Positions 1 through 64,000 of a stretch of DNA of 64,000 bases are shown piece after piece. The position numbers and the translations under genes are program-made. Under the pieces are notes generated by a model, which saw nothing but the letters and a program-made list of their open reading frames with translations, was not told the DNA's origin and did not search any database. Numbering within the stretch: the stretch's first letter is position 1; the number at the start of each line of letters is the position of its first letter. The DNA is taken from the NCBI GenBank assembly GCA_964462015.1, contig CAYWXI010000002.1, positions 23,128 to 87,127 of the forward strand, given 5' to 3'. Source of the DNA: an uncultured Bacteroidales bacterium. GTDB lineage: Bacteria > Bacteroidota > Bacteroidia > Bacteroidales > JAEINX01.

Positions 1-2195
1 ACATTGCCTCCATGTAACAGCTTGAATGCAATAAAGGTGTGATAATAAAACGGATTGGGATAAACAATTATCTTATTATCATCTGTGTTTTGAGGATTTA
101 AATCATTTATACCTGATGTATTATCAAATTCATAAGCACCCATATCTATTCTGCCACCCGATATTCTCGGTTTGCCGGCAAGGTCAGTGGAGGGTAAAAG
201 TATTGTATCTGCATAATTTAATGTTACAAGATAATACGAAGTATCATCTTCACTGATAATAAACGGCGGCTCCATTCCTGCCTTATACATAGGAGTACCG
301 GTATTTATACAAGGTGAATCCTCCTGCAATGAATAAGGAAATGCCGAAGCCGTATCCCATAGAGGGTCTTCATTTATATTGCCATCCAACCAATTAAGTG
401 TATGATAAGTTTGCCATTTTTTTACTCCGGCTTCACCACCCTCAATATTTGAATAACACACATTTGCAGTAACAGGATATGAAGAACCGGAAGAGTAGCC
501 AAGTGATAATTCATATAATGAGTCTCCATAAAATATGGAGTTGTATATACTTAACTCAGCACCTTCATCAACAACCACCGCAGAACCTTCTACTCCATCT
601 ACTCTATTATTTCCAATTGTAGTATTAATCAAGTCAACAATAGCATGATTTCCCACACCTAAACCAACTCCGGTCCCCGGGGGCCAAATAGGATCAGGAT
701 AACATAAATTTTCTGTAATTTGAATATTAATAGCTTTTCCTGTATAGGTGTTTAGAGTTGATAATGAGCCTCCTATTGTTACACCCCCTCCATATCCAGC
801 ATTAAAATTAATACCTGGACCATTATTATGTATTACACAATTTATCAACTCAAAGACTCTTGAAGTTTCTGTCCAATTTCCCAATCGAAATGCATTAGTA
901 CCTTTATTATTCAATAGTAATGCCTCTGATATGTAAATACTATCATTATATTCTACATTTATACCTGACCCGTGTTTTCCTACACAATTATAAATTTTTA
1001 TATTTTCAAAATTTATATTAGTGTTTTTAAATAAATAAATTCCCCCTTGAATATATCCGGAAAGGGAATAATCCCCAAATCCATTAATAAATGACATGTT
1101 TTTAACAGAATAATTTCTTGTTAAATTATTTCCTCTAAAAAGATATGAAATGGAATCAGCATTTAGTATAGTACTATCACGGCTTTCTCCTATTAAATTA
1201 ATATAGCTTCTTGCATTAAGTGGAAATCTTTCATTACTTTGATTTGGTGAATAAACTCCATCGGATAGAAAAATATTTCTATTATATATTGTATCCAGAA
1301 GTATTTTTTTATATGCATAAGCTATGGTTTTTAAAGGTTCTTCAGGGGAAAATCCTGAATTATTATTATTACCTGTAAATGGGTTTACATATATATCATT
1401 ATTTACAACATCTATTTTCGAGTGTTGAATATTTACTGTAATATCATTAACGGGATAACCATTAGCATCGTAAGAGAAAATAAAGTGTTGATCAGGATTT
1501 AATACTGTAAAAGTATCCAATTCAATATCTAAAGGAGGACTGGATATTGATTTAGCAATATCCGAACCCCTGCTTGAATAATTTAGATAAATATTATTTT
1601 TATTATCAGTATCAAAAATAATATTATTGTTGTTAACAAGTAAAAGGCCTCCACCACTAATAATACTCCAATTATATGAAATTGTCGTACCAATAAGATT
1701 AAGACCGGAGTTAAAACAATAAATCCCTCCACCATATCTGGCAAAATTTTCTTTAATTATACAAAACTTAATTGTAATTGAAGAGTTTTTAATATAAAGG
1801 CCACCTCCAATTAAATCATCTGAATATCCATTTCCGTTTTGTATTGTAAAACCGCATAAAACAGTACTTTCATCCTCACCTGACATTATTCTTACACAAC
1901 TACCATTTTGGTTACCGTCAATTATTGTATTATTAATATAGCTTTTATCCTGTGTTGTAATATAAAGGCTTGCCAAAGTAATTTCTTTTCCACCGTATAA
2001 AATATTTTCGTAATAGGTTCCGGGATACACTAAAACCGTATCCCCGTCAATGGAGGCATTAATTCCTTCTTGTATTGTGGTGAAATCGCCTGTTCCGTCT
2101 TGTTTTATGGTTATTATTTGGGAGAATAATGTTTGCGTAATAATGGAAAATATTATCAGGCTTAGGATTTGGGTTATTGGGGGTTTTGGTTTCAT
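1..2195 (-). CDS. Secreted beta-helix (DUF1565-like) protein with T9SS C-terminal domain; 3' end runs off the window
   Basis: Absent from the ORF track; ends and sampled internal segments translated by hand from ATG 2195: signal peptide MKPKPPITQILSLIIF..., DGTGDFTTIQEGIN, GDTVLVYPGTYYENI, GGGIY repeats, IYVNPFTGNNNNSG..PLKTI, and KIIVYPNPF near position 60. Confidence 0.85.
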   Translation of the reverse strand, partial: MKPKPPITQILSLIIFSIITQTLFSQIITIKQDGTGDFTTIQEGINASIDGDTVLVYPGTYYENILYGGKEITLASLYITTQDKSYINNTIIDGNQNGSCVRIMSGEDESTVLCGFTIQNGNGYSDDLIGGGLYIKNSSITIKFCIIKENFARYGGGIYCFNSGLNLIGTTISYNWSIISGGGLLLVNNNNIIFDTDNKNNIYLNYSSRGSDIAKSISSPPLDIELDTFTVLNPDQHFIFSYDANGYPVNDITVNIQHSKIDVVNNDIYVNPFTGNNNNSGFSPEEPLKTIAYAYKKILLDTIYNRNIFLSDGVYSPNQSNERFPLNARSYINLIGESRDSTILNADSISYLFRGNNLTRNYSVKNMSFINGFGDYSLSGYIQGGIYLFKNTNINFENIKIYNCVGKHGSGINVEYNDSIYISEALLLNNKGTNAFRLGNWTETSRVFELINCVIHNNGPGINFNAGYGGGVTIGGSLSTLNTYTGKAINIQITENLCYPDPIWPPGTGVGLGVGNHAIVDLINTTIGNNRVDGVEGSAVVVDEGAELSIYNSIFYGDSLYELSLGYSSGSSYPVTANVCYSNIEGGEAGVKKWQTYHTLNWLDGNINEDPLWDTASAFPYSLQEDSPCINTGTPMYKAGMEPPFIISEDDTSYYLVTLNYADTILLPSTDLAGKPRISGGRIDMGAYEFDNTSGINDLNPQNTDDNKIIVYPNPFYYHTFIAFKLLHGGN

Positions 2196-2238
2196 GGGGT
2201 TTGTATTTTATTTCTTAATTCGTCATTTTTAATTCGAT

Positions 2239-2330
2239 TCCTTGTTTCTTGTTTCATGTTCCTTGTTTCTTATTCCTTTCATTCAGTAAGTAAACACTCA
2301 ACATTCAACACTCAATAATCAATATTCATT
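2239..2330. repeat. Two heptamer tandem arrays (TYCTTGT-like x6; AYTCAAY-like x5)
   Basis: tccttgt ttcttgt ttcatgt tccttgt ttcttat tcctttc; actcaac attcaac actcaat aatcaat attcatt. Confidence 0.75.
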
Positions 2331-2341
2331 TCTTTCTTTTA

Positions 2342-2391
2342 CCTCACCCCCCGACCCCCTCTCCTAAAATAAGGAGAGGGGGAGAGTGAGG
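2342..2391. repeat. GC-rich REP-like hairpin
   Basis: cctcac..ccccctctcct-aaaata-aggagaggggg..gtgagg in an AT-rich spacer. Confidence 0.8.
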
Positions 2392-2438
2392 CTTGCTTGA
2401 TTATCTACAATTTATTCATTATATAAATTTCATTAAAA

Positions 2439-2515
2439 ATGGAACACTGATTACTTTGATTTACACTGGGTTTTTTTTGTGATTATCTGCGTTATCCGTG
2501 TTATCCGTGTTCTAT
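2439..2515. repeat. Imperfect inverted element built of 9-mer units
   Basis: atggaacactgatt ... atctgcgtt atccgtgtt atccgtgtt ctat; related to the element at 53830-53933. Confidence 0.65.
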
Positions 2516-2530
2516 TAACTTATTAGTATT

Positions 2531-3942
2531 TCATTCTATCTTAACGATTTTACCGCTGATTACCTCCTCATTTCCGCAGTTTATCCTATAAAAATAAACT
2601 CCTTCTTTCACTTTTTTTCCTTGGAAATTATCCACTTTCCATTCAAGATTATATAGCCCGGCGGGGAATTCGCCTTCCATCAGGATTTTGATGCTTTTCC
2701 CGTTAAGGTTGAATATTTCAACTTTTGTGTTTTGGCTTGAATTAAGCCTGAAAGTAATAGTGGTTTCGCCTGTAAACGGATTGGGGCGGCAATAGGCTTC
2801 GCTTATGTTTTCAGGAATATTAAATTCTTCGCCTTCACGAAGTGAAATAACATAGTATTGCCTGTTTTCGCCTACATATATTTGTCGCTTGACATTAGCT
2901 TGCAATTGCCGGTCAAAAACAAGATAATTGTCTTTTACATTACTTGCTTTAAAACCGTTCCATGTTTCAAACTCCAAAGGTGTACCGGCAGGTGTTCCTT
3001 CAAGATAGGCATTAAGCTCAACAATTGTATCACCTTCCAGCCTGACTGCAGCTCCTTTATATTCGCCTTCGGCAATTACTGCTATTTCCTGAATATCGGA
3101 TGTTGAATCGAATTCTACATAAAAGGGAATATAATCGGCTTTTTCTTCAAAGAAAAATATTCGGGTTGGGGTATGCTTGCAGGTAAAGCGGCTTGTCCGC
3201 TATTATTCCATTCTAAATAAACAGGATATGTTTTATCTGTTAGAAGATTAACCATATCACCATATTTGAATGGAGTTATATTTCCGTCAGTTACCCATCT
3301 AAAATCTTCCCCATTATATTCTTTTATCATGGTCCAGAATTGAGTCTGTATCATGTATAGGTTTTCATCCATCCATTCCTCACCAAAAGCATCAATAGGA
3401 TACTGAGATTCCTCAAGGAAATATCCTACCCAGTTTTCTTCAGAAGGTTCAAGGGTCATTTTTGTATCAGGGTCTAATCTTACTCCATAGAGATCAATTG
3501 TAGTATTAAAATATCCCGGTTGATCTATACGTAATTTATAACCTAATGTGCTTTTTACATTATTTAAATCTCCTGTCCACTCTTCAGTTATTGGGTCATA
3601 TAATTTAAATAAGTCAGTTTGATCTTTCAATTCTAATCCTACCGGAAAACACTCAATTCTTTCCAATACAGGTTCGGTAAGTGAAGGATCATTTTCTCCT
3701 CTTTCCAAACGTGGGAAAGATACCCATGTCCAGCCGGTGTAAAGATCAAGTTTTTCGGTATAGCAATCAACTACGCTGATGTTTGAGAAGGAATGGTTGC
3801 TTGTGAAGAGTTTTTCTTCCTCTATTAATAAGCATTTCGTGATTCTTAAATAATCTTCCTTTATTATGCTGTTATTTTGAGAAATAATAATTAATGGAAA
3901 AAGAAATAGGATGAAAATGAAAATTGTTTTTTTGAATTTCAT
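2531..3942 (-). pseudogene. T9SS-secreted protein split by a single-base frameshift near 3149-3157
   Basis: ORF 3115-3942 has a signal peptide. The -1 frame from ~3151 reads FEEKADYIPFYVEFDSTS...GTPLEFETWNG without stops and joins ORF 2531-2977, which ends in a T9SS CTD (CRPNPF...GVYFYRI...GKIVKIE). Confidence 0.8.
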
Positions 3943-4456
3943 AATAGTATTTATAAATGTAAAGGTAAAATTATTTCTTAAATTTTTAAATCATAATTCT
4001 TTTTTAATCAAAGGTAATCCTCTTATTATAATTACTTTTCTCAACACTTCAAATAACAGCAACTGATATTTGTGTTAAAACTCCGGCAAATACATCCGAA
4101 ATTTTTATCCTTTTTCAGTGCTTTCTACCTATTAATACCAAAAATTGATTTTTGTTAGCAAAGATTTTTTAGATATGTTCAAGAAATGAGGTGTAAATAT
4201 CAGTTAAACAGAGAGAGAGAAAATTTCATTTTTTTTCACATATTGGAAATTTCGATGAATTTTTTAACAAAAAACAGTGAAAAAAAGATTGGAATTTAAT
4301 TGTGTTCTTTTGCTTCTTTTTTTTCTAAAAAGTCTTCGGATTACTTTTACACAAAAAATCTACAAAATAATAATTCAGTAAATAAACTGAAGTTTTGCAC
4401 TTTCTTGAGAAATATATAATTATTATGAAATACATTTTTTTATGATTTGCAATAAT

Positions 4457-4566
4457 TCTCTGTAGTTCTTTGTATCTCCTCTGTTGCTCTTTGTGTCTCC
4501 TTTGTGGCTCTTTGCGGAATAGCTATAACACTGAGTTTCTCAAAGAATACACAAAGTTTCTCAAAG
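4457..4566. repeat. Degenerate 10-11-nt tandem units with an inverted arm
   Basis: tctctgtag ttctttgtat ctcctctgttg ctctttgtgt ctcctttgtgg ctctttgcg ... tttctcaaag aatacacaaag tttctcaaag. Confidence 0.7.
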
Positions 4567-4717
4567 TAAAATTGATTGAAATTGGACACGTCAAAGCATT
4601 AATTCAGAGCAATAAATGATATTAATAATATTTTTATCAGATACATTATTAATCAATTAGATAAGAAAGCGAAACTTCAGTAAATAAATTATCATGAAAG
4701 TGGCCATTTGATGACTA

Positions 4718-5692
4718 TCAACATGAATTTTCAATTTCAGTTAACAGATTCTCGATTTCCTCCAAATCTGTTAATGTCATTAATTTTATTCGAAATTGTT
4801 TGAAATTAGGAATAGCCCGAAAATAACTGCTATAATGTTTACGAATTTCGAAAATTGCAGTTCTTTCGCCTTTAATTTGAATAGAGTTTTCAAGGTGAGT
4901 TCTGCAAACATTAACTTTTTCTGTTAACCCGGGTTTAGGTAAAAGATCTCCTGTTTCAAAATAGTGTTTTATTTCTTTAAATATCCAGGGATTTCCAACA
5001 CTTCCCCTTCCGATCATAATCCCATCAACATTATATTTGTTTTTCATTTCAAGAGCTTGTTGAGGTTCTTTGATATCACCGTTTCCGAAAACAGGAATTT
5101 TCATTCTCGGATTATTTTTTACTTCACCAATTAATGTCCAGTCAGCTACGCCGCGATACATTTGTGATTTCGTTCGGCCATGAATACTTATTGCCTTAAT
5201 TCCAACATCTTGCAATCGTTCTGCTATTTCAACAATATTCTTATTGTTTTCATCCCACCCTAATCTTGTTTTAATGGTAACCGGCAATTCTGTGGATTTG
5301 ACAACAGCTGAAGTAATTTTCACCATTTTATCAATATTATTGAGAATACCTGCCCCGGCTCCTTTCTTAACGACTTTTTTTACAGGGCATCCCCAGTTAA
5401 TATCAATTATATCGGGATTTGCTTTTTCAGCTTCTATTGTTGCAAGTTTCATTGAATCAATGTCGTGGCCAAAAATCTGAATTCCAAGGGGCCGCTCCTT
5501 TTCAAAAAAATCCAATTTTCTTTTACTTTTAACGGCATCTCTTATCAAACCCTCGGAAGAAATAAATTCCGTAAACAAAAGGTCAGCACCCATTTCTTTG
5601 CAAATCAGCCGAAACGATGAATCTGTAATATCCTCCATAGGTGCAAGTATCAGAGGACATTTACCTAAATTTATATTTCCAATTTTAACCAA
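4718..5692 (-). CDS. dusB: tRNA-dihydrouridine synthase B
   Basis: LAPMEDITD, DINWGCP, IHGRT, GNGDI, MIGRG motifs. Confidence 0.95.
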   Translation of the reverse strand: MVKIGNINLGKCPLILAPMEDITDSSFRLICKEMGADLLFTEFISSEGLIRDAVKSKRKLDFFEKERPLGIQIFGHDIDSMKLATIEAEKANPDIIDINWGCPVKKVVKKGAGAGILNNIDKMVKITSAVVKSTELPVTIKTRLGWDENNKNIVEIAERLQDVGIKAISIHGRTKSQMYRGVADWTLIGEVKNNPRMKIPVFGNGDIKEPQQALEMKNKYNVDGIMIGRGSVGNPWIFKEIKHYFETGDLLPKPGLTEKVNVCRTHLENSIQIKGERTAIFEIRKHYSSYFRAIPNFKQFRIKLMTLTDLEEIENLLTEIENSC

Positions 5693-5738
5693 TCAACAAA
5701 AAACTTTTAAAATTCATGAGTCCGATCAAAAAACTAAT

Positions 5739-5841
5739 GTCACGCAAAAATTAAAAAGTGTTAATACAATGACCGCAAAACAAAGATATTTGTACTTAGA
5801 ACTTTGCGTATTTTGTGATTCCTCAGCGAGCTTTGCGTGAA
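5739..5841. repeat. CGCAAAG-unit dispersed repeat, copy 1
   Basis: Reverse complement of 5801-5841 matches 61268-61308 at 36/41 positions (hand alignment). Confidence 0.8.
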
Positions 5842-5960
5842 CCTTTTTATTCCTTTTTATACCGGACCCATCCATTTTTATAAAAAATACTTTTTCGGTG
5901 CAAAAATAATCAATTGATAAAATTACTTTTATTCTTATTTTCGCCCATTAAATTTACAAA

Positions 5961-6914
5961 ATGAAACAAACATTCTTTGAAGGATATTCAAGTTTGGCAA
6001 AATTTCTCAGCCTGCTTATAATTATTTTTGTTTGCTTATTGTTTACATTACTTTTTGGGATTGTGTTTGGAATTCCGTTTTTCGGTTCAAACATTCTCGA
6101 TTTACTCTCCGGCTTATCAGCTAATTCAGGTCCCGAATCAATAAATATATTAAAATATTTTCAGGTTATTAATCAAATCGGGATTTTTATTCTTCCTGCT
6201 ATTTTTTATTCCTACCTTGATAAAAAAAATGTTAGTTCTGCATTAAAACTCAATATTAAGCCCAAGATTATTACTTTATTATTTGCTTCAATATTAGTAT
6301 TTGTTTCAATGCCCCTTATTGACTGGATGATTTCCGTTAATCAATCCATAAAATTTCCGGATTCCTTAAGTAGTTTAGAAAATTGGTTTAAAGAGTCCGA
6401 AAGCCAGGCAACAGTTTTAACTGAATTGTTTCTTGATGTTAATACGGTATGGGGATTCTTGTTTAATATCTTTATGATAGCAATAATGGCTGCAATAAGT
6501 GAAGAGTTTTTATTTCGTGGAGTTTTATTAAACCTTTTTGCCGAATGGACAAAAAACATTCATCTTGCAGTTATTTTTTCTGCATTATTATTTAGTGCTT
6601 TTCATCTTCAATTTTATGGTTTTTTTCCTCGTTTTATGTTGGGAGTTTTATTAGGGTATCTTTTTGTTTGGACAAAATCATTATGGGTTCCCATATTTAT
6701 TCATTTCTTAAATAATGCTGTTGCTGTAATCATTTCATTTTTATTTAATAAAGGTGTTATCTCCTTCGATATAGAATCCGCTGGCAATTATGAAAATTCA
6801 TTTTTTTGGGGAAGTATATTATTGGTCATTATTATTTTAGTACTGATTAATTATAATGAAAAAGGTGTTTTAAATAGAATTTTCCTAAAAAAAAAGGATG
6901 ACATTCTATTTTAA
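5961..6914 (+). CDS. CPBP/CAAX-family intramembrane glutamic endopeptidase
   Basis: Multi-TM; EEFLFRG, FSAFH and HFLNN motifs. Confidence 0.92.
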   Translation: MKQTFFEGYSSLAKFLSLLIIIFVCLLFTLLFGIVFGIPFFGSNILDLLSGLSANSGPESINILKYFQVINQIGIFILPAIFYSYLDKKNVSSALKLNIKPKIITLLFASILVFVSMPLIDWMISVNQSIKFPDSLSSLENWFKESESQATVLTELFLDVNTVWGFLFNIFMIAIMAAISEEFLFRGVLLNLFAEWTKNIHLAVIFSALLFSAFHLQFYGFFPRFMLGVLLGYLFVWTKSLWVPIFIHFLNNAVAVIISFLFNKGVISFDIESAGNYENSFFWGSILLVIIILVLINYNEKGVLNRIFLKKKDDILF

Positions 6915-6927
6915 ATGCCATCCTTTT
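6892..6927. terminator. Probable bidirectional intrinsic terminator
   Basis: aaaaggatg...catcctttt inverted repeat between convergent genes. Confidence 0.6.
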
Positions 6928-6990
6928 ATTACTTAATCATCTCTCTCCTGATGATTATGATTATTGGTTTTTAAAGAATTTATTTTTTTA

Positions 6991-8916
6991 TTAGGGATAA
7001 ATCAATATATCTGCTCCATTCATTTTAACCAGATAGCCTTCTCCCGGATTACAATCACCTATTCCGTTTATCCAGTTTGGCCCAATTTTTTGAATAATGC
7101 TTCCCTGAGAATTTCTAATAAAATCCAGGTTATCATCTATAATTGTTGCAAATGCTTCCAAAGCATTAATTGGAGCTACGGGAAGATAACTTACAAACTG
7201 ATAACCAATGCTAACATCAATTGGAGTTTGAGGATCAATTATTGCACCGTTAATTATCAAATTATCGCCCTGGTTCATTTTAAATAAGTAGCCTTCGGTA
7301 GTAACCCAATCACCTATTCCATTGATCCAGTTTCCACCAATGTTTTGTATTACCTGTCCGGCTGAATTTCTTACAAATTGAAGGTTTTCGTTCAGATTAT
7401 TTTCCAATACTGAAAGCATATTTGGATTCTCAGCTAAAATATATGAAGAAATAAATACATAACCCATATTCAGGGTTATTTCTTGTGAATCAGCCTGTGA
7501 GCCTACAATGTCTTCAGTGCCTCTTGGATTTATTCTATAATAAGGGCCTGAATTATACCAATCAACAACACCTGTAATAGAATAAGTGGATCCAATATCC
7601 ATCGTAATGTCACCAAAATGATAAACAACATTATCACCAACATGGAAATAATAGGTTGTTTCACCATCATCCCAACTACAACGATAGTCGTAATCGGTAT
7701 AAGATTCCACGGTTGCATTGGTTATTTTTACTAATTGGCCTTCCCATTGCTCCCCGGGATTAGTATCGGCCGGTAGATCTTCACTTAAATCCGAACCGGC
7801 AATTTCATCAGGTCCATAAGGTGAGTTTCCTGATGAAATTATTGAAATCAATTCAGGATATTCTAATTCCGATAAGAAGTTATAAGTCGTTCTGTTTGCA
7901 TAAAATAAAATTTCGTCTCCAACTGCAACAAGTGCATCAAAACTGTTACTATAAATCATTACTCCATTGTATGCTCCTGCAGCATCACTTACCCATACAT
8001 TATTATATTCATCATTTGCAGAAACAATGCCTTGAAAAGTAGCAAGGTTATCATTATTCATAGTACCACCCGGATTCAATGCGTTAACATAAGCAATGGG
8101 CATAATACCTGCATAAAAGTCATAATCGGTACTATTAGCATCATCGGCAATATTATCAAGAATTACATCACCGGTCATATTTTGTGAAGCTCCGGTTAAA
8201 TGAACCAGTTTTGCATTCGTACCATCAATAGTTGCACCTGAGAAAGTTATTTCAGTTGTCCCTGTTAAAGTATAATCAGCAGGATCAACTGAGGACATAA
8301 TTGCTGAATAAAGAACATCTACAGCATTTTCGCTAACAGCATAAGCTTTACTGATCTCTACTGCAGTAATTCCTGTAAAAGCTGCCTCATCTACATAAAC
8401 TGTTGCGGTTCCCGGCCACCCGGAAACATCATAAACACGTATTTCTATGTGAGCTGATACGGTACCATCAGGGGCAGTTTGTGATCCGCTTGTAATTTGT
8501 TGCCAATCGGGAGAATCAGATGAATAATCTCCGTAATAACCTGAAATAAAACTTCCACCGTCATCATACCATCTTACAGCTACTCTTACTCTTCCACCGG
8601 GATCATTATCCAAAGCCCAATAAGAGAATTCATAATTGTTTCCTGCATTAACATCGATAAATTGTTGTAAATACCTTGTTGAAGATGTTGTCCAGGTTAA
8701 ATTTGTACTATAAGTCCCGGAATAAACAGTTGCTGCTTCCTGTGAAGCTGTTATTCCTGAACCCGATAAACTCCATTCATCCGGTGGTCCGTCAGGGCCA
8801 TTGACAGTCCAATTTTCAAATCCGCCATTTAAGGCTAAATTTTGTGCCGAAGTGATGTTTGCAATGCAAAACATAATAATCAGCAAAAAGCTTGATAAAG
8901 TTGTAAATTTCTTCAT
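6991..8916 (-). CDS. Secreted acidic multidomain protein: CBM-like N-domain, OB-fold-like repeats, tandem C-terminal module
   Basis: Signal peptide; NLALNGGFENW; EQWEGQLVKI...ITGVV...YRINPR; two ~80 aa repeats containing NWINGIGD. Confidence 0.8.
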   Translation of the reverse strand: MKKFTTLSSFLLIIMFCIANITSAQNLALNGGFENWTVNGPDGPPDEWSLSGSGITASQEAATVYSGTYSTNLTWTTSSTRYLQQFIDVNAGNNYEFSYWALDNDPGGRVRVAVRWYDDGGSFISGYYGDYSSDSPDWQQITSGSQTAPDGTVSAHIEIRVYDVSGWPGTATVYVDEAAFTGITAVEISKAYAVSENAVDVLYSAIMSSVDPADYTLTGTTEITFSGATIDGTNAKLVHLTGASQNMTGDVILDNIADDANSTDYDFYAGIMPIAYVNALNPGGTMNNDNLATFQGIVSANDEYNNVWVSDAAGAYNGVMIYSNSFDALVAVGDEILFYANRTTYNFLSELEYPELISIISSGNSPYGPDEIAGSDLSEDLPADTNPGEQWEGQLVKITNATVESYTDYDYRCSWDDGETTYYFHVGDNVVYHFGDITMDIGSTYSITGVVDWYNSGPYYRINPRGTEDIVGSQADSQEITLNMGYVFISSYILAENPNMLSVLENNLNENLQFVRNSAGQVIQNIGGNWINGIGDWVTTEGYLFKMNQGDNLIINGAIIDPQTPIDVSIGYQFVSYLPVAPINALEAFATIIDDNLDFIRNSQGSIIQKIGPNWINGIGDCNPGEGYLVKMNGADILIYP

Positions 8917-9056
8917 AATGAAAAGGATTTAATTAATTATTTAATTTGATAATCTTTTTTACTACTACGACAAAATATTACACAAATTTAAAAAAATGTC
9001 TTAAATAGCAATTTTTTTTACCTTAAATTTTTGTTAAATAATTTATAACGTTTAAT

Positions 9057-9092
9057 AAAAAAAGCCTGCTCAGCAAAAAACCGGGCAGGCTT
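9057..9092 (-). terminator. Intrinsic terminator after the FKBP gene
   Basis: aagcctgctc/gggcaggctt stem followed by a U-tract on the minus strand. Confidence 0.75.
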
Positions 9093-9113
9093 GTTTCCTA
9101 TTGTTATATTATA

Positions 9114-9701
9114 CTATTTGTCAATCGAAAGTAATTCAACTTCAAATACAAGGGTTGTATGAGGCGCAATTGCTTGTCCTGCCCCTTGTTCGCCATAAGC
9201 AAGTTCCGATGGAACAAAAAGTTTCCATTTCGAACCTGTCGGCATGAGCTGTAGTGCTTCAGTCCAGCCTTTTATAACACCGTTTACAGGGAAGCTTGCA
9301 GGCTGCCCTCTTTTTACCGAACTATCGAATACTGTTCCGTCAATTAAAGTTCCATGATAATGTGTGGTAACTTTATCGGTGAGTTTTGGTTTTTCACCGG
9401 TTCCATTATTAATAATTTCGTATTGTAAACCACTCGGTAAAGTTACAACACCTTCTCTTTTTGCATTTTCAGCGAGGAATTTTTTGCCTTCTTCCATTTT
9501 TTCTGCAGAATGTTTTGCCTGAAGTTCTTTAAAATAATCATTAACTAATTTCCCGATCTTTTCCTGAGGTATAGCAAGTTGATTTTCGTTTAAAACATCG
9601 TAAAGAGCTTTTGAGAAATCTTCAATACTATCAACTTTAAATCCTTGTTCTTTTAGGTTATAAGCAACGCTAACTCCAAGACTATAACTTAATTCATTCA
9701 T
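9114..9701 (-). CDS. fklB: FKBP-type peptidyl-prolyl isomerase (FklB/Mip-like)
   Basis: LPSGLQY, HYHGTLIDGTVFDSS, VIKGWTEAL, LAYGEQG. Confidence 0.92.
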   Translation of the reverse strand: MNELSYSLGVSVAYNLKEQGFKVDSIEDFSKALYDVLNENQLAIPQEKIGKLVNDYFKELQAKHSAEKMEEGKKFLAENAKREGVVTLPSGLQYEIINNGTGEKPKLTDKVTTHYHGTLIDGTVFDSSVKRGQPASFPVNGVIKGWTEALQLMPTGSKWKLFVPSELAYGEQGAGQAIAPHTTLVFEVELLSIDK

Positions 9702-9811
9702 ATAAAAATATATTTAGTTTTAAAAAACGGCAAATATAATGTAATATAATTTAAAAAGTTTAGAAAATCTTCTGAATTTAGAATTTGTTATAATTTTGCG
9801 AAAAATCTGAT

Positions 9812-11920
9812 ATGAAAAAGCAATTTAAGAATTTGTCTGTTAATCTTAAATTATTTTTGTTAATAGTTTTGGGGATAATAATTTCTGTTATTGTTATAAC
9901 CGTGTTTTCAATTCAAAAATCAAAACGGGAAATACAAATTTCTTTTCAAAATAATTTAACTCTTGAAGTACAAACTATTATAAAGATGTTTGAACGCGAA
10001 CGCGCTTTAAAGCTTGATAAAGTAAAAACCGATCTTAAAATTGCCAATAATATGTTTTATTCTGAAAAACTGAAGATTGGTGAAAGCACAAGAAATCTCA
10101 CCTTAATTAATCAAATCACAAAACAAAAGCATGATGCTTTACTTAATGAATGGTACCTGGGAAAAAAAGTAATTCCGGGTGACAATTCATTTGTTGATAA
10201 AACCCATGAATTATTTGGTGGAACAACAACAATTTTTCAACGCAGCGACAGTGGATATGTAAGAATTTCTACAAATGTTTTAAAATCTGATGGTACGAGA
10301 GCTATTGGAACTTTTATTCCGAATAGTTCGGAAGTTGTGCAAACAGTTAATAAAAACAAAACATATTTCGGAAGAGCATTTGTCGTAAATGATTGGTATA
10401 TTACAGCTTATGAACCAATAATCAGGAATGATTCTGTAATTGGGATGTTATATGTTGGTGGTAAAGAGAAAGACTTAAACGAACTTCACCGAATTTTAAA
10501 TGGCTTAAAAATAGGAAAAAGTGGTTTTGTTTTTGTCTTTGATGATAAGGAAAACATGATAGTTTCACCAAAATTATTCAACGATCAAAGTATAAATGAA
10601 GAATTAATTAATTTTATTATTGATAATAAAAGTGGTATAAAAGAGATTGCTATCCACCATAATGGCGAAAAATATCTCGTTGCTTTTGAATATTTTCCCG
10701 ATTTTAAATTATTTGTTGCTGCTGCAGTTGATCAAAAATTTGAAACTAAAAAACTATTTTCCGAAATAGTTATAAACTCAATAATAATAGGATTAATAAT
10801 AATCGTAATTTTTTCAATATTTGTTTACCTAATTACTACCGGAAACCTGAAAAAGTTTTTTCAACAGCTTGAAAAGTCGGAAACACAATTAACAACAACA
10901 CGATTGGCTTTAGAAAAATCGGAAAGGCAGTTTAAGACATTATTTAATAATAGTGGTGACGAAATTTTTGTTGTTGATTTTGATGGGAATATTGTTGAGG
11001 TTAATGATTCTGCCTGTCAAACCTTAGGCTACCCTCATGAAGAATTCATTAAGATGAATATCAGGGATATAAAAAGTGAGAACTATATTGGTGAAGTAGG
11101 AAAAAACATTGAATTGATTCGGAAATTTGGCCAGTATAGATATGAGTCCGAGCATGTTGCAAAAAACGGAAAACTAATTCCGGTAGAAATGAAAAGCAGA
11201 CTAATTGAATATAATGATGAAAAAGTTTTTTTAACTATTGCAAGAGATATTACCGAAAGAAAAGAAATTGAAGAAAAAATTCTGACAGCAATTATTGAGA
11301 CCGAAGAAAAGGAAAGAAAAAGATTTGCAGCCGACCTTCACGACGACCTTGCCCCCATTTTATCAACCGTAAAATTATATACCGATTTAATAAAAAAAGG
11401 TAATTATAAAAAAATTGATGAATCAGAGACCATAAAGAACATAGACGAACTTATTGATATGTCTATTTCTACAACTAAAGAAATCTCAAACAATATCCGT
11501 CCTAATATCTTACAGGATTTTGGCTTAGCGGCTGCAATCAATGAATTTTGCTCGTTTATAAACAATACAAAATCCATCAATATTAGTGTTAAAACTCAAA
11601 ACTATAAAATTGACAAACGGGGGATTGAAGAAACTATACTTTATCAAACTGTAAAAGAACTTATTAACAACACTTTAAAACATTCTCAGGCAAAAAATGT
11701 TGTAATTGAGCTTAAAAGCCATAATGACCAAATAATTTTATATTACCGCGACGATGGTATAGGTTTTAATGTAGAAGAAGCAATTAAAAATAAATCGGGA
11801 TTAGGACTTTATAATATTTTTAACAAAATAAAAACGATCAATGGTAATTGCGATCTTAATAGCGAAATCGACCAGGGAATGTTTTTATTAATTTCAATAA
11901 AATTAAAAAATTTGTACTGA
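9812..11920 (+). CDS. Membrane sensor histidine kinase (Cache 3/2-like, PAS, HisKA_3, HATPase)
   Basis: Two TM segments flanking RISTNV..GTRAIGT..YFGRAFVV..YITAYEPI; PAS (VNDSACQTLGY..RDITERK); ERKRFAADLHDD; DDGIGF, GLGL. Confidence 0.92.
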   Translation: MKKQFKNLSVNLKLFLLIVLGIIISVIVITVFSIQKSKREIQISFQNNLTLEVQTIIKMFERERALKLDKVKTDLKIANNMFYSEKLKIGESTRNLTLINQITKQKHDALLNEWYLGKKVIPGDNSFVDKTHELFGGTTTIFQRSDSGYVRISTNVLKSDGTRAIGTFIPNSSEVVQTVNKNKTYFGRAFVVNDWYITAYEPIIRNDSVIGMLYVGGKEKDLNELHRILNGLKIGKSGFVFVFDDKENMIVSPKLFNDQSINEELINFIIDNKSGIKEIAIHHNGEKYLVAFEYFPDFKLFVAAAVDQKFETKKLFSEIVINSIIIGLIIIVIFSIFVYLITTGNLKKFFQQLEKSETQLTTTRLALEKSERQFKTLFNNSGDEIFVVDFDGNIVEVNDSACQTLGYPHEEFIKMNIRDIKSENYIGEVGKNIELIRKFGQYRYESEHVAKNGKLIPVEMKSRLIEYNDEKVFLTIARDITERKEIEEKILTAIIETEEKERKRFAADLHDDLAPILSTVKLYTDLIKKGNYKKIDESETIKNIDELIDMSISTTKEISNNIRPNILQDFGLAAAINEFCSFINNTKSINISVKTQNYKIDKRGIEETILYQTVKELINNTLKHSQAKNVVIELKSHNDQIILYYRDDGIGFNVEEAIKNKSGLGLYNIFNKIKTINGNCDLNSEIDQGMFLLISIKLKNLY

Positions 11921-11983
11921 AAAAAAATTTAAATCACAACAACTTAGGCTTTAAATTGTTTATCTTTATAATAAAATCTGATT

Positions 11984-12622
11984 ATGGATATTGTAAAAAT
12001 TATAATTGCAGACGATCATATAATTTTCCGAAAAGGTTTGCGGACAATATTAAATGAAATCAATGACATTAAAGTAGTTGCAGAAGCATCAAATGGTCAC
12101 GAATTATTCGATATTTTAAAAAAACAAGAAGTTGATGTTATTTTAATGGACATTAATATGCCTGTAATGGATGGAGTTGAGGCAACAAAAAAAGTGCTTG
12201 CAAAATTTCCCGATATTAAAATAATTGCATTAACAATGCATGAAGAAATCGGATATTTCAATAAAATGATAGATGCCGGTGCCGATGGATTCCTCTTGAA
12301 AAAAACAACTAAAGATGAACTAGAACGCGCAATTCAAAGGGTGATGGACGATGACACTTACTTTTCTGAAGAATTTATCGGTAATATTAATAAATACACA
12401 AAACAAAAATCAAAAACTAGTGATATTAAATTGTCGGAGAGGGAAATTGAAGTTCTTGAACTTATCTGTAAAGGATATTCAAACACCGAAATCTCAAAAT
12501 TCCTCGGTTTGAGCAGCCGCACAATTGATGGTCATCGTAGCAGGCTTTTTGATAAAACAGGTGCTAAAAATGCCCCGAATCTTGTGATGTTCGCTATTAA
12601 AAATGGTTTGATAGAGACATAG
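11984..12622 (+). CDS. NarL/LuxR-family response regulator
   Basis: IADDH, LMDINMP, LSEREIEVL...HTH. Confidence 0.95.
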   Translation: MDIVKIIIADDHIIFRKGLRTILNEINDIKVVAEASNGHELFDILKKQEVDVILMDINMPVMDGVEATKKVLAKFPDIKIIALTMHEEIGYFNKMIDAGADGFLLKKTTKDELERAIQRVMDDDTYFSEEFIGNINKYTKQKSKTSDIKLSEREIEVLELICKGYSNTEISKFLGLSSRTIDGHRSRLFDKTGAKNAPNLVMFAIKNGLIET

Positions 12623-12784
12623 GAAGTCAGAAGAAAAATGTTCTGATGCAAATTCCAGCTAATAAAATCATAAAAAATCTGCCATAATCTGCATCTGAAA
12701 ATTATAGTCTTTTTCTTCATTTTTTCTGCCAATATCATATTTTTAAGAAATTATTAGCTCTGCTTTTTAATAACATACATCAAA

Positions 12785-13041
12785 ATACGTAAATTCCGTA
12801 TAAATTTCATAGTGGAAAACACCCTATGAAAAAAATATTTTAAAAAAATTAAAAATTTATTCGTATTTATTCTTTATTAAATCTACTGTTAATTAATTAA
12901 CAATAGAAAAAATCTATTTGTTTTTCAGAAAACATAAGGTAAGATTTTCAAAAAACATTTTCCTAATGATCTCTTTTACTGTTCTTAACAAACAATGATT
13001 AGGCGTTTTCACCTAATTTTGTACTTGCGTATTTCACTCTT
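12785..13041. promoter_or_regulatory. Imperfect palindromes upstream of the hydrogenase operon (candidate response-regulator boxes)
   Basis: atacg-N7-cgtat (12785-12801), ttcatag-N11-ctatgaa (12806-12830), attaggcg-tttt-cacctaat (12998-13017). Confidence 0.4.
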
Positions 13042-13062
13042 GTACAGACTTGGTTCTTGAAA

Positions 13063-13089
13063 TAATTTTGCTTGTGAAATAATTAACAA
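13063..13089 (+). promoter_or_regulatory. Bacteroidota -7 promoter element with adjacent Rex-like operator
   Basis: TAATTTTG (13063-13070), then TTGTGAA-ATAA-TTAACAA (13072-13089), one mismatch to the Rex consensus TTGTGAA-N4-TTCACAA. Confidence 0.65.
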
Positions 13090-13095
13090 TAGAAA

Positions 13096-13527
13096 GTGAA
13101 AACAAAAAAAGTAATAATAGTAGATAATAACAATTTCTTCAGAAAAGCATTAGGAGAAATATTATTGAGTATCGGAGGAGTGGAAATAGTTGTTGAAGCT
13201 TCTAACGGAAAAGAATTTCTTGATAATATAAAACTAAAGCCTGCCGATATTACTTTTATTAATATCAAATTACCACATATTGATGGTGTTGAAGCTACAA
13301 AAATTGCCCATCGAACTCATCCTGAAATGACTATTATTGGTTTTTCATCACTTGAAAATCAAAGATATGTCAGTCAGATGTTAGCTGCAGGCGCAAAAGG
13401 CTATCTATCAAAAAATCGTGATAATTATGATTTATTAAAGTTGATTATTGAAAACCCTGACGAAGGGCCGTTTTTATCAAAAGAAATAGAACAAAACATG
13501 AATCAAATTAATTTTCAAGTGATTTGA
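13096..13527 (+). CDS. Stand-alone NarL-type pseudo-receiver (phospho-Asp replaced by Asn)
   Basis: IVDNN; FINIKLP aligns to LMDINMP of 11984-12622; no output domain; GTG start. Confidence 0.85.
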   Translation: MKTKKVIIVDNNNFFRKALGEILLSIGGVEIVVEASNGKEFLDNIKLKPADITFINIKLPHIDGVEATKIAHRTHPEMTIIGFSSLENQRYVSQMLAAGAKGYLSKNRDNYDLLKLIIENPDEGPFLSKEIEQNMNQINFQVI

Positions 13528-13566
13528 TTAAAAAATTATTTATAAACAATCAAAAAAAATAAAGTC

Positions 13567-14067
13567 ATGAAAACAAAAAAAATTTTAATCGTTGACGATG
13601 ACGTAGATGTTATCAATGTTATTCAAACAATTTTAGAACACGAAGGCTACGAAGTTATTGCAGCAAACGACAAAAAAGAAGGCCTCGAAAAAGCAATAGA
13701 ATTGAAGCCTGACCTGGCTATCCTTGATGTTATGATGACAACACATTACGAAGGTTTTGAATTGGCAAAAGAATTAACAAGCAATCCTGCTTTTAATAAA
13801 ATGCCGGTTGTTATGCAAACATCAATCGAAGCCTTAACAACAACCAATCCAAGTGTTCAGGCAATGGCCAGAGAATTCAGGTTAGACCCTAAATACAAAG
13901 AATTACAAGTTATTTTAATCAAAGATGTTACAACCGGAAATGCTGGAATTGATTACTTGTCGGAAGAAGGAAAATCAATATTTATTCATATTGACGGTTT
14001 CTTCAGAAAACCTGTTGATTCAAGCAAGCTTTTACCTGAAATCAAAAGACTTTTAGGCAATAATTAA
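13567..14067 (+). CDS. Single-domain response regulator with internal insertion
   Basis: ILIVDDD, ILDVMM, QTS, FFRKP. Confidence 0.9.
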   Translation: MKTKKILIVDDDVDVINVIQTILEHEGYEVIAANDKKEGLEKAIELKPDLAILDVMMTTHYEGFELAKELTSNPAFNKMPVVMQTSIEALTTTNPSVQAMAREFRLDPKYKELQVILIKDVTTGNAGIDYLSEEGKSIFIHIDGFFRKPVDSSKLLPEIKRLLGNN

Positions 14068-14070
14068 ATT

Positions 14071-14142
14071 GAAACTGGAAATTCGAAATTGGAAATTAGA
14101 ATCGCAATTTAAGAGTAATCAAATTTCCAATTTCTAATTTTT
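14071..14142. repeat. GAAATT(A/G)-heptamer inverted repeat element
   Basis: gaaactg gaaattc gaaattg gaaatta ... aatttcc aatttct aatttt; same family as 20403-20452 and 31102-31160. Confidence 0.8.
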
Positions 14143-14199
14143 TAAAAATACAAGCCAGTTGCTAAAATATAAACACACAAAAAATAATATTGTAATTGA

Positions 14200-14667
14200 A
14201 TGAAAACAAGTTTTGAAGCAATTGTAGAAGAATATCCAAATGCCCAAAATGATAGTTTAATCCCGATTTTGCAAAAAATTCAGGATAATGAAGGGTATAT
14301 TTCAGAAGAATCAGTTGTCAGAGTTGGTGAATATTTAAAAATTCCAACAAGCAAAATTTTTGGTGTTGCTACTTTTTATAATCAGTTCAGGTTTGAACCT
14401 ACCGGAAAATATCATATTCAAGTTTGCAGAGGTACTGCATGCCATGTTTTAGGTTCGGCTACTGTTTTACAAGAATTAGAAAAATACATTAAAATCAAAG
14501 CAGGACAAACTTCAAGAGATGGTTTGTTTAGCATCGAAGTAGTTGCATGTATTGGTGCATGTGGTTTAGCTCCTGTTATTTGCATTAATGGCGAATTTTT
14601 TGCAAAAGTTACCGAAGAATCTATAAAAGAAATTATTGATAATTATAGAAATCAGGAGGAAAAGTAA
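14200..14667 (+). CDS. hydC: Bifurcating [FeFe]-hydrogenase NuoE-like subunit (HydC/HndA)
   Basis: CRGTAC...CIGAC 2Fe-2S motif; VATFYNQF. Confidence 0.9.
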   Translation: MKTSFEAIVEEYPNAQNDSLIPILQKIQDNEGYISEESVVRVGEYLKIPTSKIFGVATFYNQFRFEPTGKYHIQVCRGTACHVLGSATVLQELEKYIKIKAGQTSRDGLFSIEVVACIGACGLAPVICINGEFFAKVTEESIKEIIDNYRNQEEK

Positions 14668-16616
14668 TGAAGAGTCAAATTACAGATAATAAAAGTTTTC
14701 TTATTGATAATATTCTAAATAAGTTTTCAGTGAATACCTACGAAAGCGAAATAGCTGAGAAACTTAATGAGATTAAAAGAGAGAAAAACAATAAAACCAT
14801 AATTTATGTTGGTGCAGGAACTTGCGGCTTAGGTGCCGGAGCGGATAAAACAATTATAGCTGCAAAAAAATATATTGATGATCACAAAATTGACGCTGAT
14901 CTTATTGAGGTTGGATGTATAGGTCTATGTTCTTCCGAACCTTTACTTGATGTAAAAATTTCCGGTAAAAACAGAATATCTTTCGAGCATGTTACAGGTG
15001 ATAAAGTTAACAAAATCCTTGATGATGTTTTTAACGAAACTATTAATAATGATAATGTTTTAGGTCAATTTAAATCAGATTTAACTGAGAAATGGGAGAA
15101 TATTTCTTATCTTGATGATCATCCTTTTTTTGCTCCCCAAACACGTTTGGTTTTAAAAAACTGCGGAATTATTGATCCTGTAAACATCGAAGAATACATT
15201 GCTTATGGTGGATATAAAAGTTTTCTGGCAACTTTGAGCAAATACTCATCATCAGAAGTATGCGATTTAGTTGAAAAAAGCGGATTACGCGGCCGTGGTG
15301 GAGGTGGTTTCCCAACCGGAAGAAAATGGAAATTTGCAATGAGCACACCGGCAGATCAAAAATATTTGATTTGCAATGCTGATGAGGGCGACCCGGGAGC
15401 ATTTATGGACAGAGCCGTTATCGAAGGCGATCCGCATCGTCTGATCGAAGGAATGGCAATCTCAGCCTACGGAATCGGAGCATCAAAAGCTTATGTTTAT
15501 ATCCGTGCCGAATATCCTCTTGCAATAAAACGCTTAAGAGTTGCTTTGGAAGATGCAAAAAAATACGGATTATTAGGTAAAAATATATTCAATACGAATT
15601 TTGATTTTGATATTATTATAAAAATGGGAGCCGGTGCTTTTGTCTGCGGGGAAGAAACAGCTTTGATTCATTCAATTGAAGGTAAACGAGGTATGCCAAG
15701 GCCCAGGCCACCGTTTCCTGCCGTAAACGGATTATTCGGAAAACCAACAATTATTAATAATGTTGAAACTTTATCGAATATTGCGGGCATTTTTGAAAAA
15801 GGCCACGAATGGTTTAGCTCAATTGGAACCGACACAAGCAAGGGTACCAAAGTATTTGCGTTGTCGGGAAAAGTAGCATTGACCGGTTTAGTTGAAATTC
15901 CGATGGGAACAACAATTCGTGATATAGTTTTTAAAATCTCCGGTGGTGTTAAAAATAATAAAAAGTTCAAATCAGTTCAAATCGGAGGGCCATCGGGAGG
16001 TTGTATAACCGATGAAAACCTTGACATACAAATTGATTACGAATCATTGATTAAAGTGGGTGCGATGATGGGTTCAGGTGGGCTTGTTGTTATGGATGAA
16101 GATACATGCATGGTTGATGTTGCAAAATTCTTCATGGATTTCATTCAACGCGAAAGTTGTGGAAAATGTATCCCATGCCGCGAAGGAACAAAACGTATGC
16201 TCGAAATTTTGGAAAGCATAACTCATCGGCCAAATAATGAAAGTAATAACGAAGCACTTGTAAGGTTTAAAGGTATCCTTCAATTAGAAAAACTCGGTAA
16301 AGTTATCAAAGAAACCTCTTTATGTGGTTTAGGCCAAACTGCTCCAAATCCGGTTTTGAGTACGTTGAAATGGTTTCGTGATGAATACGAAGCTCATATT
16401 TTCGAAAGAAAATGCTCGGCAGGAGTTTGTACCGAATTAAGAACTTTTAAAATTGATGTTGATAAATGTACAGGATGTACGGCATGTATGCGAAAATGCC
16501 CAACCGCAGCAATTATTGGTACTAAAAAAGCACCTCATTTTATAGTTGAGGAAAAATGTATCGGTTGTGGTACTTGTGAAGAAATCTGCAAGTTTAATGC
16601 AATATCTGTTGTTTAA
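14667..16616 (+). CDS. hydB: Bifurcating [FeFe]-hydrogenase NuoF-like diaphorase subunit with N-terminal thioredoxin-like Fe-S domain and C-terminal 2x[4Fe-4S]
   Basis: GTCG..CIGLC; GLRGRGGGGFPTG; NADEGDPGAFMDR; CGEETAL; ESCGKCIPCREG; CTGCTACMRKCP / CIGCGTCEEIC. Confidence 0.93.
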   Translation: MKSQITDNKSFLIDNILNKFSVNTYESEIAEKLNEIKREKNNKTIIYVGAGTCGLGAGADKTIIAAKKYIDDHKIDADLIEVGCIGLCSSEPLLDVKISGKNRISFEHVTGDKVNKILDDVFNETINNDNVLGQFKSDLTEKWENISYLDDHPFFAPQTRLVLKNCGIIDPVNIEEYIAYGGYKSFLATLSKYSSSEVCDLVEKSGLRGRGGGGFPTGRKWKFAMSTPADQKYLICNADEGDPGAFMDRAVIEGDPHRLIEGMAISAYGIGASKAYVYIRAEYPLAIKRLRVALEDAKKYGLLGKNIFNTNFDFDIIIKMGAGAFVCGEETALIHSIEGKRGMPRPRPPFPAVNGLFGKPTIINNVETLSNIAGIFEKGHEWFSSIGTDTSKGTKVFALSGKVALTGLVEIPMGTTIRDIVFKISGGVKNNKKFKSVQIGGPSGGCITDENLDIQIDYESLIKVGAMMGSGGLVVMDEDTCMVDVAKFFMDFIQRESCGKCIPCREGTKRMLEILESITHRPNNESNNEALVRFKGILQLEKLGKVIKETSLCGLGQTAPNPVLSTLKWFRDEYEAHIFERKCSAGVCTELRTFKIDVDKCTGCTACMRKCPTAAIIGTKKAPHFIVEEKCIGCGTCEEICKFNAISVV

Positions 16617-16637
16617 CCTTTTATATATTTTAAAAAA

Positions 16638-18362
16638 ATGAGTTTTCAGATAGAAGTAAATAATAAAAATATTGAAGCCAATAAGGGTGAAACCATTTTA
16701 GATGTACTGAACAGGAACGGAATCAAAGTCCCGACTTTATGCCACATGAAAGATTTTTTCCCAACCGGAGCTTGTCGAATGTGTGTTGTTGAAAATCTTG
16801 GGACAGGAAAACTGATTACTGCTTGTTCATATCCTGTCGAAGAGGGAATGATGATAAAAACTCATTCGCCAAAAGTTATCGAATCGAGGAAAACAATTGT
16901 TGAATTACTATTATCGAACCATCCCGACGACTGCCTGTTTTGTGTAAGAAACGGAAATTGCGATCTGCAAAAATTATCGAATGAACATCATATTACCGAA
17001 AGAAGAATTACAGGAGTAAAAAACAATCATAATCTTGATCTTTCAAGCTCAAGCATAGTTCGTGATCCTGCAAAATGTATTTTGTGTGGAAGATGTATTC
17101 AGGTTTGCGAAAAAGTTATGGGTGTTTCTGCAATCGACTTTGTGAACAGGGGAAGCAATTCTTATGTGGGAACGGCTTTTAACAAGGGATTAAACGTTTC
17201 AAGTTGTGTTAATTGCGGGCAATGTATTTTGGTTTGTCCGACGGGAGCATTAACTGAAAAGAATCATTTTCCCGGAATTCAGGATGCTTTACAAAATCCC
17301 GAAAAAACAGTAGTTGTTCAATATGCCCCGGCTATAACAGTTTCCTTAGCCGAGGAGTTTGGTTTCGAAGCGGGAAAAGATATTAATGGTATAATTAATG
17401 CCGCCTTAAGAAAAATTGGTTTCAATAAAGTTTTTGACACCACATTTACTGCAGACCTTACCATTATGGAAGAATCAGCTGAGTTAATCGACAGAATTCA
17501 AAATAATGGTGTTTTACCAATGATAACATCCTGTTGCCCGGGTTGGGTGAAATATGCCGAGGAATTTTCAGAGGATTTCATTCCTAATATTTCTTCCTGC
17601 AAATCACCGCAACAAATGATGGGTGCTGTTATTAAAAGTTATTTTGCCGAAATGCATAATATAAAATCCGAAGATATTTATTCGGTTTCGATAATGCCTT
17701 GTACGGCAAAGAAATTTGAAGCTCAACGAGACGAAATGACCCGTAATGGAATTTCTGATGTTGATGCGGTTTTGACAACTCGCGAATTAGCACAATTCAT
17801 AAGGCTGCATGGAATTGATATTCATAATATCGAACCTGAAATTACCGACTCTCCTCTCGGAGTCAGGAGTTCAGCCGGAAAATTATTCGGTGCAACTGGT
17901 GGTGTAATGGAAGCTGCTATTCGTACGGCTTATTATAAAATTACAGGTAATGAACTTTTGAATTTTAAAATTCCGGAAATAAGGGGTTTGGAAAAAAGAA
18001 AAGAAACAAAACTAAAAATTGGTGATCTTGAAATCGGTATTGCAGTAGTCAACGGATTAGCTAATGCAAAAATCCTGTTAGACGAAATTAAGGCAGGCAG
18101 AAATGATTTACATTTTATTGAAATTATGGCCTGTCCCGGAGGTTGTATCGGTGGCGGTGGCCAACCTATTGAATTTGATGAAAAGAATGTTCTGGCAAGA
18201 ATGAACTCATTATATGATATTGATGATAGGGCTACAATAAAAGTTTCTCACAAAAATCCCGATATTATTGAGTTATATAATGAATTTCTCGTTGAACCTC
18301 TTGGACATAAAAGTCATAAATTGTTACATACAAAATATTGTAAACGAGAAGTTTTGATTTAA
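16638..18362 (+). CDS. hydA: [FeFe]-hydrogenase catalytic subunit (group A3-type architecture)
   Basis: H-cluster motifs TSCCPGW, MPCTAKKFE, EIMACPGGCIGGGGQ; N-terminal 2Fe-2S, His-ligated and 2x[4Fe-4S] modules. Confidence 0.97.
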   Translation: MSFQIEVNNKNIEANKGETILDVLNRNGIKVPTLCHMKDFFPTGACRMCVVENLGTGKLITACSYPVEEGMMIKTHSPKVIESRKTIVELLLSNHPDDCLFCVRNGNCDLQKLSNEHHITERRITGVKNNHNLDLSSSSIVRDPAKCILCGRCIQVCEKVMGVSAIDFVNRGSNSYVGTAFNKGLNVSSCVNCGQCILVCPTGALTEKNHFPGIQDALQNPEKTVVVQYAPAITVSLAEEFGFEAGKDINGIINAALRKIGFNKVFDTTFTADLTIMEESAELIDRIQNNGVLPMITSCCPGWVKYAEEFSEDFIPNISSCKSPQQMMGAVIKSYFAEMHNIKSEDIYSVSIMPCTAKKFEAQRDEMTRNGISDVDAVLTTRELAQFIRLHGIDIHNIEPEITDSPLGVRSSAGKLFGATGGVMEAAIRTAYYKITGNELLNFKIPEIRGLEKRKETKLKIGDLEIGIAVVNGLANAKILLDEIKAGRNDLHFIEIMACPGGCIGGGGQPIEFDEKNVLARMNSLYDIDDRATIKVSHKNPDIIELYNEFLVEPLGHKSHKLLHTKYCKREVLI

Positions 18363-18369
18363 TAAAATT

Positions 18370-18383
18370 TGTAAACGTTTACA
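18370..18383. promoter_or_regulatory. Perfect 14-bp palindrome, LacI-family-like operator
   Basis: TGTAAACGTTTACA between hydA and the sensory kinase. Confidence 0.45.
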
Positions 18384-18423
18384 GAACACTGAAATTAGAA
18401 ATTGGAAAACAGAAACTAGAAAA

Positions 18424-20472
18424 ATGGCAAGGACAAATAGAAATCAGCTTGTTTTTACTGAACCTGACAAATGTCGGGTTTGCTATACTTGTGTGAGAGA
18501 ATGTCCTGTGAAAGCCATTAAAATCATTAACGGTCAGGCTCAGGTAATTAGTGAGCGTTGCATTGGTTGTGGAAATTGTGTTACTGTTTGCAGCCAGGGT
18601 GCAAAGGTTTATTTAGATTCAAAAGCTGAAGTGTTTTCACTTCTTGATTCAGAGGAGAAAGTAATTGCATGTATCGCCCCTAGTTTTCCTGCCGAATTTA
18701 CAGAAATTAATGATCATTCTATTTTGGTTGGAATGTTAAAAAGGCTTGGATTCGATTATGTTGTTGAAGTGTCGTTTGGAGCAGATATTGTTGCAAAAGA
18801 ATATCGAAAAGAGCTGGAAGACGAAAATGCGAAACCTTGTATTTCATCCGACTGTCCGGCGATTGTATCATTTATTGAACATTATCACCCTGATTTAATT
18901 CCTTCTTTATCAAAAATTGCTTCACCGATGGTTGCTATTTCCCGGATAACAAAAAAGAAGTATGGTAATGATGTTAAGATAGTGTTTGTTGGCCCATGCA
19001 TTGCAAAAAAAGCTGAATCAGAAGAAATTGATGAGGTAATAACTTTCAAAGAGCTGAGGGAGATGTTTGTGTTGAGTGGCATTGACTCTGCGAAAGTTAC
19101 ACCTTGTGATTTCGATCCTCCAAAACCGGGAAAAGGAGCAATTTTTCCGGTAAGCAGAGGCATGCTGCAAACAATTAATAAAAGTGATGATATTTGTGAA
19201 GGTAATATTGTTGTTGCCGAAGGCCGAATTAATTTCCGCGATGCCATAAAAGAATTTGAAAATGGCCATATAAAAACTCAAAATCTCGAATTACTTTGTT
19301 GTGAAGGTTGCATTATGGGGCCGGGAATGTCAGTTGGTGGAAAAAGATATTCACGACGCACCAACATAAGTAATTATGTAAGAGAAAAAATCAGGAACCT
19401 TGATCAATCTCAATGGAAAAAGGATGTTGAAGAGTATTCAAAACTTGATATGAGCCGGTCATTTGAGGCTACTGACATACGTTTTAAACTTCCTTTACGC
19501 AAAGAAATTGATAAGGTTCTGGTTTCTATGGGAAAAATTACCCCAAAAGATCATTTGAATTGTGGAGCATGTGGTTATGATACCTGTGAGGAACACGCAA
19601 TTGCAATAGTAGAAGGTTTAGCCGAAAACGAAATGTGCCTGCCTTTTACCATTGAAAAACTTCATAAGTCAAATAATGATCTTAACCTCTCGAACCAAAA
19701 ACTTGCTTCCACCCGACAGGCATTAAAACAAAGCGAAAAGCTTGCCGGTATGGGCCAACTATCTGCCGGAATTGCTCACGAATTAAACAATCCTTTGGGA
19801 GTAATTACCATGTACAGCAATATTCTTATGGAAGAAACAAATGAAGATGATCCCTTAAGGAATGATCTTGAATTGATTGTTGAGCAAACAAACAGATGTA
19901 AAAACATTGTTGGCGGATTATTGAATTTTGCAAGAAAAAACCAGGTTAATTTATCTGAAACCAACATAATTAATTTCACAAAACAAAGTATCAAATCAAT
20001 TATTAAATCCAATTCAGTTAAAGTAATATTCAAATCAAACATTAGTGATCCGATTGCAATGATTGATACCGATCAAATGATGCAGGTTCTGACCAATTTA
20101 GAAAAAAATGCGATTGAAGCCATGCCTGATGGCGGTACTCTCAATATTGAATTAGATGGAAATAAAAACGAAATAGAATTTAAAATAAGTGATAGTGGTG
20201 TTGGTATTTCAAAAGAAAATATGGAGAAAATTTTTACTCCGTTTTTCACAACAAAAGAACTCGGAAAAGGAACAGGTTTAGGCCTTCCGTTAATTTATGG
20301 AATTATAAAAATGCACAAAGGACAAATTTCTGTTACCTCGAATGCAGACCCTAATAATGGCCAAACAGGAACATCTTTTAAAATTGTTATACCAAGAGAG
20401 AAGAAATTAGAAATTCAAGAGCAACCATCCCGAGTGCTCGGGACTAATTTCTTAAAGAAAACAAATAATTAA
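18424..20472 (+). CDS. Sensory (group C-like) [FeFe]-hydrogenase fused to a histidine kinase
   Basis: 2x[4Fe-4S]; variant H-cluster motifs SSDCP, GPCIAKKAE, ELLCCEGCIMGPG; FeS domain LNCGACGYDTC..MCLP; AHELNNPL; PFFTTK..GTGLGL. Confidence 0.9.
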   Translation: MARTNRNQLVFTEPDKCRVCYTCVRECPVKAIKIINGQAQVISERCIGCGNCVTVCSQGAKVYLDSKAEVFSLLDSEEKVIACIAPSFPAEFTEINDHSILVGMLKRLGFDYVVEVSFGADIVAKEYRKELEDENAKPCISSDCPAIVSFIEHYHPDLIPSLSKIASPMVAISRITKKKYGNDVKIVFVGPCIAKKAESEEIDEVITFKELREMFVLSGIDSAKVTPCDFDPPKPGKGAIFPVSRGMLQTINKSDDICEGNIVVAEGRINFRDAIKEFENGHIKTQNLELLCCEGCIMGPGMSVGGKRYSRRTNISNYVREKIRNLDQSQWKKDVEEYSKLDMSRSFEATDIRFKLPLRKEIDKVLVSMGKITPKDHLNCGACGYDTCEEHAIAIVEGLAENEMCLPFTIEKLHKSNNDLNLSNQKLASTRQALKQSEKLAGMGQLSAGIAHELNNPLGVITMYSNILMEETNEDDPLRNDLELIVEQTNRCKNIVGGLLNFARKNQVNLSETNIINFTKQSIKSIIKSNSVKVIFKSNISDPIAMIDTDQMMQVLTNLEKNAIEAMPDGGTLNIELDGNKNEIEFKISDSGVGISKENMEKIFTPFFTTKELGKGTGLGLPLIYGIIKMHKGQISVTSNADPNNGQTGTSFKIVIPREKKLEIQEQPSRVLGTNFLKKTNN

Positions 20473-20480
20473 GTACAAAT

Positions 20481-20885
20481 ATGTTACCAAAACATAAACA
20501 CATGAAAACAATATTAATAATCGACGATGACATTGATTATCTCGAACAAATGAAAATACAATTGACCTCTTTTGGTTTTGAGGCAGTAGTTGCCGAAAGT
20601 CAAAAAGAAGGCGAAGAAACATTAAATAAAATTAAACCTGATCTGGTAATTGTTGACATGATGATGGAAAACCAGGATAGTGGTTTTATTTTTTGTTATA
20701 AAATAAAAAAGAAATTTCCTGAGGTTCCCGTAATAATTGCTTCGGCGGTTACGGCTGAAACCGGGATGATTTTCGGACTGAACTCTGAAGAAGAACGCAA
20801 TTGGATAAAAGCCGACCTGTATCTTGAAAAAGGATTGCGACCTGACCAGCTTCAGCGGGAAATCAATAAATTATTAAAACTGTAA
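20481..20885 (+). CDS. Single-domain response regulator
   Basis: ILIIDDD, IVDMMM, ASA, YLEK; start may be the Met at 20502. Confidence 0.9.
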   Translation: MLPKHKHMKTILIIDDDIDYLEQMKIQLTSFGFEAVVAESQKEGEETLNKIKPDLVIVDMMMENQDSGFIFCYKIKKKFPEVPVIIASAVTAETGMIFGLNSEEERNWIKADLYLEKGLRPDQLQREINKLLKL

Positions 20886-21013
20886 TGCTTATCAAATAAA
20901 CTGATTTTAAAAATGAAAGAAAATCTAAATAAGCTTACAAAGGCATTTAAGAAATTAGTCGGTGGAGACCGGTTAATAAATTGTAAATTTTTTCATAAAT
21001 AGTTTTTTAGTTT

Positions 21014-21094
21014 GCGGGGAAAGGGTTGCTCAAAATGATGATTTTTTTTTGGTTGGTTAATATTTGTTTTTTCACCCTGACCCCGCTTTTTTTT
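21014..21094 (+). terminator. Long-loop hairpin with U-tract (possible intra-operon terminator)
   Basis: gcgggga-aagggt ... accct-ga-ccccgc-tttttttt. Confidence 0.55.
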
Positions 21095-21126
21095 GAATTG
21101 AAATCGAATTTTAAAATATAAATAAA

Positions 21127-22260
21127 ATGGAAAAGTTAAAAGTTTTAGTAGTTGATGATGAGCCGGGAATTCGTTCCGGAATCGAAAGGATATTAAAAAA
21201 TTACACTGTTGGGTATCCATTTATGGACGAAGATTTCCATTTTGATGTTATTGAAGCCGAAACAGGTGAAAAAGCAATTGAAATCATCGACGCCCAACAA
21301 GTCGATATTATTTTACTTGACAACAAATTACCCGGAATTCATGGAATTGAGGTTCTCGAATATATTAATAAAAAACAATACGACGCACAGGTAATGATGA
21401 TCACATCCTATGCTTCGCTCGACCTTGCCGTTAAAGCAACAAATAACGGAGCATACAATTTTGTGCCGAAACCTTTTACTCCACAGGAATTAAAAGCTGC
21501 TTTGGAAAGCATCACAAAGCATCTTTTCCTGAAAAGGATGACAAGAAAAATGAATGAAGAAGGCAAGCAGATCAGATTTCAGTTTTTATCTGTCTTATCG
21601 CACGAACTTAAATCACCTTTAAATGCCATCGAAGGTTATCTGCGCATTATGCACGACAAACAAGTTGGTAACAATATTGATGATTATCAAAAAATGATAG
21701 ATCGGTCGATGGAACGCATTAACGGCATGCGAGGACTTATTATGGACCTCCTCGATCTAACAAAATTAGAACCCGGAAAAAAACGTAATCTTAAAAATAT
21801 CGACATTTCTGAAATTGCCAAAATTAGCGTTAACACTATGGAACCTTTGGCCATTCAAAAAAACGTTAAATTATTTATTGATGTTGACCGGGATATTTAT
21901 TTCCCTGCTGATAGTACGGAAATAGAAATAATTTTTAATAACCTTATTTCGAATGCAGTAAAATACAACAAATACAATGGCGAAGTACATGTAAGTTTGA
22001 AAAATAATAATAATAATTGCATCAAAATAAAGGTTGAAGATACGGGTATTGGAATGTCAGAAGATGAAATTTCCAGGCTATTTCATGAATTTGTAAGAAT
22101 TAAAAATGTTAAAACAAAAAATATTACAGGAAGTGGGCTTGGATTATCAATAGTGAAAAAGCTTGTAGATGTTTATAATGGAAATGTTGAGGTTTCAAGT
22201 GTTCCCGACAAAGGAAGTACGTTTGAAATAGAATTACCTGTACAGAGAATGGGAGACTGA
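21127..22260 (+). CDS. Hybrid receiver-histidine kinase (REC-HisKA-HATPase), cytoplasmic
   Basis: VVDDE, LLDNKLP, PKPF; SHELKSPL; NAVKY, DTGIG, GSGLGL. Confidence 0.93.
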   Translation: MEKLKVLVVDDEPGIRSGIERILKNYTVGYPFMDEDFHFDVIEAETGEKAIEIIDAQQVDIILLDNKLPGIHGIEVLEYINKKQYDAQVMMITSYASLDLAVKATNNGAYNFVPKPFTPQELKAALESITKHLFLKRMTRKMNEEGKQIRFQFLSVLSHELKSPLNAIEGYLRIMHDKQVGNNIDDYQKMIDRSMERINGMRGLIMDLLDLTKLEPGKKRNLKNIDISEIAKISVNTMEPLAIQKNVKLFIDVDRDIYFPADSTEIEIIFNNLISNAVKYNKYNGEVHVSLKNNNNNCIKIKVEDTGIGMSEDEISRLFHEFVRIKNVKTKNITGSGLGLSIVKKLVDVYNGNVEVSSVPDKGSTFEIELPVQRMGD

Positions 22261-22304
22261 AGGGCTGAGAAAATGAGATATTCAAGCATTAAAACATAAA
22301 AAAA

Positions 22305-23732
22305 ATGAAATTTAAACCGGAAAAATATTCAATCGGGGATGAGTCAATGAAAACTTATATTGATTCCGGTGAAATCTGGGATTATATCAATAATGCCGTT
22401 CCGACAAAAGAAAGTGTTAAAAAGATCATTGAAAAATCATTAAACAAAAACCGACTGAATCTTCAGGAAGTTGCAACACTGGTAAATACAACCGATCCTG
22501 AACTTGTCGAGGAGATAAAAGCCGGAGCAAAAAAACTTAAAGAAAATGTTTATGGCAACCGTATAGTTTTATTCGCACCTTTATATGTTGGTAATTTATG
22601 CTTGAATGATTGTAAATATTGCGGGTTTAAGTCATCGAACAAAAATGCTGTCCGCAAAACCTTAAGCAAAAATGAATTAATTGAAAATGTTAAAGCTCTC
22701 GAAGAACACGGACAAAAAAGGCTGATCCTGGTTTATGGCGAGCATAAAAAATATTCTCCTGAGTACATTGCCGAAACTGTTCGTACGGTTTATGATGTAA
22801 AAACAGGAAATGGCGAAATTCGCAGAATCAATATAAATGCCGCCCCTCTCGACATCGAAGGTTATAAAATTGTTAAAGAGGCCGGAATTGGAACATACCA
22901 GGTTTTTCAGGAAACCTATCATCCCGAGGCATATAAAATTTATCATCAAAAAGGTATCAAAGCTGATTATTCATACCGCCTGACAGCTCTCGACAGGGCA
23001 CAGGAGGCCGGTATTGATGATGTTGGAATAGGAGTTTTGTTTGGATTATATGATTGGAGATTTGAAATTCTTTCACTTGTCCGACATACAAATCATTTGG
23101 AATCTTGCTATAATGTGGGTCCACACACCATTTCTTTCCCCCGTTTACAGGATGCATCCGAATATGATATTGATGAAAAACATAAAGTTTCAGACGAGGA
23201 TTTCACAAAATTAGTTGCCATTCTTCGTCTTGCTGTTCCTTATACGGGTTTAATTTTAACAGCTCGTGAATCGGAAAGTATTCGCAAAGAGGTTTTACAA
23301 TACGGTTGTTCACAAATTGATGCCGGTACCAAACTCGAAATCGGAGCTTATGCCGAAAATCCCGAAATTGATCAAAACCTGAATAAAGAACAATTTTTGA
23401 TCAACGATTCAAGAACTCTAAATGAAATTATCGACGAATTGGTTGATGACGGGTATCTTCCATCGTTTTGCACAGCCTGCTACCGATTGGGAAGAACCGG
23501 TGAACATTTTATGGAATTTTCGGTGCCCGGTTTCATTAAAAGATATTGCACTCCCAACGCAATTCTCACATTATCTGAGTATCTCATTGATTACGCAAAA
23601 CCCGAAACAGCAAACAAAGGCTGGAAAATCATCGATGAGAATATTAATAAAATCGATGACAAGAAAATAAAAACAGAAATTCTGAAAAGAATAGAAATGA
23701 TTAAAATGGGAAAACGTGATTTGTATTTTTAA
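22305..23732 (+). CDS. hydG: H-cluster radical SAM maturase HydG
   Basis: LFAPLY, CLNDCKYC, GPHTISFPR, C-terminal CTACYR...CTPN. Confidence 0.96.
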   Translation: MKFKPEKYSIGDESMKTYIDSGEIWDYINNAVPTKESVKKIIEKSLNKNRLNLQEVATLVNTTDPELVEEIKAGAKKLKENVYGNRIVLFAPLYVGNLCLNDCKYCGFKSSNKNAVRKTLSKNELIENVKALEEHGQKRLILVYGEHKKYSPEYIAETVRTVYDVKTGNGEIRRININAAPLDIEGYKIVKEAGIGTYQVFQETYHPEAYKIYHQKGIKADYSYRLTALDRAQEAGIDDVGIGVLFGLYDWRFEILSLVRHTNHLESCYNVGPHTISFPRLQDASEYDIDEKHKVSDEDFTKLVAILRLAVPYTGLILTARESESIRKEVLQYGCSQIDAGTKLEIGAYAENPEIDQNLNKEQFLINDSRTLNEIIDELVDDGYLPSFCTACYRLGRTGEHFMEFSVPGFIKRYCTPNAILTLSEYLIDYAKPETANKGWKIIDENINKIDDKKIKTEILKRIEMIKMGKRDLYF

Positions 23733-23780
23733 TTAATAATTAAGATGTTGCCATGTGATATGGTAGTTTTGTTTGTCAAT

Positions 23781-23823
23781 AAAAGCCATTCGGAATCGGA
23801 ATATGATTTCCGGTGGCTTTTTT
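23781..23823 (+). terminator. Intrinsic terminator after hydG
   Basis: aaaagcca...tggctttttt. Confidence 0.65.
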
Positions 23824-23857
23824 AAACTGTTAAACTAATTTACTAAAAAACACTACA

Positions 23858-25069
23858 ATGACTAAAGGAAAAGATTCAAAGCCACATATCGGAATTTTTG
23901 GAAAAAGAAACAGCGGGAAAAGTTCTTTCATAAATACAATAGTAGGACAGGATGTTGCAATTGTTTCCGAAAATGCAGGTACAACAACCGATCCGGTTAA
24001 AAAATCATTGGAAATTTTCGGTATTGGCCCGGTAATTATCATCGACACAGCAGGAATTGATGATGATGGCAAACTTGGAAAAATGCGTGTTGACAAAAGT
24101 CTGGAAGTTATAAAAACCGTTGATTGTGCTATTCTTATGATCACAACTAATTCATTCGATGTTTATGAAATCGGTTTGATCAAAAAATTCAATGATCTTG
24201 ATATTCCTTTTACAATAATTCACAACAAGGCCGATATTGAAAAAATCTCAAAAAATACCATAGAAAAAATTGGAAGCCACACCAATGCTCCCATTATTGA
24301 TTTTAGTGTAAAACATCCCGAAAATACCGATGAAATTGTAAATCAATTAAAGAACATTATTCCTGAAACTGCCTATAAATCTATTTCACTTCTCGGCGAT
24401 TTGCTTTCAAAAGATGATATCGTGCTTTTAATCACTCCTATCGATTCTGAAGCTCCGGAAGGAAGAATGATATTGCCGCAAGTTATGGCAATCAGAGATA
24501 TTCTTGATAACGACTGCGTTGCTATTGTTGTGAAAGAAACCGAAGTAAAACATTTTCTCGAGAAAACAAAGATAGTTCCAAAATTAGCTATTACCGACAG
24601 CCAGGCATTTGAGCTTGTAAAAGAACTGATTCCCGAAAATATTCCTTTAACAAGTTTCAGTATTGTATTTGCAAGAATGAAAGGGGATTTTGAGGAATAT
24701 ATTAAAGGTACCAAAACTATTCCTGATTTAAATAAGGGTGACAGGATTCTAATTCTTGAATCATGTTCACATAGGATTAGTTGTGATGATATTGGTAGAT
24801 ATAAAATCCCAAAATGGTTGATGGAATACACAGGTAAATCATTTGAATTTGATGTTGTTGCCGGTTTAGATAAACTCGATCGCAATATTAATGATTATGC
24901 ATTGCTTATTCAATGTGGCGGCTGTGTTGTTACCCGCAAACAACTTCACAACAGATTGAAACCTGCAATTGATGCAGGAATCCCGGTTTCAAACTACGGA
25001 ATGACAATTGCCTATATGAATGGGATTTTTGATCGCGCAATAATGCCTTTTAAAAAGAAAAACAAATGA
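23858..25069 (+). CDS. hydF: H-cluster maturation GTPase HydF
   Basis: GKRNSGKSS, GTTTDPV, DTAG, NKAD, ESCSH...QCGGC, NYG. Confidence 0.96.
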   Translation: MTKGKDSKPHIGIFGKRNSGKSSFINTIVGQDVAIVSENAGTTTDPVKKSLEIFGIGPVIIIDTAGIDDDGKLGKMRVDKSLEVIKTVDCAILMITTNSFDVYEIGLIKKFNDLDIPFTIIHNKADIEKISKNTIEKIGSHTNAPIIDFSVKHPENTDEIVNQLKNIIPETAYKSISLLGDLLSKDDIVLLITPIDSEAPEGRMILPQVMAIRDILDNDCVAIVVKETEVKHFLEKTKIVPKLAITDSQAFELVKELIPENIPLTSFSIVFARMKGDFEEYIKGTKTIPDLNKGDRILILESCSHRISCDDIGRYKIPKWLMEYTGKSFEFDVVAGLDKLDRNINDYALLIQCGGCVVTRKQLHNRLKPAIDAGIPVSNYGMTIAYMNGIFDRAIMPFKKKNK

Positions 25070-26154
25070 AAACACCTTTCCATAAAATATTATCTAATAA
25101 AAGACTAAATAAAGAGAATATTGTTAAACTTTTATCAGCAACTGATTCGATTGAAAGAGAAAACATCAGGCAAAAAGCTTACTCAATCAAACGCAAACAT
25201 CTTTCCAAAACGGTTTATTTAAGGGGATTAATTGAATACTCAAATATATGCTCACGCAATTGTTTATATTGTGGTGTCAGGGCCGGAAATATTGATATAA
25301 ATCGTTATCAATTGCCTGATAAGGAAGTTTTAGAAGCAGTTGATTATGCATGGAAAAACAAGTTTGCTTCAATAGTTATTCAATCCGGCGAACGTAACGA
25401 CAAGGAATTTATAGCCAAGATCGACAATCTTTTAAAAAAAATAAAACAAAACACAAACAACGAAATCGGGATAACATTATCATGTGGCGAGCAAAGTGAA
25501 GAGACTTACCGAAGATGGTTTGAAAGCGGTGCACATCGTTATTTATTAAGAATTGAAACTACGAATGAAGTTTTATTCAATAAAATTCATCCTGTTAATA
25601 CTGAAATAAATTTTTCAAAACGATTGAAATCACTTGAATTAATAAGGAAAAGCGGTTACCAAACCGGAACAGGAGTTATGATAGGACTGCCTTTTCAAAC
25701 AATTGATGACCTTGCCGAAGATTTGATGTTTTTTAAAAGCTTTGATATTGATATGGTTGGAATGGGGCCATATATCGAATGTGATAATACTCCCCTAAGC
25801 ATTTATAATAATCTTCTGCAACCTCTGAATGAAAGGTTTGAATTGAGTTTGCTAATGATTTCCGTATTAAGAATTTTGATGAAAGATATTAATATTGCCT
25901 CGTCAACCGCATTACAGGCCATTCATCCGATGGGCCGCGAAAAGGGATTACTTGCAGGTGCAAATATCATTATGCCAAACGTTACTCCCCTTAAATATCG
26001 GGCTGATTATCTCTTATATAAGGATAAACCCGGCATAAGCGAAAAATGCGATTCGGTTAAAAGCAGGCTCGAAAACAACATTAAATTATTTGACGAAAAC
26101 ATTGCTTACGGCCTTTGGGGGGATTCAAAGCATTTTAGTTGTAAAAAAAAATGA
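25066..26154 (+). CDS. hydE: H-cluster radical SAM maturase HydE
   Basis: LRGLIEYSNICSRNCLYC, RYLLRIET, GMGPY, AGANIIMPN, YLLY. Confidence 0.94.
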   Translation: MKTPFHKILSNKRLNKENIVKLLSATDSIERENIRQKAYSIKRKHLSKTVYLRGLIEYSNICSRNCLYCGVRAGNIDINRYQLPDKEVLEAVDYAWKNKFASIVIQSGERNDKEFIAKIDNLLKKIKQNTNNEIGITLSCGEQSEETYRRWFESGAHRYLLRIETTNEVLFNKIHPVNTEINFSKRLKSLELIRKSGYQTGTGVMIGLPFQTIDDLAEDLMFFKSFDIDMVGMGPYIECDNTPLSIYNNLLQPLNERFELSLLMISVLRILMKDINIASSTALQAIHPMGREKGLLAGANIIMPNVTPLKYRADYLLYKDKPGISEKCDSVKSRLENNIKLFDENIAYGLWGDSKHFSCKKK

Positions 26155-26156
26155 TA

Positions 26157-26220
26157 TGGATTTTAGGGCTTGATTTTGTGTTAGTCAGGCCTGGATTCAA
26201 AGTCAAGCCCTGACTATCCA
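26157..26220. repeat. Inverted repeat between convergent genes (terminator/REP-like)
   Basis: agggcttgattttg (26165-26178) / caaagtcaagccct (26198-26211). Confidence 0.6.
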
Positions 26221-26353
26221 AAAAATATTCAATTAAACTTTGGAATTTTAGCACATGAATATTATTAGGTAGGTTATCAAAGATTATTGTGTTTTTTAAG
26301 AACTCAACTGAGGCTTAAATCCTAATATGCAAGGTCATGTAATTCCTTGTTCC

Positions 26354-27190
26354 TCATTCTTTTGTTGTCCATGTAAAACAGTTTAAAGCACCTCCAAATT
26401 TAACAATATCAGTCATGTCAACCTGAGCAATCCGCCCTTTGTAATCAGGATAATAATTCTCAATCTGTTCAAATGCTTGAATATCTTCATCAATCCCGAA
26501 TTTTGGAAGCATAATTAAATCCATTGTTTGAAGGAAATTTATATATGCCCAATTCCTTTTATCTCTCTTTTTTACCTTGAAATCAATGAATTCTGTATTT
26601 AATCCACCAGCTTTCAATCGATAAAGCATTACATTATCAGTTTTATAGTAATGGCTTATCAAAACGGTCTCATTATCAATGAAACGAAGAACCCCATCAG
26701 AATGACTATACTTCTCTTTTTTATACCAAGGAATCAAAATCACCTTATCTACTTGAAAAGTATTCTGAAGTTTTTCAATCAATTTACTTTTGGAATAGGA
26801 AAGTCGGTTTTCTTTGACAATCTTGTCGGTAAGTATTATGCAATCAGACGATTTTACAAAATTACCACCAGCCATAATTAAATCCGATTTCTCGGTAGGT
26901 AGTTTTAAAGAATCACAAACAATGTCAGGATATGTTTTTAAATTACGACAACCTTTCCAATGACCTTGCAAGTAGTCAGGGTCGTACCGATATTCAATAT
27001 ATTTTGTGTCATTGACTTGAATTGGCATGTAATCTCTAACCCGGATATCTTTTGTATCAGGTATCAGTTCGAGTTTTACTCCAAAAGAATCAAAAATTGA
27101 TGTGATTTGGTCATAGGTACTTTTTAACCGATTTTCTGTTGTAATCCGCTTAGAAAAATAGACTGTATTTGTATCAAAATCACTTATCAT
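26354..27190 (-). CDS. Agmatine/peptidylarginine deiminase-like (pentein) protein, divergent
   Basis: RDYMP, GGN, HSDG, YINFL, GGALNC. Confidence 0.85.
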   Translation of the reverse strand: MISDFDTNTVYFSKRITTENRLKSTYDQITSIFDSFGVKLELIPDTKDIRVRDYMPIQVNDTKYIEYRYDPDYLQGHWKGCRNLKTYPDIVCDSLKLPTEKSDLIMAGGNFVKSSDCIILTDKIVKENRLSYSKSKLIEKLQNTFQVDKVILIPWYKKEKYSHSDGVLRFIDNETVLISHYYKTDNVMLYRLKAGGLNTEFIDFKVKKRDKRNWAYINFLQTMDLIMLPKFGIDEDIQAFEQIENYYPDYKGRIAQVDMTDIVKFGGALNCFTWTTKE

Positions 27191-27692
27191 TTGGATTAAT
27201 CTTAAATCGATAATTTAATTTATCAGTCCCACTCTCAACTGCATTTTTCCCTAATCCAATTCTCGCTGACTTATTAGCTTTCTGTTTGTCAAACTTATGC
27301 TCTACAATCTTTGTTTGAATTGAATCACTAAAGGCACTTGTACCACTGAAAAGTTTCATTGCACAAACCATTGGACCTTTATAAATTTTATTCTCCTTTA
27401 AACTGTAAACACTACGAATCAGAATACCTCCAAAGCCTCCAATTTCCTCATTTTTTAAAGCAATATCTACTCCTGAATAATGAAAAAACCAATCCCCATG
27501 CTTGGGGTCAACATGATTTCTCTGATAAGTGCTATCATCCTTATGTTTTGGTGATGTCCAATAAAATTCAATTTCAGTCAATCTGTATTTTGACTCATGA
27601 TTTTCAATCGCACAATCATTTAATAGCTTATCAGCTATCGTTTCAAATTCATACTCAGTTTCTTTCTCTATTTTTAGGAAATCAATGTTCAT
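27180..27692 (-). CDS. Hypothetical protein resembling methylpurine-DNA glycosylase (MPG) fold
   Basis: YRLTEIEFY, GGILIR, GP, RIGL, YRF follow the MPG motif order (IVETEAY, AVLIRA, GPG, RIGI, WRF). Confidence 0.6.
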   Translation of the reverse strand: MNIDFLKIEKETEYEFETIADKLLNDCAIENHESKYRLTEIEFYWTSPKHKDDSTYQRNHVDPKHGDWFFHYSGVDIALKNEEIGGFGGILIRSVYSLKENKIYKGPMVCAMKLFSGTSAFSDSIQTKIVEHKFDKQKANKSARIGLGKNAVESGTDKLNYRFKINPNDK

Positions 27693-27714
27693 TTTGTGCC
27701 GTATCGTTCGTTTT

Positions 27715-27921
27715 TTATATCATTTCAAAATTTCGTTTCACTTTGATAAATTTATCTGCAATTATCCGTTTCGTTTTTTCTCTTTCAGGATAATCTTTTT
27801 GTAAAAATTCAATCGTTGAATTATTTTCAATTTTATCAATCATTTCTGGATTTTTTACAACTTGTCTAATAAAGTCAAACGATAAACCCACATTTCTATT
27901 TACTGTTTCTTTATTTGTCAT
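27715..27921 (-). CDS. Small antitoxin-like protein (DUF5647-like)
   Basis: N..LSFDFIRQV..NPEMIDKI pattern; coupled by ATGA overlap to a truncated upstream partner. Confidence 0.55.
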   Translation of the reverse strand: MTNKETVNRNVGLSFDFIRQVVKNPEMIDKIENNSTIEFLQKDYPEREKTKRIIADKFIKVKRNFEMI

Positions 27922-28016
27922 TTCTTAATTTTTTTAATGTATCTATTTCTATAAAATTCCCATCGGTCTTTTAAATCTTGTTCTGCATATGATAATGCTA
28001 TTTCAAGATTATCAAA
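27918..28016 (-). pseudogene. 3' fragment of a partner (toxin-like) gene
   Basis: FDNLEIALSYAEQDLKDRWEFYRNRYIKKIKK* with no start codon; TGA overlaps ATG at 27921. Confidence 0.55.
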
Positions 28017-28300
28017 TCATCAGGATTTTGTCTACAATCCCATATTGTATGAACCAGAATTCTGTCATCAAATATCTCATAAAATATTATGAAATCTCTA
28101 ATTACTAATCCTCTTACTCCTTCAATGTCAGTCTTGATCCCTAGTTTTGGTTGGTTAATAAGAAGTTTTAGATCTGCATTAATTTTTTTATTTAGCTTAC
28201 CTGAAAAAGTTTTGCTTTTATTTCTTTCAATATAAAATTGAAGAATCTCATATCTTTTTATTTTGGCTCTATTTGACCAAATTATTTTTCTTCGAGCCAT
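27998..28300 (-). CDS. RelE/ParE-family toxin
   Basis: IIWSNRA...LINQPKLG...VRGL..IFYEI..ILVHTIWDCRQNP. Confidence 0.88.
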   Translation of the reverse strand: MARRKIIWSNRAKIKRYEILQFYIERNKSKTFSGKLNKKINADLKLLINQPKLGIKTDIEGVRGLVIRDFIIFYEIFDDRILVHTIWDCRQNPDDLIILK

Positions 28301-28518
28301 CCTTCGATCTCTTTTTCTAACTTGTCATTTTCTATGAATAATCCTTGCTCAATTTCTTTTTTTGATTCAATGATATCATTACGTTGTTCATTAGATAGTG
28401 TAATAACTTTTGTCTCTGTTTTAGAGTCGAGGATAGTCTTTATTGCCTCAAGAAATGACTTGTCATTAATTGCAGCAATTCTATGAATAAGTATATTTTT
28501 AAGTTCAATTGTATTCAT
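28282..28518 (-). CDS. Cognate antitoxin of the RelE/ParE toxin
   Basis: 78 aa, acidic C-terminus, overlaps the toxin start by 19 nt. Confidence 0.8.
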   Translation of the reverse strand: MNTIELKNILIHRIAAINDKSFLEAIKTILDSKTETKVITLSNEQRNDIIESKKEIEQGLFIENDKLEKEIEGWLEEK

Positions 28519-28759
28519 ATCTTACTTTTTTAGCAAATTTACAAAATTCTATACTATTTTCATGCAGATAAGTCGGTTTTCGCTGACAATTATTGCCAAC
28601 TCCTAAATAATTACTACACTATACACTTTATTTCGCTTTTGTCCATATAAGTGAATTTTTGTCAAATTACTGGTTAATAACGCTTTCTTTTAATAAAAAT
28701 AAATATTCAGATTTATAATATACAAATATATATAAAAATTGTGGTTTTATTGATTTTTA

Positions 28760-28951
28760 TTATTCAATCCGACCAGAGTACAAATCCCAAATTGGAAAAA
28801 TCAAATCATAGTCATTACAATTTAAATTTCCGTCAACAATTTTAAAGTCTGAAAACATTTTTTCTTTTAATTTCTTTGTTATTCGTTCAAAATCAATATC
28901 CCTGTGATATATAAAATAATCTATACATTTTTGAAGTGATTGAGGTATCAA
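28760..28951 (-). CDS. Hypothetical small protein
   Basis: ATGA overlap with the upstream gene stop; no motif recognised. Confidence 0.35.
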   Translation of the reverse strand: MIPQSLQKCIDYFIYHRDIDFERITKKLKEKMFSDFKIVDGNLNCNDYDLIFPIWDLYSGRIE

Positions 28952-29718
28952 TTCGAATTAACATAACTCAAATAACAATTCCTGATTGCCAGATAAATTT
29001 CATACTCAAGCGAATTGAAAATAAATTCATCAGTGAAGTTGCAATATTTCATAAATTTATTAATTTCTTCATCATCAGTAAGCCCGGTAATTCTAAATAT
29101 TATTTCTTTATTATATCTTAAAGCAAGTTTTTGTTGAGTTTTTTCAAATTCCATTAATGCAGCGTATTGTCTTTGACGTTTAGCTCTTCTGCTAAAAAGA
29201 TTATACAATAAAGTTACGGGGCCGGGTAATGTAATTCCGATATGGCCGGGATGTGTCAAAGGAGGAACTTTAATTTCAGGTAAATTAAGCTCAACGAAGT
29301 TTTCAGGTTCATCAAATTCTACAAATTTCCGTTTAAATTCTTCGTAAGTTGCAGGCCATGGGTAAATTTCGGTTATATCAAGCAAAATAGTATCTTGTCG
29401 CAGTATGATGTTTTCCGAATATTCGGTCAAACTATCATAAGCCGGAACATAATACCGCTTCGAAAAATACCCAACAGAAGAAAAAACAATTTCTTCATTT
29501 TCCTTCACCCTAATCCTGAAGTCACCGTTTCGGGAAGCAATTGTTCCAAGGTTTCTGTCTTTAATAATTATGGTTGTAAATGATAGTGGTTCTGCTTCTT
29601 CGTTTAATACTTTCCCCGAAAAAATTACATAATGAGTATCCTGTGCCGACAAACCAAATGCAACAACAACAAAAGGTATTATTATTAATATTTTGAAGGT
29701 ATTTGCAGCTCTAAACAT
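28948..29718 (-). CDS. CarboxypepD_reg-like domain exported protein
   Basis: Signal peptide; SGKV..EPL..GT..NGDF..FSSVGY. Confidence 0.85.
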   Translation of the reverse strand: MFRAANTFKILIIIPFVVVAFGLSAQDTHYVIFSGKVLNEEAEPLSFTTIIIKDRNLGTIASRNGDFRIRVKENEEIVFSSVGYFSKRYYVPAYDSLTEYSENIILRQDTILLDITEIYPWPATYEEFKRKFVEFDEPENFVELNLPEIKVPPLTHPGHIGITLPGPVTLLYNLFSRRAKRQRQYAALMEFEKTQQKLALRYNKEIIFRITGLTDDEEINKFMKYCNFTDEFIFNSLEYEIYLAIRNCYLSYVNSN

Positions 29719-29872
29719 GTTTCCAAAAGTATATGTTTAATACTATTACGGAATAGTTTTTTTGTTAAATATTGTTAAGTACGTGGACTATTACATTTTT
29801 TCATTTAAAACTCAATTTTTAAGCAATGCATTAGTTTTGTAATTCCTGATATACAAATATTAGTCAACGTAC

Positions 29873-30730
29873 TTAATACAAACGGCCTGTTTGCAATCTT
29901 ATTTGATCAGCAAAATCTTTTTGGTTCTTATAATCCTCAAGTTTGCTAAGTCTAAGAAGAATTTTACCGGCTTTTTTCACAATTTCCGATTTTAAATTAT
30001 CTTTTCTGATATCTTCGGGATCTTTAAGAAATGAACTTTCGGGTTCGATGAAATATATCGGTATATAGTCGGCAAAGCGGTCAAAAACAACAAATTTAAT
30101 TCTTCCTTTAAAAAAATAATCCTGTTCCGGAAAACTAAGCTTATTCATAATATTCTCCCATACAAATAAATCACATATCGGAATGTCGGGATAAACCTGA
30201 AATGAATCAAAAGTACTTTTCAAAATATGAAACATCTTCTTTTCATAATCAGTTTCAAAAAGCTGTTTGACAAAACCTGTGTTTTTAATCATTTCTTTTG
30301 ATTTAATATCTTCTTCCGGCTTTTTACTACCTTTTTTCCTTTTAACACCAGCTTTTTTTTCTTCGTATTCAGCAATAATTTGTGCACATAATTTATTATA
30401 AGGAAGATGCTTTGCATAATCATAAGCTTCTTTCAAATTGTGCCGTTTTCTTTTCACAATCTGAACTATCAAAGTTTCGAGTTTACTGTATGGAAGTGTA
30501 TAGATATTTCCTGTGTGCAAATACCAAATTGTTATCAAATTATCGGTGATATCGTGTCGGTGAAGGGGATAATCGTCTATTTTTTCAAAAAACTGTTTAA
30601 CAAAAATCCCTACGGTGTGTGAGAGTAAAATATCAGAACGGATTTCGTTAATGTGTTCTTTTATAAGAAGCAAAACCTGGTTCCAGTTTTCTGCTTTAAC
30701 ATTATTTAATATTTCTTCCTGTGATAACAT
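29873..30730 (-). CDS. Protein with degenerate DUF2726-like C-terminal domain
   Basis: VYPDIPICDL..IKFVVFD..YFIEPES..RKDNLK..AGK.LLRL. Confidence 0.6.
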   Translation of the reverse strand: MLSQEEILNNVKAENWNQVLLLIKEHINEIRSDILLSHTVGIFVKQFFEKIDDYPLHRHDITDNLITIWYLHTGNIYTLPYSKLETLIVQIVKRKRHNLKEAYDYAKHLPYNKLCAQIIAEYEEKKAGVKRKKGSKKPEEDIKSKEMIKNTGFVKQLFETDYEKKMFHILKSTFDSFQVYPDIPICDLFVWENIMNKLSFPEQDYFFKGRIKFVVFDRFADYIPIYFIEPESSFLKDPEDIRKDNLKSEIVKKAGKILLRLSKLEDYKNQKDFADQIRLQTGRLY

Positions 30731-30806
30731 AAGATTTAATATATATTTATATTACAAGATAAAATTATGAAATAATCTAATATAAAATCAGATCTCAATA
30801 ATTTTA

Positions 30807-31040
30807 TTATTTCACGACAAATCTTCTCAAGAGTTTGAAAAATGCCCTTAAAAACAAAAGTATTACATAAATGATTATGCCCAGAAGGATTACGACATAA
30901 AATTTACTGAACAGCTCTGACCATTCGGTTTTGTAGTTTATGATTGCATAAATATTCAAACCAAATGCAATTAAAATACTTACAAGAAGAATCCAAAGTT
31001 CTCTTTTTATTTTTTTTGCTTTAATCGTTATATCTTTCAT
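30807..31040 (-). CDS. Small two-TM membrane protein
   Basis: Two hydrophobic helices with basic termini. Confidence 0.75.
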   Translation of the reverse strand: MKDITIKAKKIKRELWILLVSILIAFGLNIYAIINYKTEWSELFSKFYVVILLGIIIYVILLFLRAFFKLLRRFVVK

Positions 31041-31101
31041 GTTTACATGTTTGTTTTCGTGTACTATAAGCTAATTACACTTTTTTTTAATTCAGGATGT
31101 T

Positions 31102-31160
31102 GAAATTGGAAATTAGAAATTCAAGAGCAACCAAATTTCTAATTTCTAATTTCCAATTTC
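31102..31160. repeat. GAAATT(A/G)-heptamer inverted repeat element
   Basis: gaaattg gaaatta gaaattc aagagcaacca aatttct aatttct aatttcc aatttc. Confidence 0.85.
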
Positions 31161-31214
31161 AGGTTTTCATTTTATAATCATTTTCCAATATGTTTAAAAC
31201 CAATCACTGACGTT

Positions 31215-32477
31215 TCATATTTCTAGCTCTTTAGGCAAAAATACTTTTTGTCCGCTCTCCATCGCGTTTTGTCCTAACAAAGCCCAAACACTTGCATGAT
31301 AGCCCTGTTCAAATAATCCGGGAATAGGTTTTCCTTTACGTATAGTATCCACAAAGGCTTCTAACTGCAGGCGGGTTTCGTTCAACTCAAATGCATCCGA
31401 AATATATTCCCCTTTGTATTTCATTGCAGTTTCCGGCACCCAGGATGCGCCCCCAATCGGAATATTATCAAATATCCCGTGCTCAATATCATTGATCAAT
31501 TGCAAAATACCTGCAGGTTTTGGAGGATTTTCGCTATACATTTTATTAGTTTCAAGTTCCAGTGTTCCTTTGTCGCCCAGAATTTGTTCTTCCAAACCAT
31601 AAAAACGGTTGCTGGTCATTGAGTCGTAAACAAACTGAGTTCCATCCTCATAAGAATAAATCAAAGCTACATTGTCATAAACTTCACGGCCGTCTTTCCA
31701 ATAATTGATGCTGCCTGCACCCATTACTGAGGCCGGTTGCAAATCTTTCACCCAATTGGCCACCTGTATTTGATGAGAAGCCAGTTCGGTCATTAATCCC
31801 AAGGAATATTCCTGATACAATCGCCAGTTGATTTTACGCTCAAGTTCGGGTTTATCTTTTGGAACCGGCCGTCTCCAATCGTTATTGCGATGCCAATAAG
31901 CCCGGATTTGGGTTACTTTCCCAATTTTATCTTCTTTCACGTATTCTATTGCTTTGATATATTTAGGATCAAACATTCGCTGATGACCAATTTGCAGAAT
32001 TTTTCCGGTTTGATAATGAGTATCTGCCATTTGTTTCACGTTGACCAAATGGCGAGCCATTGCTTTTTCACAGAAGACCTGTTTGCCTGCAAGCATCGCA
32101 TCAATGGCAATATGTGCATGTTGATGAAGAGGTGTAGCAATTACTACCGCATCCAGATCTTTCATATCCAAAATATTGCGATAATCATAAAAAGCATCGG
32201 CATTGCTTCCTGCAAGTTTGGCGGCACGTTGAAAATGTGGTTCGTAATTATCACAAACTGCAGCAATTTCAATATTATGCGAATCCTGAATGGCCAGTAA
32301 ATTTCGAAGCAAAGCTGAACCCCTTGATCCAACTCCAATAACAGCAATTCTAACCTTATCTGAAGCTGATTTTCCAACTGCAACAGGGTTTGCCATTGCT
32401 TTGAGCCACGGATATGCCATTAAAGCACTGCTTGCAACCAGGCCTTTTTTAATAAATTCTCTTCTTGAGTTTTCCAT
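31215..32477 (-). CDS. Gfo/Idh/MocA oxidoreductase, Tat-exported
   Basis: SRREFIK; IGVGSRG; IATPLHQH; CEKAM; ELASHQ. Confidence 0.93.
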   Translation of the reverse strand: MENSRREFIKKGLVASSALMAYPWLKAMANPVAVGKSASDKVRIAVIGVGSRGSALLRNLLAIQDSHNIEIAAVCDNYEPHFQRAAKLAGSNADAFYDYRNILDMKDLDAVVIATPLHQHAHIAIDAMLAGKQVFCEKAMARHLVNVKQMADTHYQTGKILQIGHQRMFDPKYIKAIEYVKEDKIGKVTQIRAYWHRNNDWRRPVPKDKPELERKINWRLYQEYSLGLMTELASHQIQVANWVKDLQPASVMGAGSINYWKDGREVYDNVALIYSYEDGTQFVYDSMTSNRFYGLEEQILGDKGTLELETNKMYSENPPKPAGILQLINDIEHGIFDNIPIGGASWVPETAMKYKGEYISDAFELNETRLQLEAFVDTIRKGKPIPGLFEQGYHASVWALLGQNAMESGQKVFLPKELEI

Positions 32478-33346
32478 TACAAAATCTCCTCCTCTCTTAG
32501 TTTATCCAAAACTTTAACAGATGAAATGTCCATTTTAGAAAAAGCGAACCATTTTTTGCCTAAATTCTTAAGGCTTGCCCCAAAATGATAGATTTCTTTT
32601 TCATCAATAATCATGAAACGGTCGTGGGCTTTGTCAAACTTTTGAATTATTACGGGTTTATATTGTTGGTTGTGTTTTTCAATATCCAATTTTAGTTGCC
32701 TGGAAATATTTTTCGTAAAAATGTAAAATTCAACGTCTTTTTTTCGTTTTGTTAAATGTGTTAAAACCGTATCATCAATATAATTATCAATTAAAATTAT
32801 GGAAGTTTTAGCTGTTCTTACCAAATCGGAAACAAAAGTATAGGCATCAAAAATTTGTTCATCGAAAAAAACGCCTTGTTTGGGAGGCAGGTTGGTTTTG
32901 AGTTGCAGGTTTATTTCATTGACTTTATCATTCAAAGTATCCACTTTATCTTCAATTCTATCGATACGTTTGTTTACTGTATATCCCTTTAGCAAATGCT
33001 CTTTCAAAACTTTTGTTGCCCAAATCCGAAATTGAGTACCTTGCCTGGATTTAACTCTGTATCCTACTGATATAATAACATCAAGGTTGTAAATCTTTAC
33101 CCTTTTTGTTTGGGTTTTTCCTGTAATTGCACCATGTGGAGTGGTTAGTAAGAAATCCTTACATACCACTTCCTTGTCTAGTTCTCCTTCTTTGAAAATG
33201 TTACCAATATGTTGGGTAATAGCTACCCTGTTTCTTCCAAATAGTATTGCCATCTGCTCTTGGGTAAGCCAAACGGTTTCATCTTCAACCTTTACTTCTA
33301 CCTTTGTAAGTTCATCAGCTTGATATATAATTATTTCGTTTTTCAT
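32477..33346 (-). CDS. rhuM: RhuM-family (virulence/DNA-binding) protein with PLD-like C-terminal region
   Basis: ETVWLTQEQMA.LF, YNLDVIISVGYRVKS..GTQFRIWAT; LIDNY, HDRF..YHFGASLK. Confidence 0.85.
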   Translation of the reverse strand: MKNEIIIYQADELTKVEVKVEDETVWLTQEQMAILFGRNRVAITQHIGNIFKEGELDKEVVCKDFLLTTPHGAITGKTQTKRVKIYNLDVIISVGYRVKSRQGTQFRIWATKVLKEHLLKGYTVNKRIDRIEDKVDTLNDKVNEINLQLKTNLPPKQGVFFDEQIFDAYTFVSDLVRTAKTSIILIDNYIDDTVLTHLTKRKKDVEFYIFTKNISRQLKLDIEKHNQQYKPVIIQKFDKAHDRFMIIDEKEIYHFGASLKNLGKKWFAFSKMDISSVKVLDKLREEEIL

Positions 33347-33459
33347 ATCAGTTTCGAGATTAAGTTTAAAATTTCAGCACTTTCCATATCTAATTCACTT
33401 CCACAACAAGCATCATCGTGAAATATATCGTCATTATTTTTAAAAGTCTGCTCGAACAT
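33343..33459 (-). pseudogene. 38-codon remnant of a type I R-M methyltransferase (hsdM), N- and C-termini joined
   Basis: MFEQTFKNNDDIFHDDACCGSELD+MESAEILNLISKLI*; TGA overlaps the rhuM ATG. Confidence 0.7.
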
Positions 33460-33520
33460 TTATTATACTTTTCTAATTTTTATATAAAAATGTAAAAATA
33501 CTAATAATCTCTTGGGTTAG

Positions 33521-34429
33521 TTATAAAAGCTCTTTTTCAGCTTTGCAAATCTCTGTAATTTCTTCTACTTCGCCAACACTATAACGGATTTCAACAACCT
33601 CACAAGCAGGATAATTCTTGATTATTATATCATGCTGTTCAGCATTAGCAATATACAAAGCTGTTGAAAGAACCTCTGAAATGATTGGAGAGTCAGAAAC
33701 AACAGATACTGTTTTTTGTGCCTTAACAAGCCTGGAGTTAACAGGATTTAATAAATGAAAGCTTTGTTTTTCTGACCACCCGGAGGTAGAAAGTGATTTG
33801 TTTTTCAATTTAAACCGATAAAGGCTTTCGGAAGGATGAAATACATTTTGAATAGCTGCAGGCCAGTATTCTCCATGAGGATGCTGCCCAACACCCGAAA
33901 CCGAACTACCGCCAAAACTAATGAATGCATTCCGAATCAGGTTTTCCTCCAATATATCCAGTACATTCTTCATAGCAAAGCCTTTACCGAAACCACCCAA
34001 ATCTATTTTTACCGACTCATTAGCAAACCGGATGGTTTTTTCTTCAGTATGAAGGATTAGTTTATCACATCCCAAATTATGATGAAGTTTTTCCATTTCT
34101 TCATGATCAGGATGCTCATTTTGATTTAATAATTCCAATAAAGGCCTCATTGTAATATCAAAAATTCCGTTTGTTTTATTGTAAAAATCAATGCATAAAG
34201 ATAAAACCTCAAACATTTCATTATCCAATTCAATTGGGTTTTGAAAAGCTTCATTATTTAATCTAAATACGATACTTTCTTTAGAAAAATAACTCAGTTT
34301 GTTCTCCAGGCGAAAAAGTTCTTTTTTTATATCATTAAAAACCATATCTGCATTTTCCTCTCCGAAACCAGGTATTACCAGATCGAAACGGGTATTCATT
34401 GCCATACAATTATTATGATATATTTCCAT
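33521..34429 (-). CDS. apbE: FAD:protein FMN transferase (ApbE), no signal peptide seen
   Basis: AMNT, FDIT, IDLGGFGKG, STSG, HLLNP, LSTA. Confidence 0.9.
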   Translation of the reverse strand: MEIYHNNCMAMNTRFDLVIPGFGEENADMVFNDIKKELFRLENKLSYFSKESIVFRLNNEAFQNPIELDNEMFEVLSLCIDFYNKTNGIFDITMRPLLELLNQNEHPDHEEMEKLHHNLGCDKLILHTEEKTIRFANESVKIDLGGFGKGFAMKNVLDILEENLIRNAFISFGGSSVSGVGQHPHGEYWPAAIQNVFHPSESLYRFKLKNKSLSTSGWSEKQSFHLLNPVNSRLVKAQKTVSVVSDSPIISEVLSTALYIANAEQHDIIIKNYPACEVVEIRYSVGEVEEITEICKAEKELL

Positions 34430-34443
34430 TGTTTTAATCCTTT

Positions 34444-34498
34444 ACTCAGTCCTCAGTCTTCAATTGTTGACTGCCGACTGCGGACTGCCAACTGCGGA

Positions 34499-34500
<2 letters not shown>
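34444..34500. repeat. Heptamer tandem arrays in inverted orientation
   Basis: actcagt cctcagt cttcaat / gactgcc gactgcg gactgcc aactgcg gact. Confidence 0.75.
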
Positions 34501-35830
<1,330 letters not shown>

Positions 35831-35872
35831 AATTTAATTATTTCAATGTTTATTTAACTTGCTTTTGTTCAC

Positions 35873-37276
35873 TTACAGTAATATTTTAATATTCCTGAAA
35901 TGTACTTCATCTCCATGATCCTGTAATAAAATATGTCCTTTTTCCCAGTTTCCGAAACCTTCATAATCTTTATACTTACTAAAAGCGACCAATGCATCAA
36001 ACATTTGGTTGTTACGGTCGTATTCAACTACTTTTTTTCCGTTCAGCCAGTGCTCAACGTGATTTCCTTTTACAATCAATTTTCCTTTATTCCAATAGCC
36101 CAACCATGCTGCATTTTTGTCTTTTGCAGGAATCAGATCGTAGAGTGAAGCTAATGTCCGGTTTCCTTTCACACCCTGTTTTGCGTCGGGGTGATTTTTA
36201 TCATCAAGTATCTGGTATTCCAAGCCAATAGCTGATCCTTTGGATTCATATTGTTCGGTAACAAGGTATTTTACACCACTGTTTGCTCCTTCGGTCAACT
36301 TAAATTCAAAACATAACTCAAAATCACTGTATTCATCCAGCGTAACAATATCTCCTCCATTACCGGATTCGGCACCCTCTGCTTTTTCAACAACTAAATT
36401 ACCATCTTCAATATACCATCCATTTTCCGGGAAACTCTCTTGATGTACGCCTCTCCAGCCATTAAAAGTTTTGCCGTCAAATAATAATCGCCAGCCTTCT
36501 TCCTTTTCATTTTTACTCAATTGATTAGGAATAGTACAAAATTCACGGGCTGTAGTTTCAGTACTATATTGTTCAACATCTTTAGTCAGGATACGGATAT
36601 TCCGCCACATGATGGATCTTCCAACATCAGCTTTTTTTACATTATGCACTTGAAGTCCAATAAACCCGGAGGCGGTCATATTATCCACCAGATTGGCCAC
36701 CGGTACTCCATTTACCCAGGTACGGATTGAGTTTCCTATAGCTTCCACACGGATTTTATTCCAATCATTTAATTTAATTGCATTGCGTGCATTTTCATCA
36801 TGAAGCAGGTTATTCAGCCAACCTCTCCTGCCTTCGTCATAAATTCCACCAGTCCATGCACGATCTGATGGATCAAACTCCACCTGATAACCATGAACCT
36901 GGCTATCTTGATATTCCGGGAAACTGTTGCTCCGGATCTGTACTCCTGAATTAAAAGTTTTTTCAGAATCATTATATTTTACTTCATACTCAAGGATAAA
37001 ATCTGAAAAATGTTTTTTAGTACATAAAAAACTATTCGGGGTATTTGCTACTGTGGTACCAAACAACACACCATCTTCAACATGATAAACAGCTTTTCCA
37101 CCTTTCTGCTCCCAACCTTTCAGGTTTTTCTTATTAAATAATTTTTTCCAATCTTTATCATCCTGAGCTTTTGAATTTATTGAAAACAAAGCAATAAAAA
37201 GCAGGAAAGAAATAAGTGCGATGAAGTTGTATTTTAAAATCATTTTGTTCCTTTTAGTGGTCTTAACATTACTCAT
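35873..37276 (-). CDS. Tandem DUF1080 (3-keto-glycoside hydrolase/hydratase-like) protein
   Basis: Two domains with NSGV, GYQ/EYQ, LQVH/LQDHG, RNI; signal peptide. Confidence 0.9.
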   Translation of the reverse strand: MSNVKTTKRNKMILKYNFIALISFLLFIALFSINSKAQDDKDWKKLFNKKNLKGWEQKGGKAVYHVEDGVLFGTTVANTPNSFLCTKKHFSDFILEYEVKYNDSEKTFNSGVQIRSNSFPEYQDSQVHGYQVEFDPSDRAWTGGIYDEGRRGWLNNLLHDENARNAIKLNDWNKIRVEAIGNSIRTWVNGVPVANLVDNMTASGFIGLQVHNVKKADVGRSIMWRNIRILTKDVEQYSTETTAREFCTIPNQLSKNEKEEGWRLLFDGKTFNGWRGVHQESFPENGWYIEDGNLVVEKAEGAESGNGGDIVTLDEYSDFELCFEFKLTEGANSGVKYLVTEQYESKGSAIGLEYQILDDKNHPDAKQGVKGNRTLASLYDLIPAKDKNAAWLGYWNKGKLIVKGNHVEHWLNGKKVVEYDRNNQMFDALVAFSKYKDYEGFGNWEKGHILLQDHGDEVHFRNIKILL

Positions 37277-37665
37277 AAAAAGTTATAGAGTTCACGAGCA
37301 AAATTAACATACAATTTTATAATTACAAATTCATGGATAAAATAAAATTTGGGGAATGAATAAGTGAATGAGAGAATAAAAAAATAAAAACTTTTCCTAC
37401 TATCAAACATTTTCGCATTACAAAATAAATTTGTTAAATTGGTTGTAACATTTTCCCATATAAATTAGTCTAATGTTAAAACAAGGTATTATGCAATGCA
37501 CGATATCGCACATTATATGTATAATTTTGAACACTTATATAAAAACCGAACTTTGAAAACTGTTCTAAACAATTGATTACATAACTGATACACTGTTTGG
37601 CACAAAAAATGCTTAAAAAATAAAATGATAAATCCTGTTGTTGTTTCAGGATAAAAAAAAAAAAT

Positions 37666-38382
37666 ATGATCAAGCTTCAGAATATTCATAAAACATATGT
37701 TACAGGAAGTAATAAACTACATGTATTAAAAGGTATTGACCTGAATATTGCAAAAGGAGAATTGGTATCGATTATGGGATCATCGGGATCAGGTAAATCA
37801 ACTTTGTTAAATATTATCGGTATTCTTGATAATTATGATGAAGGTGATTTTTATCTTGACGGTAAATTAATAAAAAACCTTAATGAAACAAAAGCTGCTC
37901 ATTACAGAAACGAAATGCTTGGTTTTGTGTTTCAGTCTTTTAATTTGATTTCATTTAAAAATGCCATGGAAAATGTTGCCTTACCACTTTATTATCAAAA
38001 AGTAAGCCGCCGTAAGCGCAATAAGCTCGCCATGAAATATCTTGAACGCATGGGTTTGACTGAATGGGCAGAACATCTTCCAAACGAACTTTCGGGGGGA
38101 CAAAAACAAAGGCTTGCAATTGCTCGTGCCCTGATATCTGAACCAAAAGTAATACTTGCCGACGAACCAACCGGCGCACTCGATTCAGCAACATCAATGG
38201 AAGTAATGGATGTTTTGAAAGAAATTAATGATACAGGAATAACCATTTTAATTGTAACTCACGAAAGGGATATCGCAGCCCGAACCGACAGGATTATAAG
38301 GCTTAAGGATGGTATTATTGAAAAAAACATCACCAACGGTGAACGACAAAAATGGATAGAAGAAGTAGAGGTTGTTAATTAG
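37666..38382 (+). CDS. ABC transporter ATP-binding protein (MacB/LolD-like)
   Basis: GSSGSGKS, LSGGQKQR, LADEPTGALD. Confidence 0.95.
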   Translation: MIKLQNIHKTYVTGSNKLHVLKGIDLNIAKGELVSIMGSSGSGKSTLLNIIGILDNYDEGDFYLDGKLIKNLNETKAAHYRNEMLGFVFQSFNLISFKNAMENVALPLYYQKVSRRKRNKLAMKYLERMGLTEWAEHLPNELSGGQKQRLAIARALISEPKVILADEPTGALDSATSMEVMDVLKEINDTGITILIVTHERDIAARTDRIIRLKDGIIEKNITNGERQKWIEEVEVVN

Positions 38383-38415
38383 GGAAAAACTCAATACGCT
38401 AAAAGAAATCAAGAC

Positions 38416-39645
38416 ATGTTTGATGTAGACAAATGGCAGGAAATATTCAGCACAATCAAAAAAAATCGCTTGCGAACATTTTTGACAGGATTCAGTGTTG
38501 CATGGGGAATATTTATGCTTATTGTTCTTTTAGGTTCGGGATACGGGCTTGAAAATGGAGTTAAAAAAGAGTTTGAGGGCGATGCTGTCAACTATCTTAG
38601 TGTAAACCCAGGAATAACAAGTATCCCTTATAAAGGATTGAAACCCGGCAGATATCTGCGGTTCACTAACGAAGACAGAGAAATTCTATCAAAAATTGAT
38701 AAGGTTGAAAGTAGTTCTGCTCGTTTCACAATTTGGAGAAATAATACTTTATCATATAAAAACGAATACGGTACTTTTGATATTTTTGCTGTTTCTCCCG
38801 AATACAAAGATGTTGAATCCTTAGTGCTTGCAAATGGAAGATATGTTAACAAAAAGGATGTTAATGATTTCAGAAAAGTTGTTATTCTTGGCCGCGTTGT
38901 TTATGATGCACTTTTTAAAGGAAAAGAAGCTGTTGGTGAATATATAAAGGTTAGCGGAGTTCCTTTTAAAGTTGTTGGTGTATTTGATGATCCAGGAGGA
39001 GACAGAGATCTCAGACGTGTTTATATTCCATTCACGACTGCTCAAAAAGTTTTTAACCAGGGAAACAGGATCAGAAGTGTATGTCTTATGCTTGGAGATG
39101 CTAATGTTGATGAAAGTCAAATCGTTGAAGAAGAAATTAGAAGCTCGCTTTCCTCGAAACTCAAGTTTGATCCTGAAGACGAGCGTGCTATACGTATATT
39201 TAATACAATAGAAAATTATGAACAATTTATGACCCTTTTTGCAAGTATCCGGCTTTTTATCTGGATAATAGGAATAGGAACAATAATAGCCGGAATAGTT
39301 GGGGTTAGTAATATTATGATGATAATAGTTAAAGAACGTACCAAAGAAATTGGAATTCGGAAAGCTCTTGGTGCTACTCCCTGGTCAATCATTAGTCTGA
39401 TTTTACAGGAATCTATTTTAATTACAAGTTTTGCCGGATATATTGGCCTGGTTCTGGGGGTTGGTTTGTTAGAACTTGTTTCAAAAGCAATGCCTTCAAC
39501 GGATTATTTTGCTAATCCCGAGATTGATTTTAAAATTGCTATTTCAGCAACACTATTATTGGTGCTTTCAGGAGCCATTGCAGGATTTGTTCCGGCAAGA
39601 AAAGCTGCTGGAGTTAAACCTGTTGTTGCTTTACATGATGAATAA
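38416..39645 (+). CDS. ABC transporter permease (MacB/FtsX-like)
   Basis: GVSNIM..VKERTKEIGIRKALGA. Confidence 0.93.
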   Translation: MFDVDKWQEIFSTIKKNRLRTFLTGFSVAWGIFMLIVLLGSGYGLENGVKKEFEGDAVNYLSVNPGITSIPYKGLKPGRYLRFTNEDREILSKIDKVESSSARFTIWRNNTLSYKNEYGTFDIFAVSPEYKDVESLVLANGRYVNKKDVNDFRKVVILGRVVYDALFKGKEAVGEYIKVSGVPFKVVGVFDDPGGDRDLRRVYIPFTTAQKVFNQGNRIRSVCLMLGDANVDESQIVEEEIRSSLSSKLKFDPEDERAIRIFNTIENYEQFMTLFASIRLFIWIIGIGTIIAGIVGVSNIMMIIVKERTKEIGIRKALGATPWSIISLILQESILITSFAGYIGLVLGVGLLELVSKAMPSTDYFANPEIDFKIAISATLLLVLSGAIAGFVPARKAAGVKPVVALHDE

Positions 39646-39678
39646 TTTTTATTATTTGAATAATAAAAAAATAGTATT

Positions 39679-40947
39679 GTGAAAATTTTTGATTTAGACA
39701 GATGGAATGAAATACTTAGCACTTTAAGAAAAAATAAATTGCGCACTTTTTTCACTGCTTTTGGTGTGTTTTGGGGTATTTTCATGCTGATAATAATGCT
39801 TGGTTCAGGTAAAGGGCTTGATAATGGTGTTAGCCAGGGAATGGGCGACATGGCAACAAACAGCATGTTCATGTGGACACAGCAAACTTCAATCCCATAT
39901 AAAGGTTTTCCTCGCGGAAGACGTTTTAATTTCAATAATGATGATACAAAAGCACTAATTAATAATATTTCTGAAATTGAATATATTGCTCCAAAGTTAA
40001 GAGGTTGGGGCGGAAACGGGAATAATAATGTAATTCGCAAAGACCGAACCGCCGCTTTTACTATTCAAGGTAATTATCCGGATTATAATCTTATCGATCC
40101 CGCTAACATTATAAAAGGAAGGTATATTAATGATATTGATATCAAAAATAAACGTAAAGTTGCAGTAATCGGCAAAAGGGTATATGATGAAATGTTTGAG
40201 CCGGGAGAGGAAGCAATTGGTGAATATTTGAAAATCCAGGGAGTATTTTTTCAGGTTGTAGGAGTATTTAAATCAAAAAAGAATGACCAACAAGCTGAGC
40301 ACGAAGAAAGAGAAATATCTATTCCTTTAACAACTTTACAAAAAACATATAATTATGGTGATGTAATCGGATATTATGCTATAACCGGAAAAAGCAATGT
40401 TTCGGTTTCAGAAGTTGAAGAACAGGCAAAAGAATTAATGCGAAGCCGCCATAGTGTTTCACCCGACGATGAAAGAGCAATCGGTTCGTTTAATGTAGAA
40501 AATGAATATAAAAAAATGGTTACCCTTTTTAAGGGAATTAACGGACTGATTTGGATTGTAGGGATTGGAACTTTATTAGCCGGAATTATTGGTGTTAGCA
40601 ATATTATGCTGATTGTAGTAAAGGAACGTACCAAAGAAATTGGAATTCAAAGAGCAATTGGTGCTACACCGTCAAACATTATCGGTCAGATAATTACAGA
40701 ATCGGTTTTTTTAACAACTTTGGCAGGATATATTGGTTTGGCAGCCGGAGTAGGAATTCTTGAATTAATTAACTGGACGTTGATAAAAGTAGGCGCAGCT
40801 ACTGATATGTTTAACAACCCGGAGGTTGATTTTAATAAAGCTATAACCGCTTTAACGATATTAATAATTTGTGGAGCACTTGCAGGATTGATACCGGCAA
40901 AAAGAGCTGTAAGTATCAAGCCTATTGACGCTTTACGAGACGAATAA
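39679..40947 (+). CDS. ABC transporter permease (MacB/FtsX-like), paralog
   Basis: GVSNIM..VKERTKEIGIQRAIGA. Confidence 0.93.
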   Translation: MKIFDLDRWNEILSTLRKNKLRTFFTAFGVFWGIFMLIIMLGSGKGLDNGVSQGMGDMATNSMFMWTQQTSIPYKGFPRGRRFNFNNDDTKALINNISEIEYIAPKLRGWGGNGNNNVIRKDRTAAFTIQGNYPDYNLIDPANIIKGRYINDIDIKNKRKVAVIGKRVYDEMFEPGEEAIGEYLKIQGVFFQVVGVFKSKKNDQQAEHEEREISIPLTTLQKTYNYGDVIGYYAITGKSNVSVSEVEEQAKELMRSRHSVSPDDERAIGSFNVENEYKKMVTLFKGINGLIWIVGIGTLLAGIIGVSNIMLIVVKERTKEIGIQRAIGATPSNIIGQIITESVFLTTLAGYIGLAAGVGILELINWTLIKVGAATDMFNNPEVDFNKAITALTILIICGALAGLIPAKRAVSIKPIDALRDE

Positions 40948-40991
40948 AATGAATTTAAAAATAGAATTATTTAATTTAGAAAATTAGAACG

Positions 40992-42071
40992 ATGAAGAAA
41001 TTTCTGAAGATTTTTTTTGGAGTATTATTATTAGGTATTTTTGCATATACGATTTATTTCCTATATCAAAAGTCACAAACAAAACCTATAGTTTATGAAA
41101 CAACTACGGCTTTTGTTTCCAATATTATTAAAAAAACAACAGCAACCGGTTCGGTTGTTCCGCGTTATGAAATTGAAATTAAGCCACAAGTATCGGGTAT
41201 TATTGAAGAAATATACATTGAAGCCGGAAAAAGCATTAACAAAGGTGATTTGATAGCAAAAGTAAAGATCATTCCAAATATGGTTGCATTAAATAATGCC
41301 GAATCGCGGGTAAACCGGGCAAAGATTAACCTTGAAAATGCTAAACGAAATTACGATCGTCAAAAGGAATTGCTTGATGAAAACGTAATTGCTCAAACCG
41401 AATTTGAAGCTTATGAACTTGCTTATGATAACGCAGTTGAGGAACTTACCTCAGCTAAAGATAATCTTGACCTTGTGAAGGAAGGACAAACAAAAAGCTC
41501 GGGAAAACCCACAAATACTTTAATCAGATCAACCATTACGGGTATGATCCTTGATGTCCCGGTTGAAATCGGAAATTCGGTTATCGAAAGTAATACTTTC
41601 AATGCCGGAACAACCATAGCTACAGTTGCCGATATGGCTGACATGATTTTTAAAGGAAAAATTGATGAATCCGAAGTAGGGAAAATATCGGAAGGCATGC
41701 CTTTGATACTATCAATCGGAGCCTTGGAAAATGTTTTCTTTGATGCCGACCTTGAACATATTTCACCCAAAGGCGTTGAAGAAAACGGTGCTATTCAGTT
41801 TGAAATAAAAGCTAATGTAAAATTAAAGTCCGATAAATTTATCAGGGCAGGATATAGCGCAAATGCCGATATTGTTCTCGACAGAGTTGACAGTGTATTA
41901 ACTGTTTCGGAAAGTCTTCTGAAGTTTGAAAACGACACTGCTTTTGTTGAAGTAGAAACCGCACCTCAACAATTCGAAAAACGCTTTATCGAAACAGGAT
42001 TATCCGACGGAATAAATATTGAAGTTCTTTCAGGCTTGACAAAAGATGATAAAATAAAAATGAGTAGCTAA
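40992..42071 (+). CDS. Efflux periplasmic adaptor (MacA/HlyD-like)
   Basis: N-terminal TM; IKPQVSG, helical hairpin, IRSTITG, GLSDGINIEVLSGL. Confidence 0.92.
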   Translation: MKKFLKIFFGVLLLGIFAYTIYFLYQKSQTKPIVYETTTAFVSNIIKKTTATGSVVPRYEIEIKPQVSGIIEEIYIEAGKSINKGDLIAKVKIIPNMVALNNAESRVNRAKINLENAKRNYDRQKELLDENVIAQTEFEAYELAYDNAVEELTSAKDNLDLVKEGQTKSSGKPTNTLIRSTITGMILDVPVEIGNSVIESNTFNAGTTIATVADMADMIFKGKIDESEVGKISEGMPLILSIGALENVFFDADLEHISPKGVEENGAIQFEIKANVKLKSDKFIRAGYSANADIVLDRVDSVLTVSESLLKFENDTAFVEVETAPQQFEKRFIETGLSDGINIEVLSGLTKDDKIKMSS

Positions 42072-42116
42072 ACAATCATTAGAAGTAAAACCCCCTTTTT
42101 AAAATTAAATATCTTC

Positions 42117-42162
42117 AAAGGTTTTCCAAAGTTTGATCTCCAAACGGAAAACCTTTTTTTTT
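42117..42162 (+). terminator. Intrinsic terminator after the ABC operon
   Basis: aaaggttttcc/ggaaaaccttt stem plus U-tract. Confidence 0.8.
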
Positions 42163-42218
42163 ATTTTTTTTGATATATTGAATACTTTTTGTTACTTTGT
42201 TGGACATTTTAATTTAAA

Positions 42219-43349
42219 ATGTTGGATGGCTTGGTTTTTATGAGTGAAACAATAATGGGAAAAAAAATGAAAAGGTACTTGTTATTATTATGTTCAATGG
42301 CTCTTGTTTCTATAACTATGGGAAATATTGCTACACCAAGAGCCCATATTTCGGAAATATACATCGATAGTGTTGGTAATTGGACTATTGAATTAGGTTT
42401 TTATTATGAGTTTGGCCTAAATGAAATTGATTCTATCAGAATAGAAACATCAACCGGAAGCTCAAAATTAATGAATTACACATTGTTGCCGGCCGGAGGC
42501 TATCCAAACTTTGATTCGATATCTGTAATTACCAATTTAAATCTTGATGCTCCAATTTCTATAAATCCTTTGTACGATTATATAAAAATAATAAGTTATA
42601 CCTGGGGAGATGAACCATTTGATTACGTAGCAATTGGAAATTACCCCGGATCAATGCTTGATTGTACAAAAAGTGGTGAATCAATAATTTACCTTTCATA
42701 TATTCAAAGCGCCGGATATACCGGAAGTTTTTGTATTGATAAAACCCCGTCTATAGGATTTGTAAATGATACAACCGATGCGTTAGGCAATTTTAGTGGA
42801 ATGATTTATAATTTAAACGGAGATGTTTTTACTGAAGGGTGGTTCCCTGTTCCATACGTTCATAATACAACTATTCATATTAATCCGGATGGATCATTTT
42901 CAGAAAGAATATTCTCCCGACGATATGTTTTTGATACAATTATTATTCGTTTCCCACCATGGCCATATACAAAAGAAACATATACCATTGAACCGATTGA
43001 CTTTTGTTTGAGGCCCGACTCCTTGCATTATCAAGATATTATTACCACAAGTCTTGTGACAGGGATTGATGAAAAAGAAATTGATTTTGAAAATGTTGTC
43101 GTTATTTCACCAAATCCGTTTACTGATAAAGTAATATTCTATTTTAACCTTGGGGTTCATTATCCATCTGATGAAGTAAATTTATTGATCTTCAGTCAGG
43201 ATGGAAAAAAATTACAACACCAAAAATTGTTTGTGAATCAAAAAAGATATGAATGGATAACTGAAGAATCTATTCCATCAGGAGTTCTAATGTATCAGTT
43301 GAATAAAAATAATCAAACTATAAAATCAGGAAAATTAATTAAGTTATAA
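42219..43349 (+). CDS. Hypothetical T9SS-secreted protein (start probably 42267)
   Basis: Signal peptide MKRYLLLLC; C-terminal SPNPF...SGKLIKL. Confidence 0.85.
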   Translation: MLDGLVFMSETIMGKKMKRYLLLLCSMALVSITMGNIATPRAHISEIYIDSVGNWTIELGFYYEFGLNEIDSIRIETSTGSSKLMNYTLLPAGGYPNFDSISVITNLNLDAPISINPLYDYIKIISYTWGDEPFDYVAIGNYPGSMLDCTKSGESIIYLSYIQSAGYTGSFCIDKTPSIGFVNDTTDALGNFSGMIYNLNGDVFTEGWFPVPYVHNTTIHINPDGSFSERIFSRRYVFDTIIIRFPPWPYTKETYTIEPIDFCLRPDSLHYQDIITTSLVTGIDEKEIDFENVVVISPNPFTDKVIFYFNLGVHYPSDEVNLLIFSQDGKKLQHQKLFVNQKRYEWITEESIPSGVLMYQLNKNNQTIKSGKLIKL

Positions 43350-43359
43350 ATTCTATTTT

Positions 43360-43926
43360 ATGCTTAAAGTATTATTAGTTTTATCTTTAATAATATCTTT
43401 TTTCAATGCATGTAGTCAGGGTTTCTCATTTTATAAAGAGAATATAACTATGAAAATTGAAAGGGATCATTTCTACGTCACAGGTATTTATTATCTAAAA
43501 AGCGATAGAAGTAAAAGCGAAACTTTAGTGTATCCATTTCCGGTTGACTCATCTTTCGGAGAAGTGGATTCCATATATGTTTTTAACCTGACAACTAATG
43601 AAAATATTATGCTAAAAAAATTAAAAACTAATTATGCAGTTTTTAAAATTGATTTTAGTCATAATTCTGAATTAATGATTCAAGTTGCATATAGACAAAA
43701 ACTTTTGGATACTCGTGCTGAATATATCCTGAAATCAACCATTAGTTGGAAAAAACCACTTGATCAAGCAAATTATCAATTAGTTGTACCATCAAATATG
43801 CATATTTGTAAATTTTCTATTCCACCACAAGATTCAATTATTACAAAAAAAGACATAGTTTATTATTGGAGAAAACTTAATTATATGCCAACTGAAAATT
43901 TTATTTTTGAATATGAAAGAGATTGA
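43360..43926 (+). CDS. Hypothetical exported protein
   Basis: Signal-like N-terminus; YILKS..SW.KPL. Confidence 0.75.
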   Translation: MLKVLLVLSLIISFFNACSQGFSFYKENITMKIERDHFYVTGIYYLKSDRSKSETLVYPFPVDSSFGEVDSIYVFNLTTNENIMLKKLKTNYAVFKIDFSHNSELMIQVAYRQKLLDTRAEYILKSTISWKKPLDQANYQLVVPSNMHICKFSIPPQDSIITKKDIVYYWRKLNYMPTENFIFEYERD

Positions 43927-44113
43927 TCAAGTTAAATTATTTTGTGATATTTCTATGGGCTATATTGACGATCTAACAAGCGATACTTTATTAAATGGGT
44001 GGAATTATATCCAACATCAAATTATTATAGATAAGCTTGGTTTTTACTTAGAAGGATTGGGTGTAACACCTGATTTCTCCGTTTATTTTATATTTCAAGA
44101 AAATATAAAGTAA
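43907..44113 (+). pseudogene. Probable fragment of an S41 peptidase C-terminus
   Basis: G..DD...LLNGWNY...G..LEGLGVTPD resembles the S41 tail LPNGW...EG.GV.PD. Confidence 0.5.
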
Positions 44114-44186
44114 TGAAAATATTAAAATTGCCAATCATTATAGAATTTCCTATAAAATCAATTATCTTTGTTGAAAATATTATTTT

Positions 44187-45521
44187 ATGGATAATAACCA
44201 GATAAACATAAAGCTAAAAAACATAAGAGCTGTTGAGAAAGCAAATATTATTCTTGACGGTATTACTATTATTACAGGAGAAAATGGGAGTGGAAAGAGT
44301 ACGATTTCAAAATTAACATATAATTTATTTAAAACTTCAATTGAATACGATACAATTGTTGACAGTAAATTAAAAGATGAATTAAATTATATTTACAGAA
44401 CTTTGGATCAATTGACAAGAGATTTGTCTTACTTTCTAGAAAAGGATGAGTATTTAAAAACACGAAATTCATTTAGAAGATTATTAAATCGAGACGAATC
44501 GCAATTAGAACTATTTGAGGAAGAAAACAACATAAATTCTGCTATTGATTATCTTATTTCTAAATTTGATAGAATATCTAATTATGAATATAATCCTCAA
44601 ACAAATAGACGGATAGAAAGAATCAAGAGAATCCTTGGTGATTCATTATTTTCTGAAAACATTGACACAGATACTAAAGTTACAGAGTTATTAAAGAGAA
44701 TAAAATCAGTAGTTAAAAAATCAATCAATGGAGCAAATCAGTTAAAAGAAGGAAGACCTATTTCAATTTTAGATGATAATTTAGAAGAAGCATTTTATGA
44801 CGCCCCATTATTAAAGTCATTTAATGTTTATGAATATGGAATTCCTATTATAGATAGGAAAAATAATAAACTAATTTCACTACATACAATACAAAATGTT
44901 GCTTATATTGACACTCCAATGATTCTTGGCATTGAATTTTATGCTGAAAGATCACATTGGGAGGATATTAATAGCCTTTTAACAAAAAAAAATATTCACA
45001 AAACAAATAAGGAAATTGACTTAATTTTCAGGAAAGATATATTAAAAGGAGATATTAATCATGTGGATGAAGAAATTTCTGATAAATCATTTATATATAA
45101 AAGAAATGATGGTAAAGAATTTGATTTATTGGAATGTGCAACTGGTTTGAAATCATTTGCAATTCTTCAGATACTATATAAAAATGGATTTTTCAATAGT
45201 AAGACTCTGTTAATAATTGATGAACCAGAAGTTCATTTACATCCTCAATGGGTAGTTGAATATGCTCGTTTAATTGTACATTTAAACAAAAAGCTAGGAG
45301 TAAACTTTTTAATTGCAAGTCATCATCCTGATATGATTAGTGCGATTAAGTATATATCAGAAAAAGAAAATATAAGTTCTAACCTTCATTTTTATTTGGC
45401 TAATAAAAGCAATAAAACCTTTTTATATGAATATGTAAATTTAGGTGTAGAAATCGATGATATTTTCTCTTCATTCAATATCGCATTAGAAAGAATAGAC
45501 TTGTATGGAACATCAGAATAA
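44187..45521 (+). CDS. ABC-type (AAA_15/AAA_21-like) ATPase with helical insert
   Basis: GENGSGKST, ATGLKS, IIDEPEVHLHP, IASHHP; no TM; TATCTTTG promoter element at 44163. Confidence 0.9.
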   Translation: MDNNQINIKLKNIRAVEKANIILDGITIITGENGSGKSTISKLTYNLFKTSIEYDTIVDSKLKDELNYIYRTLDQLTRDLSYFLEKDEYLKTRNSFRRLLNRDESQLELFEEENNINSAIDYLISKFDRISNYEYNPQTNRRIERIKRILGDSLFSENIDTDTKVTELLKRIKSVVKKSINGANQLKEGRPISILDDNLEEAFYDAPLLKSFNVYEYGIPIIDRKNNKLISLHTIQNVAYIDTPMILGIEFYAERSHWEDINSLLTKKNIHKTNKEIDLIFRKDILKGDINHVDEEISDKSFIYKRNDGKEFDLLECATGLKSFAILQILYKNGFFNSKTLLIIDEPEVHLHPQWVVEYARLIVHLNKKLGVNFLIASHHPDMISAIKYISEKENISSNLHFYLANKSNKTFLYEYVNLGVEIDDIFSSFNIALERIDLYGTSE

Positions 45522-46005
45522 TTGGAAGTATTGCACAGAAACCACTAATCATCATCAGATGGTAAAGAAGTATAAAAATTGTGTTGAAAATATTAAGGAT
45601 TTAACCATTGTTGAGGGAGGCAAAAATCCTCCATTTAATGATGAAAAGTGTCTAAATCTTGATAAGGTTGAAGGAATACTAGCTCAAAAAGAAAAACGAG
45701 AAGCTCGTAAAACAATGGATATGTCTTTTGGTATTGTATTGGGAAATCAAAGGCAATTTTTACTTTGTGAATATCGACTCAACTATAAAAACGTAAAAAA
45801 CTTGAAGAGAAGTGAAATGGACTCAAAAATTTCAAATTCAAGAATTCTTTTAGGCCACGAACCAGCTATTCACAAATGTTATCTTTTTATATTTAATTCA
45901 AAAATAAAGCATCAGGCATATAGTATATTGAGAAGGTTGTTTTCAAACAGAAGTATTGTAAAAGCAATGGATGTTAATGAATTAAAGGAAATCTATTTTA
46001 ATTAA
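45505..46005 (+). CDS. Hypothetical partner protein, PD-(D/E)xK nuclease-like motif
   Basis: KTMDMSF...LLCEYR...KISNS; overlaps the ATPase gene by 17 nt. Confidence 0.6.
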   Translation: MEHQNNWKYCTETTNHHQMVKKYKNCVENIKDLTIVEGGKNPPFNDEKCLNLDKVEGILAQKEKREARKTMDMSFGIVLGNQRQFLLCEYRLNYKNVKNLKRSEMDSKISNSRILLGHEPAIHKCYLFIFNSKIKHQAYSILRRLFSNRSIVKAMDVNELKEIYFN

Positions 46006-46079
46006 GAAAAGTCAAAATAGATAGTTGCTAATAAATAAGAATTTAGCAACCGGTCACTTTTTAACAAAACAAGAAAACA

Positions 46080-46142
46080 AAGGAAATTGAAATGATTGAG
46101 TAACTTAAAAAACAATACTTCGATGAAAAAAACAGAAAATAA
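46080..46142 (+). pseudogene. 3' remnant of a HigB/Gp49-like toxin gene
   Basis: KEIEMIE*LKKQYFDEKNRK* overlapping the antitoxin start. Confidence 0.5.
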
Positions 46143-46428
46143 TTTAACATCATTTACTGACCACTTGGACCAACAGTATGGAAAAAGAGGAACAGAAGAG
46201 AGAGAAAGTTTTGAAGAAGGATTTGAAGCGTTTAAACTTGGTGTAATGCTTCAGGAATTAAGAAAAAACAATGGACTGACACAAGAACAGTTAGCACAAA
46301 AATGCGGAACAACAAAGACTTATATTTCACGAATTGAAAATGACGCTTCCGATATCAGACTTTCTACACTTATGAGAATAATCAGAGAAGGATTTGGGAA
46401 ACATTTAAAATTAAGCATTGACTACTAA
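46123..46428 (+). CDS. XRE/HigA-like antitoxin
   Basis: LRKNNGLTQEQLAQKCGTTKTYISRIEN; ATG 46123 preferred over TTG 46096. Confidence 0.88.
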   Translation: MKKTENNLTSFTDHLDQQYGKRGTEERESFEEGFEAFKLGVMLQELRKNNGLTQEQLAQKCGTTKTYISRIENDASDIRLSTLMRIIREGFGKHLKLSIDY

Positions 46429-47261
46429 TGATAAAAATTGGAAAATATAACGAATTAAAAATTCTAAGGCAAGCAAGTGTTGGCTTATATTTAGTTGATG
46501 AATCAGGTGAGGAAGTACTGTTGCCCAATAAATATTGCCCTGAAAGTTTTGAGTTAGAGGATAAAATCAAGGTTTTTGTTTACCGTGATTCCTCGGAGAA
46601 AAAAGTAGCTACAAACCTGACCCCCGATATTTTACTACATGATTTTGCTCTATTACAAGTATCAGATGTAACAGATGTTGGAGCCTTTTTGGATTGGGGA
46701 ATAGAAAAAGATTTAATGGTTCCTTTCCAAGAGCAAAGACGAAAAATGCAAAAAGGAAGATGGTATATCGTTTATTTGGATATTGATGAAAAAACAGACC
46801 GGCTGTATGCCACAAATAAAATAGAAAAGTTTCTGCAAAACGAAGATATTACTTTAATTGAGGGAGAAAAGGTTGAGTTGATGGTGATGCAGGAATCTGA
46901 ACTTGGCTTTTCGGTAATAGTTAACAATAAGCATAAAGGATTGGTTTTTGCAAACGAAGTATTCACAGAACTCAAAGTTGGAGATAAATTGAATGGTTTT
47001 GTAAAAAAAATCCGTGAAGACAATAAAATTGATATTTCACTTCAGCCAATTGGTTACAACAATTTTAAAGACAAAAATAGTGAATTGGTTTGCCGCAAAT
47101 TAGCAGAAAACAATGGATTTTTGGCAGTTACGGATAAAAGCTCTCCCGATGAAATTTATTCGCAGTTTGGCATTAGCAAAAAGGCATTTAAAAAAACAAT
47201 AGGAGCATTATACAAACAACGAGAGATTACAATAGAGCCTGATGGAATTAAACTTATTTAA
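46428..47261 (+). CDS. cvfB: CvfB/YitL S1 RNA-binding protein
   Basis: VGLYL..VLLP, GAFLDWG.EKDL, ISKKAFKK.IGALYK. Confidence 0.9.
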   Translation: MIKIGKYNELKILRQASVGLYLVDESGEEVLLPNKYCPESFELEDKIKVFVYRDSSEKKVATNLTPDILLHDFALLQVSDVTDVGAFLDWGIEKDLMVPFQEQRRKMQKGRWYIVYLDIDEKTDRLYATNKIEKFLQNEDITLIEGEKVELMVMQESELGFSVIVNNKHKGLVFANEVFTELKVGDKLNGFVKKIREDNKIDISLQPIGYNNFKDKNSELVCRKLAENNGFLAVTDKSSPDEIYSQFGISKKAFKKTIGALYKQREITIEPDGIKLI

Positions 47262-47302
47262 ACCCGGAAGAAATTATCTTTCCACTCCGAAAACTTGTAA
47301 AA

Positions 47303-49159
47303 ATGAAATCTATTTCAACTATTCTGGTATTTCTCATACCCATACTATTGTCAGGGCAAAATGATTTGTTTACCAATGTAACTTCTGTTTCTGACACTCT
47401 GATTAACATTGCAGATGGTGTTTCACAATTTGTTGATTATGATAATGATGGTGATCTTGATATTTTTATTTGTGGCAATTCCGATGATTCCGCCGCTGTA
47501 GCATTGTACCGGAATGATCAGAACGACCAATTTACTTTTGTCGATACAAATATACCCCCCTTAATGTATGCTGATGCATCTTGGGGAGATTTTAATGGTG
47601 ACAACTTTCCTGACCTTCTACTAACAGGTGCCACTATGGAAAATAATGAGCTTATTCCTCATTCTTACCTTTTTCAGAACCATGGCAATGATCAATTTAC
47701 GAACCTCAACATCGACCTGCCGGATGTTTATTCAGGATCCGTTTGTTGGGGAGACACGGATAATGATGGCGATTCGGATATAGTTATAACAGGTGCTTTT
47801 GCCGAGGAAAAGGGAAAAAACACCATTTTGTCTTTGAGCCGTATCATCAGGAATGACGACAATAATATCTTTACTCCTGTTTCAGCTGATATACTGGGAG
47901 TTTATGATAGCAGGGTAAGCTTTGGTGATTATGACAACGACCAGGACCTTGACCTTTTGATAAATGGATATTATTTTGACACCCTGGGTTTTGGATACAG
48001 ATTTACAGGTATTTACCACAACGATGGTGACAATGAATTTTCATATAAATCCTTCGGGCTCCCACAGCTTAGGTTTGGTGATGTAGCCTGGGGCGACAAG
48101 GATAACGATGATGATCTGGATATCATACTTAATGGGGATCCTTCCACTCCAACATTTTTGGCATATATTTTCAATAATAACGGCAACGGTTCTTTCACTG
48201 ATATCGGTATAGAAATACTTGGTACGATTGATGGCAATGTCTGCTGGGCCGATTATAACAACGATGGTAATGTCGATTTTATACAATCAGGCTACCTTGA
48301 AATCCCTGTACCTGAAGTTACTACTCGTCTCTATCGGAACTATGGTAATGATTTGTTCAATGTTGATCCGTCGGCGAATTTACCCGGCCTCCAAAAAAGT
48401 TCTATTTCATGGGGCGATTACGATAATGATGGTGATGTTGACTTACTTATGTCAGGATATACGGATATTCAAATAGAGCATTCAAGTACTTTTCTGTTAA
48501 AGAATAATACAACTACTCCAAACACACCTCCAATACCTCCAAATAACCTCACTACTGAGATTAACGGAAACCGGGCCACTCTTGGTTGGAGCAATGCTTA
48601 TGATTCTGAACAGGCCGGTAATGGCTTTTCATATAATATTAAAATCGGTACAATAAGCCGGGGCACGGATATTTGTCCTCCAATGGCTACAAATGATGGA
48701 TTTAGGCAAATTACAGCATTAGGTAATGCCAATACTAACATTCGCTGGAGAATAGAAAATCTTGCTGATGGAGTTTATTACTGGAGTGTACAGGCTATCG
48801 ACCAGGGATTTGCTGCTTCTTCATTTTCAGAAGAGGCCAGCTTCGAAATAAATACCGTTGGGATTGACGAAATAGTAGATTATGAACCGGGAATTGAAAC
48901 TAATTTATATCCAAATCCTTTTACAGATAATATCACTATTGAACTGGATTTATTATTAGAGCAGTTTATTTCTGTTTCTATATTTAACGATCAAGGTAAA
49001 TTTGTCAGCATGCTGATAAATAAACGCCTGAGTCGCGGGAAACATCAGTTCATTTGGGATAGATCAGGTTTTCCCATGAATGAATTGAAAAGGGGAATTT
49101 ATATTTTAAATGTTTCAGGTGAAAAGGAACATTATTTTCTGAAGCTTGTTGCTCTTTGA
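47303..49159 (+). CDS. FG-GAP/VCBS repeat protein with FN3-like and T9SS domains
   Basis: Seven D-x-D/N-N/G-D-G-D-x-D repeats; YYWSVQAID; LYPNPF. Confidence 0.9.
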   Translation: MKSISTILVFLIPILLSGQNDLFTNVTSVSDTLINIADGVSQFVDYDNDGDLDIFICGNSDDSAAVALYRNDQNDQFTFVDTNIPPLMYADASWGDFNGDNFPDLLLTGATMENNELIPHSYLFQNHGNDQFTNLNIDLPDVYSGSVCWGDTDNDGDSDIVITGAFAEEKGKNTILSLSRIIRNDDNNIFTPVSADILGVYDSRVSFGDYDNDQDLDLLINGYYFDTLGFGYRFTGIYHNDGDNEFSYKSFGLPQLRFGDVAWGDKDNDDDLDIILNGDPSTPTFLAYIFNNNGNGSFTDIGIEILGTIDGNVCWADYNNDGNVDFIQSGYLEIPVPEVTTRLYRNYGNDLFNVDPSANLPGLQKSSISWGDYDNDGDVDLLMSGYTDIQIEHSSTFLLKNNTTTPNTPPIPPNNLTTEINGNRATLGWSNAYDSEQAGNGFSYNIKIGTISRGTDICPPMATNDGFRQITALGNANTNIRWRIENLADGVYYWSVQAIDQGFAASSFSEEASFEINTVGIDEIVDYEPGIETNLYPNPFTDNITIELDLLLEQFISVSIFNDQGKFVSMLINKRLSRGKHQFIWDRSGFPMNELKRGIYILNVSGEKEHYFLKLVAL

Positions 49160-49246
49160 AATTTGTTGATCCTGGTAACCGGAAGTAATAAGCTGACTTT
49201 TTTATTGTTAAAGCCAAAAAAAGTTGTATGAAAAGATAAAGAAAAA

Positions 49247-49537
49247 GTGGATACTTTAGCTGGAATATTTTTTGTATTGTTCTTATTAAGTGGATTCGTT
49301 TCGACACCCTACTTATTCATGATAAAGAGTGAATTAAAATCTAAAGGAAAAGAAACAACATATTTGGTTTTTATTCCCTCAGATATTACAAAATTCAGGA
49401 AGTTAATAAAAGAAGAGAAAAATCCGGTAATAAAATCTAAATACCGTGAAATGTTTAACTATTTCTGGATTTCATCTATAATTAATATAATTTCATTTAC
49501 AGGATTAGTAGTATCCAACTTAATGGAATTAAATTAG
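49247..49537 (+). CDS. Hypothetical two-TM protein
   Basis: Two hydrophobic segments; GTG start. Confidence 0.6.
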   Translation: MDTLAGIFFVLFLLSGFVSTPYLFMIKSELKSKGKETTYLVFIPSDITKFRKLIKEEKNPVIKSKYREMFNYFWISSIINIISFTGLVVSNLMELN

Positions 49538-49687
49538 AAATTGAAGCAAAAGTTATACTAAATCCTTTACAGAGAACACGAATACCATAGTATGTTAAGT
49601 ATTAGATTATTTTTTATTTTTGTTTAATAAAAAATATAAGATTTATTTCATTATAGAATTTAACAAAACATACTATATATTAAAAAT

Positions 49688-51751
49688 ATGAAAGAAATTA
49701 TTACTGGAATCGTACTTACCATTTTATTTTCAAATATTACATTTTCACAAATCATTGGATTTAAAGCAAATGATTTCATAAATCACGGAAACAACAATAT
49801 TGATTATATGGGTAATATGACGAGTTCAATAAAAAATTTATATCTGCATAAAACCATAGGAGAACTCCAGATTTCGGGTAATGCCACCGAATCTCCTTAC
49901 ACAGTGTACTTCATCATACCAATTGCATATAGAGAACAGGCTCCGATTTGGTTTAATATTGATTGCCCGCAGATGATCAATTACAAATATATCCGGCTTT
50001 CGGATGATAATGTTGTAGTTACAGCCACAATTAATAATTTACCCGGCATGATAGACCTTAACTGGACTTCATGGGTTTTAATAAAGCAACATGATTATAG
50101 TGGCATACCGGCAAGTATTCCGATACCTTCAATATCAGAACTTCCCGATTCGGTATTATCGTGGTTACAACCAACAGCTTGTGTTCAATGGAATGATTCA
50201 ACGGTTTATAATATAGCTGATTCTGTTCGTGGTTCAACTAATGATTTAATTGTTTTAGCAGAAAAAATTGAGGACTATTGTACTGATATACCCTGGGTAT
50301 TTCCTCATTCACCTGTATCTTTTGATGCATATTATGCTATGAAATGGGGAAATTCCTGCACAGGTCATGCACATGCCGGAGCTGCTTTATTTCGGGCAAA
50401 CGGAATTCCAAGCCGTGTTCTTATGAATATGCCTGCCTGGTTTTCATCATATATGGATATGCACTGGATAATTGAATATTTTATTCCGGATTACGGATGG
50501 GTAAAAATGGAGACCTCTATAGGAATTAATCCTTATCATAATGCAGATAAAGAGGTTATTACATTTGCCTGCAATATTGAAGATGAGTTTCCAATACTCT
50601 ATCCTGATAATATTGAAGCTTATTGGTTTGGTTCCGATCCTGTTTTTAATCACATGTACCCGGATTGGGGTGGGGCACATAAAATCACAACATATATAGT
50701 GATGACTGACTCGGCAACTAAGGTTGATCAAATAATATCACTTACAGATTCTGTTTTCAGATATAATACGATTTTTCAAGGAATTGATTTAAACAGTCAA
50801 CAATTAAATGATTTTAATTTGGCATTAGAATTCCAAAACAGATCTTTCATCAATGCTCAAGAAGGAAATCCAGATAGTATTATTTATTACTTAAATGAAG
50901 CTTTGTTCTATTTTAGAAACATTACAAATAATCCTTTGATTGAAATATACTTTAATGATTTCGAGAATGGATCCACCGGTTGGACACATGGTGGAATAAA
51001 GGATAAATGGGATGTTGGAATTCCATCTGTCGGGCCAACATATTGCTATTCGGGAAAAAACTGTATTGGTTCAAACCTCGATAGTGTTTACAGCAATAAT
51101 GTAAATAGTTGGATTTTATCTCCACCGGTTGATTTATCCTCTCTTTCTTATGCTCATTTGAATTTTAAACTCTGGAACGATGTAGAAGATAATCAACAAG
51201 GCCTGAATCCAAGGGATCGATTATGGGTTGAACTTAGCACAGACAACGGGCAGAGTTTTTTCCCAATAAGCACCTGTTTCGGCGGAGTAAATGATGATCC
51301 TGCTATTCCATCTTTTGGAGGTTGGAATAATGTAGTTTTAGACCTTTCTGAATATATTGATTCAAAGATTCAGGTGAAATTTTGTTTTTTTTCCAATAAC
51401 ACAGTTTCTAAAATTGGTTCATATATTGATGATGTAGGAATTTATGGCAGAATGGATGATTTATCGGGAATTGATAACAGGCAAAAGTTATCAAATACAC
51501 TTACCGGAAAATGTTTCCCAAATCCATTTATCAATAAGTTGGAAATAGAATACAATCAACCTTATGATGATGATGTGCAAATAAATGTATTCAATTCTTT
51601 AAGTCAAATTATACATGCTTCCTATTTGCCAAAACAAAGTATCGGAAAACATAAGTTTATCTTAAACACTTCAAATTTTTCATCGGGTATTTATCATATA
51701 ATACTAAACACTTGTAATAAAAAAATGATCTTTAAAATTGTGAGATTATAA
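49688..51751 (+). CDS. T9SS-secreted transglutaminase-like protein with jelly-roll domain
   Basis: GNSCTGHA..ALFRANGIPSR, HWIIEYF..YGWVKME; NDFENG..W; CFPNPF CTD. Confidence 0.85.
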   Translation: MKEIITGIVLTILFSNITFSQIIGFKANDFINHGNNNIDYMGNMTSSIKNLYLHKTIGELQISGNATESPYTVYFIIPIAYREQAPIWFNIDCPQMINYKYIRLSDDNVVVTATINNLPGMIDLNWTSWVLIKQHDYSGIPASIPIPSISELPDSVLSWLQPTACVQWNDSTVYNIADSVRGSTNDLIVLAEKIEDYCTDIPWVFPHSPVSFDAYYAMKWGNSCTGHAHAGAALFRANGIPSRVLMNMPAWFSSYMDMHWIIEYFIPDYGWVKMETSIGINPYHNADKEVITFACNIEDEFPILYPDNIEAYWFGSDPVFNHMYPDWGGAHKITTYIVMTDSATKVDQIISLTDSVFRYNTIFQGIDLNSQQLNDFNLALEFQNRSFINAQEGNPDSIIYYLNEALFYFRNITNNPLIEIYFNDFENGSTGWTHGGIKDKWDVGIPSVGPTYCYSGKNCIGSNLDSVYSNNVNSWILSPPVDLSSLSYAHLNFKLWNDVEDNQQGLNPRDRLWVELSTDNGQSFFPISTCFGGVNDDPAIPSFGGWNNVVLDLSEYIDSKIQVKFCFFSNNTVSKIGSYIDDVGIYGRMDDLSGIDNRQKLSNTLTGKCFPNPFINKLEIEYNQPYDDDVQINVFNSLSQIIHASYLPKQSIGKHKFILNTSNFSSGIYHIILNTCNKKMIFKIVRL

Positions 51752-51832
51752 TATTTTACTAATACTGACATCATTAATTTTTTCTTACCTAGAAAAACCA
51801 AAAAAACATATTCTTTTTCCTATTTTTGCCGC

Positions 51833-53365
51833 ATGTCAAATAGCGAAGATAAATTCAAAAAAATAATTGCTCATGCTAAAGAGTATGGGTTTGTATTCCA
51901 GTCGAGTGAAGTTTACGACGGATTAAGTGCCGTTTATGATTACGGCCAAAATGGTGTTGAGATGAAAAACAACATCAAAGATTACTGGTGGAAAGCAATG
52001 GTTCAATATCACGAAAATATTGTTGGTGTTGATTCGGCAATTTTTATGCACCCTACTATTTGGAAAGCCTCAGGCCATGTCGATGCTTTTAGCGATCCTA
52101 TGATCGATAATAAAGATTCGAAAAAGCGTTACCGGGCTGATGTTCTTGTCGAGGATTTTATTGCCAAAATTGAAGGAAAAATCCAAAAAGAGGTTACAAA
52201 AGCCCGAAAACGTTTCGGTGAAAGTTTTGATGAAAATCAATTTAAAACTACAAATCCACGAGTAGTAGCTAATGTTGAAAAGATTGAGAAAATCAAAAAC
52301 CGTTTATATCCTGCAATGGATTCCGATAATTTGGATGATATAAAATTATTGATTGAAGAACTGGGGATAGCATGCCCTTTATCGGGATCGAAAAACTGGA
52401 CCAATGTCCGTCAATTCAATCTGATGTTCTCAACTCAAATGGGTTCATTAAGCGAGGATGCAAACCAAATTTTTCTCAGGCCCGAAACAGCCCAGGGAAT
52501 TTTTGTTAATTATTTGAATATTCAAAAAACCGGAAGAATGAAAATTCCTTTCGGGATAGCTCAAATTGGTAAGGCGTTTAGGAATGAAATAGTTGCCCGG
52601 CAATTTATTTTCCGAATGAGGGAATTTGAACAAATGGAAATGCAATTTTTTGTTCGCCCGGGTGATGAGTTAAAATGGTTTGAATATTGGAAAAACGAAA
52701 GAATTAAATGGCATTTATCACTCGGTATTCCAGAAGAAAAATACCGTTTCCACGACCATGAAAAACTTGCCCATTATGCCAATGCCGCAAGTGATATTGA
52801 ATTTGATTTCCCAATAGGTTTCAAAGAACTGGAAGGCATTCATTCGAGAACCGATTTCGATTTGGCAGCTCATCAGGAATTTTCAGGCAGGAAAATACAG
52901 TATTTCGACCCTGAATTAAATCAATCCTATGTTCCTTATGTTGTTGAAACTTCAATTGGCCTTGACAGAACATTTTTGGCAATATTCAGCCATGCTTATA
53001 ATGAAGAGATTTTAGAAGATGGTTCTTCGCGGGTTGTAATGAAATTACCACCTGTCATTGCACCATTTAAAGTTGCAGTTTTGCCTTTAATTAAAAAGGA
53101 CAATCTTCCCGAAAAAGCAAGAGAGATAATGGATTCTTTGAAATATGATTACATGTGTCAATACGATGAGAAGGATGCAATAGGCAGACGATACAGAAGA
53201 CAAGATGCAATAGGAACTCCTTATTGTATTACAGTTGATCATCAAACGTTAGAAGATAATACTGTAACGATTCGTGAAAGAGATTCGATGAAACAGGAAA
53301 GAATTGCTATTGAAAAAATATCGGGAATTATTGCGGAGAAGATTAATGCTAAAATGATTGAATGA
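51833..53365 (+). CDS. glyQS: Glycine--tRNA ligase (alpha2 type)
   Basis: WKASGH, LRPETAQG, FRNEI..FRMREFEQME, IGRRYRRQD. Confidence 0.97.
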   Translation: MSNSEDKFKKIIAHAKEYGFVFQSSEVYDGLSAVYDYGQNGVEMKNNIKDYWWKAMVQYHENIVGVDSAIFMHPTIWKASGHVDAFSDPMIDNKDSKKRYRADVLVEDFIAKIEGKIQKEVTKARKRFGESFDENQFKTTNPRVVANVEKIEKIKNRLYPAMDSDNLDDIKLLIEELGIACPLSGSKNWTNVRQFNLMFSTQMGSLSEDANQIFLRPETAQGIFVNYLNIQKTGRMKIPFGIAQIGKAFRNEIVARQFIFRMREFEQMEMQFFVRPGDELKWFEYWKNERIKWHLSLGIPEEKYRFHDHEKLAHYANAASDIEFDFPIGFKELEGIHSRTDFDLAAHQEFSGRKIQYFDPELNQSYVPYVVETSIGLDRTFLAIFSHAYNEEILEDGSSRVVMKLPPVIAPFKVAVLPLIKKDNLPEKAREIMDSLKYDYMCQYDEKDAIGRRYRRQDAIGTPYCITVDHQTLEDNTVTIRERDSMKQERIAIEKISGIIAEKINAKMIE

Positions 53366-53377
53366 TTAAATGGATGA

Positions 53378-53806
53378 ATGATTGAAATAATAGAAATAAA
53401 AAAAGGTGATAAAAACCTTCTTGAAAAAGCTTTTGCAATTCGAAATGATGTTTTTATAATTGAACAGGTGGTTGAACCGCATTTGGAATTTGATGAATTT
53501 GAAGATGAATCTCAACATTATTTAGTTTTTTCCGATAATGAACCGGTGGCAACGGCTCGATGGCGAGAAACAAAAAAAGGAATTAAACTTGAGCGATTTG
53601 CAATAATAAAATCTCACCGAAAACAAAATATCGGGACGCTTCTTTTGAAATTTATTCTTGAAAAAACAATCCCGTTAAACAAACCCGTCTATTTGCATTC
53701 ACAAGCCGCTGTTGCATGTGTTTATCAGAAAAATGGTTTTAAAATTGTTGGTGGAAGTTTTGTTGAAGCTGATATTTTGCATTATTGCATGGTTTATTCA
53801 AAATAG
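53378..53806 (+). CDS. GNAT acetyltransferase (ElaA/YjcF-like)
   Basis: IRNDVFIIEQ, ATAR, KLERFA, F.EADI.H. Confidence 0.88.
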   Translation: MIEIIEIKKGDKNLLEKAFAIRNDVFIIEQVVEPHLEFDEFEDESQHYLVFSDNEPVATARWRETKKGIKLERFAIIKSHRKQNIGTLLLKFILEKTIPLNKPVYLHSQAAVACVYQKNGFKIVGGSFVEADILHYCMVYSK

Positions 53807-53829
53807 TTGTTTGTTTGGTTTCAGATTTT

Positions 53830-53933
53830 ATAGTACACTGATTGTTATGATCTTTATGATTGATTATGTTATTTTAAAAAACAAACATTTTTATCATACT
53901 AAATCAGTTTATTCAGTCTAATCAGTGTACTAT
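53830..53933. repeat. 104-bp element with perfect 14-bp terminal inverted repeats and internal 9-mer units
   Basis: atagtacactgatt ... aatcagtgtactat. Confidence 0.8.
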
Positions 53934-53984
53934 TAATAATGCCACTAAAAAAAATAGAATTATTGATTTTGATGAATACAGAAC

Positions 53985-54410
53985 TTATTTCTTTCGTATC
54001 ACAAAAACAAATTTTTTACTGAATTTATCCCGTAACATATAAATAATAAAAAAATACGGAACAAGGATACCAATTGAAATCAAACCGGAAAGGCCTTCGT
54101 TGCCGGTTAAATTTATTAAAGTAATCAAAACAACAACCATAAGCAAAAATGGAAAAATATAAGCCAAAAAAACTGCCTGAGAGCCTAATGATTTTTTCAT
54201 CAAAACGGTAACTTCTTCACCTACTTTATAACTAACACCAGGTTGGTGGTTTACTTCAACAATTTTTTCTTTCATTTCCGAAATATTGCACATACCTTTC
54301 ACATTACATGATGCGCATGCAGAGTGAGTAATTATGCTTACTAATATTTTTTCTTTACTAATTTCAGAAATTATTCCGCTATGATAAATATCGTCAAAAG
54401 GTTTACTCAT
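53985..54410 (-). CDS. RseC/MucC (SoxR-reducing) family membrane protein
   Basis: SACASC..KGMC; AVFLAYIFP; two TM. Confidence 0.9.
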   Translation of the reverse strand: MSKPFDDIYHSGIISEISKEKILVSIITHSACASCNVKGMCNISEMKEKIVEVNHQPGVSYKVGEEVTVLMKKSLGSQAVFLAYIFPFLLMVVVLITLINLTGNEGLSGLISIGILVPYFFIIYMLRDKFSKKFVFVIRKK

Positions 54411-54453
54411 TTATTAAGAATAATGTTTTGTAAGATTTTTTCGCAATTTAAAA

Positions 54454-55224
54454 TTATTTTCTATCCTTATCCGGAATGTATTTATCCATTTGAAGTTTTG
54501 TTTGCTCAAGGTTTGCCGCCTGAATTGTTAGAAAACCATTTGCATCAACAGATACCGACATCAAATAATCGGGTTCATTTGTAGTTTGATCGTAATTAAT
54601 ATAAGTAATTCCTTTTAAATCATCAGGAGGTGTATTCCCATATTTTTCCGCATCCTTTTTTTGCCGGTTAATTATATTATGAATTTTTAACCAGCTTTTA
54701 CTAACTGGAATATTTGCATTTTCGGCAATTATTTTTGCCTGTTCTATTGCATTTCTATATTGACCCTCATAAACAAATGTGATAGAATTAAAGCCTTCGG
54801 ATGGATTATTGATAGATGTCATAATTGATTTTTCAGAAACTAAAGTCATATTTTGAGGTTCAACCAAACCCAAATGTTTCGCCCATAATGGAATTTTTTC
54901 AAAACTTGATACTGATTTTGTTGCTGCTTCATTATTGTTTCTACTATAATATTTTTCAGTAAGTTTTTTGATTTCATCTTCGGAGACATCATCTGAATTA
55001 AGCATTTTTTCCAGGTCAAGCAATTGTTGCTCCATATTATCGACGGTTTCCATCTTTTCATTAAAGTCATTCATTGACTCATTAAGCGTCTGTATTGAAT
55101 TTTTTACTGAATCCTCTTCTTTATCATCATTTTCAACTGCCGGTTGATCGTAAAGATTCATACACGACTGGGCTAAAATAATTATTATCACAGATACAAG
55201 TAAACTGATTATTGATCTTTTCAT
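54454..55224 (-). CDS. Hypothetical lipoprotein with coiled coil
   Basis: Hydrophobic N-terminus ending AQSC. Confidence 0.8.
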   Translation of the reverse strand: MKRSIISLLVSVIIIILAQSCMNLYDQPAVENDDKEEDSVKNSIQTLNESMNDFNEKMETVDNMEQQLLDLEKMLNSDDVSEDEIKKLTEKYYSRNNNEAATKSVSSFEKIPLWAKHLGLVEPQNMTLVSEKSIMTSINNPSEGFNSITFVYEGQYRNAIEQAKIIAENANIPVSKSWLKIHNIINRQKKDAEKYGNTPPDDLKGITYINYDQTTNEPDYLMSVSVDANGFLTIQAANLEQTKLQMDKYIPDKDRK

Positions 55225-55406
55225 CTTTTGCTTTTTAATACCGATATTTTATGAATTTCCGGTTTATTTTCTTTGACTTTATTTAATCAGGCTAAATTAA
55301 GCAGATTATTTAAGAAGACAAAATTACTAATAAAAATGAATTGAGAAATAGGGGAAATAAGGGGTTAATATTTCAGGACGGTTTACTCCCTATTTCCCTT
55401 ATACTT

Positions 55407-56549
55407 TTATACCCTTATTCCTCTATATAAAGCATCTCTTTCGACAGGAATTCGGCCCGCTTGTATTATTAAATTTTCTAACTCCCCGGTGGTCATTGAA
55501 GGATTTTTTTCTTCGGCACCAGCGAGTGAATAAATTTTTGTCGAATCATTTATTGTGCCATCAAAATCATCGACGCCAAAGGATAATGAAATTTGTGATA
55601 ATTGCCTGCCAATCATTGGCCAATAAGTTTTAATATGAGGAAAGTTATCTAAAAAGATTCTTGAAACAGCATAATTTCTTAAATCTTCAATTACCGATAC
55701 TTCATTAATGTTTGATAATTCGTTATTTGAATTTTTAAATTTTAATGGAATAAAAGCATTGAACATGGAGGTTTTATCCTGTAAAATCCTAAGCCGGTTC
55801 AAATGATCTATCCGGTCGGAATATTCTTCAAGGTGCCCGTAAAGTATTGTTGCATTCGACGGAATTCCCAAACTATGTGCAACTTCATGAATTTCTAACC
55901 ATCTTTTTGAATCGGATTTGCTTTTACATATTTTTTTTCTAAGCTTTTCATTAAAAATTTCGGCTCCTCCTCCCGGTATTGAGTCAAGACCGTAATTTTT
56001 CAACTCCGATAATCCTTCAGATAATGTCATCCCCGATAATTTGATCATATAATCAAGTTCAATAGCCGAGAATGCTTTGATATGAATATCAGGCCGGATT
56101 TCCTTTATTCTTCGCATAATATTTCCATAATAATGCAAATCACGTTCAGGGTGAACTCCTCCTACAATATGAATTTCGTTGATATTTGCATTAGCATTCT
56201 TTACAATTTCAATTATTTCGTCAGGTGAATATTCCCATCCATGGCCTGCATTTCTTTCCGAATACGAACAAAACTTACAATCGTGAATACATTTATTAGT
56301 TGGTTCAATATGCAGATTTCGAATATAATAAGTATAATTTTTATTTTTGCTTTCCCGAATAAAATTTGATAGGATTCCAAGAAATCCCAAATCGGCTTCT
56401 TTAAATAATTTTAATGCATCTTTTTCTGAAATTCTCTCCGAATTAAAAACTTTTTCTGCAATTTTCATTAATCCTTTTGATGTAGAGGTCTTGCGAAGTA
56501 GTTCCAAATTTTCTTTATGTTTATTTATATTTTCTTGCTGAGAGTTCAT
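55407..56549 (-). CDS. mqnE: CofH-family radical SAM enzyme, aminofutalosine synthase-like
   Basis: EPTNKCIHDCKFC, HIKAF, PGGGAEIF, FIPLKF, HIKTYW, FGVDD.DGT. Confidence 0.85.
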   Translation of the reverse strand: MNSQQENINKHKENLELLRKTSTSKGLMKIAEKVFNSERISEKDALKLFKEADLGFLGILSNFIRESKNKNYTYYIRNLHIEPTNKCIHDCKFCSYSERNAGHGWEYSPDEIIEIVKNANANINEIHIVGGVHPERDLHYYGNIMRRIKEIRPDIHIKAFSAIELDYMIKLSGMTLSEGLSELKNYGLDSIPGGGAEIFNEKLRKKICKSKSDSKRWLEIHEVAHSLGIPSNATILYGHLEEYSDRIDHLNRLRILQDKTSMFNAFIPLKFKNSNNELSNINEVSVIEDLRNYAVSRIFLDNFPHIKTYWPMIGRQLSQISLSFGVDDFDGTINDSTKIYSLAGAEEKNPSMTTGELENLIIQAGRIPVERDALYRGIRV

Positions 56550-56579
56550 AGATTATCAGTTAAATTAAATCATCGAATT

Positions 56580-57497
56580 TCATAATTTATTGGCTTGATT
56601 ACTCGACCAAAGTTGTTCATTTTCCCATTCTGTAGGAAAACCCATTTGCTTTAAAGGAATTTCGGGATACTTTGAAATTAATGTTTTAAGTTTATCTTTA
56701 AAATGATTTCCTGGAATAATTGTATTTAATAGATAGAGAATACTGCTAAGAGCAAGGAACATTTTCCCTTGAGGGAAATGAGTATTTGACAACCATACAT
56801 TATTTGTTTTTCTTGGAAGTTTAATGCTTGCTGCAAGTTCCCTGTTCCATAGTCTACCATGGTGAGCACAAATATTTCGAATAACAGAAAGCGAATGCAT
56901 CCAACTTTCCAGTACAAAAGGGTGGCCTAGATTGAAATTTCTGGCAATTACTTTCTTTTCCGGACAAATTTTCAAATTCTCATATATTTTTGACAAAAGC
57001 CCCAGGCTTGTTATTTCCATAATCATCCATGCAGGAGGACGTTTAGGATTAGAATAGGTGTTTTTATAATGTTTAATAAATACTTCGTTCGACCGTTTCA
57101 ATTCTTTATCAATTAATTTCAAATCTTTATTAAAATAAACAGGATTTCGAAATATTTTTTTGTCTTCGTACCAATTACCGCCATACTTAATTGAATATTG
57201 ATAAATAATTTGGGTTCTGAAAGCAATTTCTATTCGCTCAATTGCATCAAAAACCAGCAACCTGAACTTACGGTCAAATAAATAGGTTTGCAAAATTTTA
57301 TTGAAAGTAATATCTGGATAGAAAGGGTGTTCAGGATTTTCATTATTTTGATATGCATATGTGTATGCACGAAGCCTGTAAAGACTTATAAAAGAAAGGT
57401 AACGAGAAGCCCTATCTTCGTCATTAATAAGTAGCCCCCGGCTTTTTAAGGTGTTTATTTGTTGGGCTATTGTTAATGGTGGTTTAATATATTTCAT
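56580..57497 (-). CDS. Abi-family (AbiD/AbiF, Abi_2) HEPN protein
   Basis: ISLYRL.AY, Y.FDR..R, IE.IEIA.R, PPAW..E.TSLG.LSK, RNICAHHGRLWNR, MGFP..W; ATG 57497 chosen as start. Confidence 0.9.
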   Translation of the reverse strand: MKYIKPPLTIAQQINTLKSRGLLINDEDRASRYLSFISLYRLRAYTYAYQNNENPEHPFYPDITFNKILQTYLFDRKFRLLVFDAIERIEIAFRTQIIYQYSIKYGGNWYEDKKIFRNPVYFNKDLKLIDKELKRSNEVFIKHYKNTYSNPKRPPAWMIMEITSLGLLSKIYENLKICPEKKVIARNFNLGHPFVLESWMHSLSVIRNICAHHGRLWNRELAASIKLPRKTNNVWLSNTHFPQGKMFLALSSILYLLNTIIPGNHFKDKLKTLISKYPEIPLKQMGFPTEWENEQLWSSNQANKL

Positions 57498-57505
57498 AGC
57501 CCTAT

Positions 57506-57560
57506 AAAAAAAACCTGCCCGGGTGCGCTGATCTAACGAGAAGCGTGGCAAGTCTTATTG
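57506..57560 (-). ncRNA. Candidate abiF-type structured RNA (putative RNA antitoxin / leader)
   Basis: AAGACUUGCC pairs with GGCAGGUUUU; inner CGCU-UCU/AGA-UC-AGCG hairpin; U8 tail; TAAATTTG promoter element at 57572-57565. Confidence 0.7.
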
Positions 57561-57747
57561 TTTGCAAATTTAATATTAAATTTTTAATTGTCAACATTTT
57601 TTCAGCAATTCTTCTAAATAACTAAAATCCACGTGATCATGTCAAATTTATCAATCCGAGACTTCTCATAACTTTAATATTTTGCCTTATTCTGTTTGAA
57701 AGCATTTATATCTCCTGTTAAAACTAAAGTTTCTTGGACTTCTTTTA

Positions 57748-59670
57748 TTATTTAACCAAATAAGCTTTCAGATTAAAAATTTCTTCAGCACAAATCACCT
57801 GAATCAAATACATCCCCCGGTCATTTTCTGCAAGATTTATTTTATAATTTGTTGAATTAATTGATCTCAAATAAAAAGGAACTTCTTTTCCAAGCATATT
57901 ATAAACATTAATTTTCACATCATGAAGTTCCTGATTACCGAGATAAATATCAATTTCACCTTTTGTAGGATTCGGGGAAATTGCCGGTTTTACAGTGATG
58001 TATTTAACCTTGCATACCGAATCCTGACTAATCAGACTCTCTACTACCAGACAAGCATCATATGTTCCGACCTGACTGTAATAAATACCTGTTGGGTTTT
58101 GTTTATAAGAATATGAAGGAATGGCACCTTCAAAAGTCCAACTCCATTTTTCGGGATCACCAATTGAAAGGTCTTCAAATGAAAGATTAGTTCCTACAGG
58201 AATTTCGATTGTATCAGCCTTAAAATTTGCGATCAGGTTATCACAAACCTCTATACCATCTAATTGCTCAACACCTTTATCGATTGGATCAAGCCAATAT
58301 TTAAGTTGGGTAGTACTATCTGTTCCACATGAATCCCATGAATATGAAAATTTTCCATAAAAATCGGGATATGTTAAATGAGTACATGAAGCTTGTCCAC
58401 CTGTAAGAGTACCTATTACGCGTCCGAAATTATCATATAACGGACAACCTGATGAACCTCCTTCTGTTACACCATGTCCGTTTTCAGTTTGAGCCCATCT
58501 GGCTTTCCAGTGAGTATTTGGAGTTTCACCCCAGGTCGAAGAGGTTATTGGAATTGTATAAGTTGATATTTTTTTTATATCTCCTTCGGGATGGTGAATA
58601 GTAACTCCATTTGGGCTACTTACATTATATCGGTTCCAGCCACCAAAATATGGATTATAAGATGAAGGAATTCCTTGATTTAAAAGCACAAGGAAAAAAT
58701 CAGAACCATCAGTTCCATAACTTGCTTTTTTTGTTGCTCCAACAATAGTATTTGATGAAGGTTCTTCCTGGGGATCAGGGCAGTCGTCAGATTCATAATT
58801 GAAATAAAAAATCCATTGGTTGATATTATCTTCGCTGGAATATTTTCCACAATGATCGGCTGTCAGAAAATATGGCATACAGTCTTCCATCGTATTATTA
58901 ACTAAAGAACCGGTGCACCACATAGAAGAGCCACTACGTTTAACCAACACTCTTGCTACACTTCGTTGTTGATCTTGCCAATCATCTCCTTCCTGACAAT
59001 TTATATTAACCTCGCATGGTCCGGAACCACCAAAATCATCAGTTCCTTTTGTAAAAAGAAAATTAACAGATCGGTAAGCATAAGAAATTTCCGAAATACT
59101 GATTTCAGGTTTCTCATATACTCCATAAGGTTCAAAATATTCCAGAATTGTTGTTTCACCTTGAATTAGTTCGGTTGCAAATAATTTATTTTCAGTATTA
59201 TTTGCTTCGGTAAATGCCCCAATTACCTGTGATTTGTTTTCATTATATAAAAATAATTGTCCACCTCGAGGGATTCGAAAATTATTATAGTAAATTCCTA
59301 TTGCAAGAGCTTCATCAGAAGTAATTTTCAGTCTCCAAATACGGCCTTTTCCCGGAATATTTGTCCATGTACCCGAGTTATTTATATCGAAGTCCACCTT
59401 AATAAGTTTTGCAAATCTTAAGGGTAAAGCTTGTTTGTCATTCTCAGCATCCTCAAGCAATAATTGCTCAACATTTGGTTTTTGCACAATTACCTCCTGA
59501 AAATTATTTTTTAGATTATTCGATGTAAAACCTGCTGGAGTTCCACCCTGGCTTATTTGAGCTATAGTCAAATTACTAAATGATAAACAAAAAATAAAAA
59601 TTATCGTTTTGTAAAAAATATCTTTTTTATTTAAAATCATAATATTTAATTTATTTAAACAGAAATGCAT
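57748..59670 (-). CDS. Lysyl endopeptidase-like (S1) serine protease with PKD and T9SS domains
   Basis: CTGSL, TADHC, DFFL, IHHP.GD.KKIS, GGSSG; F.DLS..WSWTF; SPNPT. Confidence 0.9.
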   Translation of the reverse strand: MHFCLNKLNIMILNKKDIFYKTIIFIFCLSFSNLTIAQISQGGTPAGFTSNNLKNNFQEVIVQKPNVEQLLLEDAENDKQALPLRFAKLIKVDFDINNSGTWTNIPGKGRIWRLKITSDEALAIGIYYNNFRIPRGGQLFLYNENKSQVIGAFTEANNTENKLFATELIQGETTILEYFEPYGVYEKPEISISEISYAYRSVNFLFTKGTDDFGGSGPCEVNINCQEGDDWQDQQRSVARVLVKRSGSSMWCTGSLVNNTMEDCMPYFLTADHCGKYSSEDNINQWIFYFNYESDDCPDPQEEPSSNTIVGATKKASYGTDGSDFFLVLLNQGIPSSYNPYFGGWNRYNVSSPNGVTIHHPEGDIKKISTYTIPITSSTWGETPNTHWKARWAQTENGHGVTEGGSSGCPLYDNFGRVIGTLTGGQASCTHLTYPDFYGKFSYSWDSCGTDSTTQLKYWLDPIDKGVEQLDGIEVCDNLIANFKADTIEIPVGTNLSFEDLSIGDPEKWSWTFEGAIPSYSYKQNPTGIYYSQVGTYDACLVVESLISQDSVCKVKYITVKPAISPNPTKGEIDIYLGNQELHDVKINVYNMLGKEVPFYLRSINSTNYKINLAENDRGMYLIQVICAEEIFNLKAYLVK

Positions 59671-59852
59671 TTCTGTTTGTATAATAATACTTTGTGTTTA
59701 ATAATAACACACGTTAATTATTTGAAGCAAATGTACAAAATATGTACCGAACTCAGTATTTAATATATTTATTATAATAATTGATTTGTCGTTTTTTTTC
59801 TACCTTTGAAATTTTAAATTCAAAACCTCAAAATTAAATTAATTTCTAAATT

Positions 59853-61241
59853 ATGGATCAAATAAAAAAGACCCTGAGAGATTCGGCTAAAGCTCGATGG
59901 GGGGTGCTGATATTGGTAAGTTTTTTAATGGCGGCTAATTATTATTTTTACGATGCTTTGTCTCCACTAAAAAGCCTCCTGCAGGAGAAGCTTAATTTTT
60001 CTTCACAGGATTTCGGAGTTGTAGCCGGATTTTATGCTTTTCCGAATACATTTCTTTTGATGGCAATTTTAGGTGGAATAATTCTCGATAAATTAGGAAT
60101 CAGGCCAACAGGTTTTTTGTTTGCTGTTTTTATGCTTATTGGAGCTGTAATAACAGCCTATGGTGCTACTGATTACTACCGGGAAGGTGGTTTTGGATAT
60201 GGTTTAATGAATTCCTTTTGGTCATCGTATTCTCCGGAACTAAAAATGATGTCATTAGGAATGTTGATTTTTGGTTTAGGTGCAGAAACAAGTATTGTTG
60301 TTGCCAGCAAGGTCATTGTAAAATGGTTTAAGGGTTATGAAATCGCATTGGCATTTGCAATAAATTTGGGGATTGCCCGAATTGGAACCGCTCTGGCTTT
60401 CAATCTTTCTCCAAGGTTATTATTTGAAGGTAACTGGACTTTTCCTATTTGGTTTGCTGTGATGTTATTACTAATCGGTTTCGTTGGGTTTTTATTTTAT
60501 TTGATGTTTGATGTAAAACTTGATCGTCAGCAGCAGATAAAATCCAGCCTGATTGATAAAGACGAAGAATTTCATATTTCAGATTTAGGAAAATTGTTTA
60601 CAAATAAATCGTTTTTACTTATCACTGCATTGTGCGTTACTTTTTATGCAGGGGTGTTTCCATTCCTAAAGTATGCACCCGATTTTTTCTTTCATAAATA
60701 TGGAGTTTCTGAAAAAACAAGTGGTGATATTGCCTCATTATTACCTTACGGAACGGTTATTTTCACTCCGCTTTTTGGATGGTTTGTCGATAAAAAAGGA
60801 AAAAGCGCCTCATTAATGATCTATGGCTCGTTATTATTATTAATTGTTCATTTGCTATTTAGCTTTACATCATTCAATGTTTATGCATTAATGGTTTTGC
60901 TTGGAATTGCTTTCTCCTTAGTACCCGCAGCAATGTGGCCGGCAGTTGCAAAAATTGTACCGGAGCATCGTATTGGAACAGCTTACGGGGCAATGTTTTC
61001 TTTGCAAAATCTTGGGCTTTTTGGAGTACCGATTCTTGCGGGATATATGTTGGATGTTACAAATCCTGGTATTACACCCCAAATGATTGAAGAAGGTTCA
61101 AGACTTTATTATACTCCCACAATTCTGATGTTTGCAGCTTTTGGTGTTTTAGGATTTATTTTTGCACTTTTACTTAAACGAAATGATATAACATCCGGTT
61201 ATGGATTGGAATTGCCTTCGAATGCAAGTAAGGATGAATGA
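59853..61241 (+). CDS. MFS transporter
   Basis: Multi-TM; GGIILDKLGIR and GWFVDKKGK motif A copies. Confidence 0.92.
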   Translation: MDQIKKTLRDSAKARWGVLILVSFLMAANYYFYDALSPLKSLLQEKLNFSSQDFGVVAGFYAFPNTFLLMAILGGIILDKLGIRPTGFLFAVFMLIGAVITAYGATDYYREGGFGYGLMNSFWSSYSPELKMMSLGMLIFGLGAETSIVVASKVIVKWFKGYEIALAFAINLGIARIGTALAFNLSPRLLFEGNWTFPIWFAVMLLLIGFVGFLFYLMFDVKLDRQQQIKSSLIDKDEEFHISDLGKLFTNKSFLLITALCVTFYAGVFPFLKYAPDFFFHKYGVSEKTSGDIASLLPYGTVIFTPLFGWFVDKKGKSASLMIYGSLLLLIVHLLFSFTSFNVYALMVLLGIAFSLVPAAMWPAVAKIVPEHRIGTAYGAMFSLQNLGLFGVPILAGYMLDVTNPGITPQMIEEGSRLYYTPTILMFAAFGVLGFIFALLLKRNDITSGYGLELPSNASKDE

Positions 61242-61267
61242 GTCCGGTATATTAAGAGTTAAAATGA

Positions 61268-61342
61268 TTCACGCAAAGCACGCAAACGAATCGCAAAATA
61301 CGCAAAGTATTTATTATATTTTAATCATTAACTTTGCATGAA
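61268..61342. repeat. CGCAAAG-unit dispersed repeat, copy 2
   Basis: ttcacgcaaag cacgcaaac gaatcgcaaaa tacgcaaagt ... actttgcatgaa. Confidence 0.8.
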
Positions 61343-61380
61343 TAGATTAGTAATTTTTATTTAGCCTTAGTTTCATACAA

Positions 61381-62655
61381 ATGAAAAGCATCATCTTAGT
61401 TTTGTATATAGTTTTAATGCAATCAATTCTTGTAGCTCAAAACGAAATTAAACGAATCGAACTTCCTGTTAATTATGCACATGATTTTGAATTTATTAAC
61501 AACGATCATGGAAATGCCTGTTTATTTTTCGATTTAGGGGAAAGCTATTATATTGCTTTACTTGATTCAAATTACCAGGTAATTACAGAGTTCAAGGATA
61601 AATTTTATACTTCAAAAGAACCGGAATTTGTTGGGAGTATTGCAAATGAAGAAAGGTTTGAGTTATTCTTCAAGCGTTTTGAAGATGATGTTTTACTGGT
61701 CTTAATTATTGAAATTGAAAAAAGAAAACTTACTCGTATAAAAGATTTAAAAATTTGCGGAAAATCAGAGAAAAAGGTCATTTACACCGGTTCCAATTAT
61801 AGTGGAAATAGAATGATGACAATTTCATTAGATCAAAATGGGATAAATTATAAGGAACATTTATTAGGTTTAAAAACCAAGGATATCCATATTCAACTAA
61901 AACCGGAGGATTATAACATTTTTAAAAAAGCAAAAATGATTCAGTTTGAATTATATGCCGATTCTTTAATAATGCTTTATAGAATTGAAAATATTAAAAA
62001 TAATAATCCTTACTACAAAATATTTAATTTTGACATTAAAAGTGGATTGTATAATACTTTTGATATTTTTTGTAATCATAAACATAGAAAACCTTATCTT
62101 CATTGCAGGTTTTATGAAGATGTGGTGTTACTTGGTAATTGCCAATCGGATATAAAACTCTTTGACAGAATTACCGGTAATCTGATTAAGGATTTGTCAA
62201 TTGATTTTAATACTATTGTAAAAAACGAAAACATTAAGATGTTTAAATACAGTTATGCAAATAAATTTGATATATTTAGTAACCCAAAACAATATATTTA
62301 CTTAAGCGGAGAGGAAAGAGAATCTTTACCATATCTCGACAAAACATACAACTTTTATAAAGACAGTAATAATATTTATTTGAAAGTTTATTCCAAAGTA
62401 ATTTTCAATAGTTATTCAGGAGGGTACTTTATAGTAAGGATGTATATTCCATTTAACTGGGAAGAAAAATCAATAATCGAAAACCCTCCTGTATATAATC
62501 CTCCAATATTTGATCGCATTATATATGAAATCAATAAACAACAATCAAATAAAGTTGTAATATCAGACTATTTTGGGGGTTTTAATAATGAATTGCTTTT
62601 TGGATACAAGTTAAAAAGATCTAAAGAATTTGTGATCGAAAAGATTGAATTCTAA
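61381..62655 (+). CDS. Hypothetical exported protein
   Basis: 424-aa ORF with signal peptide; no motif recognised. Confidence 0.75.
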   Translation: MKSIILVLYIVLMQSILVAQNEIKRIELPVNYAHDFEFINNDHGNACLFFDLGESYYIALLDSNYQVITEFKDKFYTSKEPEFVGSIANEERFELFFKRFEDDVLLVLIIEIEKRKLTRIKDLKICGKSEKKVIYTGSNYSGNRMMTISLDQNGINYKEHLLGLKTKDIHIQLKPEDYNIFKKAKMIQFELYADSLIMLYRIENIKNNNPYYKIFNFDIKSGLYNTFDIFCNHKHRKPYLHCRFYEDVVLLGNCQSDIKLFDRITGNLIKDLSIDFNTIVKNENIKMFKYSYANKFDIFSNPKQYIYLSGEERESLPYLDKTYNFYKDSNNIYLKVYSKVIFNSYSGGYFIVRMYIPFNWEEKSIIENPPVYNPPIFDRIIYEINKQQSNKVVISDYFGGFNNELLFGYKLKRSKEFVIEKIEF

Positions 62656-62748
62656 TAAAATTATATTAAGCTGGTGATCCTTTACAACAAATGTCTATTA
62701 TCTCGTCGTTTATGACACAATTTTCCAAATTCAAATAAATATAGTAAA

Positions 62749-62991
62749 TTAAGCATATTTTGAATTATCCCATAAGGTTTCAGGTGCAATGTCAATATTT
62801 CCGGGCCATACTACTGTTCCATAAGCAACTTTTGCTTGCATGAATAAAGGTGAATTTTTTAGTCGATTAAATGGTTTTTTATCTAAATAAGGAGTCATAT
62901 CAAAAATTCGTTCTTTTTTATTTTCAAAAACAAGATACAATGTGTAATCTTTACGTGCTTGAACACTTATAACATCTAATAAAGCTTCCAT
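62749..62991 (-). CDS. DUF2442-family protein (TA-like pair)
   Basis: YTLYLVFEN..FDM.PYL..GTVVW..DIAPE.L. Confidence 0.85.
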   Translation of the reverse strand: MEALLDVISVQARKDYTLYLVFENKKERIFDMTPYLDKKPFNRLKNSPLFMQAKVAYGTVVWPGNIDIAPETLWDNSKYA

Positions 62992-63006
62992 GGATTCCTC
63001 CTATTA

Positions 63007-63276
63007 TTATTGTAATGGATTAATGCGAAAAGGTTCTTCTCCCGAAACAGCTAACTCCCAATCAGCCATTAATTCTTCTTTGTGAATTTCAATCCATGCT
63101 GTAACTAATCGTAGCTGTTTTGTTGGAAAATTTCCTGCTAAAACTGAGCTGTTTTCAATTGAAATTGCTGCTTTTTTCCCTTGATAGCGAACATGTATGT
63201 GTGGTTTATTATGACGTCCAATATCTGCATAAAATATTGAAACAACTATTCCATAAAACATTGATATTACCGGCAT
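63007..63276 (-). CDS. DUF4160-family protein (TA-like pair)
   Basis: MPVISMFYGI..HNKPHIHVRY..W.EIH..EL..W. Confidence 0.88.
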   Translation of the reverse strand: MPVISMFYGIVVSIFYADIGRHNKPHIHVRYQGKKAAISIENSSVLAGNFPTKQLRLVTAWIEIHKEELMADWELAVSGEEPFRINPLQ

Positions 63277-63327
63277 ATCTCAATTCTTTTTTTTTATTCC
63301 TTTCTTATCGCTACAAATTTAAATAAA

Positions 63328-64000
63328 TTATTCAACAAAAAACTTACAAACCTTCGATCTTTCTCCATTTCCAACTTTTATAAAATAAACTCCTGATGGT
63401 TTATCTGAGATATCAAAATTCCAAACGCTTTTTGTTTCTGAGATTTGTAAATTTCTTTTATTAACAGTTGATCCAAGTATATCAATTATTGACACATTAA
63501 GTTCACCTATAAAATCTGAATTTATTTCCAGGCAAAATTTTCCGTTTGAAGGATTAGGATATATTTCAAGAAAACTTGCTTCAAAATCAAGCTGATTTTC
63601 TTCAATACCGACAACCGGATTTATTAACTCTGTCATCCATATACCTCTGCCATAGGTTGCCGCATAAAGATTACTTTCATTATAATCAATTTCAAGTTCA
63701 CAAATGATAACATTTGGAAGATTCTCGCTAAACAGTTGCCAATCAACATAATCATCATTAAGATGATAAATTCCAAGATCGGTTCCGATATAAACATCGT
63801 GTTTTTCGCTAAAAAGTTGATATACAACTGTACTTACAGGTAAATTAGGAAGGCTTCCTGAAATATTTTCCCAATCCTGTCCTCCGTTGATTGTTTTATA
63901 AACTTTCTTCCCGTCTTCAAAACCTGTGCATGATACAAAAACAACATCAGGATTTTCGGCTATGGAAATATCATTAATATAGCTATTGAATGACGGCAAA
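63328..64000 (-). CDS. C-terminal part of a BNR/VPS10-like propeller protein with T9SS domain (5' end outside window)
   Basis: YKTINGGQDW, GTDLGIY, AATYGRGIW, IYPNPSNG. Confidence 0.88.
   Translation of the reverse strand, partial: LPSFNSYINDISIAENPDVVFVSCTGFEDGKKVYKTINGGQDWENISGSLPNLPVSTVVYQLFSEKHDVYIGTDLGIYHLNDDYVDWQLFSENLPNVIICELEIDYNESNLYAATYGRGIWMTELINPVVGIEENQLDFEASFLEIYPNPSNGKFCLEINSDFIGELNVSIIDILGSTVNKRNLQISETKSVWNFDISDKPSGVYFIKVGNGERSKVCKFFVE

Follow-up and report, generated by a model that had tools for sequence, protein, structure and literature searches.

A hydrogenase locus of an uncultured marine Bacteroidales bacterium in which three regulatory layers probably lie side by side

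In Cupriavidus necator the hydrogenase genes are controlled by the [NiFe] regulatory hydrogenase HoxBC, the kinase HoxJ and the regulator HoxA, a system whose metal centre differs from that of the [FeFe] enzymes, whose kinase is a separate polypeptide and whose DNA-binding output is known. Among the [FeFe] enzymes, the HydS proteins of Thermotoga maritima (group C, M2f) and Thermoanaerobacter mathranii (group D, M2e) are the studied putative sensors. Fusions of a hydrogenase-like protein to a kinase, adjoining HydABC, are common, catalogued and already in print: HydDB has the class “C1, histidine kinase-linked (putative)” (PMC5037454), and the mSystems 2024 article, in its account of sub-type V BfuABC clusters, names the gene “BfuT” and places it in Hydrogenedentota, Caldithrix abyssi and some Bacteroidota (PMC11406978). 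In the clusters described in these two sources, as in the locus presented here, the kinase-bearing hydrogenase-like gene directly follows hydA of a trimeric hydCBA, and in some Bacteroidota a second copy lies upstream (PMC5037454, PMC11406978). Furthermore, the section of PMC5317091 on C. abyssi gives, for Cabys_3675–3679, rex and a Rex box (consensus TTGTGAANNNNTTCACAA) before hydCBA.

The window, i.e., the whole stretch of 64,000 nucleotides analysed here, comes from an uncultured marine Bacteroidales bacterium. Its ORF list contains 13 + strand open reading frames between 9812 and 26154, flanked by − strand frames at 9114–9701 and 26354–27190; the features of the block are the following.

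9812..11920, + strand: g01, membrane sensor kinase (Pfam Cache_3-Cache_2, PAS, HisKA_3, HATPase_c)
11984..12622, + strand: g02, NarL/LuxR-type response regulator (Pfam Response_reg and GerE, HTH)
12886..12903, unstranded: Rex-type box 1, CTGTTAATTAATTAACAA, one mismatch to TTGTKAANNNNTTMACAA
13072..13089, unstranded: Rex-type box 2, TTGTGAAATAATTAACAA, one mismatch to TTGTGAANNNNTTCACAA
13096..13527, + strand: g03, NarL-type receiver without HTH, pseudo-receiver (Pfam Response_reg only; alignment)
13567..14067, + strand: g04 (REC166), single-domain receiver (Pfam Response_reg only; alignment; AF2; Foldseek)
14077..14142, + strand: stem-loop followed by a U run, g04–hydC spacer (folding −17 kcal/mol, z −2.8)
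14200..14667, + strand: g05, HydC, NuoE-like [2Fe-2S] subunit (Pfam; NCBIfam)
14667..16616, + strand: g06, HydB, NuoF-like flavin/NADH subunit with Fe-S domains (Pfam; NCBIfam)
16638..18362, + strand: g07, HydA, catalytic [FeFe] hydrogenase (Pfam Fe_hyd_lg_C and SSU; NF040763; motifs)
18424..20472, + strand: g08 (HydS-HK), hydrogenase-kinase fusion (Pfam; conservation; AF2)
20481..20885, + strand: g09 (REC134), bare receiver (Pfam Response_reg only; residue conservation)
21014..21094, + strand: long-range GC stem (GCGGGG...CCCCGC) followed by U8, g09–g10 spacer (folding −24 kcal/mol, z −2.2)
21127..22260, + strand: g10 (REC-HK), receiver-kinase (Pfam Response_reg, HisKA, HATPase_c; residue conservation)
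22305..23732, + strand: g11, HydG maturase (Pfam radical SAM/BATS; TIGR03955, 505 bits, cut-off 312)
23858..25069, + strand: g12, HydF maturase (Pfam HydF domains; TIGR03918, over cut-off)
25066..26154, + strand: g13, HydE maturase (Pfam radical SAM; TIGR03956, over cut-off)
26157..26220, unstranded: strong hairpin at the block end, between convergent genes (folding −33.3 kcal/mol, z −4.1)

The ORF list, Pfam and NCBIfam bear out the original prediction of 13 co-oriented genes in which hydCBA and hydGFE are interleaved with signalling genes, and Pfam confirms its three histidine kinases (g01, g08 and g10) and the statement that g02 alone among the receivers of the block has a DNA-binding domain. 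HydCBA is assigned as a trimeric NADH/ferredoxin-type [FeFe] hydrogenase with HydGFE as its maturases: HydA scores 813 bits against the cut-off of 765 of NCBIfam NF040763 and its TSCCPGW, MPC and MACPGGC motifs are canonical in the motif check, while HydG, HydF and HydE exceed the curated NCBIfam cut-offs.

Synteny was followed in 74 related loci from several phyla, each count being made on its evaluable subset; the record titles name Bacteroidales, Lentimicrobiaceae, Calditrichaceae, Planctomycetes, Lentisphaeria, Ignavibacteria, Aminicenantes, Myxococcales and others, and three Hydrogenedentota contigs and one Caldithrix sp. contig are included. The fusion gene is directly preceded by hydA in 63 of 73 loci and directly followed by REC134 in 64 of 72, and by REC134 and then REC-HK in 62 of 68; within the order, the fusion (residues 280–470, E ≤ 1e-40) is present in 157 of the 401 genomes sampled. 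The conserved core consists of hydCBA, the HydS-like fusion, the bare receiver and the receiver-kinase, which occur together in most of the 74 loci, so that for these signalling genes the predicted synteny with hydABC holds across phyla. The window locus would be a lineage variant of the catalogued putative sensor kind, to be placed within HydDB in C1 or C3. The term “response regulator” is absent from the main text of PMC11406978, so that neither the two genes downstream of the fusion (receiver and receiver-kinase) nor the rex genes within clusters nor the variant with REC166 and NarL are covered there.

In the fusion, Pfam finds two Fer4 domains, Fe_hyd_lg_C, FeS (PF04060), HisKA and HATPase_c in this order, corresponding to two [4Fe-4S] motifs, an H-domain, a Cx2Cx4Cx16C site, a 47-residue helix, HisKA (with His452) and HATPase_c. 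Across 68 sequences (the window protein and 67 ORFs with a g08 coverage of 90% or more) the eight ferredoxin Cys, the four H-cluster Cys, K195, E198, the four Cys of the Cx2Cx4Cx16C site and His452 are invariant; the position of CpI M353 is Gly in all 68, that of M497 is Leu in 66, and that of C299 is Asp in 49, Thr in nine, Ser in four and Asn in two. The last Fe-S Cys and His452 are 47 residues apart in 65 sequences and 40 (minus one heptad) in three; the helix has heptad Leu at 413, 420, 427 and 434 and the AF2 model has a single helix at 406–471. With every expected feature in place, the sequence supports g08 as a putative sensory [FeFe] hydrogenase, in which H2 at the H-cluster would alter the redox state of the C-terminal [4Fe-4S] cluster and this change, passed down the long helix, would switch autophosphorylation at His452. 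Like HoxBC/HoxJ, g08 would be a hydrogenase-type H2 sensor controlling a histidine kinase, but here a single polypeptide combines both functions, and the conserved cassette has no output regulator.

The two N-terminal [4Fe-4S] motifs, the H-domain and the C-terminal Cx2Cx4Cx16C site are shared with both HydS proteins, as are the loss of the proton-relay Cys and the replacement of M353 and M497, g08 combining the Gly of the T. maritima enzyme at the former with the Leu of the T. mathranii enzyme at the latter (features compared in PMC8163306). Unlike HydS, g08 is without PAS, its Fe-S site leading straight into the kinase, and its Asp at the proton-relay position, where T. maritima HydS has Ala (PMC6226526), sets it apart from both studied sensory enzymes. 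In CpI an Asp at this position permits proton transfer, the C299D variant described in PMC6226526 keeping 30–80% activity, so that g08 may exceed the role of a slow sensor. The fusion, which has three accessory clusters besides its H-cluster site, might use its Fe-S clusters to sense the redox state of the cell, i.e., electron pressure or reduced ferredoxin, instead of H2, or be a working subunit of the hydrogenase complex; the “BfuT” account regards such proteins as a subunit, T, of BfuABC and questions whether some members of group C1 sense H2 (PMC11406978). We consider this quite improbable: the invariant H-cluster Cys, K195 and E198 argue that an H-cluster is bound, both diiron-framing Met are replaced as in the sensory enzymes treated in PMC8163306, and the hydrogenase domain is fused to a kinase.

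Returning to g08 as a putative H2 sensor, its phosphate would most likely pass to the adjacent REC134, whose gene starts 9 bases past the g08 stop, and/or to the receiver of REC-HK, which, once phosphorylated, would switch the second kinase. REC134 retains D15, D16, D59, T/S88 and K117 in 65–66 of 66 sequences, and the receiver and kinase catalytic residues of REC-HK, a protein with no Pfam sensor domain beyond its receiver, are invariant in 64 of 64. Since the DHp positions on which specificity usually depends are near-invariant in the g08 family (G459 in 65, M463 in 57 and Y464 in 62 of 68), covariation cannot decide the kinase–receiver pairing. As to the five receiver domains originally predicted, their number agrees with Pfam but one of them, g03, has lost its acceptor: in the alignment Asn replaces the phospho-acceptor Asp and DN replaces DD, which makes it a pseudo-receiver without Asp phosphorylation. 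The acceptor position is N also in loci L015 and L016, E in L031 and L069 and D in L017; this NarL-derived protein, being non-phosphorylatable, might pair with NarL or serve as its decoy. REC166, whose gene immediately precedes hydCBA in 20 of the 54 loci that could be evaluated, has its D/D/D, S and K intact and could be a further member of the relay; it has a strictly conserved three-stranded β insertion (approximately residues 115–142), is otherwise an ordinary receiver fold (AF2 model, pLDDT 88) and retrieves receivers only with Foldseek. Both proteins appear to be lineage-specific additions to the sensor cassette. The stem-loop between g04 and hydC looks terminator- or attenuator-like, and 9 of the 20 loci of the REC166 type have a strong hairpin in this spacer, with unrelated sequences; the g09–g10 spacer exceeds 100 bases in 17 of 62 rows and is at most 30 bases in 37, and none of 200 shuffles folds as well as the hairpin at the block end.

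A HisKA_3 kinase adjoining a NarL-type regulator is the usual cognate pairing, and only 63 bases separate g01 from g02. The Cache_3-Cache_2 domain of g01 is extracytoplasmic, between two hydrophobic stretches (judged by eye in the translation); the closest NCBIfam models are MctS for g01, far under its cut-off, and UvrY/GacA and MctR for g02, both under theirs. In both same-genus genomes the two genes stay together, but the contig that carries them is not that of the hyd cluster (the proteins of G405 being 85% and 93% identical). The two genes thus resemble an ordinary two-component pair, separate from the H2 relay, in which an outside ligand would act on g01 and g01 would phosphorylate its neighbour. 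The gap and the contigs speak against the part of the original prediction that made the H2 chain end on NarL, as do the core cassettes, most of which have no NarL-like gene at their locus, the Pfam result that no protein of the block has an Hpt domain, and the lost acceptor of g03.

That proposal, i.e., a signal running from g08 through the bare receivers and REC-HK to g02 and joined there with the Cache ligand and Rex, nevertheless has points in its favour. Orthologues of g02 (49–77% identical, top match in 4 of 4 other genomes tested) lie directly 5′ of the hyd clusters in other genera of the lineage, which makes it likely that NarL is functionally tied to the hyd operon even without input from the H2 relay. 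Of the 20 loci with REC166, 8 also contain a NarL-like gene, and members of the UvrY/GacA family, the closest model of g02, are fed by HisKA-type kinases. Moreover, no HisKA_3 kinase adjoins the NarL gene of the hyd clusters L017, L044 (where CNNM- and GldD-type genes are upstream), L072 and L077, leaving room for a relay that feeds NarL. However, the best g01 matches of genomes with such a kinase-less NarL are PAS-HisKA_3 kinases, three of three examined being without a NarL-like ORF in their 4-kb loci (L100–L102), and these unlinked kinases could serve the hyd-adjacent NarL. With the proximity of g01 and the separate contigs of the congeners, this makes a relay ending on g02 unlikely in our opinion, and g01 and g02 are treated here as an input of their own.

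A further input, through Rex, is plausible. Rex encoded elsewhere (the genome has two rex-like genes, both outside the locus) would bind the two Rex-type boxes of the g02–g03 spacer, and expression of the locus would follow NADH/NAD+. The boxes precede two receiver genes, unlike that of C. abyssi, which in PMC5317091 precedes hydCBA with rex in the same cluster. Box 2 ends 6 bases 5′ of the g03 start codon and is one of three sites with at most one mismatch in the 5.33 Mb genome, the other two being upstream of fermentation genes; it is not conserved in L015, where no such site was found. The 18-mer of box 1 is identical in L016 and L085. By window statistics alone the Rex box is weak: four sites with at most two mismatches occur against 1.02 expected (2 of 100 shuffles reach four), and genome-wide counts barely exceed a reversed-pattern control (3 vs 2 and 4 vs 2). 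Upstream of hydC (within 1.5 kb) are found 19 of the 29 sites of all loci with at most two mismatches to the published consensus, and 25 sites with at most one mismatch to TTGTKAANNNNTTMACAA, in 22 of 59 loci, against six elsewhere (0.29 vs 0.0055 per kb), an enrichment inflated by the fact that this degenerate consensus was partly built from the same regions. The predicted NADH/NAD+ input is made plausible by this concentration of boxes upstream of hydC and by a rex gene inside 36 of the 74 loci. The gene directly follows REC-HK in 30 loci and directly precedes hydC in five, and REC166 and in-cluster rex are mutually exclusive except in L071, which has both.

The final target of the relay seems not to be encoded in the conserved cassette, Pfam finding no DNA-binding domain in the window's fusion, REC134 or REC-HK. 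The contiguity of this trio, the REC166 insertion on an otherwise ordinary fold and the position of rex 3′ of REC-HK would suit a relay without transcriptional output, REC134 and REC166 acting on proteins such as HydABC, Rex or a kinase, so that hydrogen would feed back directly on the activity of the enzyme or on a further regulator. Little probability is given to this view: a candidate protein target is still to be named, unlinked regulators are common among kinases, a receiver-kinase implies at least one more phosphorylation step, and the mutual exclusion of REC166 and rex may reflect a single ancestral event and not function.

The predicted complete H2-sensing circuit therefore survives in the synteny of fusion, bare receiver and receiver-kinase with hydCBA and in a plausible Rex input, but is not supported at its NarL end; a single circuit wired across the locus is probably not what the block encodes. 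In our reading, held with somewhat more confidence than doubt, three regulatory layers act side by side at this hydrogenase locus, i.e., three parallel inputs: an H2 relay without assigned output, Rex, and Cache–NarL.

The ORF listing of the window returns the 13 plus-strand reading frames of the original prediction at 9812-26154 with exactly the same coordinates, and Pfam and NCBIfam assignments of the 13 genes therefore uphold the predicted make-up of the block: three kinases, five receivers and a single DNA-binding output. The count of five receivers stands, with the reservation that one of them, g03, has lost phospho-acceptor competence, its acceptor Asp being replaced by Asn and its acidic pair reading DN (alignment A1).

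Features of the block and of its flanks
9114-9701, minus strand: FKBP-type isomerase ORF, flanking the block on one side (Pfam)
g01, plus strand: Cache kinase with Cache_3-Cache_2, PAS, HisKA_3 and HATPase_c (Pfam)
g02, plus strand: NarL-type regulator with REC and GerE (Pfam)
g03, g04 (REC166) and g09 (REC134), plus strand: REC as sole domain (Pfam)
g05, g06 and g07, plus strand: NuoE-like HydC, NuoF-like HydB and HydA in one cluster (Pfam and NCBIfam)
g08, plus strand: hydrogenase-kinase fusion with two ferredoxin-type cluster motifs (Fer4), Fe_hyd_lg_C (177 bits), the PF04060 Fe-S motif, HisKA and HATPase_c (Pfam)
g10 (REC-HK), plus strand: REC, HisKA and HATPase_c (Pfam)
g11, g12 and g13, plus strand: HydG, HydF and HydE, each above its own equivalog cut-off (NCBIfam)
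26354-27190, minus strand: PAD_porph family ORF, flanking the block on the other side (Pfam)

HydA scores 813 bits on NF040763 (NCBIfam, cut-off 765) and displays the canonical L1-L3 motifs TSCCPGW, MPC and MACPGGC; by cluster composition and HydA motifs, HydCBA is predicted to be a trimeric electron-bifurcating [FeFe] hydrogenase of the A3 type. HydA and g08 are the only two Fe_hyd_lg_C genes of the whole genome, which also has two [NiFe] large-subunit-like genes (positions of these and of a neighbouring rex-like gene: G000:C1:26483-26623, G000:C1:30747-32006 and G000:C71:5938-7212). The L1 motif varies elsewhere: it reads TSCSPGW in the non-Bacteroidota clusters L056, L057, L062, L066, L068 and L081 and TTCSPGW in L064, those HydA orthologues having Ser for one Cys of the adjacent pair, and in three Bacteroidales loci with an in-cluster rex gene (L018, L032 and L045) it reads S/T-S-D/S-C-P, the proton-relay Cys being replaced. 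No Hpt family occurs among the Pfam matches of the 13 block proteins, and the second His carrier of a relay is the full kinase g10, as opposed to the Hpt domain or protein of a multi-step His-Asp-His-Asp phosphorelay. The sole match of an Rfam scan of 9000-27000 was a chance-level miRNA.

The g08 family was analyzed in an alignment of the window protein with 67 ORFs covering at least 90% of its length. The eight ferredoxin Cys, the H-cluster Cys C144, C192, C293 and C296, residues K195 and E198, all four Cys of the C-terminal Cx2Cx4Cx16C and the kinase His452 are invariant in all 68 rows. As for the positions which, in the relevant passages of PMC8163306 (also the source of the motif definitions), separate sensory from catalytic [FeFe] hydrogenases, that of CpI M353 is Gly in 68/68 rows, that of M497 is Leu in 66/68, and that of the proton-relay Cys C299 is occupied by Asp (49 of the 68), Thr (9), Ser (4) or Asn (2). 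Thus g08 combines the features of the HydS type, i.e., an H-domain, two N-terminal [4Fe-4S] motifs, the Cx2Cx4Cx16C site, a non-conserved C299 and replaced M353 and M497, and can be classed as a putative sensory [FeFe] hydrogenase of group C/D. The PAS domain that follows the C-terminal cluster in group C (M2f) has no Pfam match in g08, HisKA and HATPase_c standing there instead. Gly at M353 is common to this family and TmHydS and Leu at M497 to the family and TamHydS, whereas at C299 TmHydS has Ala and the family mostly Asp, a substitution that in CpI retains 30-80% of the H2-release activity, according to the portions of PMC6226526 concerned; by this mixture of residues the family does not just replicate one or the other of the two sensors studied.

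The distance between the last Fe-S Cys and His452 is 47 residues in 65 of the 68 rows and 40, that is one heptad less, in the remaining three; Leu recurs at residues 413, 420, 427 and 434. The AF2 model of g08, computed from 58 rows (the window and 57 of 65 references, eight near-duplicates being left out), has a mean pLDDT of 83.5 and contains one continuous helix, 406-471, which together with the Cys-His spacing places the cluster site at the foot of a signalling helix bearing the phospho-His. In terms of this model, the Fe-S site would be coupled to His452 through the helix. When HydA was co-folded with the hydrogenase portion of g08 (residues 1-410), the score was 0.00 against a mark of 0.32, a result that argues in neither direction. 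The DHp specificity positions of the kinase are nearly invariant across the family, so that covariation with receiver helix 1 lacks the power to show the wiring, and the best 120 of 7253 matches to residues 280-682 (proteins of 375-1194 residues) contain no Response_reg, i.e., no fused form that would reveal it.

Lack of synteny between the signalling genes and hydABC in relatives had been set beforehand as the finding that would count against the prediction; across 74 loci the core signalling genes are in fact syntenic with hydABC. These loci (L015-L088) derive from a g08 pattern search with one genome per species, in which 115 of 182 candidate stretches were confirmed and 80 kept; the six with the kinase part alone (L089-L094) were excluded from all synteny counts, and ORFs were assigned by best BLASTP match to the 13 window proteins.

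Gene order around the fusion in related loci
hydA directly upstream: 63 of 73 evaluable loci
hydC-B-A directly upstream: 55 loci, with a further 7 truncated at the edge of a contig
REC134 directly downstream: 64 of 72 loci
REC134 followed by REC-HK: 62 of 68 loci
REC-HK after the fusion without REC134: 6 loci
hydG after REC-HK: 19 loci

REC134 retains its receiver residues in 65-66 of 66 sequences, and REC-HK its receiver and kinase residues in 64 of 64. The arrangement occurs under Bacteroidales, Lentimicrobiaceae, Calditrichaceae, Thermoguttaceae, Planctomycetaceae, Lentisphaeria, Ignavibacteria, Aminicenantes, Myxococcales and other titles. Exceptions are two Hydrogenedentota loci without hydCBA nearby (L061, L063), two loci of Spirochaetota (L073, L074), L078 and L083; three or four genes separate hydA from the fusion in L024 and L025, and REC134 precedes the fusion in L071. 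The distant relatives L083, L076 and L078 (39-43% identity) have a fusion with longer receiver-kinases (~500 residues) and extra bare receivers, L083 without hydrogenase genes nearby and the other two with a second, different hydCBA set downstream; hyd or kinase genes are split into two or three ORFs in L031, L050, L055, L069, L082 and L084. Within the order, fusion residues 280-470, which reach from the last H-cluster motif through the Fe-S site and the linker to the H-box, were matched at E <= 1e-40 in 157 of the 401 genomes sampled (130 of the 342 of high quality, and 97 of 236 genera of the same sample), nearly always in reading frames of ~660-690 residues; by these matches the fusion is common in anaerobic Bacteroidales. 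The contigs nearest to the window carry uncultured Bacteroidales titles, and the DNA datasets containing the stretch are marine and seawater metagenomes.

Around this core two architectures are found. In the first a rex gene (PF06971 and PF02629) lies within the cluster (36/74 loci), its position being immediately behind REC-HK in 30 loci and immediately ahead of hydC in five; many of these loci also have a divergent upstream HydS-like gene of ~620 residues without a kinase, which adjoins hydC in 14 of 54 evaluable cases. In the second, that of the window, REC166 is directly upstream of hydC (20/54 loci), rex is absent from the locus and hydGFE follows REC-HK. The two genes occur together only in L071, and HydA identity to the window is ~70% versus ~55% in the two types; because these are separate clades, the mutual exclusion may be a single historical event and no functional conclusion is drawn from it. 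REC166 is strongly conserved, insertion included (alignment A4: the window and 17 of 18 references), and in its AF2 model (pLDDT 88) the receiver fold is extended by three strands inserted between helix 4 and strand 5. That it hides a DNA-binding or other domain was considered and rejected, the Foldseek matches being receiver domains only. The defective receiver g03 aligns best with NarL-type receivers and ends where the HTH would start, and is on this basis a NarL-derived pseudo-receiver, with N (L015, L016), E (L031, L069) or D (L017) at the acceptor position in relatives. The accessory set of the window, namely REC166, pseudo-receiver and NarL where other lineages have an in-cluster rex, is lineage-specific.

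According to the original prediction the H2 signal would end on the NarL-type regulator g02, and this part is probably wrong. The receiver of g02 is intact (D/D/D and K, alignment A1), and 63 bases separate the gene from g01, so that a HisKA_3 kinase adjoins a REC-GerE regulator as in a NarX/NarL-type pair; HisKA_3 kinases and GerE regulators usually pair. In the same-genus genome to which L015 belongs (G405), the counterparts of g01 (702 residues, 85% identity) and g02 (a regulator, 93% identity) are found side by side on a contig other than that of the hyd cluster, where a 195-residue minus-strand ORF again adjoins them. DNA searches of the two congeners place window positions 11984-12621 on one contig and 12710-13527 on the hyd contig; pair and hyd cluster being on different contigs in both, their adjacency is therefore not conserved within the genus. 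The rearrangement breakpoint is located just after the g02 stop, at 12622-12710 (versus G002:C85/C128 and G405:C25/C20).

More distant relatives nevertheless link NarL to the hydrogenase. NarL-like genes lie upstream in 8 of 20 REC166-type loci, and L069 reproduces the gene order of the window all the way from the Cache kinase to hydE, its ORFs being frameshifted. In four other genomes (G401-G404) the best whole-genome match to g02 is in every case the hyd-adjacent gene (49-77% identity, other paralogues <=45%), and NarL is probably tied to the hyd operon of the window's lineage. The genes upstream of NarL are of CNNM and GldD type in L044; L072 and L017 have their upstream gene on the opposite strand. 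The best g01 matches in G401-G403 are PAS-HisKA_3 kinases of ~435 residues, with no NarL-like ORF in the 4-kb loci of the three examined; a hyd-adjacent NarL lacking a neighbouring kinase would most simply be served by one of this kind. We infer that NarL receives its input from a HisKA_3 kinase, whose sensor varies, and not from the H2 relay.

The predicted Rex input fared better, in part. Box 2 (13072-13089), in the g02-g03 spacer, has one mismatch to the Rex consensus TTGTGAANNNNTTCACAA quoted in a passage of PMC5317091 that also describes rex-hydCBA of Caldithrix; the 5.33 Mb genome has just two more such sites. These two (G000:C10:60728-60745 and G000:C17:39219-39236; L097 and L098) precede a PTA_PTB gene (phosphate acetyl/butyryl-transferase) and a glyoxalase-type epimerase and carboxyltransferase pair, which are fermentation end-product functions. 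The reversed pattern gives two sites against a total of three, so little can be read into the genome-wide number by itself. In the 74 loci, the 1.5 kb preceding hydC contain 19 of the 29 sites with up to two mismatches (13 loci), TTGTTA-N6-TAACAA being the commonest perfect palindrome there (12 loci). The widened pattern TTGTKAANNNNTTMACAA at <=1 mismatch yields 25 sites in front of hydC, spread over 22 of the 59 loci, versus 6 elsewhere, a 50-fold enrichment that is inflated because the pattern was shaped by the same data. Box 1 (12886-12903), in the same spacer, recurs as an identical 18-mer in L016 and L085; box 2 is degenerate in L015. Read by eye, the same bases TTAACAATAGAAA follow both boxes (12886-12910 and 13078-13096), amounting to a directly repeated stretch of ~16 bases 186 bases apart. 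A further site at 61485-61502 (one mismatch to TTGTKAANNNNTTMACAA) is inside ORF 61381-62655, probably by chance, and was not counted as regulatory. Two rex-like genes exist in the window's genome, one of them ~4 kb upstream of a [NiFe] large-subunit-like gene on contig C1. The sites and their enrichment upstream of hydC speak for the predicted Rex box, the absence of box 2 from L015 and the near-control count weigh against it, and a Rex input to these predicted operators is likely. The TGTGA-N6-TCACA core is also a CRP-type motif, so a regulator other than Rex is possible.

As we infer the transcription-unit layout of the block, the promoter for g03 onwards is probably in the g02-g03 spacer, because the boxes lie there and homology to the hyd contigs of the congeners starts at 12710. 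Downstream of g04 is a hairpin with a U run, and 9 of 20 REC166-type loci have a strong hairpin of unrelated sequence in this spacer; the g09-g10 spacer, <=30 bases in 37 of 62 rows of relatives, contains a long-range GC stem with U8, and a strong hairpin after hydE closes the block. Long-loop hairpins, missed by the terminator scan, were folded separately. A sigma-70 scan gave 62 sites versus 77.5 in shuffles, with a model that does not cover Bacteroidota promoters, and no RNA datasets containing 12700-22300 were found.

To our knowledge, the studied putative sensory [FeFe] hydrogenases end in a PAS domain or in nothing and have no known partner. In the sections bearing on this subject, HydDB lists "[FeFe] C1, histidine kinase-linked (putative)" (PMC5037454), a Petrimonas genome paper places a C1 gene near a bifurcating hydrogenase (PMC7768429), and a 2024 Hydrogenedentota paper (PMC11406978) reports that in Hydrogenedentota and Caldithrix bfuA is followed by "BfuT" genes with a kinase part, and that there are Bacteroidota with two bfuT genes. 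The fusion and its position next to HydABC are therefore already known, with a putative function. The term "response regulator" is absent from the main text of PMC11406978, whose supplementary figures and tables may show neighbouring receiver genes; the publications returned by our literature search included none evidently relevant to a HydS relay with a response regulator, nor did the receiver and receiver-kinase cassette, the heptad-quantised linker or the REC166/pseudo-receiver/NarL variant turn up in the printed text covered. Judged from sequence, the block is a well-preserved member of a widespread, catalogued putative sensor family in a lineage-specific variant, and not a new kind of system; of the complete H2-sensing circuit originally envisaged, the core synteny with hydABC holds and the relay feeding NarL probably does not.

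Where the relay might end instead can be stated as an improbable proposal: it would stop at single-domain receivers acting on proteins, not on DNA, while g03, which cannot be phosphorylated, would serve NarL as a decoy partner. The fusion would pass its H2 signal to REC134 and, in the window's lineage, to REC166 with its conserved beta insertion as well; both receivers would in turn act by direct binding to the bifurcating hydrogenase, Rex or a kinase. If true, this would be the first post-translational or protein-level H2 feedback on an [FeFe] hydrogenase.

The worth of the window lies in one more intact member of the fusion family and in a good experimental handle: since the sensor is fused to its kinase, autophosphorylation and phosphotransfer would read out H2 sensing directly, and candidate partners of that kinase are encoded next door. 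With the fusion carried by so many genomes of the order sample (157/401), the family therefore bears on how fermenters control their H2 output in sediments, digesters and marine particles.

Follow-up and report, generated by a model that had tools for sequence, protein, structure and literature searches.

We found that the gene at positions 18424 to 20472 of the window, a 64,000-nucleotide stretch of DNA from an uncultured Bacteroidales bacterium, probably encodes a soluble sensor histidine kinase with a sensory-type [FeFe]-hydrogenase input module, in which H2 splitting would be coupled through an aspartate, Asp143, to the kinase. The protein is most likely a hydrogen sensor for the hydrogenase encoded next to it, and Asp143 is likely to act as a local proton acceptor. 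Judged from aligned homologs, the Asp is a lineage trait, fixed in a large clade of Bacteroidota.

Domain architecture of the sensor kinase

The coordinates of the sensor kinase, its domains and the neighbouring genes are collected in Table 1. Every sequence feature named in a preliminary description of this DNA was present where it had been placed. All eight cysteines of the N-terminal clusters (Cys17/20/23/27 and Cys46/49/52/56) were at least 99% invariant among 169 clade members, and a Pfam match to PF04060, 'FeS', covered residues 378-407. Like HisKA-class kinases, the protein has the H-box His, and its N, G1, F and G2 boxes are represented by columns N562, D590, G592, G594, F607 and G618-L621, which were invariant in 54 aligned sequences. 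The Pfam search gave no PAS family at E <= 0.01, in agreement with the preliminary description, which had seen none between the FeS domain and HisKA. The AlphaFold2 model of the protein had a mean pLDDT of 88.0 and a pTM of 0.67, and Foldseek matched it to [FeFe] hydrogenases (8zqd_A, E 6.7e-22) and to the ZraS kinase (9jfj_A). Only two genes in the genome contain an H-domain, those for HydA and the sensor kinase.

Table 1. Features of the sensor kinase and its gene cluster (positions in the window).
Feature	Position	Strand	Remarks
RECa, RECb, stand-alone receivers	13096..13527, 13567..14067	+	upstream of hydC
HydC	14200..14667	+	NuoE-like 2Fe-2S subunit
HydB	14667..16616	+	NuoF-like flavoprotein subunit
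HydA	16638..18362	+	catalytic [FeFe] hydrogenase, TSCCP; NF040763, 813 bits vs cut-off 765
Sensor kinase ORF (P0001)	18424..20472	+	single open frame, 682 aa
2x[4Fe-4S] ferredoxin-type domain, N-terminal	18454..18603	+	residues 11-60; Pfam Fer4 families
H-domain, Fe_hyd_lg_C	18655..19323	+	residues 78-300; Pfam E 7e-52
Asp143 codon GAC	18850..18852	+	position of proton-transfer Cys (C299, CpI numbering)
C-terminal [4Fe-4S] motif Cx2Cx4Cx16C	19561..19638	+	Cys380, 383, 388, 405
Signalling helix	19639..19776	+	Leu406 to residue before phospho-acceptor His452; AlphaFold2 model
HisKA (DHp) domain	19753..19941	+	residues 444-506; H-box HELNNPL at 452
HATPase_c catalytic domain	20065..20400	+	residues 548-659; N, G1, F, G2 box residues kept
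RECc, stand-alone receiver	20481..20885	+	134 aa; 8 nt past sensor stop codon
REC-HisKA-HATPase_c hybrid	21127..22260	+	377 aa
HydG, H-cluster maturase	22305..23732	+	TIGR03955, 505 bits vs cut-off 312
HydF, H-cluster maturation GTPase	23858..25069	+	TIGR03918, 483 bits vs cut-off 326
HydE, H-cluster maturase	25066..26154	+	TIGR03956, 314.5 bits vs cut-off 254.6

In the AlphaFold2 model a single helix (residues 406-471) begins straight after the last cluster cysteine, Cys405, and passes through His452. The distance from Cys405 to His452 was 47 residues in 169/169 Asp-clade proteins. In other fused relatives it was 33, 40, 47, 54 or 68 residues in 42 of 53, and the differences were mostly multiples of seven. 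Together, the modelled helix and the fixed spacing back the earlier proposal that a short coiled coil couples the hydrogenase module to the kinase.

Residues around the H-cluster

When the sensor was aligned to the adjoining HydA, motif 1 read SSDCP in place of TSCCP, with Cys144 kept. Motif 2 changed from MPCTAKKFE to GPCIAKKAE, replacing Met with Gly190 while retaining Cys192, Lys195 and Glu198, and motif 3 from EIMACPGGC to ELLCCEGC, replacing Met with Leu291 while retaining Cys293 and Cys296. The alignment confirmed the Asp codon and both Met replacements as first described, and it also revealed what that description had not, namely that the two cysteines of motif 3 are one residue closer together than in HydA. 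A phmmer search against PDB sequences aligned the sensor's 'cissdcpa' with 'mftsdcpg' of 6GLZ, the C299D variant of CpI, so that Asp143 falls on the Asp299 introduced there by engineering. The two alignments also upheld the retention of the H-cluster-ligating cysteines and of the motif 2 Lys. Furthermore, Cys144, Cys192, Cys293, Cys296, Lys195, Glu198 and Phe241 were at least 99% invariant among the 169 clade members, as were the Ala-Pro-Ser and Ser-Pro (Ser-Pro168) elements.

A canonical group-A relay behind Asp143 was considered and dropped. The sensor's E126, E130 and S163 align with E279, E282 and S319 and are E, E and S in the query, and these positions vary within the clade, with E, K, A or Q at the E279 equivalent, mostly L at that of E282 and mostly A at that of S319. 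Since the three are unconserved, Asp143 is unlikely to be backed by a relay of the group A kind.

These features bear on the class of the protein. Our best reading is that it would belong with the group C1-type H2 or redox sensor kinases of HydDB, a group listed there as 'histidine kinase-linked (putative)' and proposed to sense H2 via histidine kinases (PMC5037454). Its H-domain has the four H-cluster cysteines (Cys144/192/293/296) and the motif 2 Lys (Lys195), and HisKA and HATPase_c lie on the same polypeptide; a Bacteroidales histidine kinase-linked protein adjoining hnd genes has been classed as C1 (PMC7768429), which supports the placement indirectly. The motif that follows the H-domain, Cys380-x2-Cys383-x4-Cys388-x16-Cys405, is of the Cx2Cx4Cx16C type that PMC8163306 reports for groups C and D. 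Cys299, Met353 and Met497 are lost, being Asp143, Gly190 and Leu291; the remark in the preliminary description that sensors alter these positions agrees with PMC8163306 and PMC10055695. The sensor differs from M2f group C, the TmHydS type, in having no PAS domain; its 47-residue gap from Cys405 to His452 is modelled as one helix. It differs from group D (M2e), for which PMC8163306 gives a Ser or Thr at position 353, in having the clade-invariant Gly190 there. It is set apart from group A by its SSDCP, Gly and Leu, and by the lack of the small-subunit-like C-terminus (PF02256), which HydA has.

Distribution of the aspartate

At the position 299 equivalent, Asp is shared by the query and all 120 of its closest homologs in the database (121/121). 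In a tree, a Bacteroidota clade (SH-aLRT 95) of 50 rows had Asp in 49, the sole exception being an Asn (L065), and orthologs outside Bacteroidota have S, T, P or A instead. Among the 169 clade members, a set made up of sequences that carry Asp and that share a mean pairwise identity of 62%, the Asp143 column belongs to the 88 columns, out of 420, whose invariance reaches 99% or more; in 61 relatives beyond the clade the same column varies, with T, P, A, S, N and H among the residues there. The columns that switch along with the Asp are only Ser199, Lys237 and His414. We also sampled the wider sensory family in 152 rows, made up of 150 representatives, the query and the HydA of the window, and found A 47, P 25, T 21, S 20, C 12, N 7, H 5 and D 3 at position 299, the three Asp rows including the query and two fragments.

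The natural Cys-to-Asp variant that the preliminary description had proposed is thus real, and it does occur in a hydrogenase-kinase fusion lacking PAS, but it is clade-wide in Bacteroidota and not singular. In the literature that we found, Asp variants were engineered ones, although supplementary figures (Fig. S1 logos, PMC10055695) may show a minor Asp. Supplementary figures aside, we found no published description of the Asp clade, and the class itself is catalogued as putative.

Gene neighbourhood

The hydA gene precedes the sensor gene by 61 nt, and the family that HydA matches, NF040763, is named 'NADH-dependent [FeFe] hydrogenase, group A6'. The order HydC-HydB-HydA-sensor-REC-REC/HK recurs across phyla, often with HydG/F/E after it, and was found in Bacteroidota, Calditrichota, Hydrogenedentota, Planctomycetota, Lentisphaerota, Ignavibacteriota and others. 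Within the Asp clade, HydA lies immediately 5' of the sensor at 41 of the 45 loci with enough flank, a stand-alone receiver immediately 3' of it at 44 of 48, and a REC/HK hybrid at most 1.5 kb downstream at 48/48. In one sub-clade and in the closest relatives, too, RECb precedes HydC.

Among the annotated domains of the cassette there was no DNA-binding output. Sigma-70 promoters and terminators, scanned for in 12500-26600, did not exceed the shuffled expectation. A Rex-box-like site with one mismatch to the Rex-box consensus lies at 13072-13089, and two Rex-like genes are on other contigs. Rex control is mentioned only in passing, as boxes with at most one mismatch preceded hydC in no more than 4 of 73 related loci and in 0 of the two closest relatives.

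Proposed mechanism and alternatives

We propose that HydG, HydF and HydE, encoded just downstream, would put the [2Fe] subcluster into the sensor, where H2 would be bound and then split at the H-cluster, with Asp143 accepting the proton from the bridging amine. A redox or conformational change would pass to the C-terminal cluster domain and into the continuous fixed-length helix that ends at His452, setting the rate of autophosphorylation. The phosphoryl group may then move to the stand-alone receiver, to the receiver-kinase hybrid next door or to both, and the receivers would tune the adjacent HydABC system by an output that the cassette itself does not reveal.

Several published observations count against this reading. 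The sensory role is called putative in reviews (PMC8924675). The C-terminal cluster of TamHydS kept its oxidation state under H2, from which its authors infer that signalling via the redox state of this cluster is unlikely (PMC13104023). Position 299 is described as highly variable in sensory hydrogenases, and Chongdar et al. suggest that HydS function may not depend on it (both PMC10055695). The orthologs outside Bacteroidota have S, T, P or A there and yet keep the cassette, so the Asp is dispensable for the basic function. The unconserved relay equivalents and the lack of a DNA-binding output in the cassette also weigh against the proposal.

It is somewhat unlikely that the Asp, instead of relaying protons, meets a structural or electrostatic need particular to this lineage and is kept by partners close by, at a position that sensory hydrogenases fill freely, and that the sensor works as its S/T/P/A orthologs do. 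The scarcity of Asp in the 152-row sample, where A, P, T and S prevail, speaks for this, as does a HydDB tally of A ~43%, C 17%, P ~10% and S ~10% given in PMC10055695. The unconserved relay equivalents and the short list of covarying residues point the same way, since the Lys among the latter could neutralise a buried carboxylate. Against this, the Asp persists in 169/169 members of a set defined by carrying it, despite their divergence, alongside the cluster ligands; with a single exception in the tree, the column is under stronger constraint than in the sister clades; and Asp is the exact residue able to replace the relay Cys in saturation mutagenesis (PMC3485046). At the opposite end, we consider it unlikely that the Bacteroidota C1 sensors are a natural Cys-to-Asp hydrogenase in the full sense, in which Asp143, perhaps with Lys237, gives a working proton acceptor, absent from other sensory hydrogenases, that permits turnover or fast H2 splitting, a shifted response to pH or potential, and an H2 threshold or kinetics unlike those of the S/T/P/A orthologs.

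Two further explanations concern the signal itself. The sensor might bind iron-sulfur clusters only, without [2Fe], and report the ferredoxin/NADH pool or the redox state of HydABC and not H2; we regard this as quite improbable. Gly190 and Leu291 stand in place of the two Met residues around the [2Fe] site, and the last two ligand cysteines are one residue closer. In CpI the M497L exchange left the [2Fe] subcluster not properly integrated (PMC10055695), which also counts against the preferred reading. In addition, a survey of Hydrogenedentota hardly found the standard P1-P3 motifs in C1 proteins that bear a kinase, and left H2 sensing undecided (PMC11406978). However, the four ligand cysteines, Lys195, Glu198, Ser-Pro168 and Phe241 do not vary in the clade, and the shortened cysteine spacing is common to the whole sensory family, the 152-row sample included. 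TmHydS has the Gly replacement and TamHydS the Leu one, and both take up [2Fe]-adt, TamHydS binding the cofactor despite Leu at position 497 (PMC8163306). Maturase genes stand in the same cluster, though HydA needs them anyway.

Alternatively, the sensor might be a subunit of HydABC, a fourth one like 'BfuT', that exchanges electrons with the enzyme, so that the kinase would report enzyme flux and not free H2. We consider this similarly improbable. The short gap to hydA and the conserved adjacency would suit it, group C proteins beside A3 enzymes in Hydrogenedentota have been named T subunits of BfuABC sub-types (PMC11406978), and a metabolic role for C1 has been raised for Cloacimonadota (PMC8542988). 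Yet some orthologs have no adjacent HydABC (for example L052, L053, L056 and L067), and the solved HydABC complexes matched by Foldseek name no such subunit in their titles.

The sensor offers something that TmHydS and TamHydS, the enzymes studied so far, do not have built in. Its kinase fusion supplies a read-out, autophosphorylation with or without H2. The Asp clade is, in addition, a natural experiment at the proton-relay position. Here one lineage consistently has the only residue that mutagenesis is known to have found able to stand in for the relay Cys, and sister lineages with the same cassette have S, T, P or A. The conserved sensor-REC-REC/HK cassette, whose output is not visible, would be a signalling circuit by which anaerobic Bacteroidota control hydrogenase.

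Comparison with known systems

A named example of group C1 is Petrimonas mucosa ING2E5A_0849, adjoining hnd genes (PMC7768429). As here, a sensory-type H-domain is joined with a histidine kinase beside a multimeric group A hydrogenase in Bacteroidales, and its role is a predicted one; neither the Asp nor the fixed helix was mentioned in the C1 literature that we found. The best-matching HydDB C1 entry is without the HATPase_c that fused forms carry, according to PMC11406978.

TmHydS of Thermotoga maritima (group C M2f, putative sensory) shares with the sensor two N-terminal clusters, the H-domain and the C-terminal Cx2Cx4Cx16C motif, has Gly for Met353 and no relay Cys, and its gene is near a HydABC-type enzyme. 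It differs in having Ala 299, Ser 497 and a PAS domain, whereas the sensor has Asp, Leu, no PAS and a helix-fused kinase. TamHydS of Thermoanaerobacter mathranii (group D M2e) is alike in lacking PAS and in having a C-terminal cluster, Leu 497 and a kinase-like gene nearby. In contrast, group D has Ser/Thr 353, Ala 299 and its own Glu-based proton path, where the sensor has Gly 353, Asp 299 and the kinase fused.

The engineered variants CaHydA C298D, CpI C299D (PDB 6GLZ) and CrHydA1 C169D have Asp at the same aligned position, and Asp is the one substitution that sustained proton transfer in CaHydA, CpI and CrHydA1. These variants kept 10-58% of H2 evolution activity. That Asp partly substitutes for the relay Cys, as the preliminary description had it, accords with CaHydA, where it was the only replacement to keep high activity (PMC3485046). 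The unusual O2 behaviour that was also suggested found no support, since O2 inactivation is unchanged in the engineered variants and its half-life in CaHydA C298D equals that of the wild type according to the same paper. The engineered variants have a group A scaffold in which the Glu-Ser-Glu-Arg relay is intact and neither Met is replaced, unlike the sensory scaffold with its unconserved relay.

In its proposed logic, the sensor resembles the [NiFe] regulatory hydrogenase with HoxJ (HydDB group 2b), in which a slow hydrogenase, as H2 sensor, controls a histidine kinase and hydrogenase expression (PMC5037454). The metal site and fold of that system are unrelated and its subunits separate, and HoxJ has a PAS-like part (PMC8163306), whereas in the Bacteroidales protein hydrogenase module and kinase are joined on one chain by a helix.

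A hydrogenase-like sensor kinase with Asp at the proton-relay position

The motifs of the sensor kinase were read by alignment to the catalytic HydA encoded directly upstream, which at 813 bits exceeded the NF040763 cut-off of 765. Motif 1 changes from TSCCP to SSDCP, with GAC at 18850-18852 encoding Asp143 ahead of Cys144; motif 2 changes from MPCTAKKFE to GPCIAKKAE (Gly190, Cys192, Lys195 and Glu198) and motif 3 from EIMACPGGC to ELLCCEGC (Leu291, Cys293 and Cys296). In a PDB sequence search the motif 1 stretch aligned to CpI, the top score being that of the C299D variant 6GLZ, whose Asp299 was matched by Asp143. These results confirmed the preliminary description in its reading of SSDCP, in the retention of the H-cluster cysteines (144, 192, 293 and 296) and the motif 2 lysine, and in the replacement of Met by Gly in motif 2 and by Leu in motif 3. 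Furthermore, we found that the distal H-cluster Cys pair of motif 3 (19291-19311) is CxxC rather than CxxxC, a one-residue deletion common to nearly all sensory-type relatives sampled; the literature passages found make no mention of it.

The last 21 residues (662-682; 20407-20472) are absent from most homologues, which are ~660 aa long, and were modelled at pLDDT < 50. A terminator-like hairpin lies within this tail at 20428-20443, and the stop codon may have been displaced downstream in this genome. DNA near-identical to 16000-22300 was present in runs labelled marine or seawater metagenome from several studies, and five of these runs may be the assembly source; none of the runs listed was of RNA.

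Features of the sensor kinase, its neighbourhood and related loci (aa, sensor residues)
Feature	Position	Strand	Remark
Cache-PAS-HisKA_3 sensor kinase and LuxR-type response regulator	9812-12622	+	directly upstream of hydrogenase cluster
Two receivers	starts 13096, 13567	+	
HydC, HydB		+	before HydA
HydA	16638-18362	+	before sensor kinase
Sensor kinase	18424-20472	+	682 aa
Ferredoxin-type dicluster	aa 11-60		Pfam
H-domain, Fe_hyd_lg_C	aa 78-300		Pfam, E 7e-52
PF04060 'FeS', small family	aa 378-407		Pfam
HisKA	aa 444-506		Pfam
HATPase_c	aa 548-659		Pfam
Ser199	19018-19020		switches with Asp
Lys237	19132-19134		switches with Asp
His414	19663-19665		switches with Asp; within signalling helix
Receiver	start 20481	+	
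Receiver-kinase hybrid	start 21127	+	
HydG, HydF, HydE		+	after receiver-kinase hybrid
Divergent paralogue	upstream of hydC	-	loci L007, L018, L019, L021, L022, L025, L028, L030, L032, L034, L035, L039, L041, L043, L044, L050, L066, L073

Distribution of the Asp

Of 8000 candidates scored in a word-indexed search with the sensor, 7626 proteins passed E <= 0.001. The best 120 matches listed had the same architecture (~660 aa, 64-90% identity), came from Bacteroidales or Bacteroidota wherever named, and together with the query carried xSDCP in 121 of 121 cases. Scanning species-representative genomes gave 73 loci, and 84 locus ORFs were aligned with the query and HydA for a maximum-likelihood tree (quick IQ-TREE, SH-aLRT support only). 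The query fell inside a Bacteroidota clade of 50 rows (SH-aLRT 95), of which 49 have Asp and one, from locus L065, has Asn. The relay position holds S, T or P in a neighbouring 14-row clade spanning Calditrichota, Hydrogenedentota, Planctomycetota, Spirochaetota, Lentisphaerota and other phyla, and A in two Ignavibacteriota rows. A wider sample took the best 150 matches from an exhaustive HMMER search against representatives at 50% identity; with the query and HydA added, the counts were A 47, P 25, T 21, S 20, C 12, N 7, H 5, D 3. The D rows are the query and two fragments, and this spectrum matches the tally published for sensory enzymes in PMC10055695 (A ~43%, C 17%, P ~10%, S ~10%).

Pairwise identity among 169 Asp-bearing sequences averaged 62% (minimum 50%), and 88 of 420 columns were >= 99% invariant, including Asp143 and all cluster ligands. 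When the phylum was sampled evenly, a match at E <= 1e-80 was present in 24 of 401 genomes, a count that includes the genome of the window; just one other was close (59% identity) and the remainder lay at 40-47%, so the Asp clade is confined to particular lineages. Judged from these alignments, Asp at the relay position is a clade trait.

We also examined the residues around the Asp. The columns of E126, E130 and S163 correspond to E279, E282 and S319 of the group A relay and hold E/K/A/Q, mostly L and mostly A, respectively, in the Asp clade; the Arg286 region is deleted in the alignment to HydA. A group-A-type proton relay behind Asp143 is thus unlikely. Besides Asp143, only Ser199, Lys237 and His414 are fixed in the clade and different in relatives (169 versus 61 sequences). 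The tree gives the Asp one origin, so this three-column switch counts as one event rather than as statistical covariation. In the alignment Lys237 stands four positions ahead of the pocket Phe241, which by our own count of CpI numbering we take to be F417, and it is a candidate for pairing with the Asp, as the charge partner of a buried carboxylate.

A predicted helix of fixed length links the cluster domain to the kinase

An AlphaFold2 model built from a 54-sequence alignment had a mean pLDDT of 88.0 and a pTM of 0.67. Residues 1 to ~430 resembled solved [FeFe] hydrogenases (8zqd_A, E 6.7e-22; 8a6t_A; CpI entries including 6glz_A) and the C-terminal part resembled the ZraS kinase (9jfj_A); no group C or D sensory hydrogenase title was among the structure matches listed. 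Between H-domain and kinase the model is entirely helical (308-324, 328-338, 359-368, 388-396), so that a PAS domain would find neither space nor beta sheet there, and Pfam gave no PAS family at E <= 0.01 across the whole protein, in agreement with the earlier remark that none is evident between the FeS domain and HisKA. A single helix, 406-471, begins just past Cys405, the final Cys of Cx2Cx4Cx16C, and passes through His452. Cys405 and His452 are 47 residues apart in every one of the 169 Asp-clade sequences. Of 53 other kinase-fused relatives, 42 lie a whole number of heptads from this spacing (47, n=28; 40, n=7; 54, n=4; 33, n=2; 68, n=1), three are off-register (38, 48 and 49) and eight have long spacings of 141-396, presumably through inserted domains; these counts cover all but 8 of 230 sequences. 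The coiled-coil coupling proposed earlier fits both the modelled helix and these heptad steps, which are consistent with a rigid link whose register matters.

Gene neighbourhood

All genes from the Cache-PAS-HisKA_3 kinase to HydE lie on one strand, and in a genome of 5.33 Mb and 97 contigs HydA and the sensor are the only H-domain genes. The arrangement HydC-HydB-HydA-sensor-REC-REC/HK is seen in multiple phyla. Among Asp-clade loci with enough flank, HydA is found upstream within 400 nt in 41 of 45 (among the remaining four are loci with HydA upstream at a wider gap), a small receiver directly downstream in 44 of 48 and the REC/HK hybrid <=1.5 kb downstream in 48 of 48. The conserved core of the cassette contains no DNA-binding output. 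Near the hydrogenase cluster, the one DNA-binding regulator is the LuxR-type protein. A Rex-operator-like palindrome, TTGTGAAATAATTAACAA, lies at 13072-13089, just ahead of the cluster's first receiver gene, with one mismatch to what we take to be the Rex consensus (chance expectation 0.07 per window). Two Rex-like genes are found on other contigs, and only 4 of 73 related loci carry a similar box (<=1 mismatch) ahead of hydC.

In 18 related loci of Bacteroidota, a second hydrogenase-like paralogue of ~620 aa is transcribed divergently from hydC; its 18 rows form a separate Bacteroidota clade with N, A or T at the relay position and 31-41% identity to the sensor. It has the C-terminal cluster motif and then ~210 residues, a tail with no Pfam match in either of two tested, and some copies (L018, L028) lack certain H-cluster cysteines. 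The window's genome is without this paralogue, and receiver genes occupy its place.

Proposed mechanism and comparison with known systems

We consider it fairly probable that the protein is an H2 or redox sensor kinase signalling by the following path. The H-cluster would be matured by HydEFG and then react with H2, and Asp143 would probably take up the proton that the bridging amine gives off. The resulting change would be relayed via the C-terminal cluster domain and the fixed-length helix to His452, from which the signal would reach the receiver as well as the receiver-kinase hybrid. Against this reading, the sensory role of C1 proteins is described as putative (PMC8924675), and the same cassette is kept in orthologues without Asp. 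[quoted passage not shown] The unusual O2 behaviour expected initially finds no support. CaHydA C298D is reported to have the wild-type half-life in air (PMC3485046); in engineered Asp enzymes the bias is moved toward H2 evolution and the pH optimum lowered (PMC9563086, PMC3485046).

The sensor probably belongs to HydDB group C1, listed as 'histidine kinase-linked (putative)' (PMC5037454), which is also recorded in Petrimonas mucosa (PMC7768429), Hydrogenedentota (PMC11406978) and Cloacimonadota (PMC8542988). No description of a natural Asp clade was found in the main-text literature searched. The Asp-bearing sensor is a real, well-conserved variant within a known, putative class. As the studied sensory enzymes are described, TmHydS has a PAS domain, Ala299 and Ser497, whereas the sensor has no PAS, Asp143 and Leu291 there (PMC8163306, PMC10055695), and TamHydS combines Ala299 with a Ser or Thr at 353, where the sensor has Asp143 and Gly190 (PMC8163306).

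Follow-up and report, generated by a model that had tools for sequence, protein, structure and literature searches.

A probable AbiF/AbiFr-type type III toxin-antitoxin cassette with a divergent abiF-motif RNA in a marine Bacteroidales genome

The AbiF/AbiFr system has already been described, and its structure and mechanism were published in 2025. Specifically, PDB entry 8VZ6 is the Prevotellaceae PbAbiF homodimer together with two copies of its ncRNA, which blocks the HEPN site (Zilberzwige-Tal et al., 2025). The R210/H215 double-alanine variant of PbAbiF is reported to be inactive and bulge nucleotides of PbAbiFr are reported to block the active site, with C32 and U38 named as inhibitory in a review. 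A second system is reported from C. difficile, in which the RNA RCd22 neutralises AbiF in trans as well as in cis and read-through is limited by a terminator (bioRxiv 10.1101/2025.04.15.648962); for type III toxin-antitoxin systems, the same preprint describes a terminator between RNA antitoxin and toxin as setting the RNA:toxin ratio. AbiD/F proteins have furthermore been placed in a clade with ancestral Cas13 HEPN domains. That AbiF and an upstream ncRNA antitoxin (AbiFr, RCd22) form a type III toxin-antitoxin system, and that AbiF is a proposed Cas13 ancestor, is thus in print, as a preliminary description of the locus considered here had stated.

Here we analyse a locus within a 64,000-nt stretch of DNA from an uncultured Bacteroidales bacterium, referred to throughout as the window, which very probably holds an intact AbiF/AbiFr-type type III toxin-antitoxin module of the abortive-infection type on a cassette of about 1 kb. 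The features of the locus are collected in Table 1. The observation made in the preliminary description is confirmed, and its reading as AbiF with an RNA antitoxin is supported.

Table 1. Features of the abiF locus and its surroundings, in window coordinates.
Feature	Position	Strand	Basis or remark
-35-like hexamer TTGACA	57594-57589	(-)	read from sequence
TAAATTTG promoter box (-10/-7 type)	57572-57565	(-)	16-nt spacer from TTGACA
Predicted AbiFr-like small RNA, ~55 nt	57560..57506	(-)	5' end inferred, 3' end at U8
abiF-motif hairpin (two nested stems with an unpaired A between them, apical region and 3' internal loop)	57552..57514	(-)	fold, RF03085 match and covariation
Outer stem, 6 bp, CUUGCC x GGCAGG	57552-57547 x 57519-57514	(-)	
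Unpaired A between outer and inner stem	A57546	(-)	
Inner stem, 3 bp, CGC x GCG	57545-57543 x 57528-57526	(-)	14-nt apical region inside
3' internal loop CACCCG, single-stranded bulge	57525-57520	(-)	RNAfold
U8 tract, presumed intrinsic termination point	57513-57506	(-)	8 nt (AUAGGGCU) before ATG 57497
abiF CDS, 305 aa	56580..57497	(-)	Pfam, PADLOC and PDB match; start shared with homologues
HEPN motif R207-N-I-C-A-H212 (RNICAHH, Rx4H)	56879-56862	(-)	conservation and PbAbiF alignment
Interval between host genes holding the cassette, 1198 nt	56550..57747	(-)	insertion relative to congeners
Unit matching the second-site copy in congener G402 (promoter, RNA and CDS)	56605..57587	(-)	blastn, 71.5% over 989 nt
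T9SS-sorted trypsin-like protease	57748-59670		flanking gene
MqnE-like CofH-family radical SAM enzyme	55407-56549		flanking gene

The protein encoded by the cassette matches Pfam Abi_2 (PF07751) over the whole profile (187.5 bits, 3.8e-55, positions 1-184 of 184, against a cut-off of 25.6) and the PADLOC AbiD model at 260.7 bits (4.7e-78); no NCBIfam model matches it. A search of the PDB matched one entry, 8VZ6 'Abi family protein', whose chain 8vz6_A aligns with it near end to end (query 4-296 against chain 9-299 of 300; E 3e-62, 213.8 bits). By these matches the protein belongs to the Abi_2/AbiD-AbiF HEPN family and is homologous to PbAbiF along its whole length, in keeping with the AbiF-like HEPN toxin first proposed. 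Indeed, R207 and H212 (residue numbering follows the 305-aa protein) of the HEPN RxxxxH motif RNICAHH, which had been picked out from the letters alone, align with the catalytic R210 and H215 of PbAbiF. For comparison, homologue loci were taken from named genomes (four loci at 42-44% identity) and from 401 sampled genomes of the phylum, among which 35, the window's own genome included, had a match at E <= 1e-20. Across 26 full-length homologues R207, N208, C210, A211, H212, H213 and R215 are invariant; the alignment omits four loci with ORFs under 290 aa (L004, L018, L033, L035) and one for which no start was found (L031). Twenty-two columns are invariant among the 26, and all of them are kept in the window protein, by construction. 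The window's own genome holds a single Abi_2 gene.

Upstream of this gene, the mechanically produced ORF list begins the frame at TTG 57551, inside the hairpin, and runs it through the RNA, which bears out the earlier remark that the ORF track hides the RNA; judging by the homologues and the solved protein, the true abiF start is the ATG at 57497. The elements that the preliminary description had read on the minus strand ahead of this ATG, namely a promoter element with TTGACA upstream of it, a 10-bp closing stem with a nested hairpin, an unpaired ACCCG, a U8 run and a start codon 8 nt later, are all found in place (Table 1). RNAfold reproduces the 10-bp closing stem, four pairs of which are A/G-U pairs reaching into the U-run, together with the nested hairpin, and the unpaired stretch extends to CACCCG. 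The 55-nt RNA folds at -15.8 kcal/mol (z = -2.75), with 1 of 200 shuffles folding as well; a 72-nt stretch that includes the flanks gives z = -1.31 and is matched by 22 of 200 shuffles, a figure that is uninformative alone. As an intrinsic terminator the hairpin is unusual in that a 6-bp G+C-rich stem encloses 27 nt, and for this reason a simple terminator scan made no call at the hairpin and U8. An 11-nt word is common to the RNA loop and the abiF CDS; it is absent from the homologues, and therefore nothing is built on it here.

In the promoter-site scan, TTGACA followed after 16 nt by TAAATT amounts to 10 of 12 promoter matches. The TAAATTTG box stands 12 nt from the hairpin and fits TAnnTTTG, which we take to be the Bacteroidota -7 consensus. 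Promoter-like sites in the region number 4 against 7.8 +/- 3.1 in shuffles, a count not above chance. It is comparative evidence that carries the case, because hairpin and promoter-box position are conserved upstream of homologous genes, whereas the promoter hexamers alone are at chance level.

The homologue leaders show the same hairpin by eye, and an independent alignment of 18 leaders with MAFFT, folded with RNAalifold, recovers the outer stem, with compensatory change in 6 of 7 pairs; the inner helix is not predicted from this mixed alignment. We built our own covariance model, R1, from 13 window-type leaders. Run over 34 sources (199,014 bases), R1 returned 32 matches at E <= 1e-8, including that at the window RNA itself (64.1 bits, E 2.9e-17, at 57565-57502 on the minus strand). 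Among the 31 strong matches outside the window, 29 lie on the same strand as abiF at -52 to +93 nt from its inferred start, and the remaining two are extra copies about 610 nt upstream. The motif stands upstream of abiF in 33/33 related loci, 28 of them at E <= 1e-8 and the other five, whose leaders are Rfam-like, with weaker R1 matches in the same place (E between 1.4e-4 and 0.068). A conserved structure upstream of the homologues, on which the antitoxin reading had been made to depend, is therefore what the search returns.

Covariation among these leaders, proposed at the outset as a check, is likewise seen. In an alignment of 30 distinct rows, the paired share is 93.6% of 330 cells, and double-sided changes occur in 6 of 11 pairs and in 52 cells. 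This alignment was fitted to R1, 13 of its rows built R1, and relatedness among sequences inflates tests of this kind. The paired share, the number of double-change cells and the covariation score are each reached by none of 500 shuffles, the number of pairs with double changes by 6 of 500, and slid controls are 23-46% paired; a further measure, 'further pair types', is reached by 497 of 500 shuffles. Pair 20-63 is C-G in one subtype only. Folded as single sequences, six leaders from different clades take the nested shape in all six cases. We conclude that a structured RNA is conserved, with covariation, upstream of abiF homologues. The window's own 5.3-Mb genome contains one true copy of this RNA by R1 search; a second match in that genome (C8, 32.7 bits) and a match at 9053-9102 of the window are both plain terminators that lack the inner helix.

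These results also bear on a trivial account of the hairpin and U-run, namely that they terminate the protease gene upstream and stand before abiF by chance. The shape, a stem and then U8, would suit such a terminator, and so would a position about 200 nt past the stop of the protease gene. We nonetheless give this account almost no credence: the nested motif precedes abiF in 33 of 33 loci whose genes upstream are unrelated, the promoter box lies between the protease gene and the hairpin, and two congeneric genomes (G402 and G401) have no hairpin between the same two host genes.

The proposed kinship of the leader with the Rfam abiF RNA stands as to place and extent and falls short as to score. 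RF03085 aligns over the full model (1-37) at exactly this place, 57552-57513 on the minus strand, with 24.3 bits (E 0.22 in a 2.2-kb search), below the gathering score of 37 bits, and by the Rfam rule alone the window RNA stays unannotated. Related leaders fare similarly, with RF03085 at threshold in 1 of 33 loci: in 20 loci searched at gathering only L010 passes (44.9 bits), and in 13 loci searched at E <= 1 none is at threshold, four being without a match and nine yielding one sub-threshold match (L030, 27.1 bits). R1, although built from window-type leaders only, matches the Rfam-type leaders of L034, L032, L010, L031 and L030. Because these weak matches are reciprocal and the position relative to the gene is the same, we read the window RNA as a divergent member of the RF03085 motif and not a separate RNA. 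The two are alike in their nested two-helix shape, in the 3' internal loop and in lying upstream of, and co-oriented with, Abi_2 genes; they are unlike in that the window's apical region is longer and its loop is CACCCG where the model has CAAAUC. Among other Rfam matches, the one to OrzO-P (25.2 bits, gathering score 60) depends on the terminator-like part, and those to RAGATH-19, snoRNA and miRNA models are far below threshold; all were set aside.

The arrangement around the hairpin is conserved along with it. In 28 of 30 leaders a TAnnnT box has its end 11-16 nt ahead of the stem reference point; for the two others, L018 and L022, extraction had cut off the upstream sequence. The longer form TAnnTT[TG]G is present in 11 of 30. 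Since the position of the box is conserved, the RNA appears to have its own promoter, whose start site would place the 5' end a few bases ahead of the stem. Behind the stem, each of the 32 aligned leaders has a U-rich tract. In about a third of the homologue leaders the motif is followed, before the ATG, by a separate canonical terminator, so the motif alone may terminate poorly; the window leader has no second terminator hairpin before its ATG. From the end of the model to the ATG there are 4 nt in the window, the tightest spacing of 32 leaders compared; leaders before genes with an intact 5' end show at least 15 nt, and in L012 and L013 5'-truncated genes abut the RNA.

Sorted by eye, the leaders fall into three types: B1, the window type, with an unpaired A and the loop YMCCMG; B2, with an 8-bp stem and the loop CGCUYAG; and A, which is Rfam-like. 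On a maximum-likelihood tree of 26 proteins, B1 and B2 need one change each (supports 84/74 and 100/99), and the complete set of subtype labels takes 2 changes, where shuffled labels average 10.9. The window protein falls in a five-row clade (99/97) with L007-L009 and L011, to which the CACCCG loop is common; among leaders of the nearest protein clade, the loop is found in L007-L009, L011 and L012. L007 has two modules side by side. That RNA subtypes follow protein clades is consistent with co-divergence of toxin and RNA, although the pattern is no proof of it, because kin share labels.

The subtype pattern is also relevant to whether the hairpin could be only a cis-acting leader, which attenuates transcription of abiF or serves as its translational operator, and not a trans-acting antitoxin RNA. 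Such a role would suit a hairpin and U8 placed 8 nt before the ATG, where there is no space for another promoter, and it has precedents: a structured 5'UTR controls translation of lactococcal abiD1, which also has a short prematurely terminated transcript, and RCd22 lowers abiF transcription 17-fold in cis (bioRxiv 10.1101/2025.04.15.648962, the former in its introduction). We consider an exclusively cis-acting leader improbable, however. For the two AbiF systems that have been tested, binding and neutralisation of the protein by the RNA are reported, in C. difficile also in trans, and an RNA subtype that co-diverges with the protein clade is expected of a protein-binding partner and not of a plain attenuator. 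Furthermore, L008 and L009 contain orphan copies of promoter and RNA with no gene directly behind them, and a congener keeps the RNA intact beside a broken toxin gene. The roles as leader and as antitoxin are, moreover, not exclusive.

Proteins encoded on either side of the cassette are 77-87% identical in the two genomes of the same genus, where only 5 nt (G402) and about 145 nt (G401) separate the protease stop from the ATG of the MqnE-like gene, compared with 1198 nt in the window. By this comparison the cassette of about 1 kb is an insertion relative to two congeners, alone between host genes as had been surmised. Flanking direct or inverted repeats were not found at the insertion, and there is no G+C contrast (0.28-0.34 inside the cassette, 0.29-0.39 beside it). 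In G402 the same contig carries, at a distance of about 16 kb, a related cassette (L050), with a blastn match that runs from the -35 region to near the stop. Its RNA is intact, at 53 bits and with one compensatory stem change, and its toxin CDS is broken by two in-frame stops. In G401, a genome 84% complete, no Abi_2 match was found.

Contigs from four marine metagenome runs, belonging to three studies, carry the cassette with both junctions bridged. No joint skipping the cassette was seen in the four DNA runs, which does not show fixation since contigs drop rare variants. One metagenome contig has a minus-strand change of G57520 to U that turns an A.G juxtaposition into an A-U pair, which we count in favour of the module. 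All five CDS differences in these contigs are nonsynonymous, at depths of 3.5-4.1 and thus possibly errors; among them is R20W, at a residue invariant in the homologues. As a set, the CDS differences give no sign of purifying selection.

Such differences would fit an inactive relic, a cassette whose AbiF is no longer an active RNase and which is kept only as recent or neutral DNA, and toxin genes of the AbiF family do decay often, with in-frame stops or truncations in L004, L018, L033, L035, L012, L013 and L050. A relic is very improbable here, however, given a frame that is open over the full 305 aa, retention of 22 of 22 invariant columns including the HEPN motif (by construction), a full-length match to a solved protein, an RNA and promoter that are both intact, and the presence of the bridged cassette in contigs of four runs from three studies.

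What the analysis shows is the family of the protein and its catalytic motif, the structure of the RNA and how far it is conserved, the promoter box, the single copy and the insertion. An intact module might operate as follows. Transcription would begin a few bases before the hairpin, from the promoter at 57594-57565, and most transcripts would end at U8, giving a small RNA of about 55 nt with one abiF-motif hairpin, in excess. Read-through transcripts would carry the same hairpin 16 nt before the abiF start codon and would encode the 305-aa HEPN RNase. AbiF would dimerise, so that R207 and H212 of two chains together make up the active site, and one hairpin RNA would bind per AbiF chain, its single-stranded 3' loop blocking the site. 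Should the RNA supply drop or the RNA be displaced, as by phage infection or transcription shut-off, the free RNase would be expected to cut cellular RNA and bring about growth arrest. Toxicity, RNA binding and neutralisation, termination and a defence role are the steps that we infer by homology to PbAbiF and C. difficile AbiF.

It is conceivable, if rather unlikely, that in the window, as the most compact version of the system, the 39-nt hairpin combines three roles, as antitoxin, as sole terminator and as a leader at which bound AbiF blocks its own translation. Since the stem and U8 would then be the only terminator, every toxin mRNA would be a read-through product. The hairpin lies 16 nt ahead of the ATG, and Bacteroidota are mostly without Shine-Dalgarno pairing; AbiF bound to this leader of its own mRNA would then stand in the way of translation. 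Such a triple role, if true, would mean direct feedback of the toxin on toxin synthesis. Perhaps the MqnE-like menaquinone gene downstream also depends now on read-through of the antitoxin terminator, as the cassette separates two host genes with only 5 nt between them in a congener.

The locus extends the AbiF/AbiFr family by a marine Bacteroidota member, a modest gain in biology, along with a few small points: a gap in Rfam, the match of RNA subtypes to protein clades, the tight spacing of hairpin and ATG, and a mobile cassette whose toxin has decayed in a congener. The Rfam abiF model misses most Bacteroidota leaders (1/33 at threshold), and as a consequence of this blind spot such antitoxin RNAs escape annotation and gene callers can extend ORFs across them. 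The match of subtype to clade fits cognate, and possibly orthogonal, toxin-RNA pairs. The congeners offer a natural example of a 1-kb toxin-antitoxin cassette at different sites, in which the toxin was lost before the RNA. Finally, both a type III RNA-antitoxin module and the over-extension of an ORF across it proved recognisable from raw sequence without tools.

When set beside known systems, the locus has a likeness to Cas13 with its crRNA direct-repeat hairpin, which by analogy is also a HEPN RNase bound to a hairpin RNA; unlike Cas13, AbiF has one HEPN domain per chain and there is no spacer, array or guide function, and nothing at the window locus suggests RNA-guided targeting. ToxIN, AbiQ, CptIN and TenpIN are described as sharing the plan of an RNA antitoxin encoded upstream of an endoribonuclease toxin. 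Their toxin fold is unrelated, however (ToxN, not HEPN), and ToxIN-type antitoxins are tandem repeats cut by the toxin, whereas the window and its genome contain one motif copy only.

A further system for comparison is AbiF_Cd-RCd22 of the C. difficile phi027 prophage, reported as an Abi_2 toxin with the HEPN R/H residues and an upstream ncRNA. RCd22 is described as having its own promoter, co-transcription by read-through, a terminator limiting toxin mRNA, and binding and neutralisation of the toxin, all features to which we liken the window RNA by analogy. RCd22 differs, in the reported account, by two abiF motifs, a separate terminator and a TSS 168 nt before the ATG, whereas the window has one motif, whose own stem and U8 are the only terminator candidate; the context is chromosomal and non-prophage here, in contrast to phi027. 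PbAbiF-AbiFr is another. Its protein and that of the window are diverged, scoring 213.8 bits along the whole length, and the window is distinguished by an ATG 8 nt after the U-tract; as far as the published description goes, the systems are alike in protein family over the full length, in the catalytic R/H positions, in phylum and in a single hairpin ncRNA directly upstream of the toxin gene.

Related loci carry abiF cassettes in which the toxin gene has decayed and the hairpin RNA, its predicted antitoxin, has not. The congener genome G402 holds a related abiF cassette (locus L050) on the same contig as its protease/MqnE-like locus, at a site that differs from that of the window's cassette. 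Its promoter and RNA are intact, the outer stem of the RNA carrying a compensatory change; because its coding sequence contains two in-frame stops (TAA and TAG) within the first 50 codons, the toxin is broken, and the predicted antitoxin RNA is kept. In six further loci (L004, L018, L033, L035, L012 and L013), homologous toxin genes are shortened by stops or are without the first ~50 codons, and the upstream RNA scores normally. Two other loci, L008 and L009, each have an orphan duplicate, comprising promoter, hairpin RNA and ~40 nt of downstream leader, that precedes the copy linked to the gene by ~580 nt and has no abiF frame behind it.

Within the window's own cassette, metagenome contigs, at low depth, gave one variant in the RNA, a minus-strand G to U that would close one extra A-U pair, and five in the abiF coding sequence, all nonsynonymous (5/5: T259I, L250I, P179L, E173K and R20W), the last of which hits a residue invariant among homologues. 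The RNA and the coding sequence also have an exact 11-nt word in common, located in the inner stem and apical region of the former and in codons 30-33 of the latter. A word that long was common to both in 0 of 200 shuffles of the coding sequence, and no comparable word was found in abiF homologues; the match may be due to chance among 30 loci.

The MqnE-like gene lies 30 nt downstream of the abiF stop in the window, and begins 5 nt past the protease stop in G402. Given this 5-nt gap, and since neither a terminator nor a TAnnTTTG box was found in the 30 nt that precede the MqnE-like gene in the window, transcription of this gene may cross the cassette. A second TAAATTTG box occurs 78 nt upstream of the first, within the inserted interval and outside the part common to the G402 cassette.

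Coordinates of features in the window and in related loci
Feature	Location	Strand
RNA variant	window 57520	-
abiF variants	window 56722, 56750, 56962, 56981, 57440	
11-nt word, RNA	window 57534-57544	
11-nt word, abiF	window 57400-57410	
MqnE-like gene	window 55407-56549	
abiF/MqnE-like interval	window 56550-56579	
Second TAAATTTG box	window 57643-57650	
G402 cassette	L050:1334-2330	
Orphan RNA copies	L008:814-877; L009:824-887	
Paired-module RNAs	L007:237-301; L007:1392-1455	-; +
HigA/XRE-type ORF	L008:2437-2730	

Two back-to-back abiF modules, with one RNA each, share a single contig at locus L007; G310 contig 55 also carries such a pair. The RNAs of the L007 modules differ in subtype (B2 and B1), which is consistent with toxin-RNA pairs that do not cross-react. 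At L008, an ORF resembling HigA/XRE-type antitoxins lies directly 3' of abiF. This neighbour points to a small cluster of toxin-antitoxin or defence genes at L008, whereas the window cassette is solitary.
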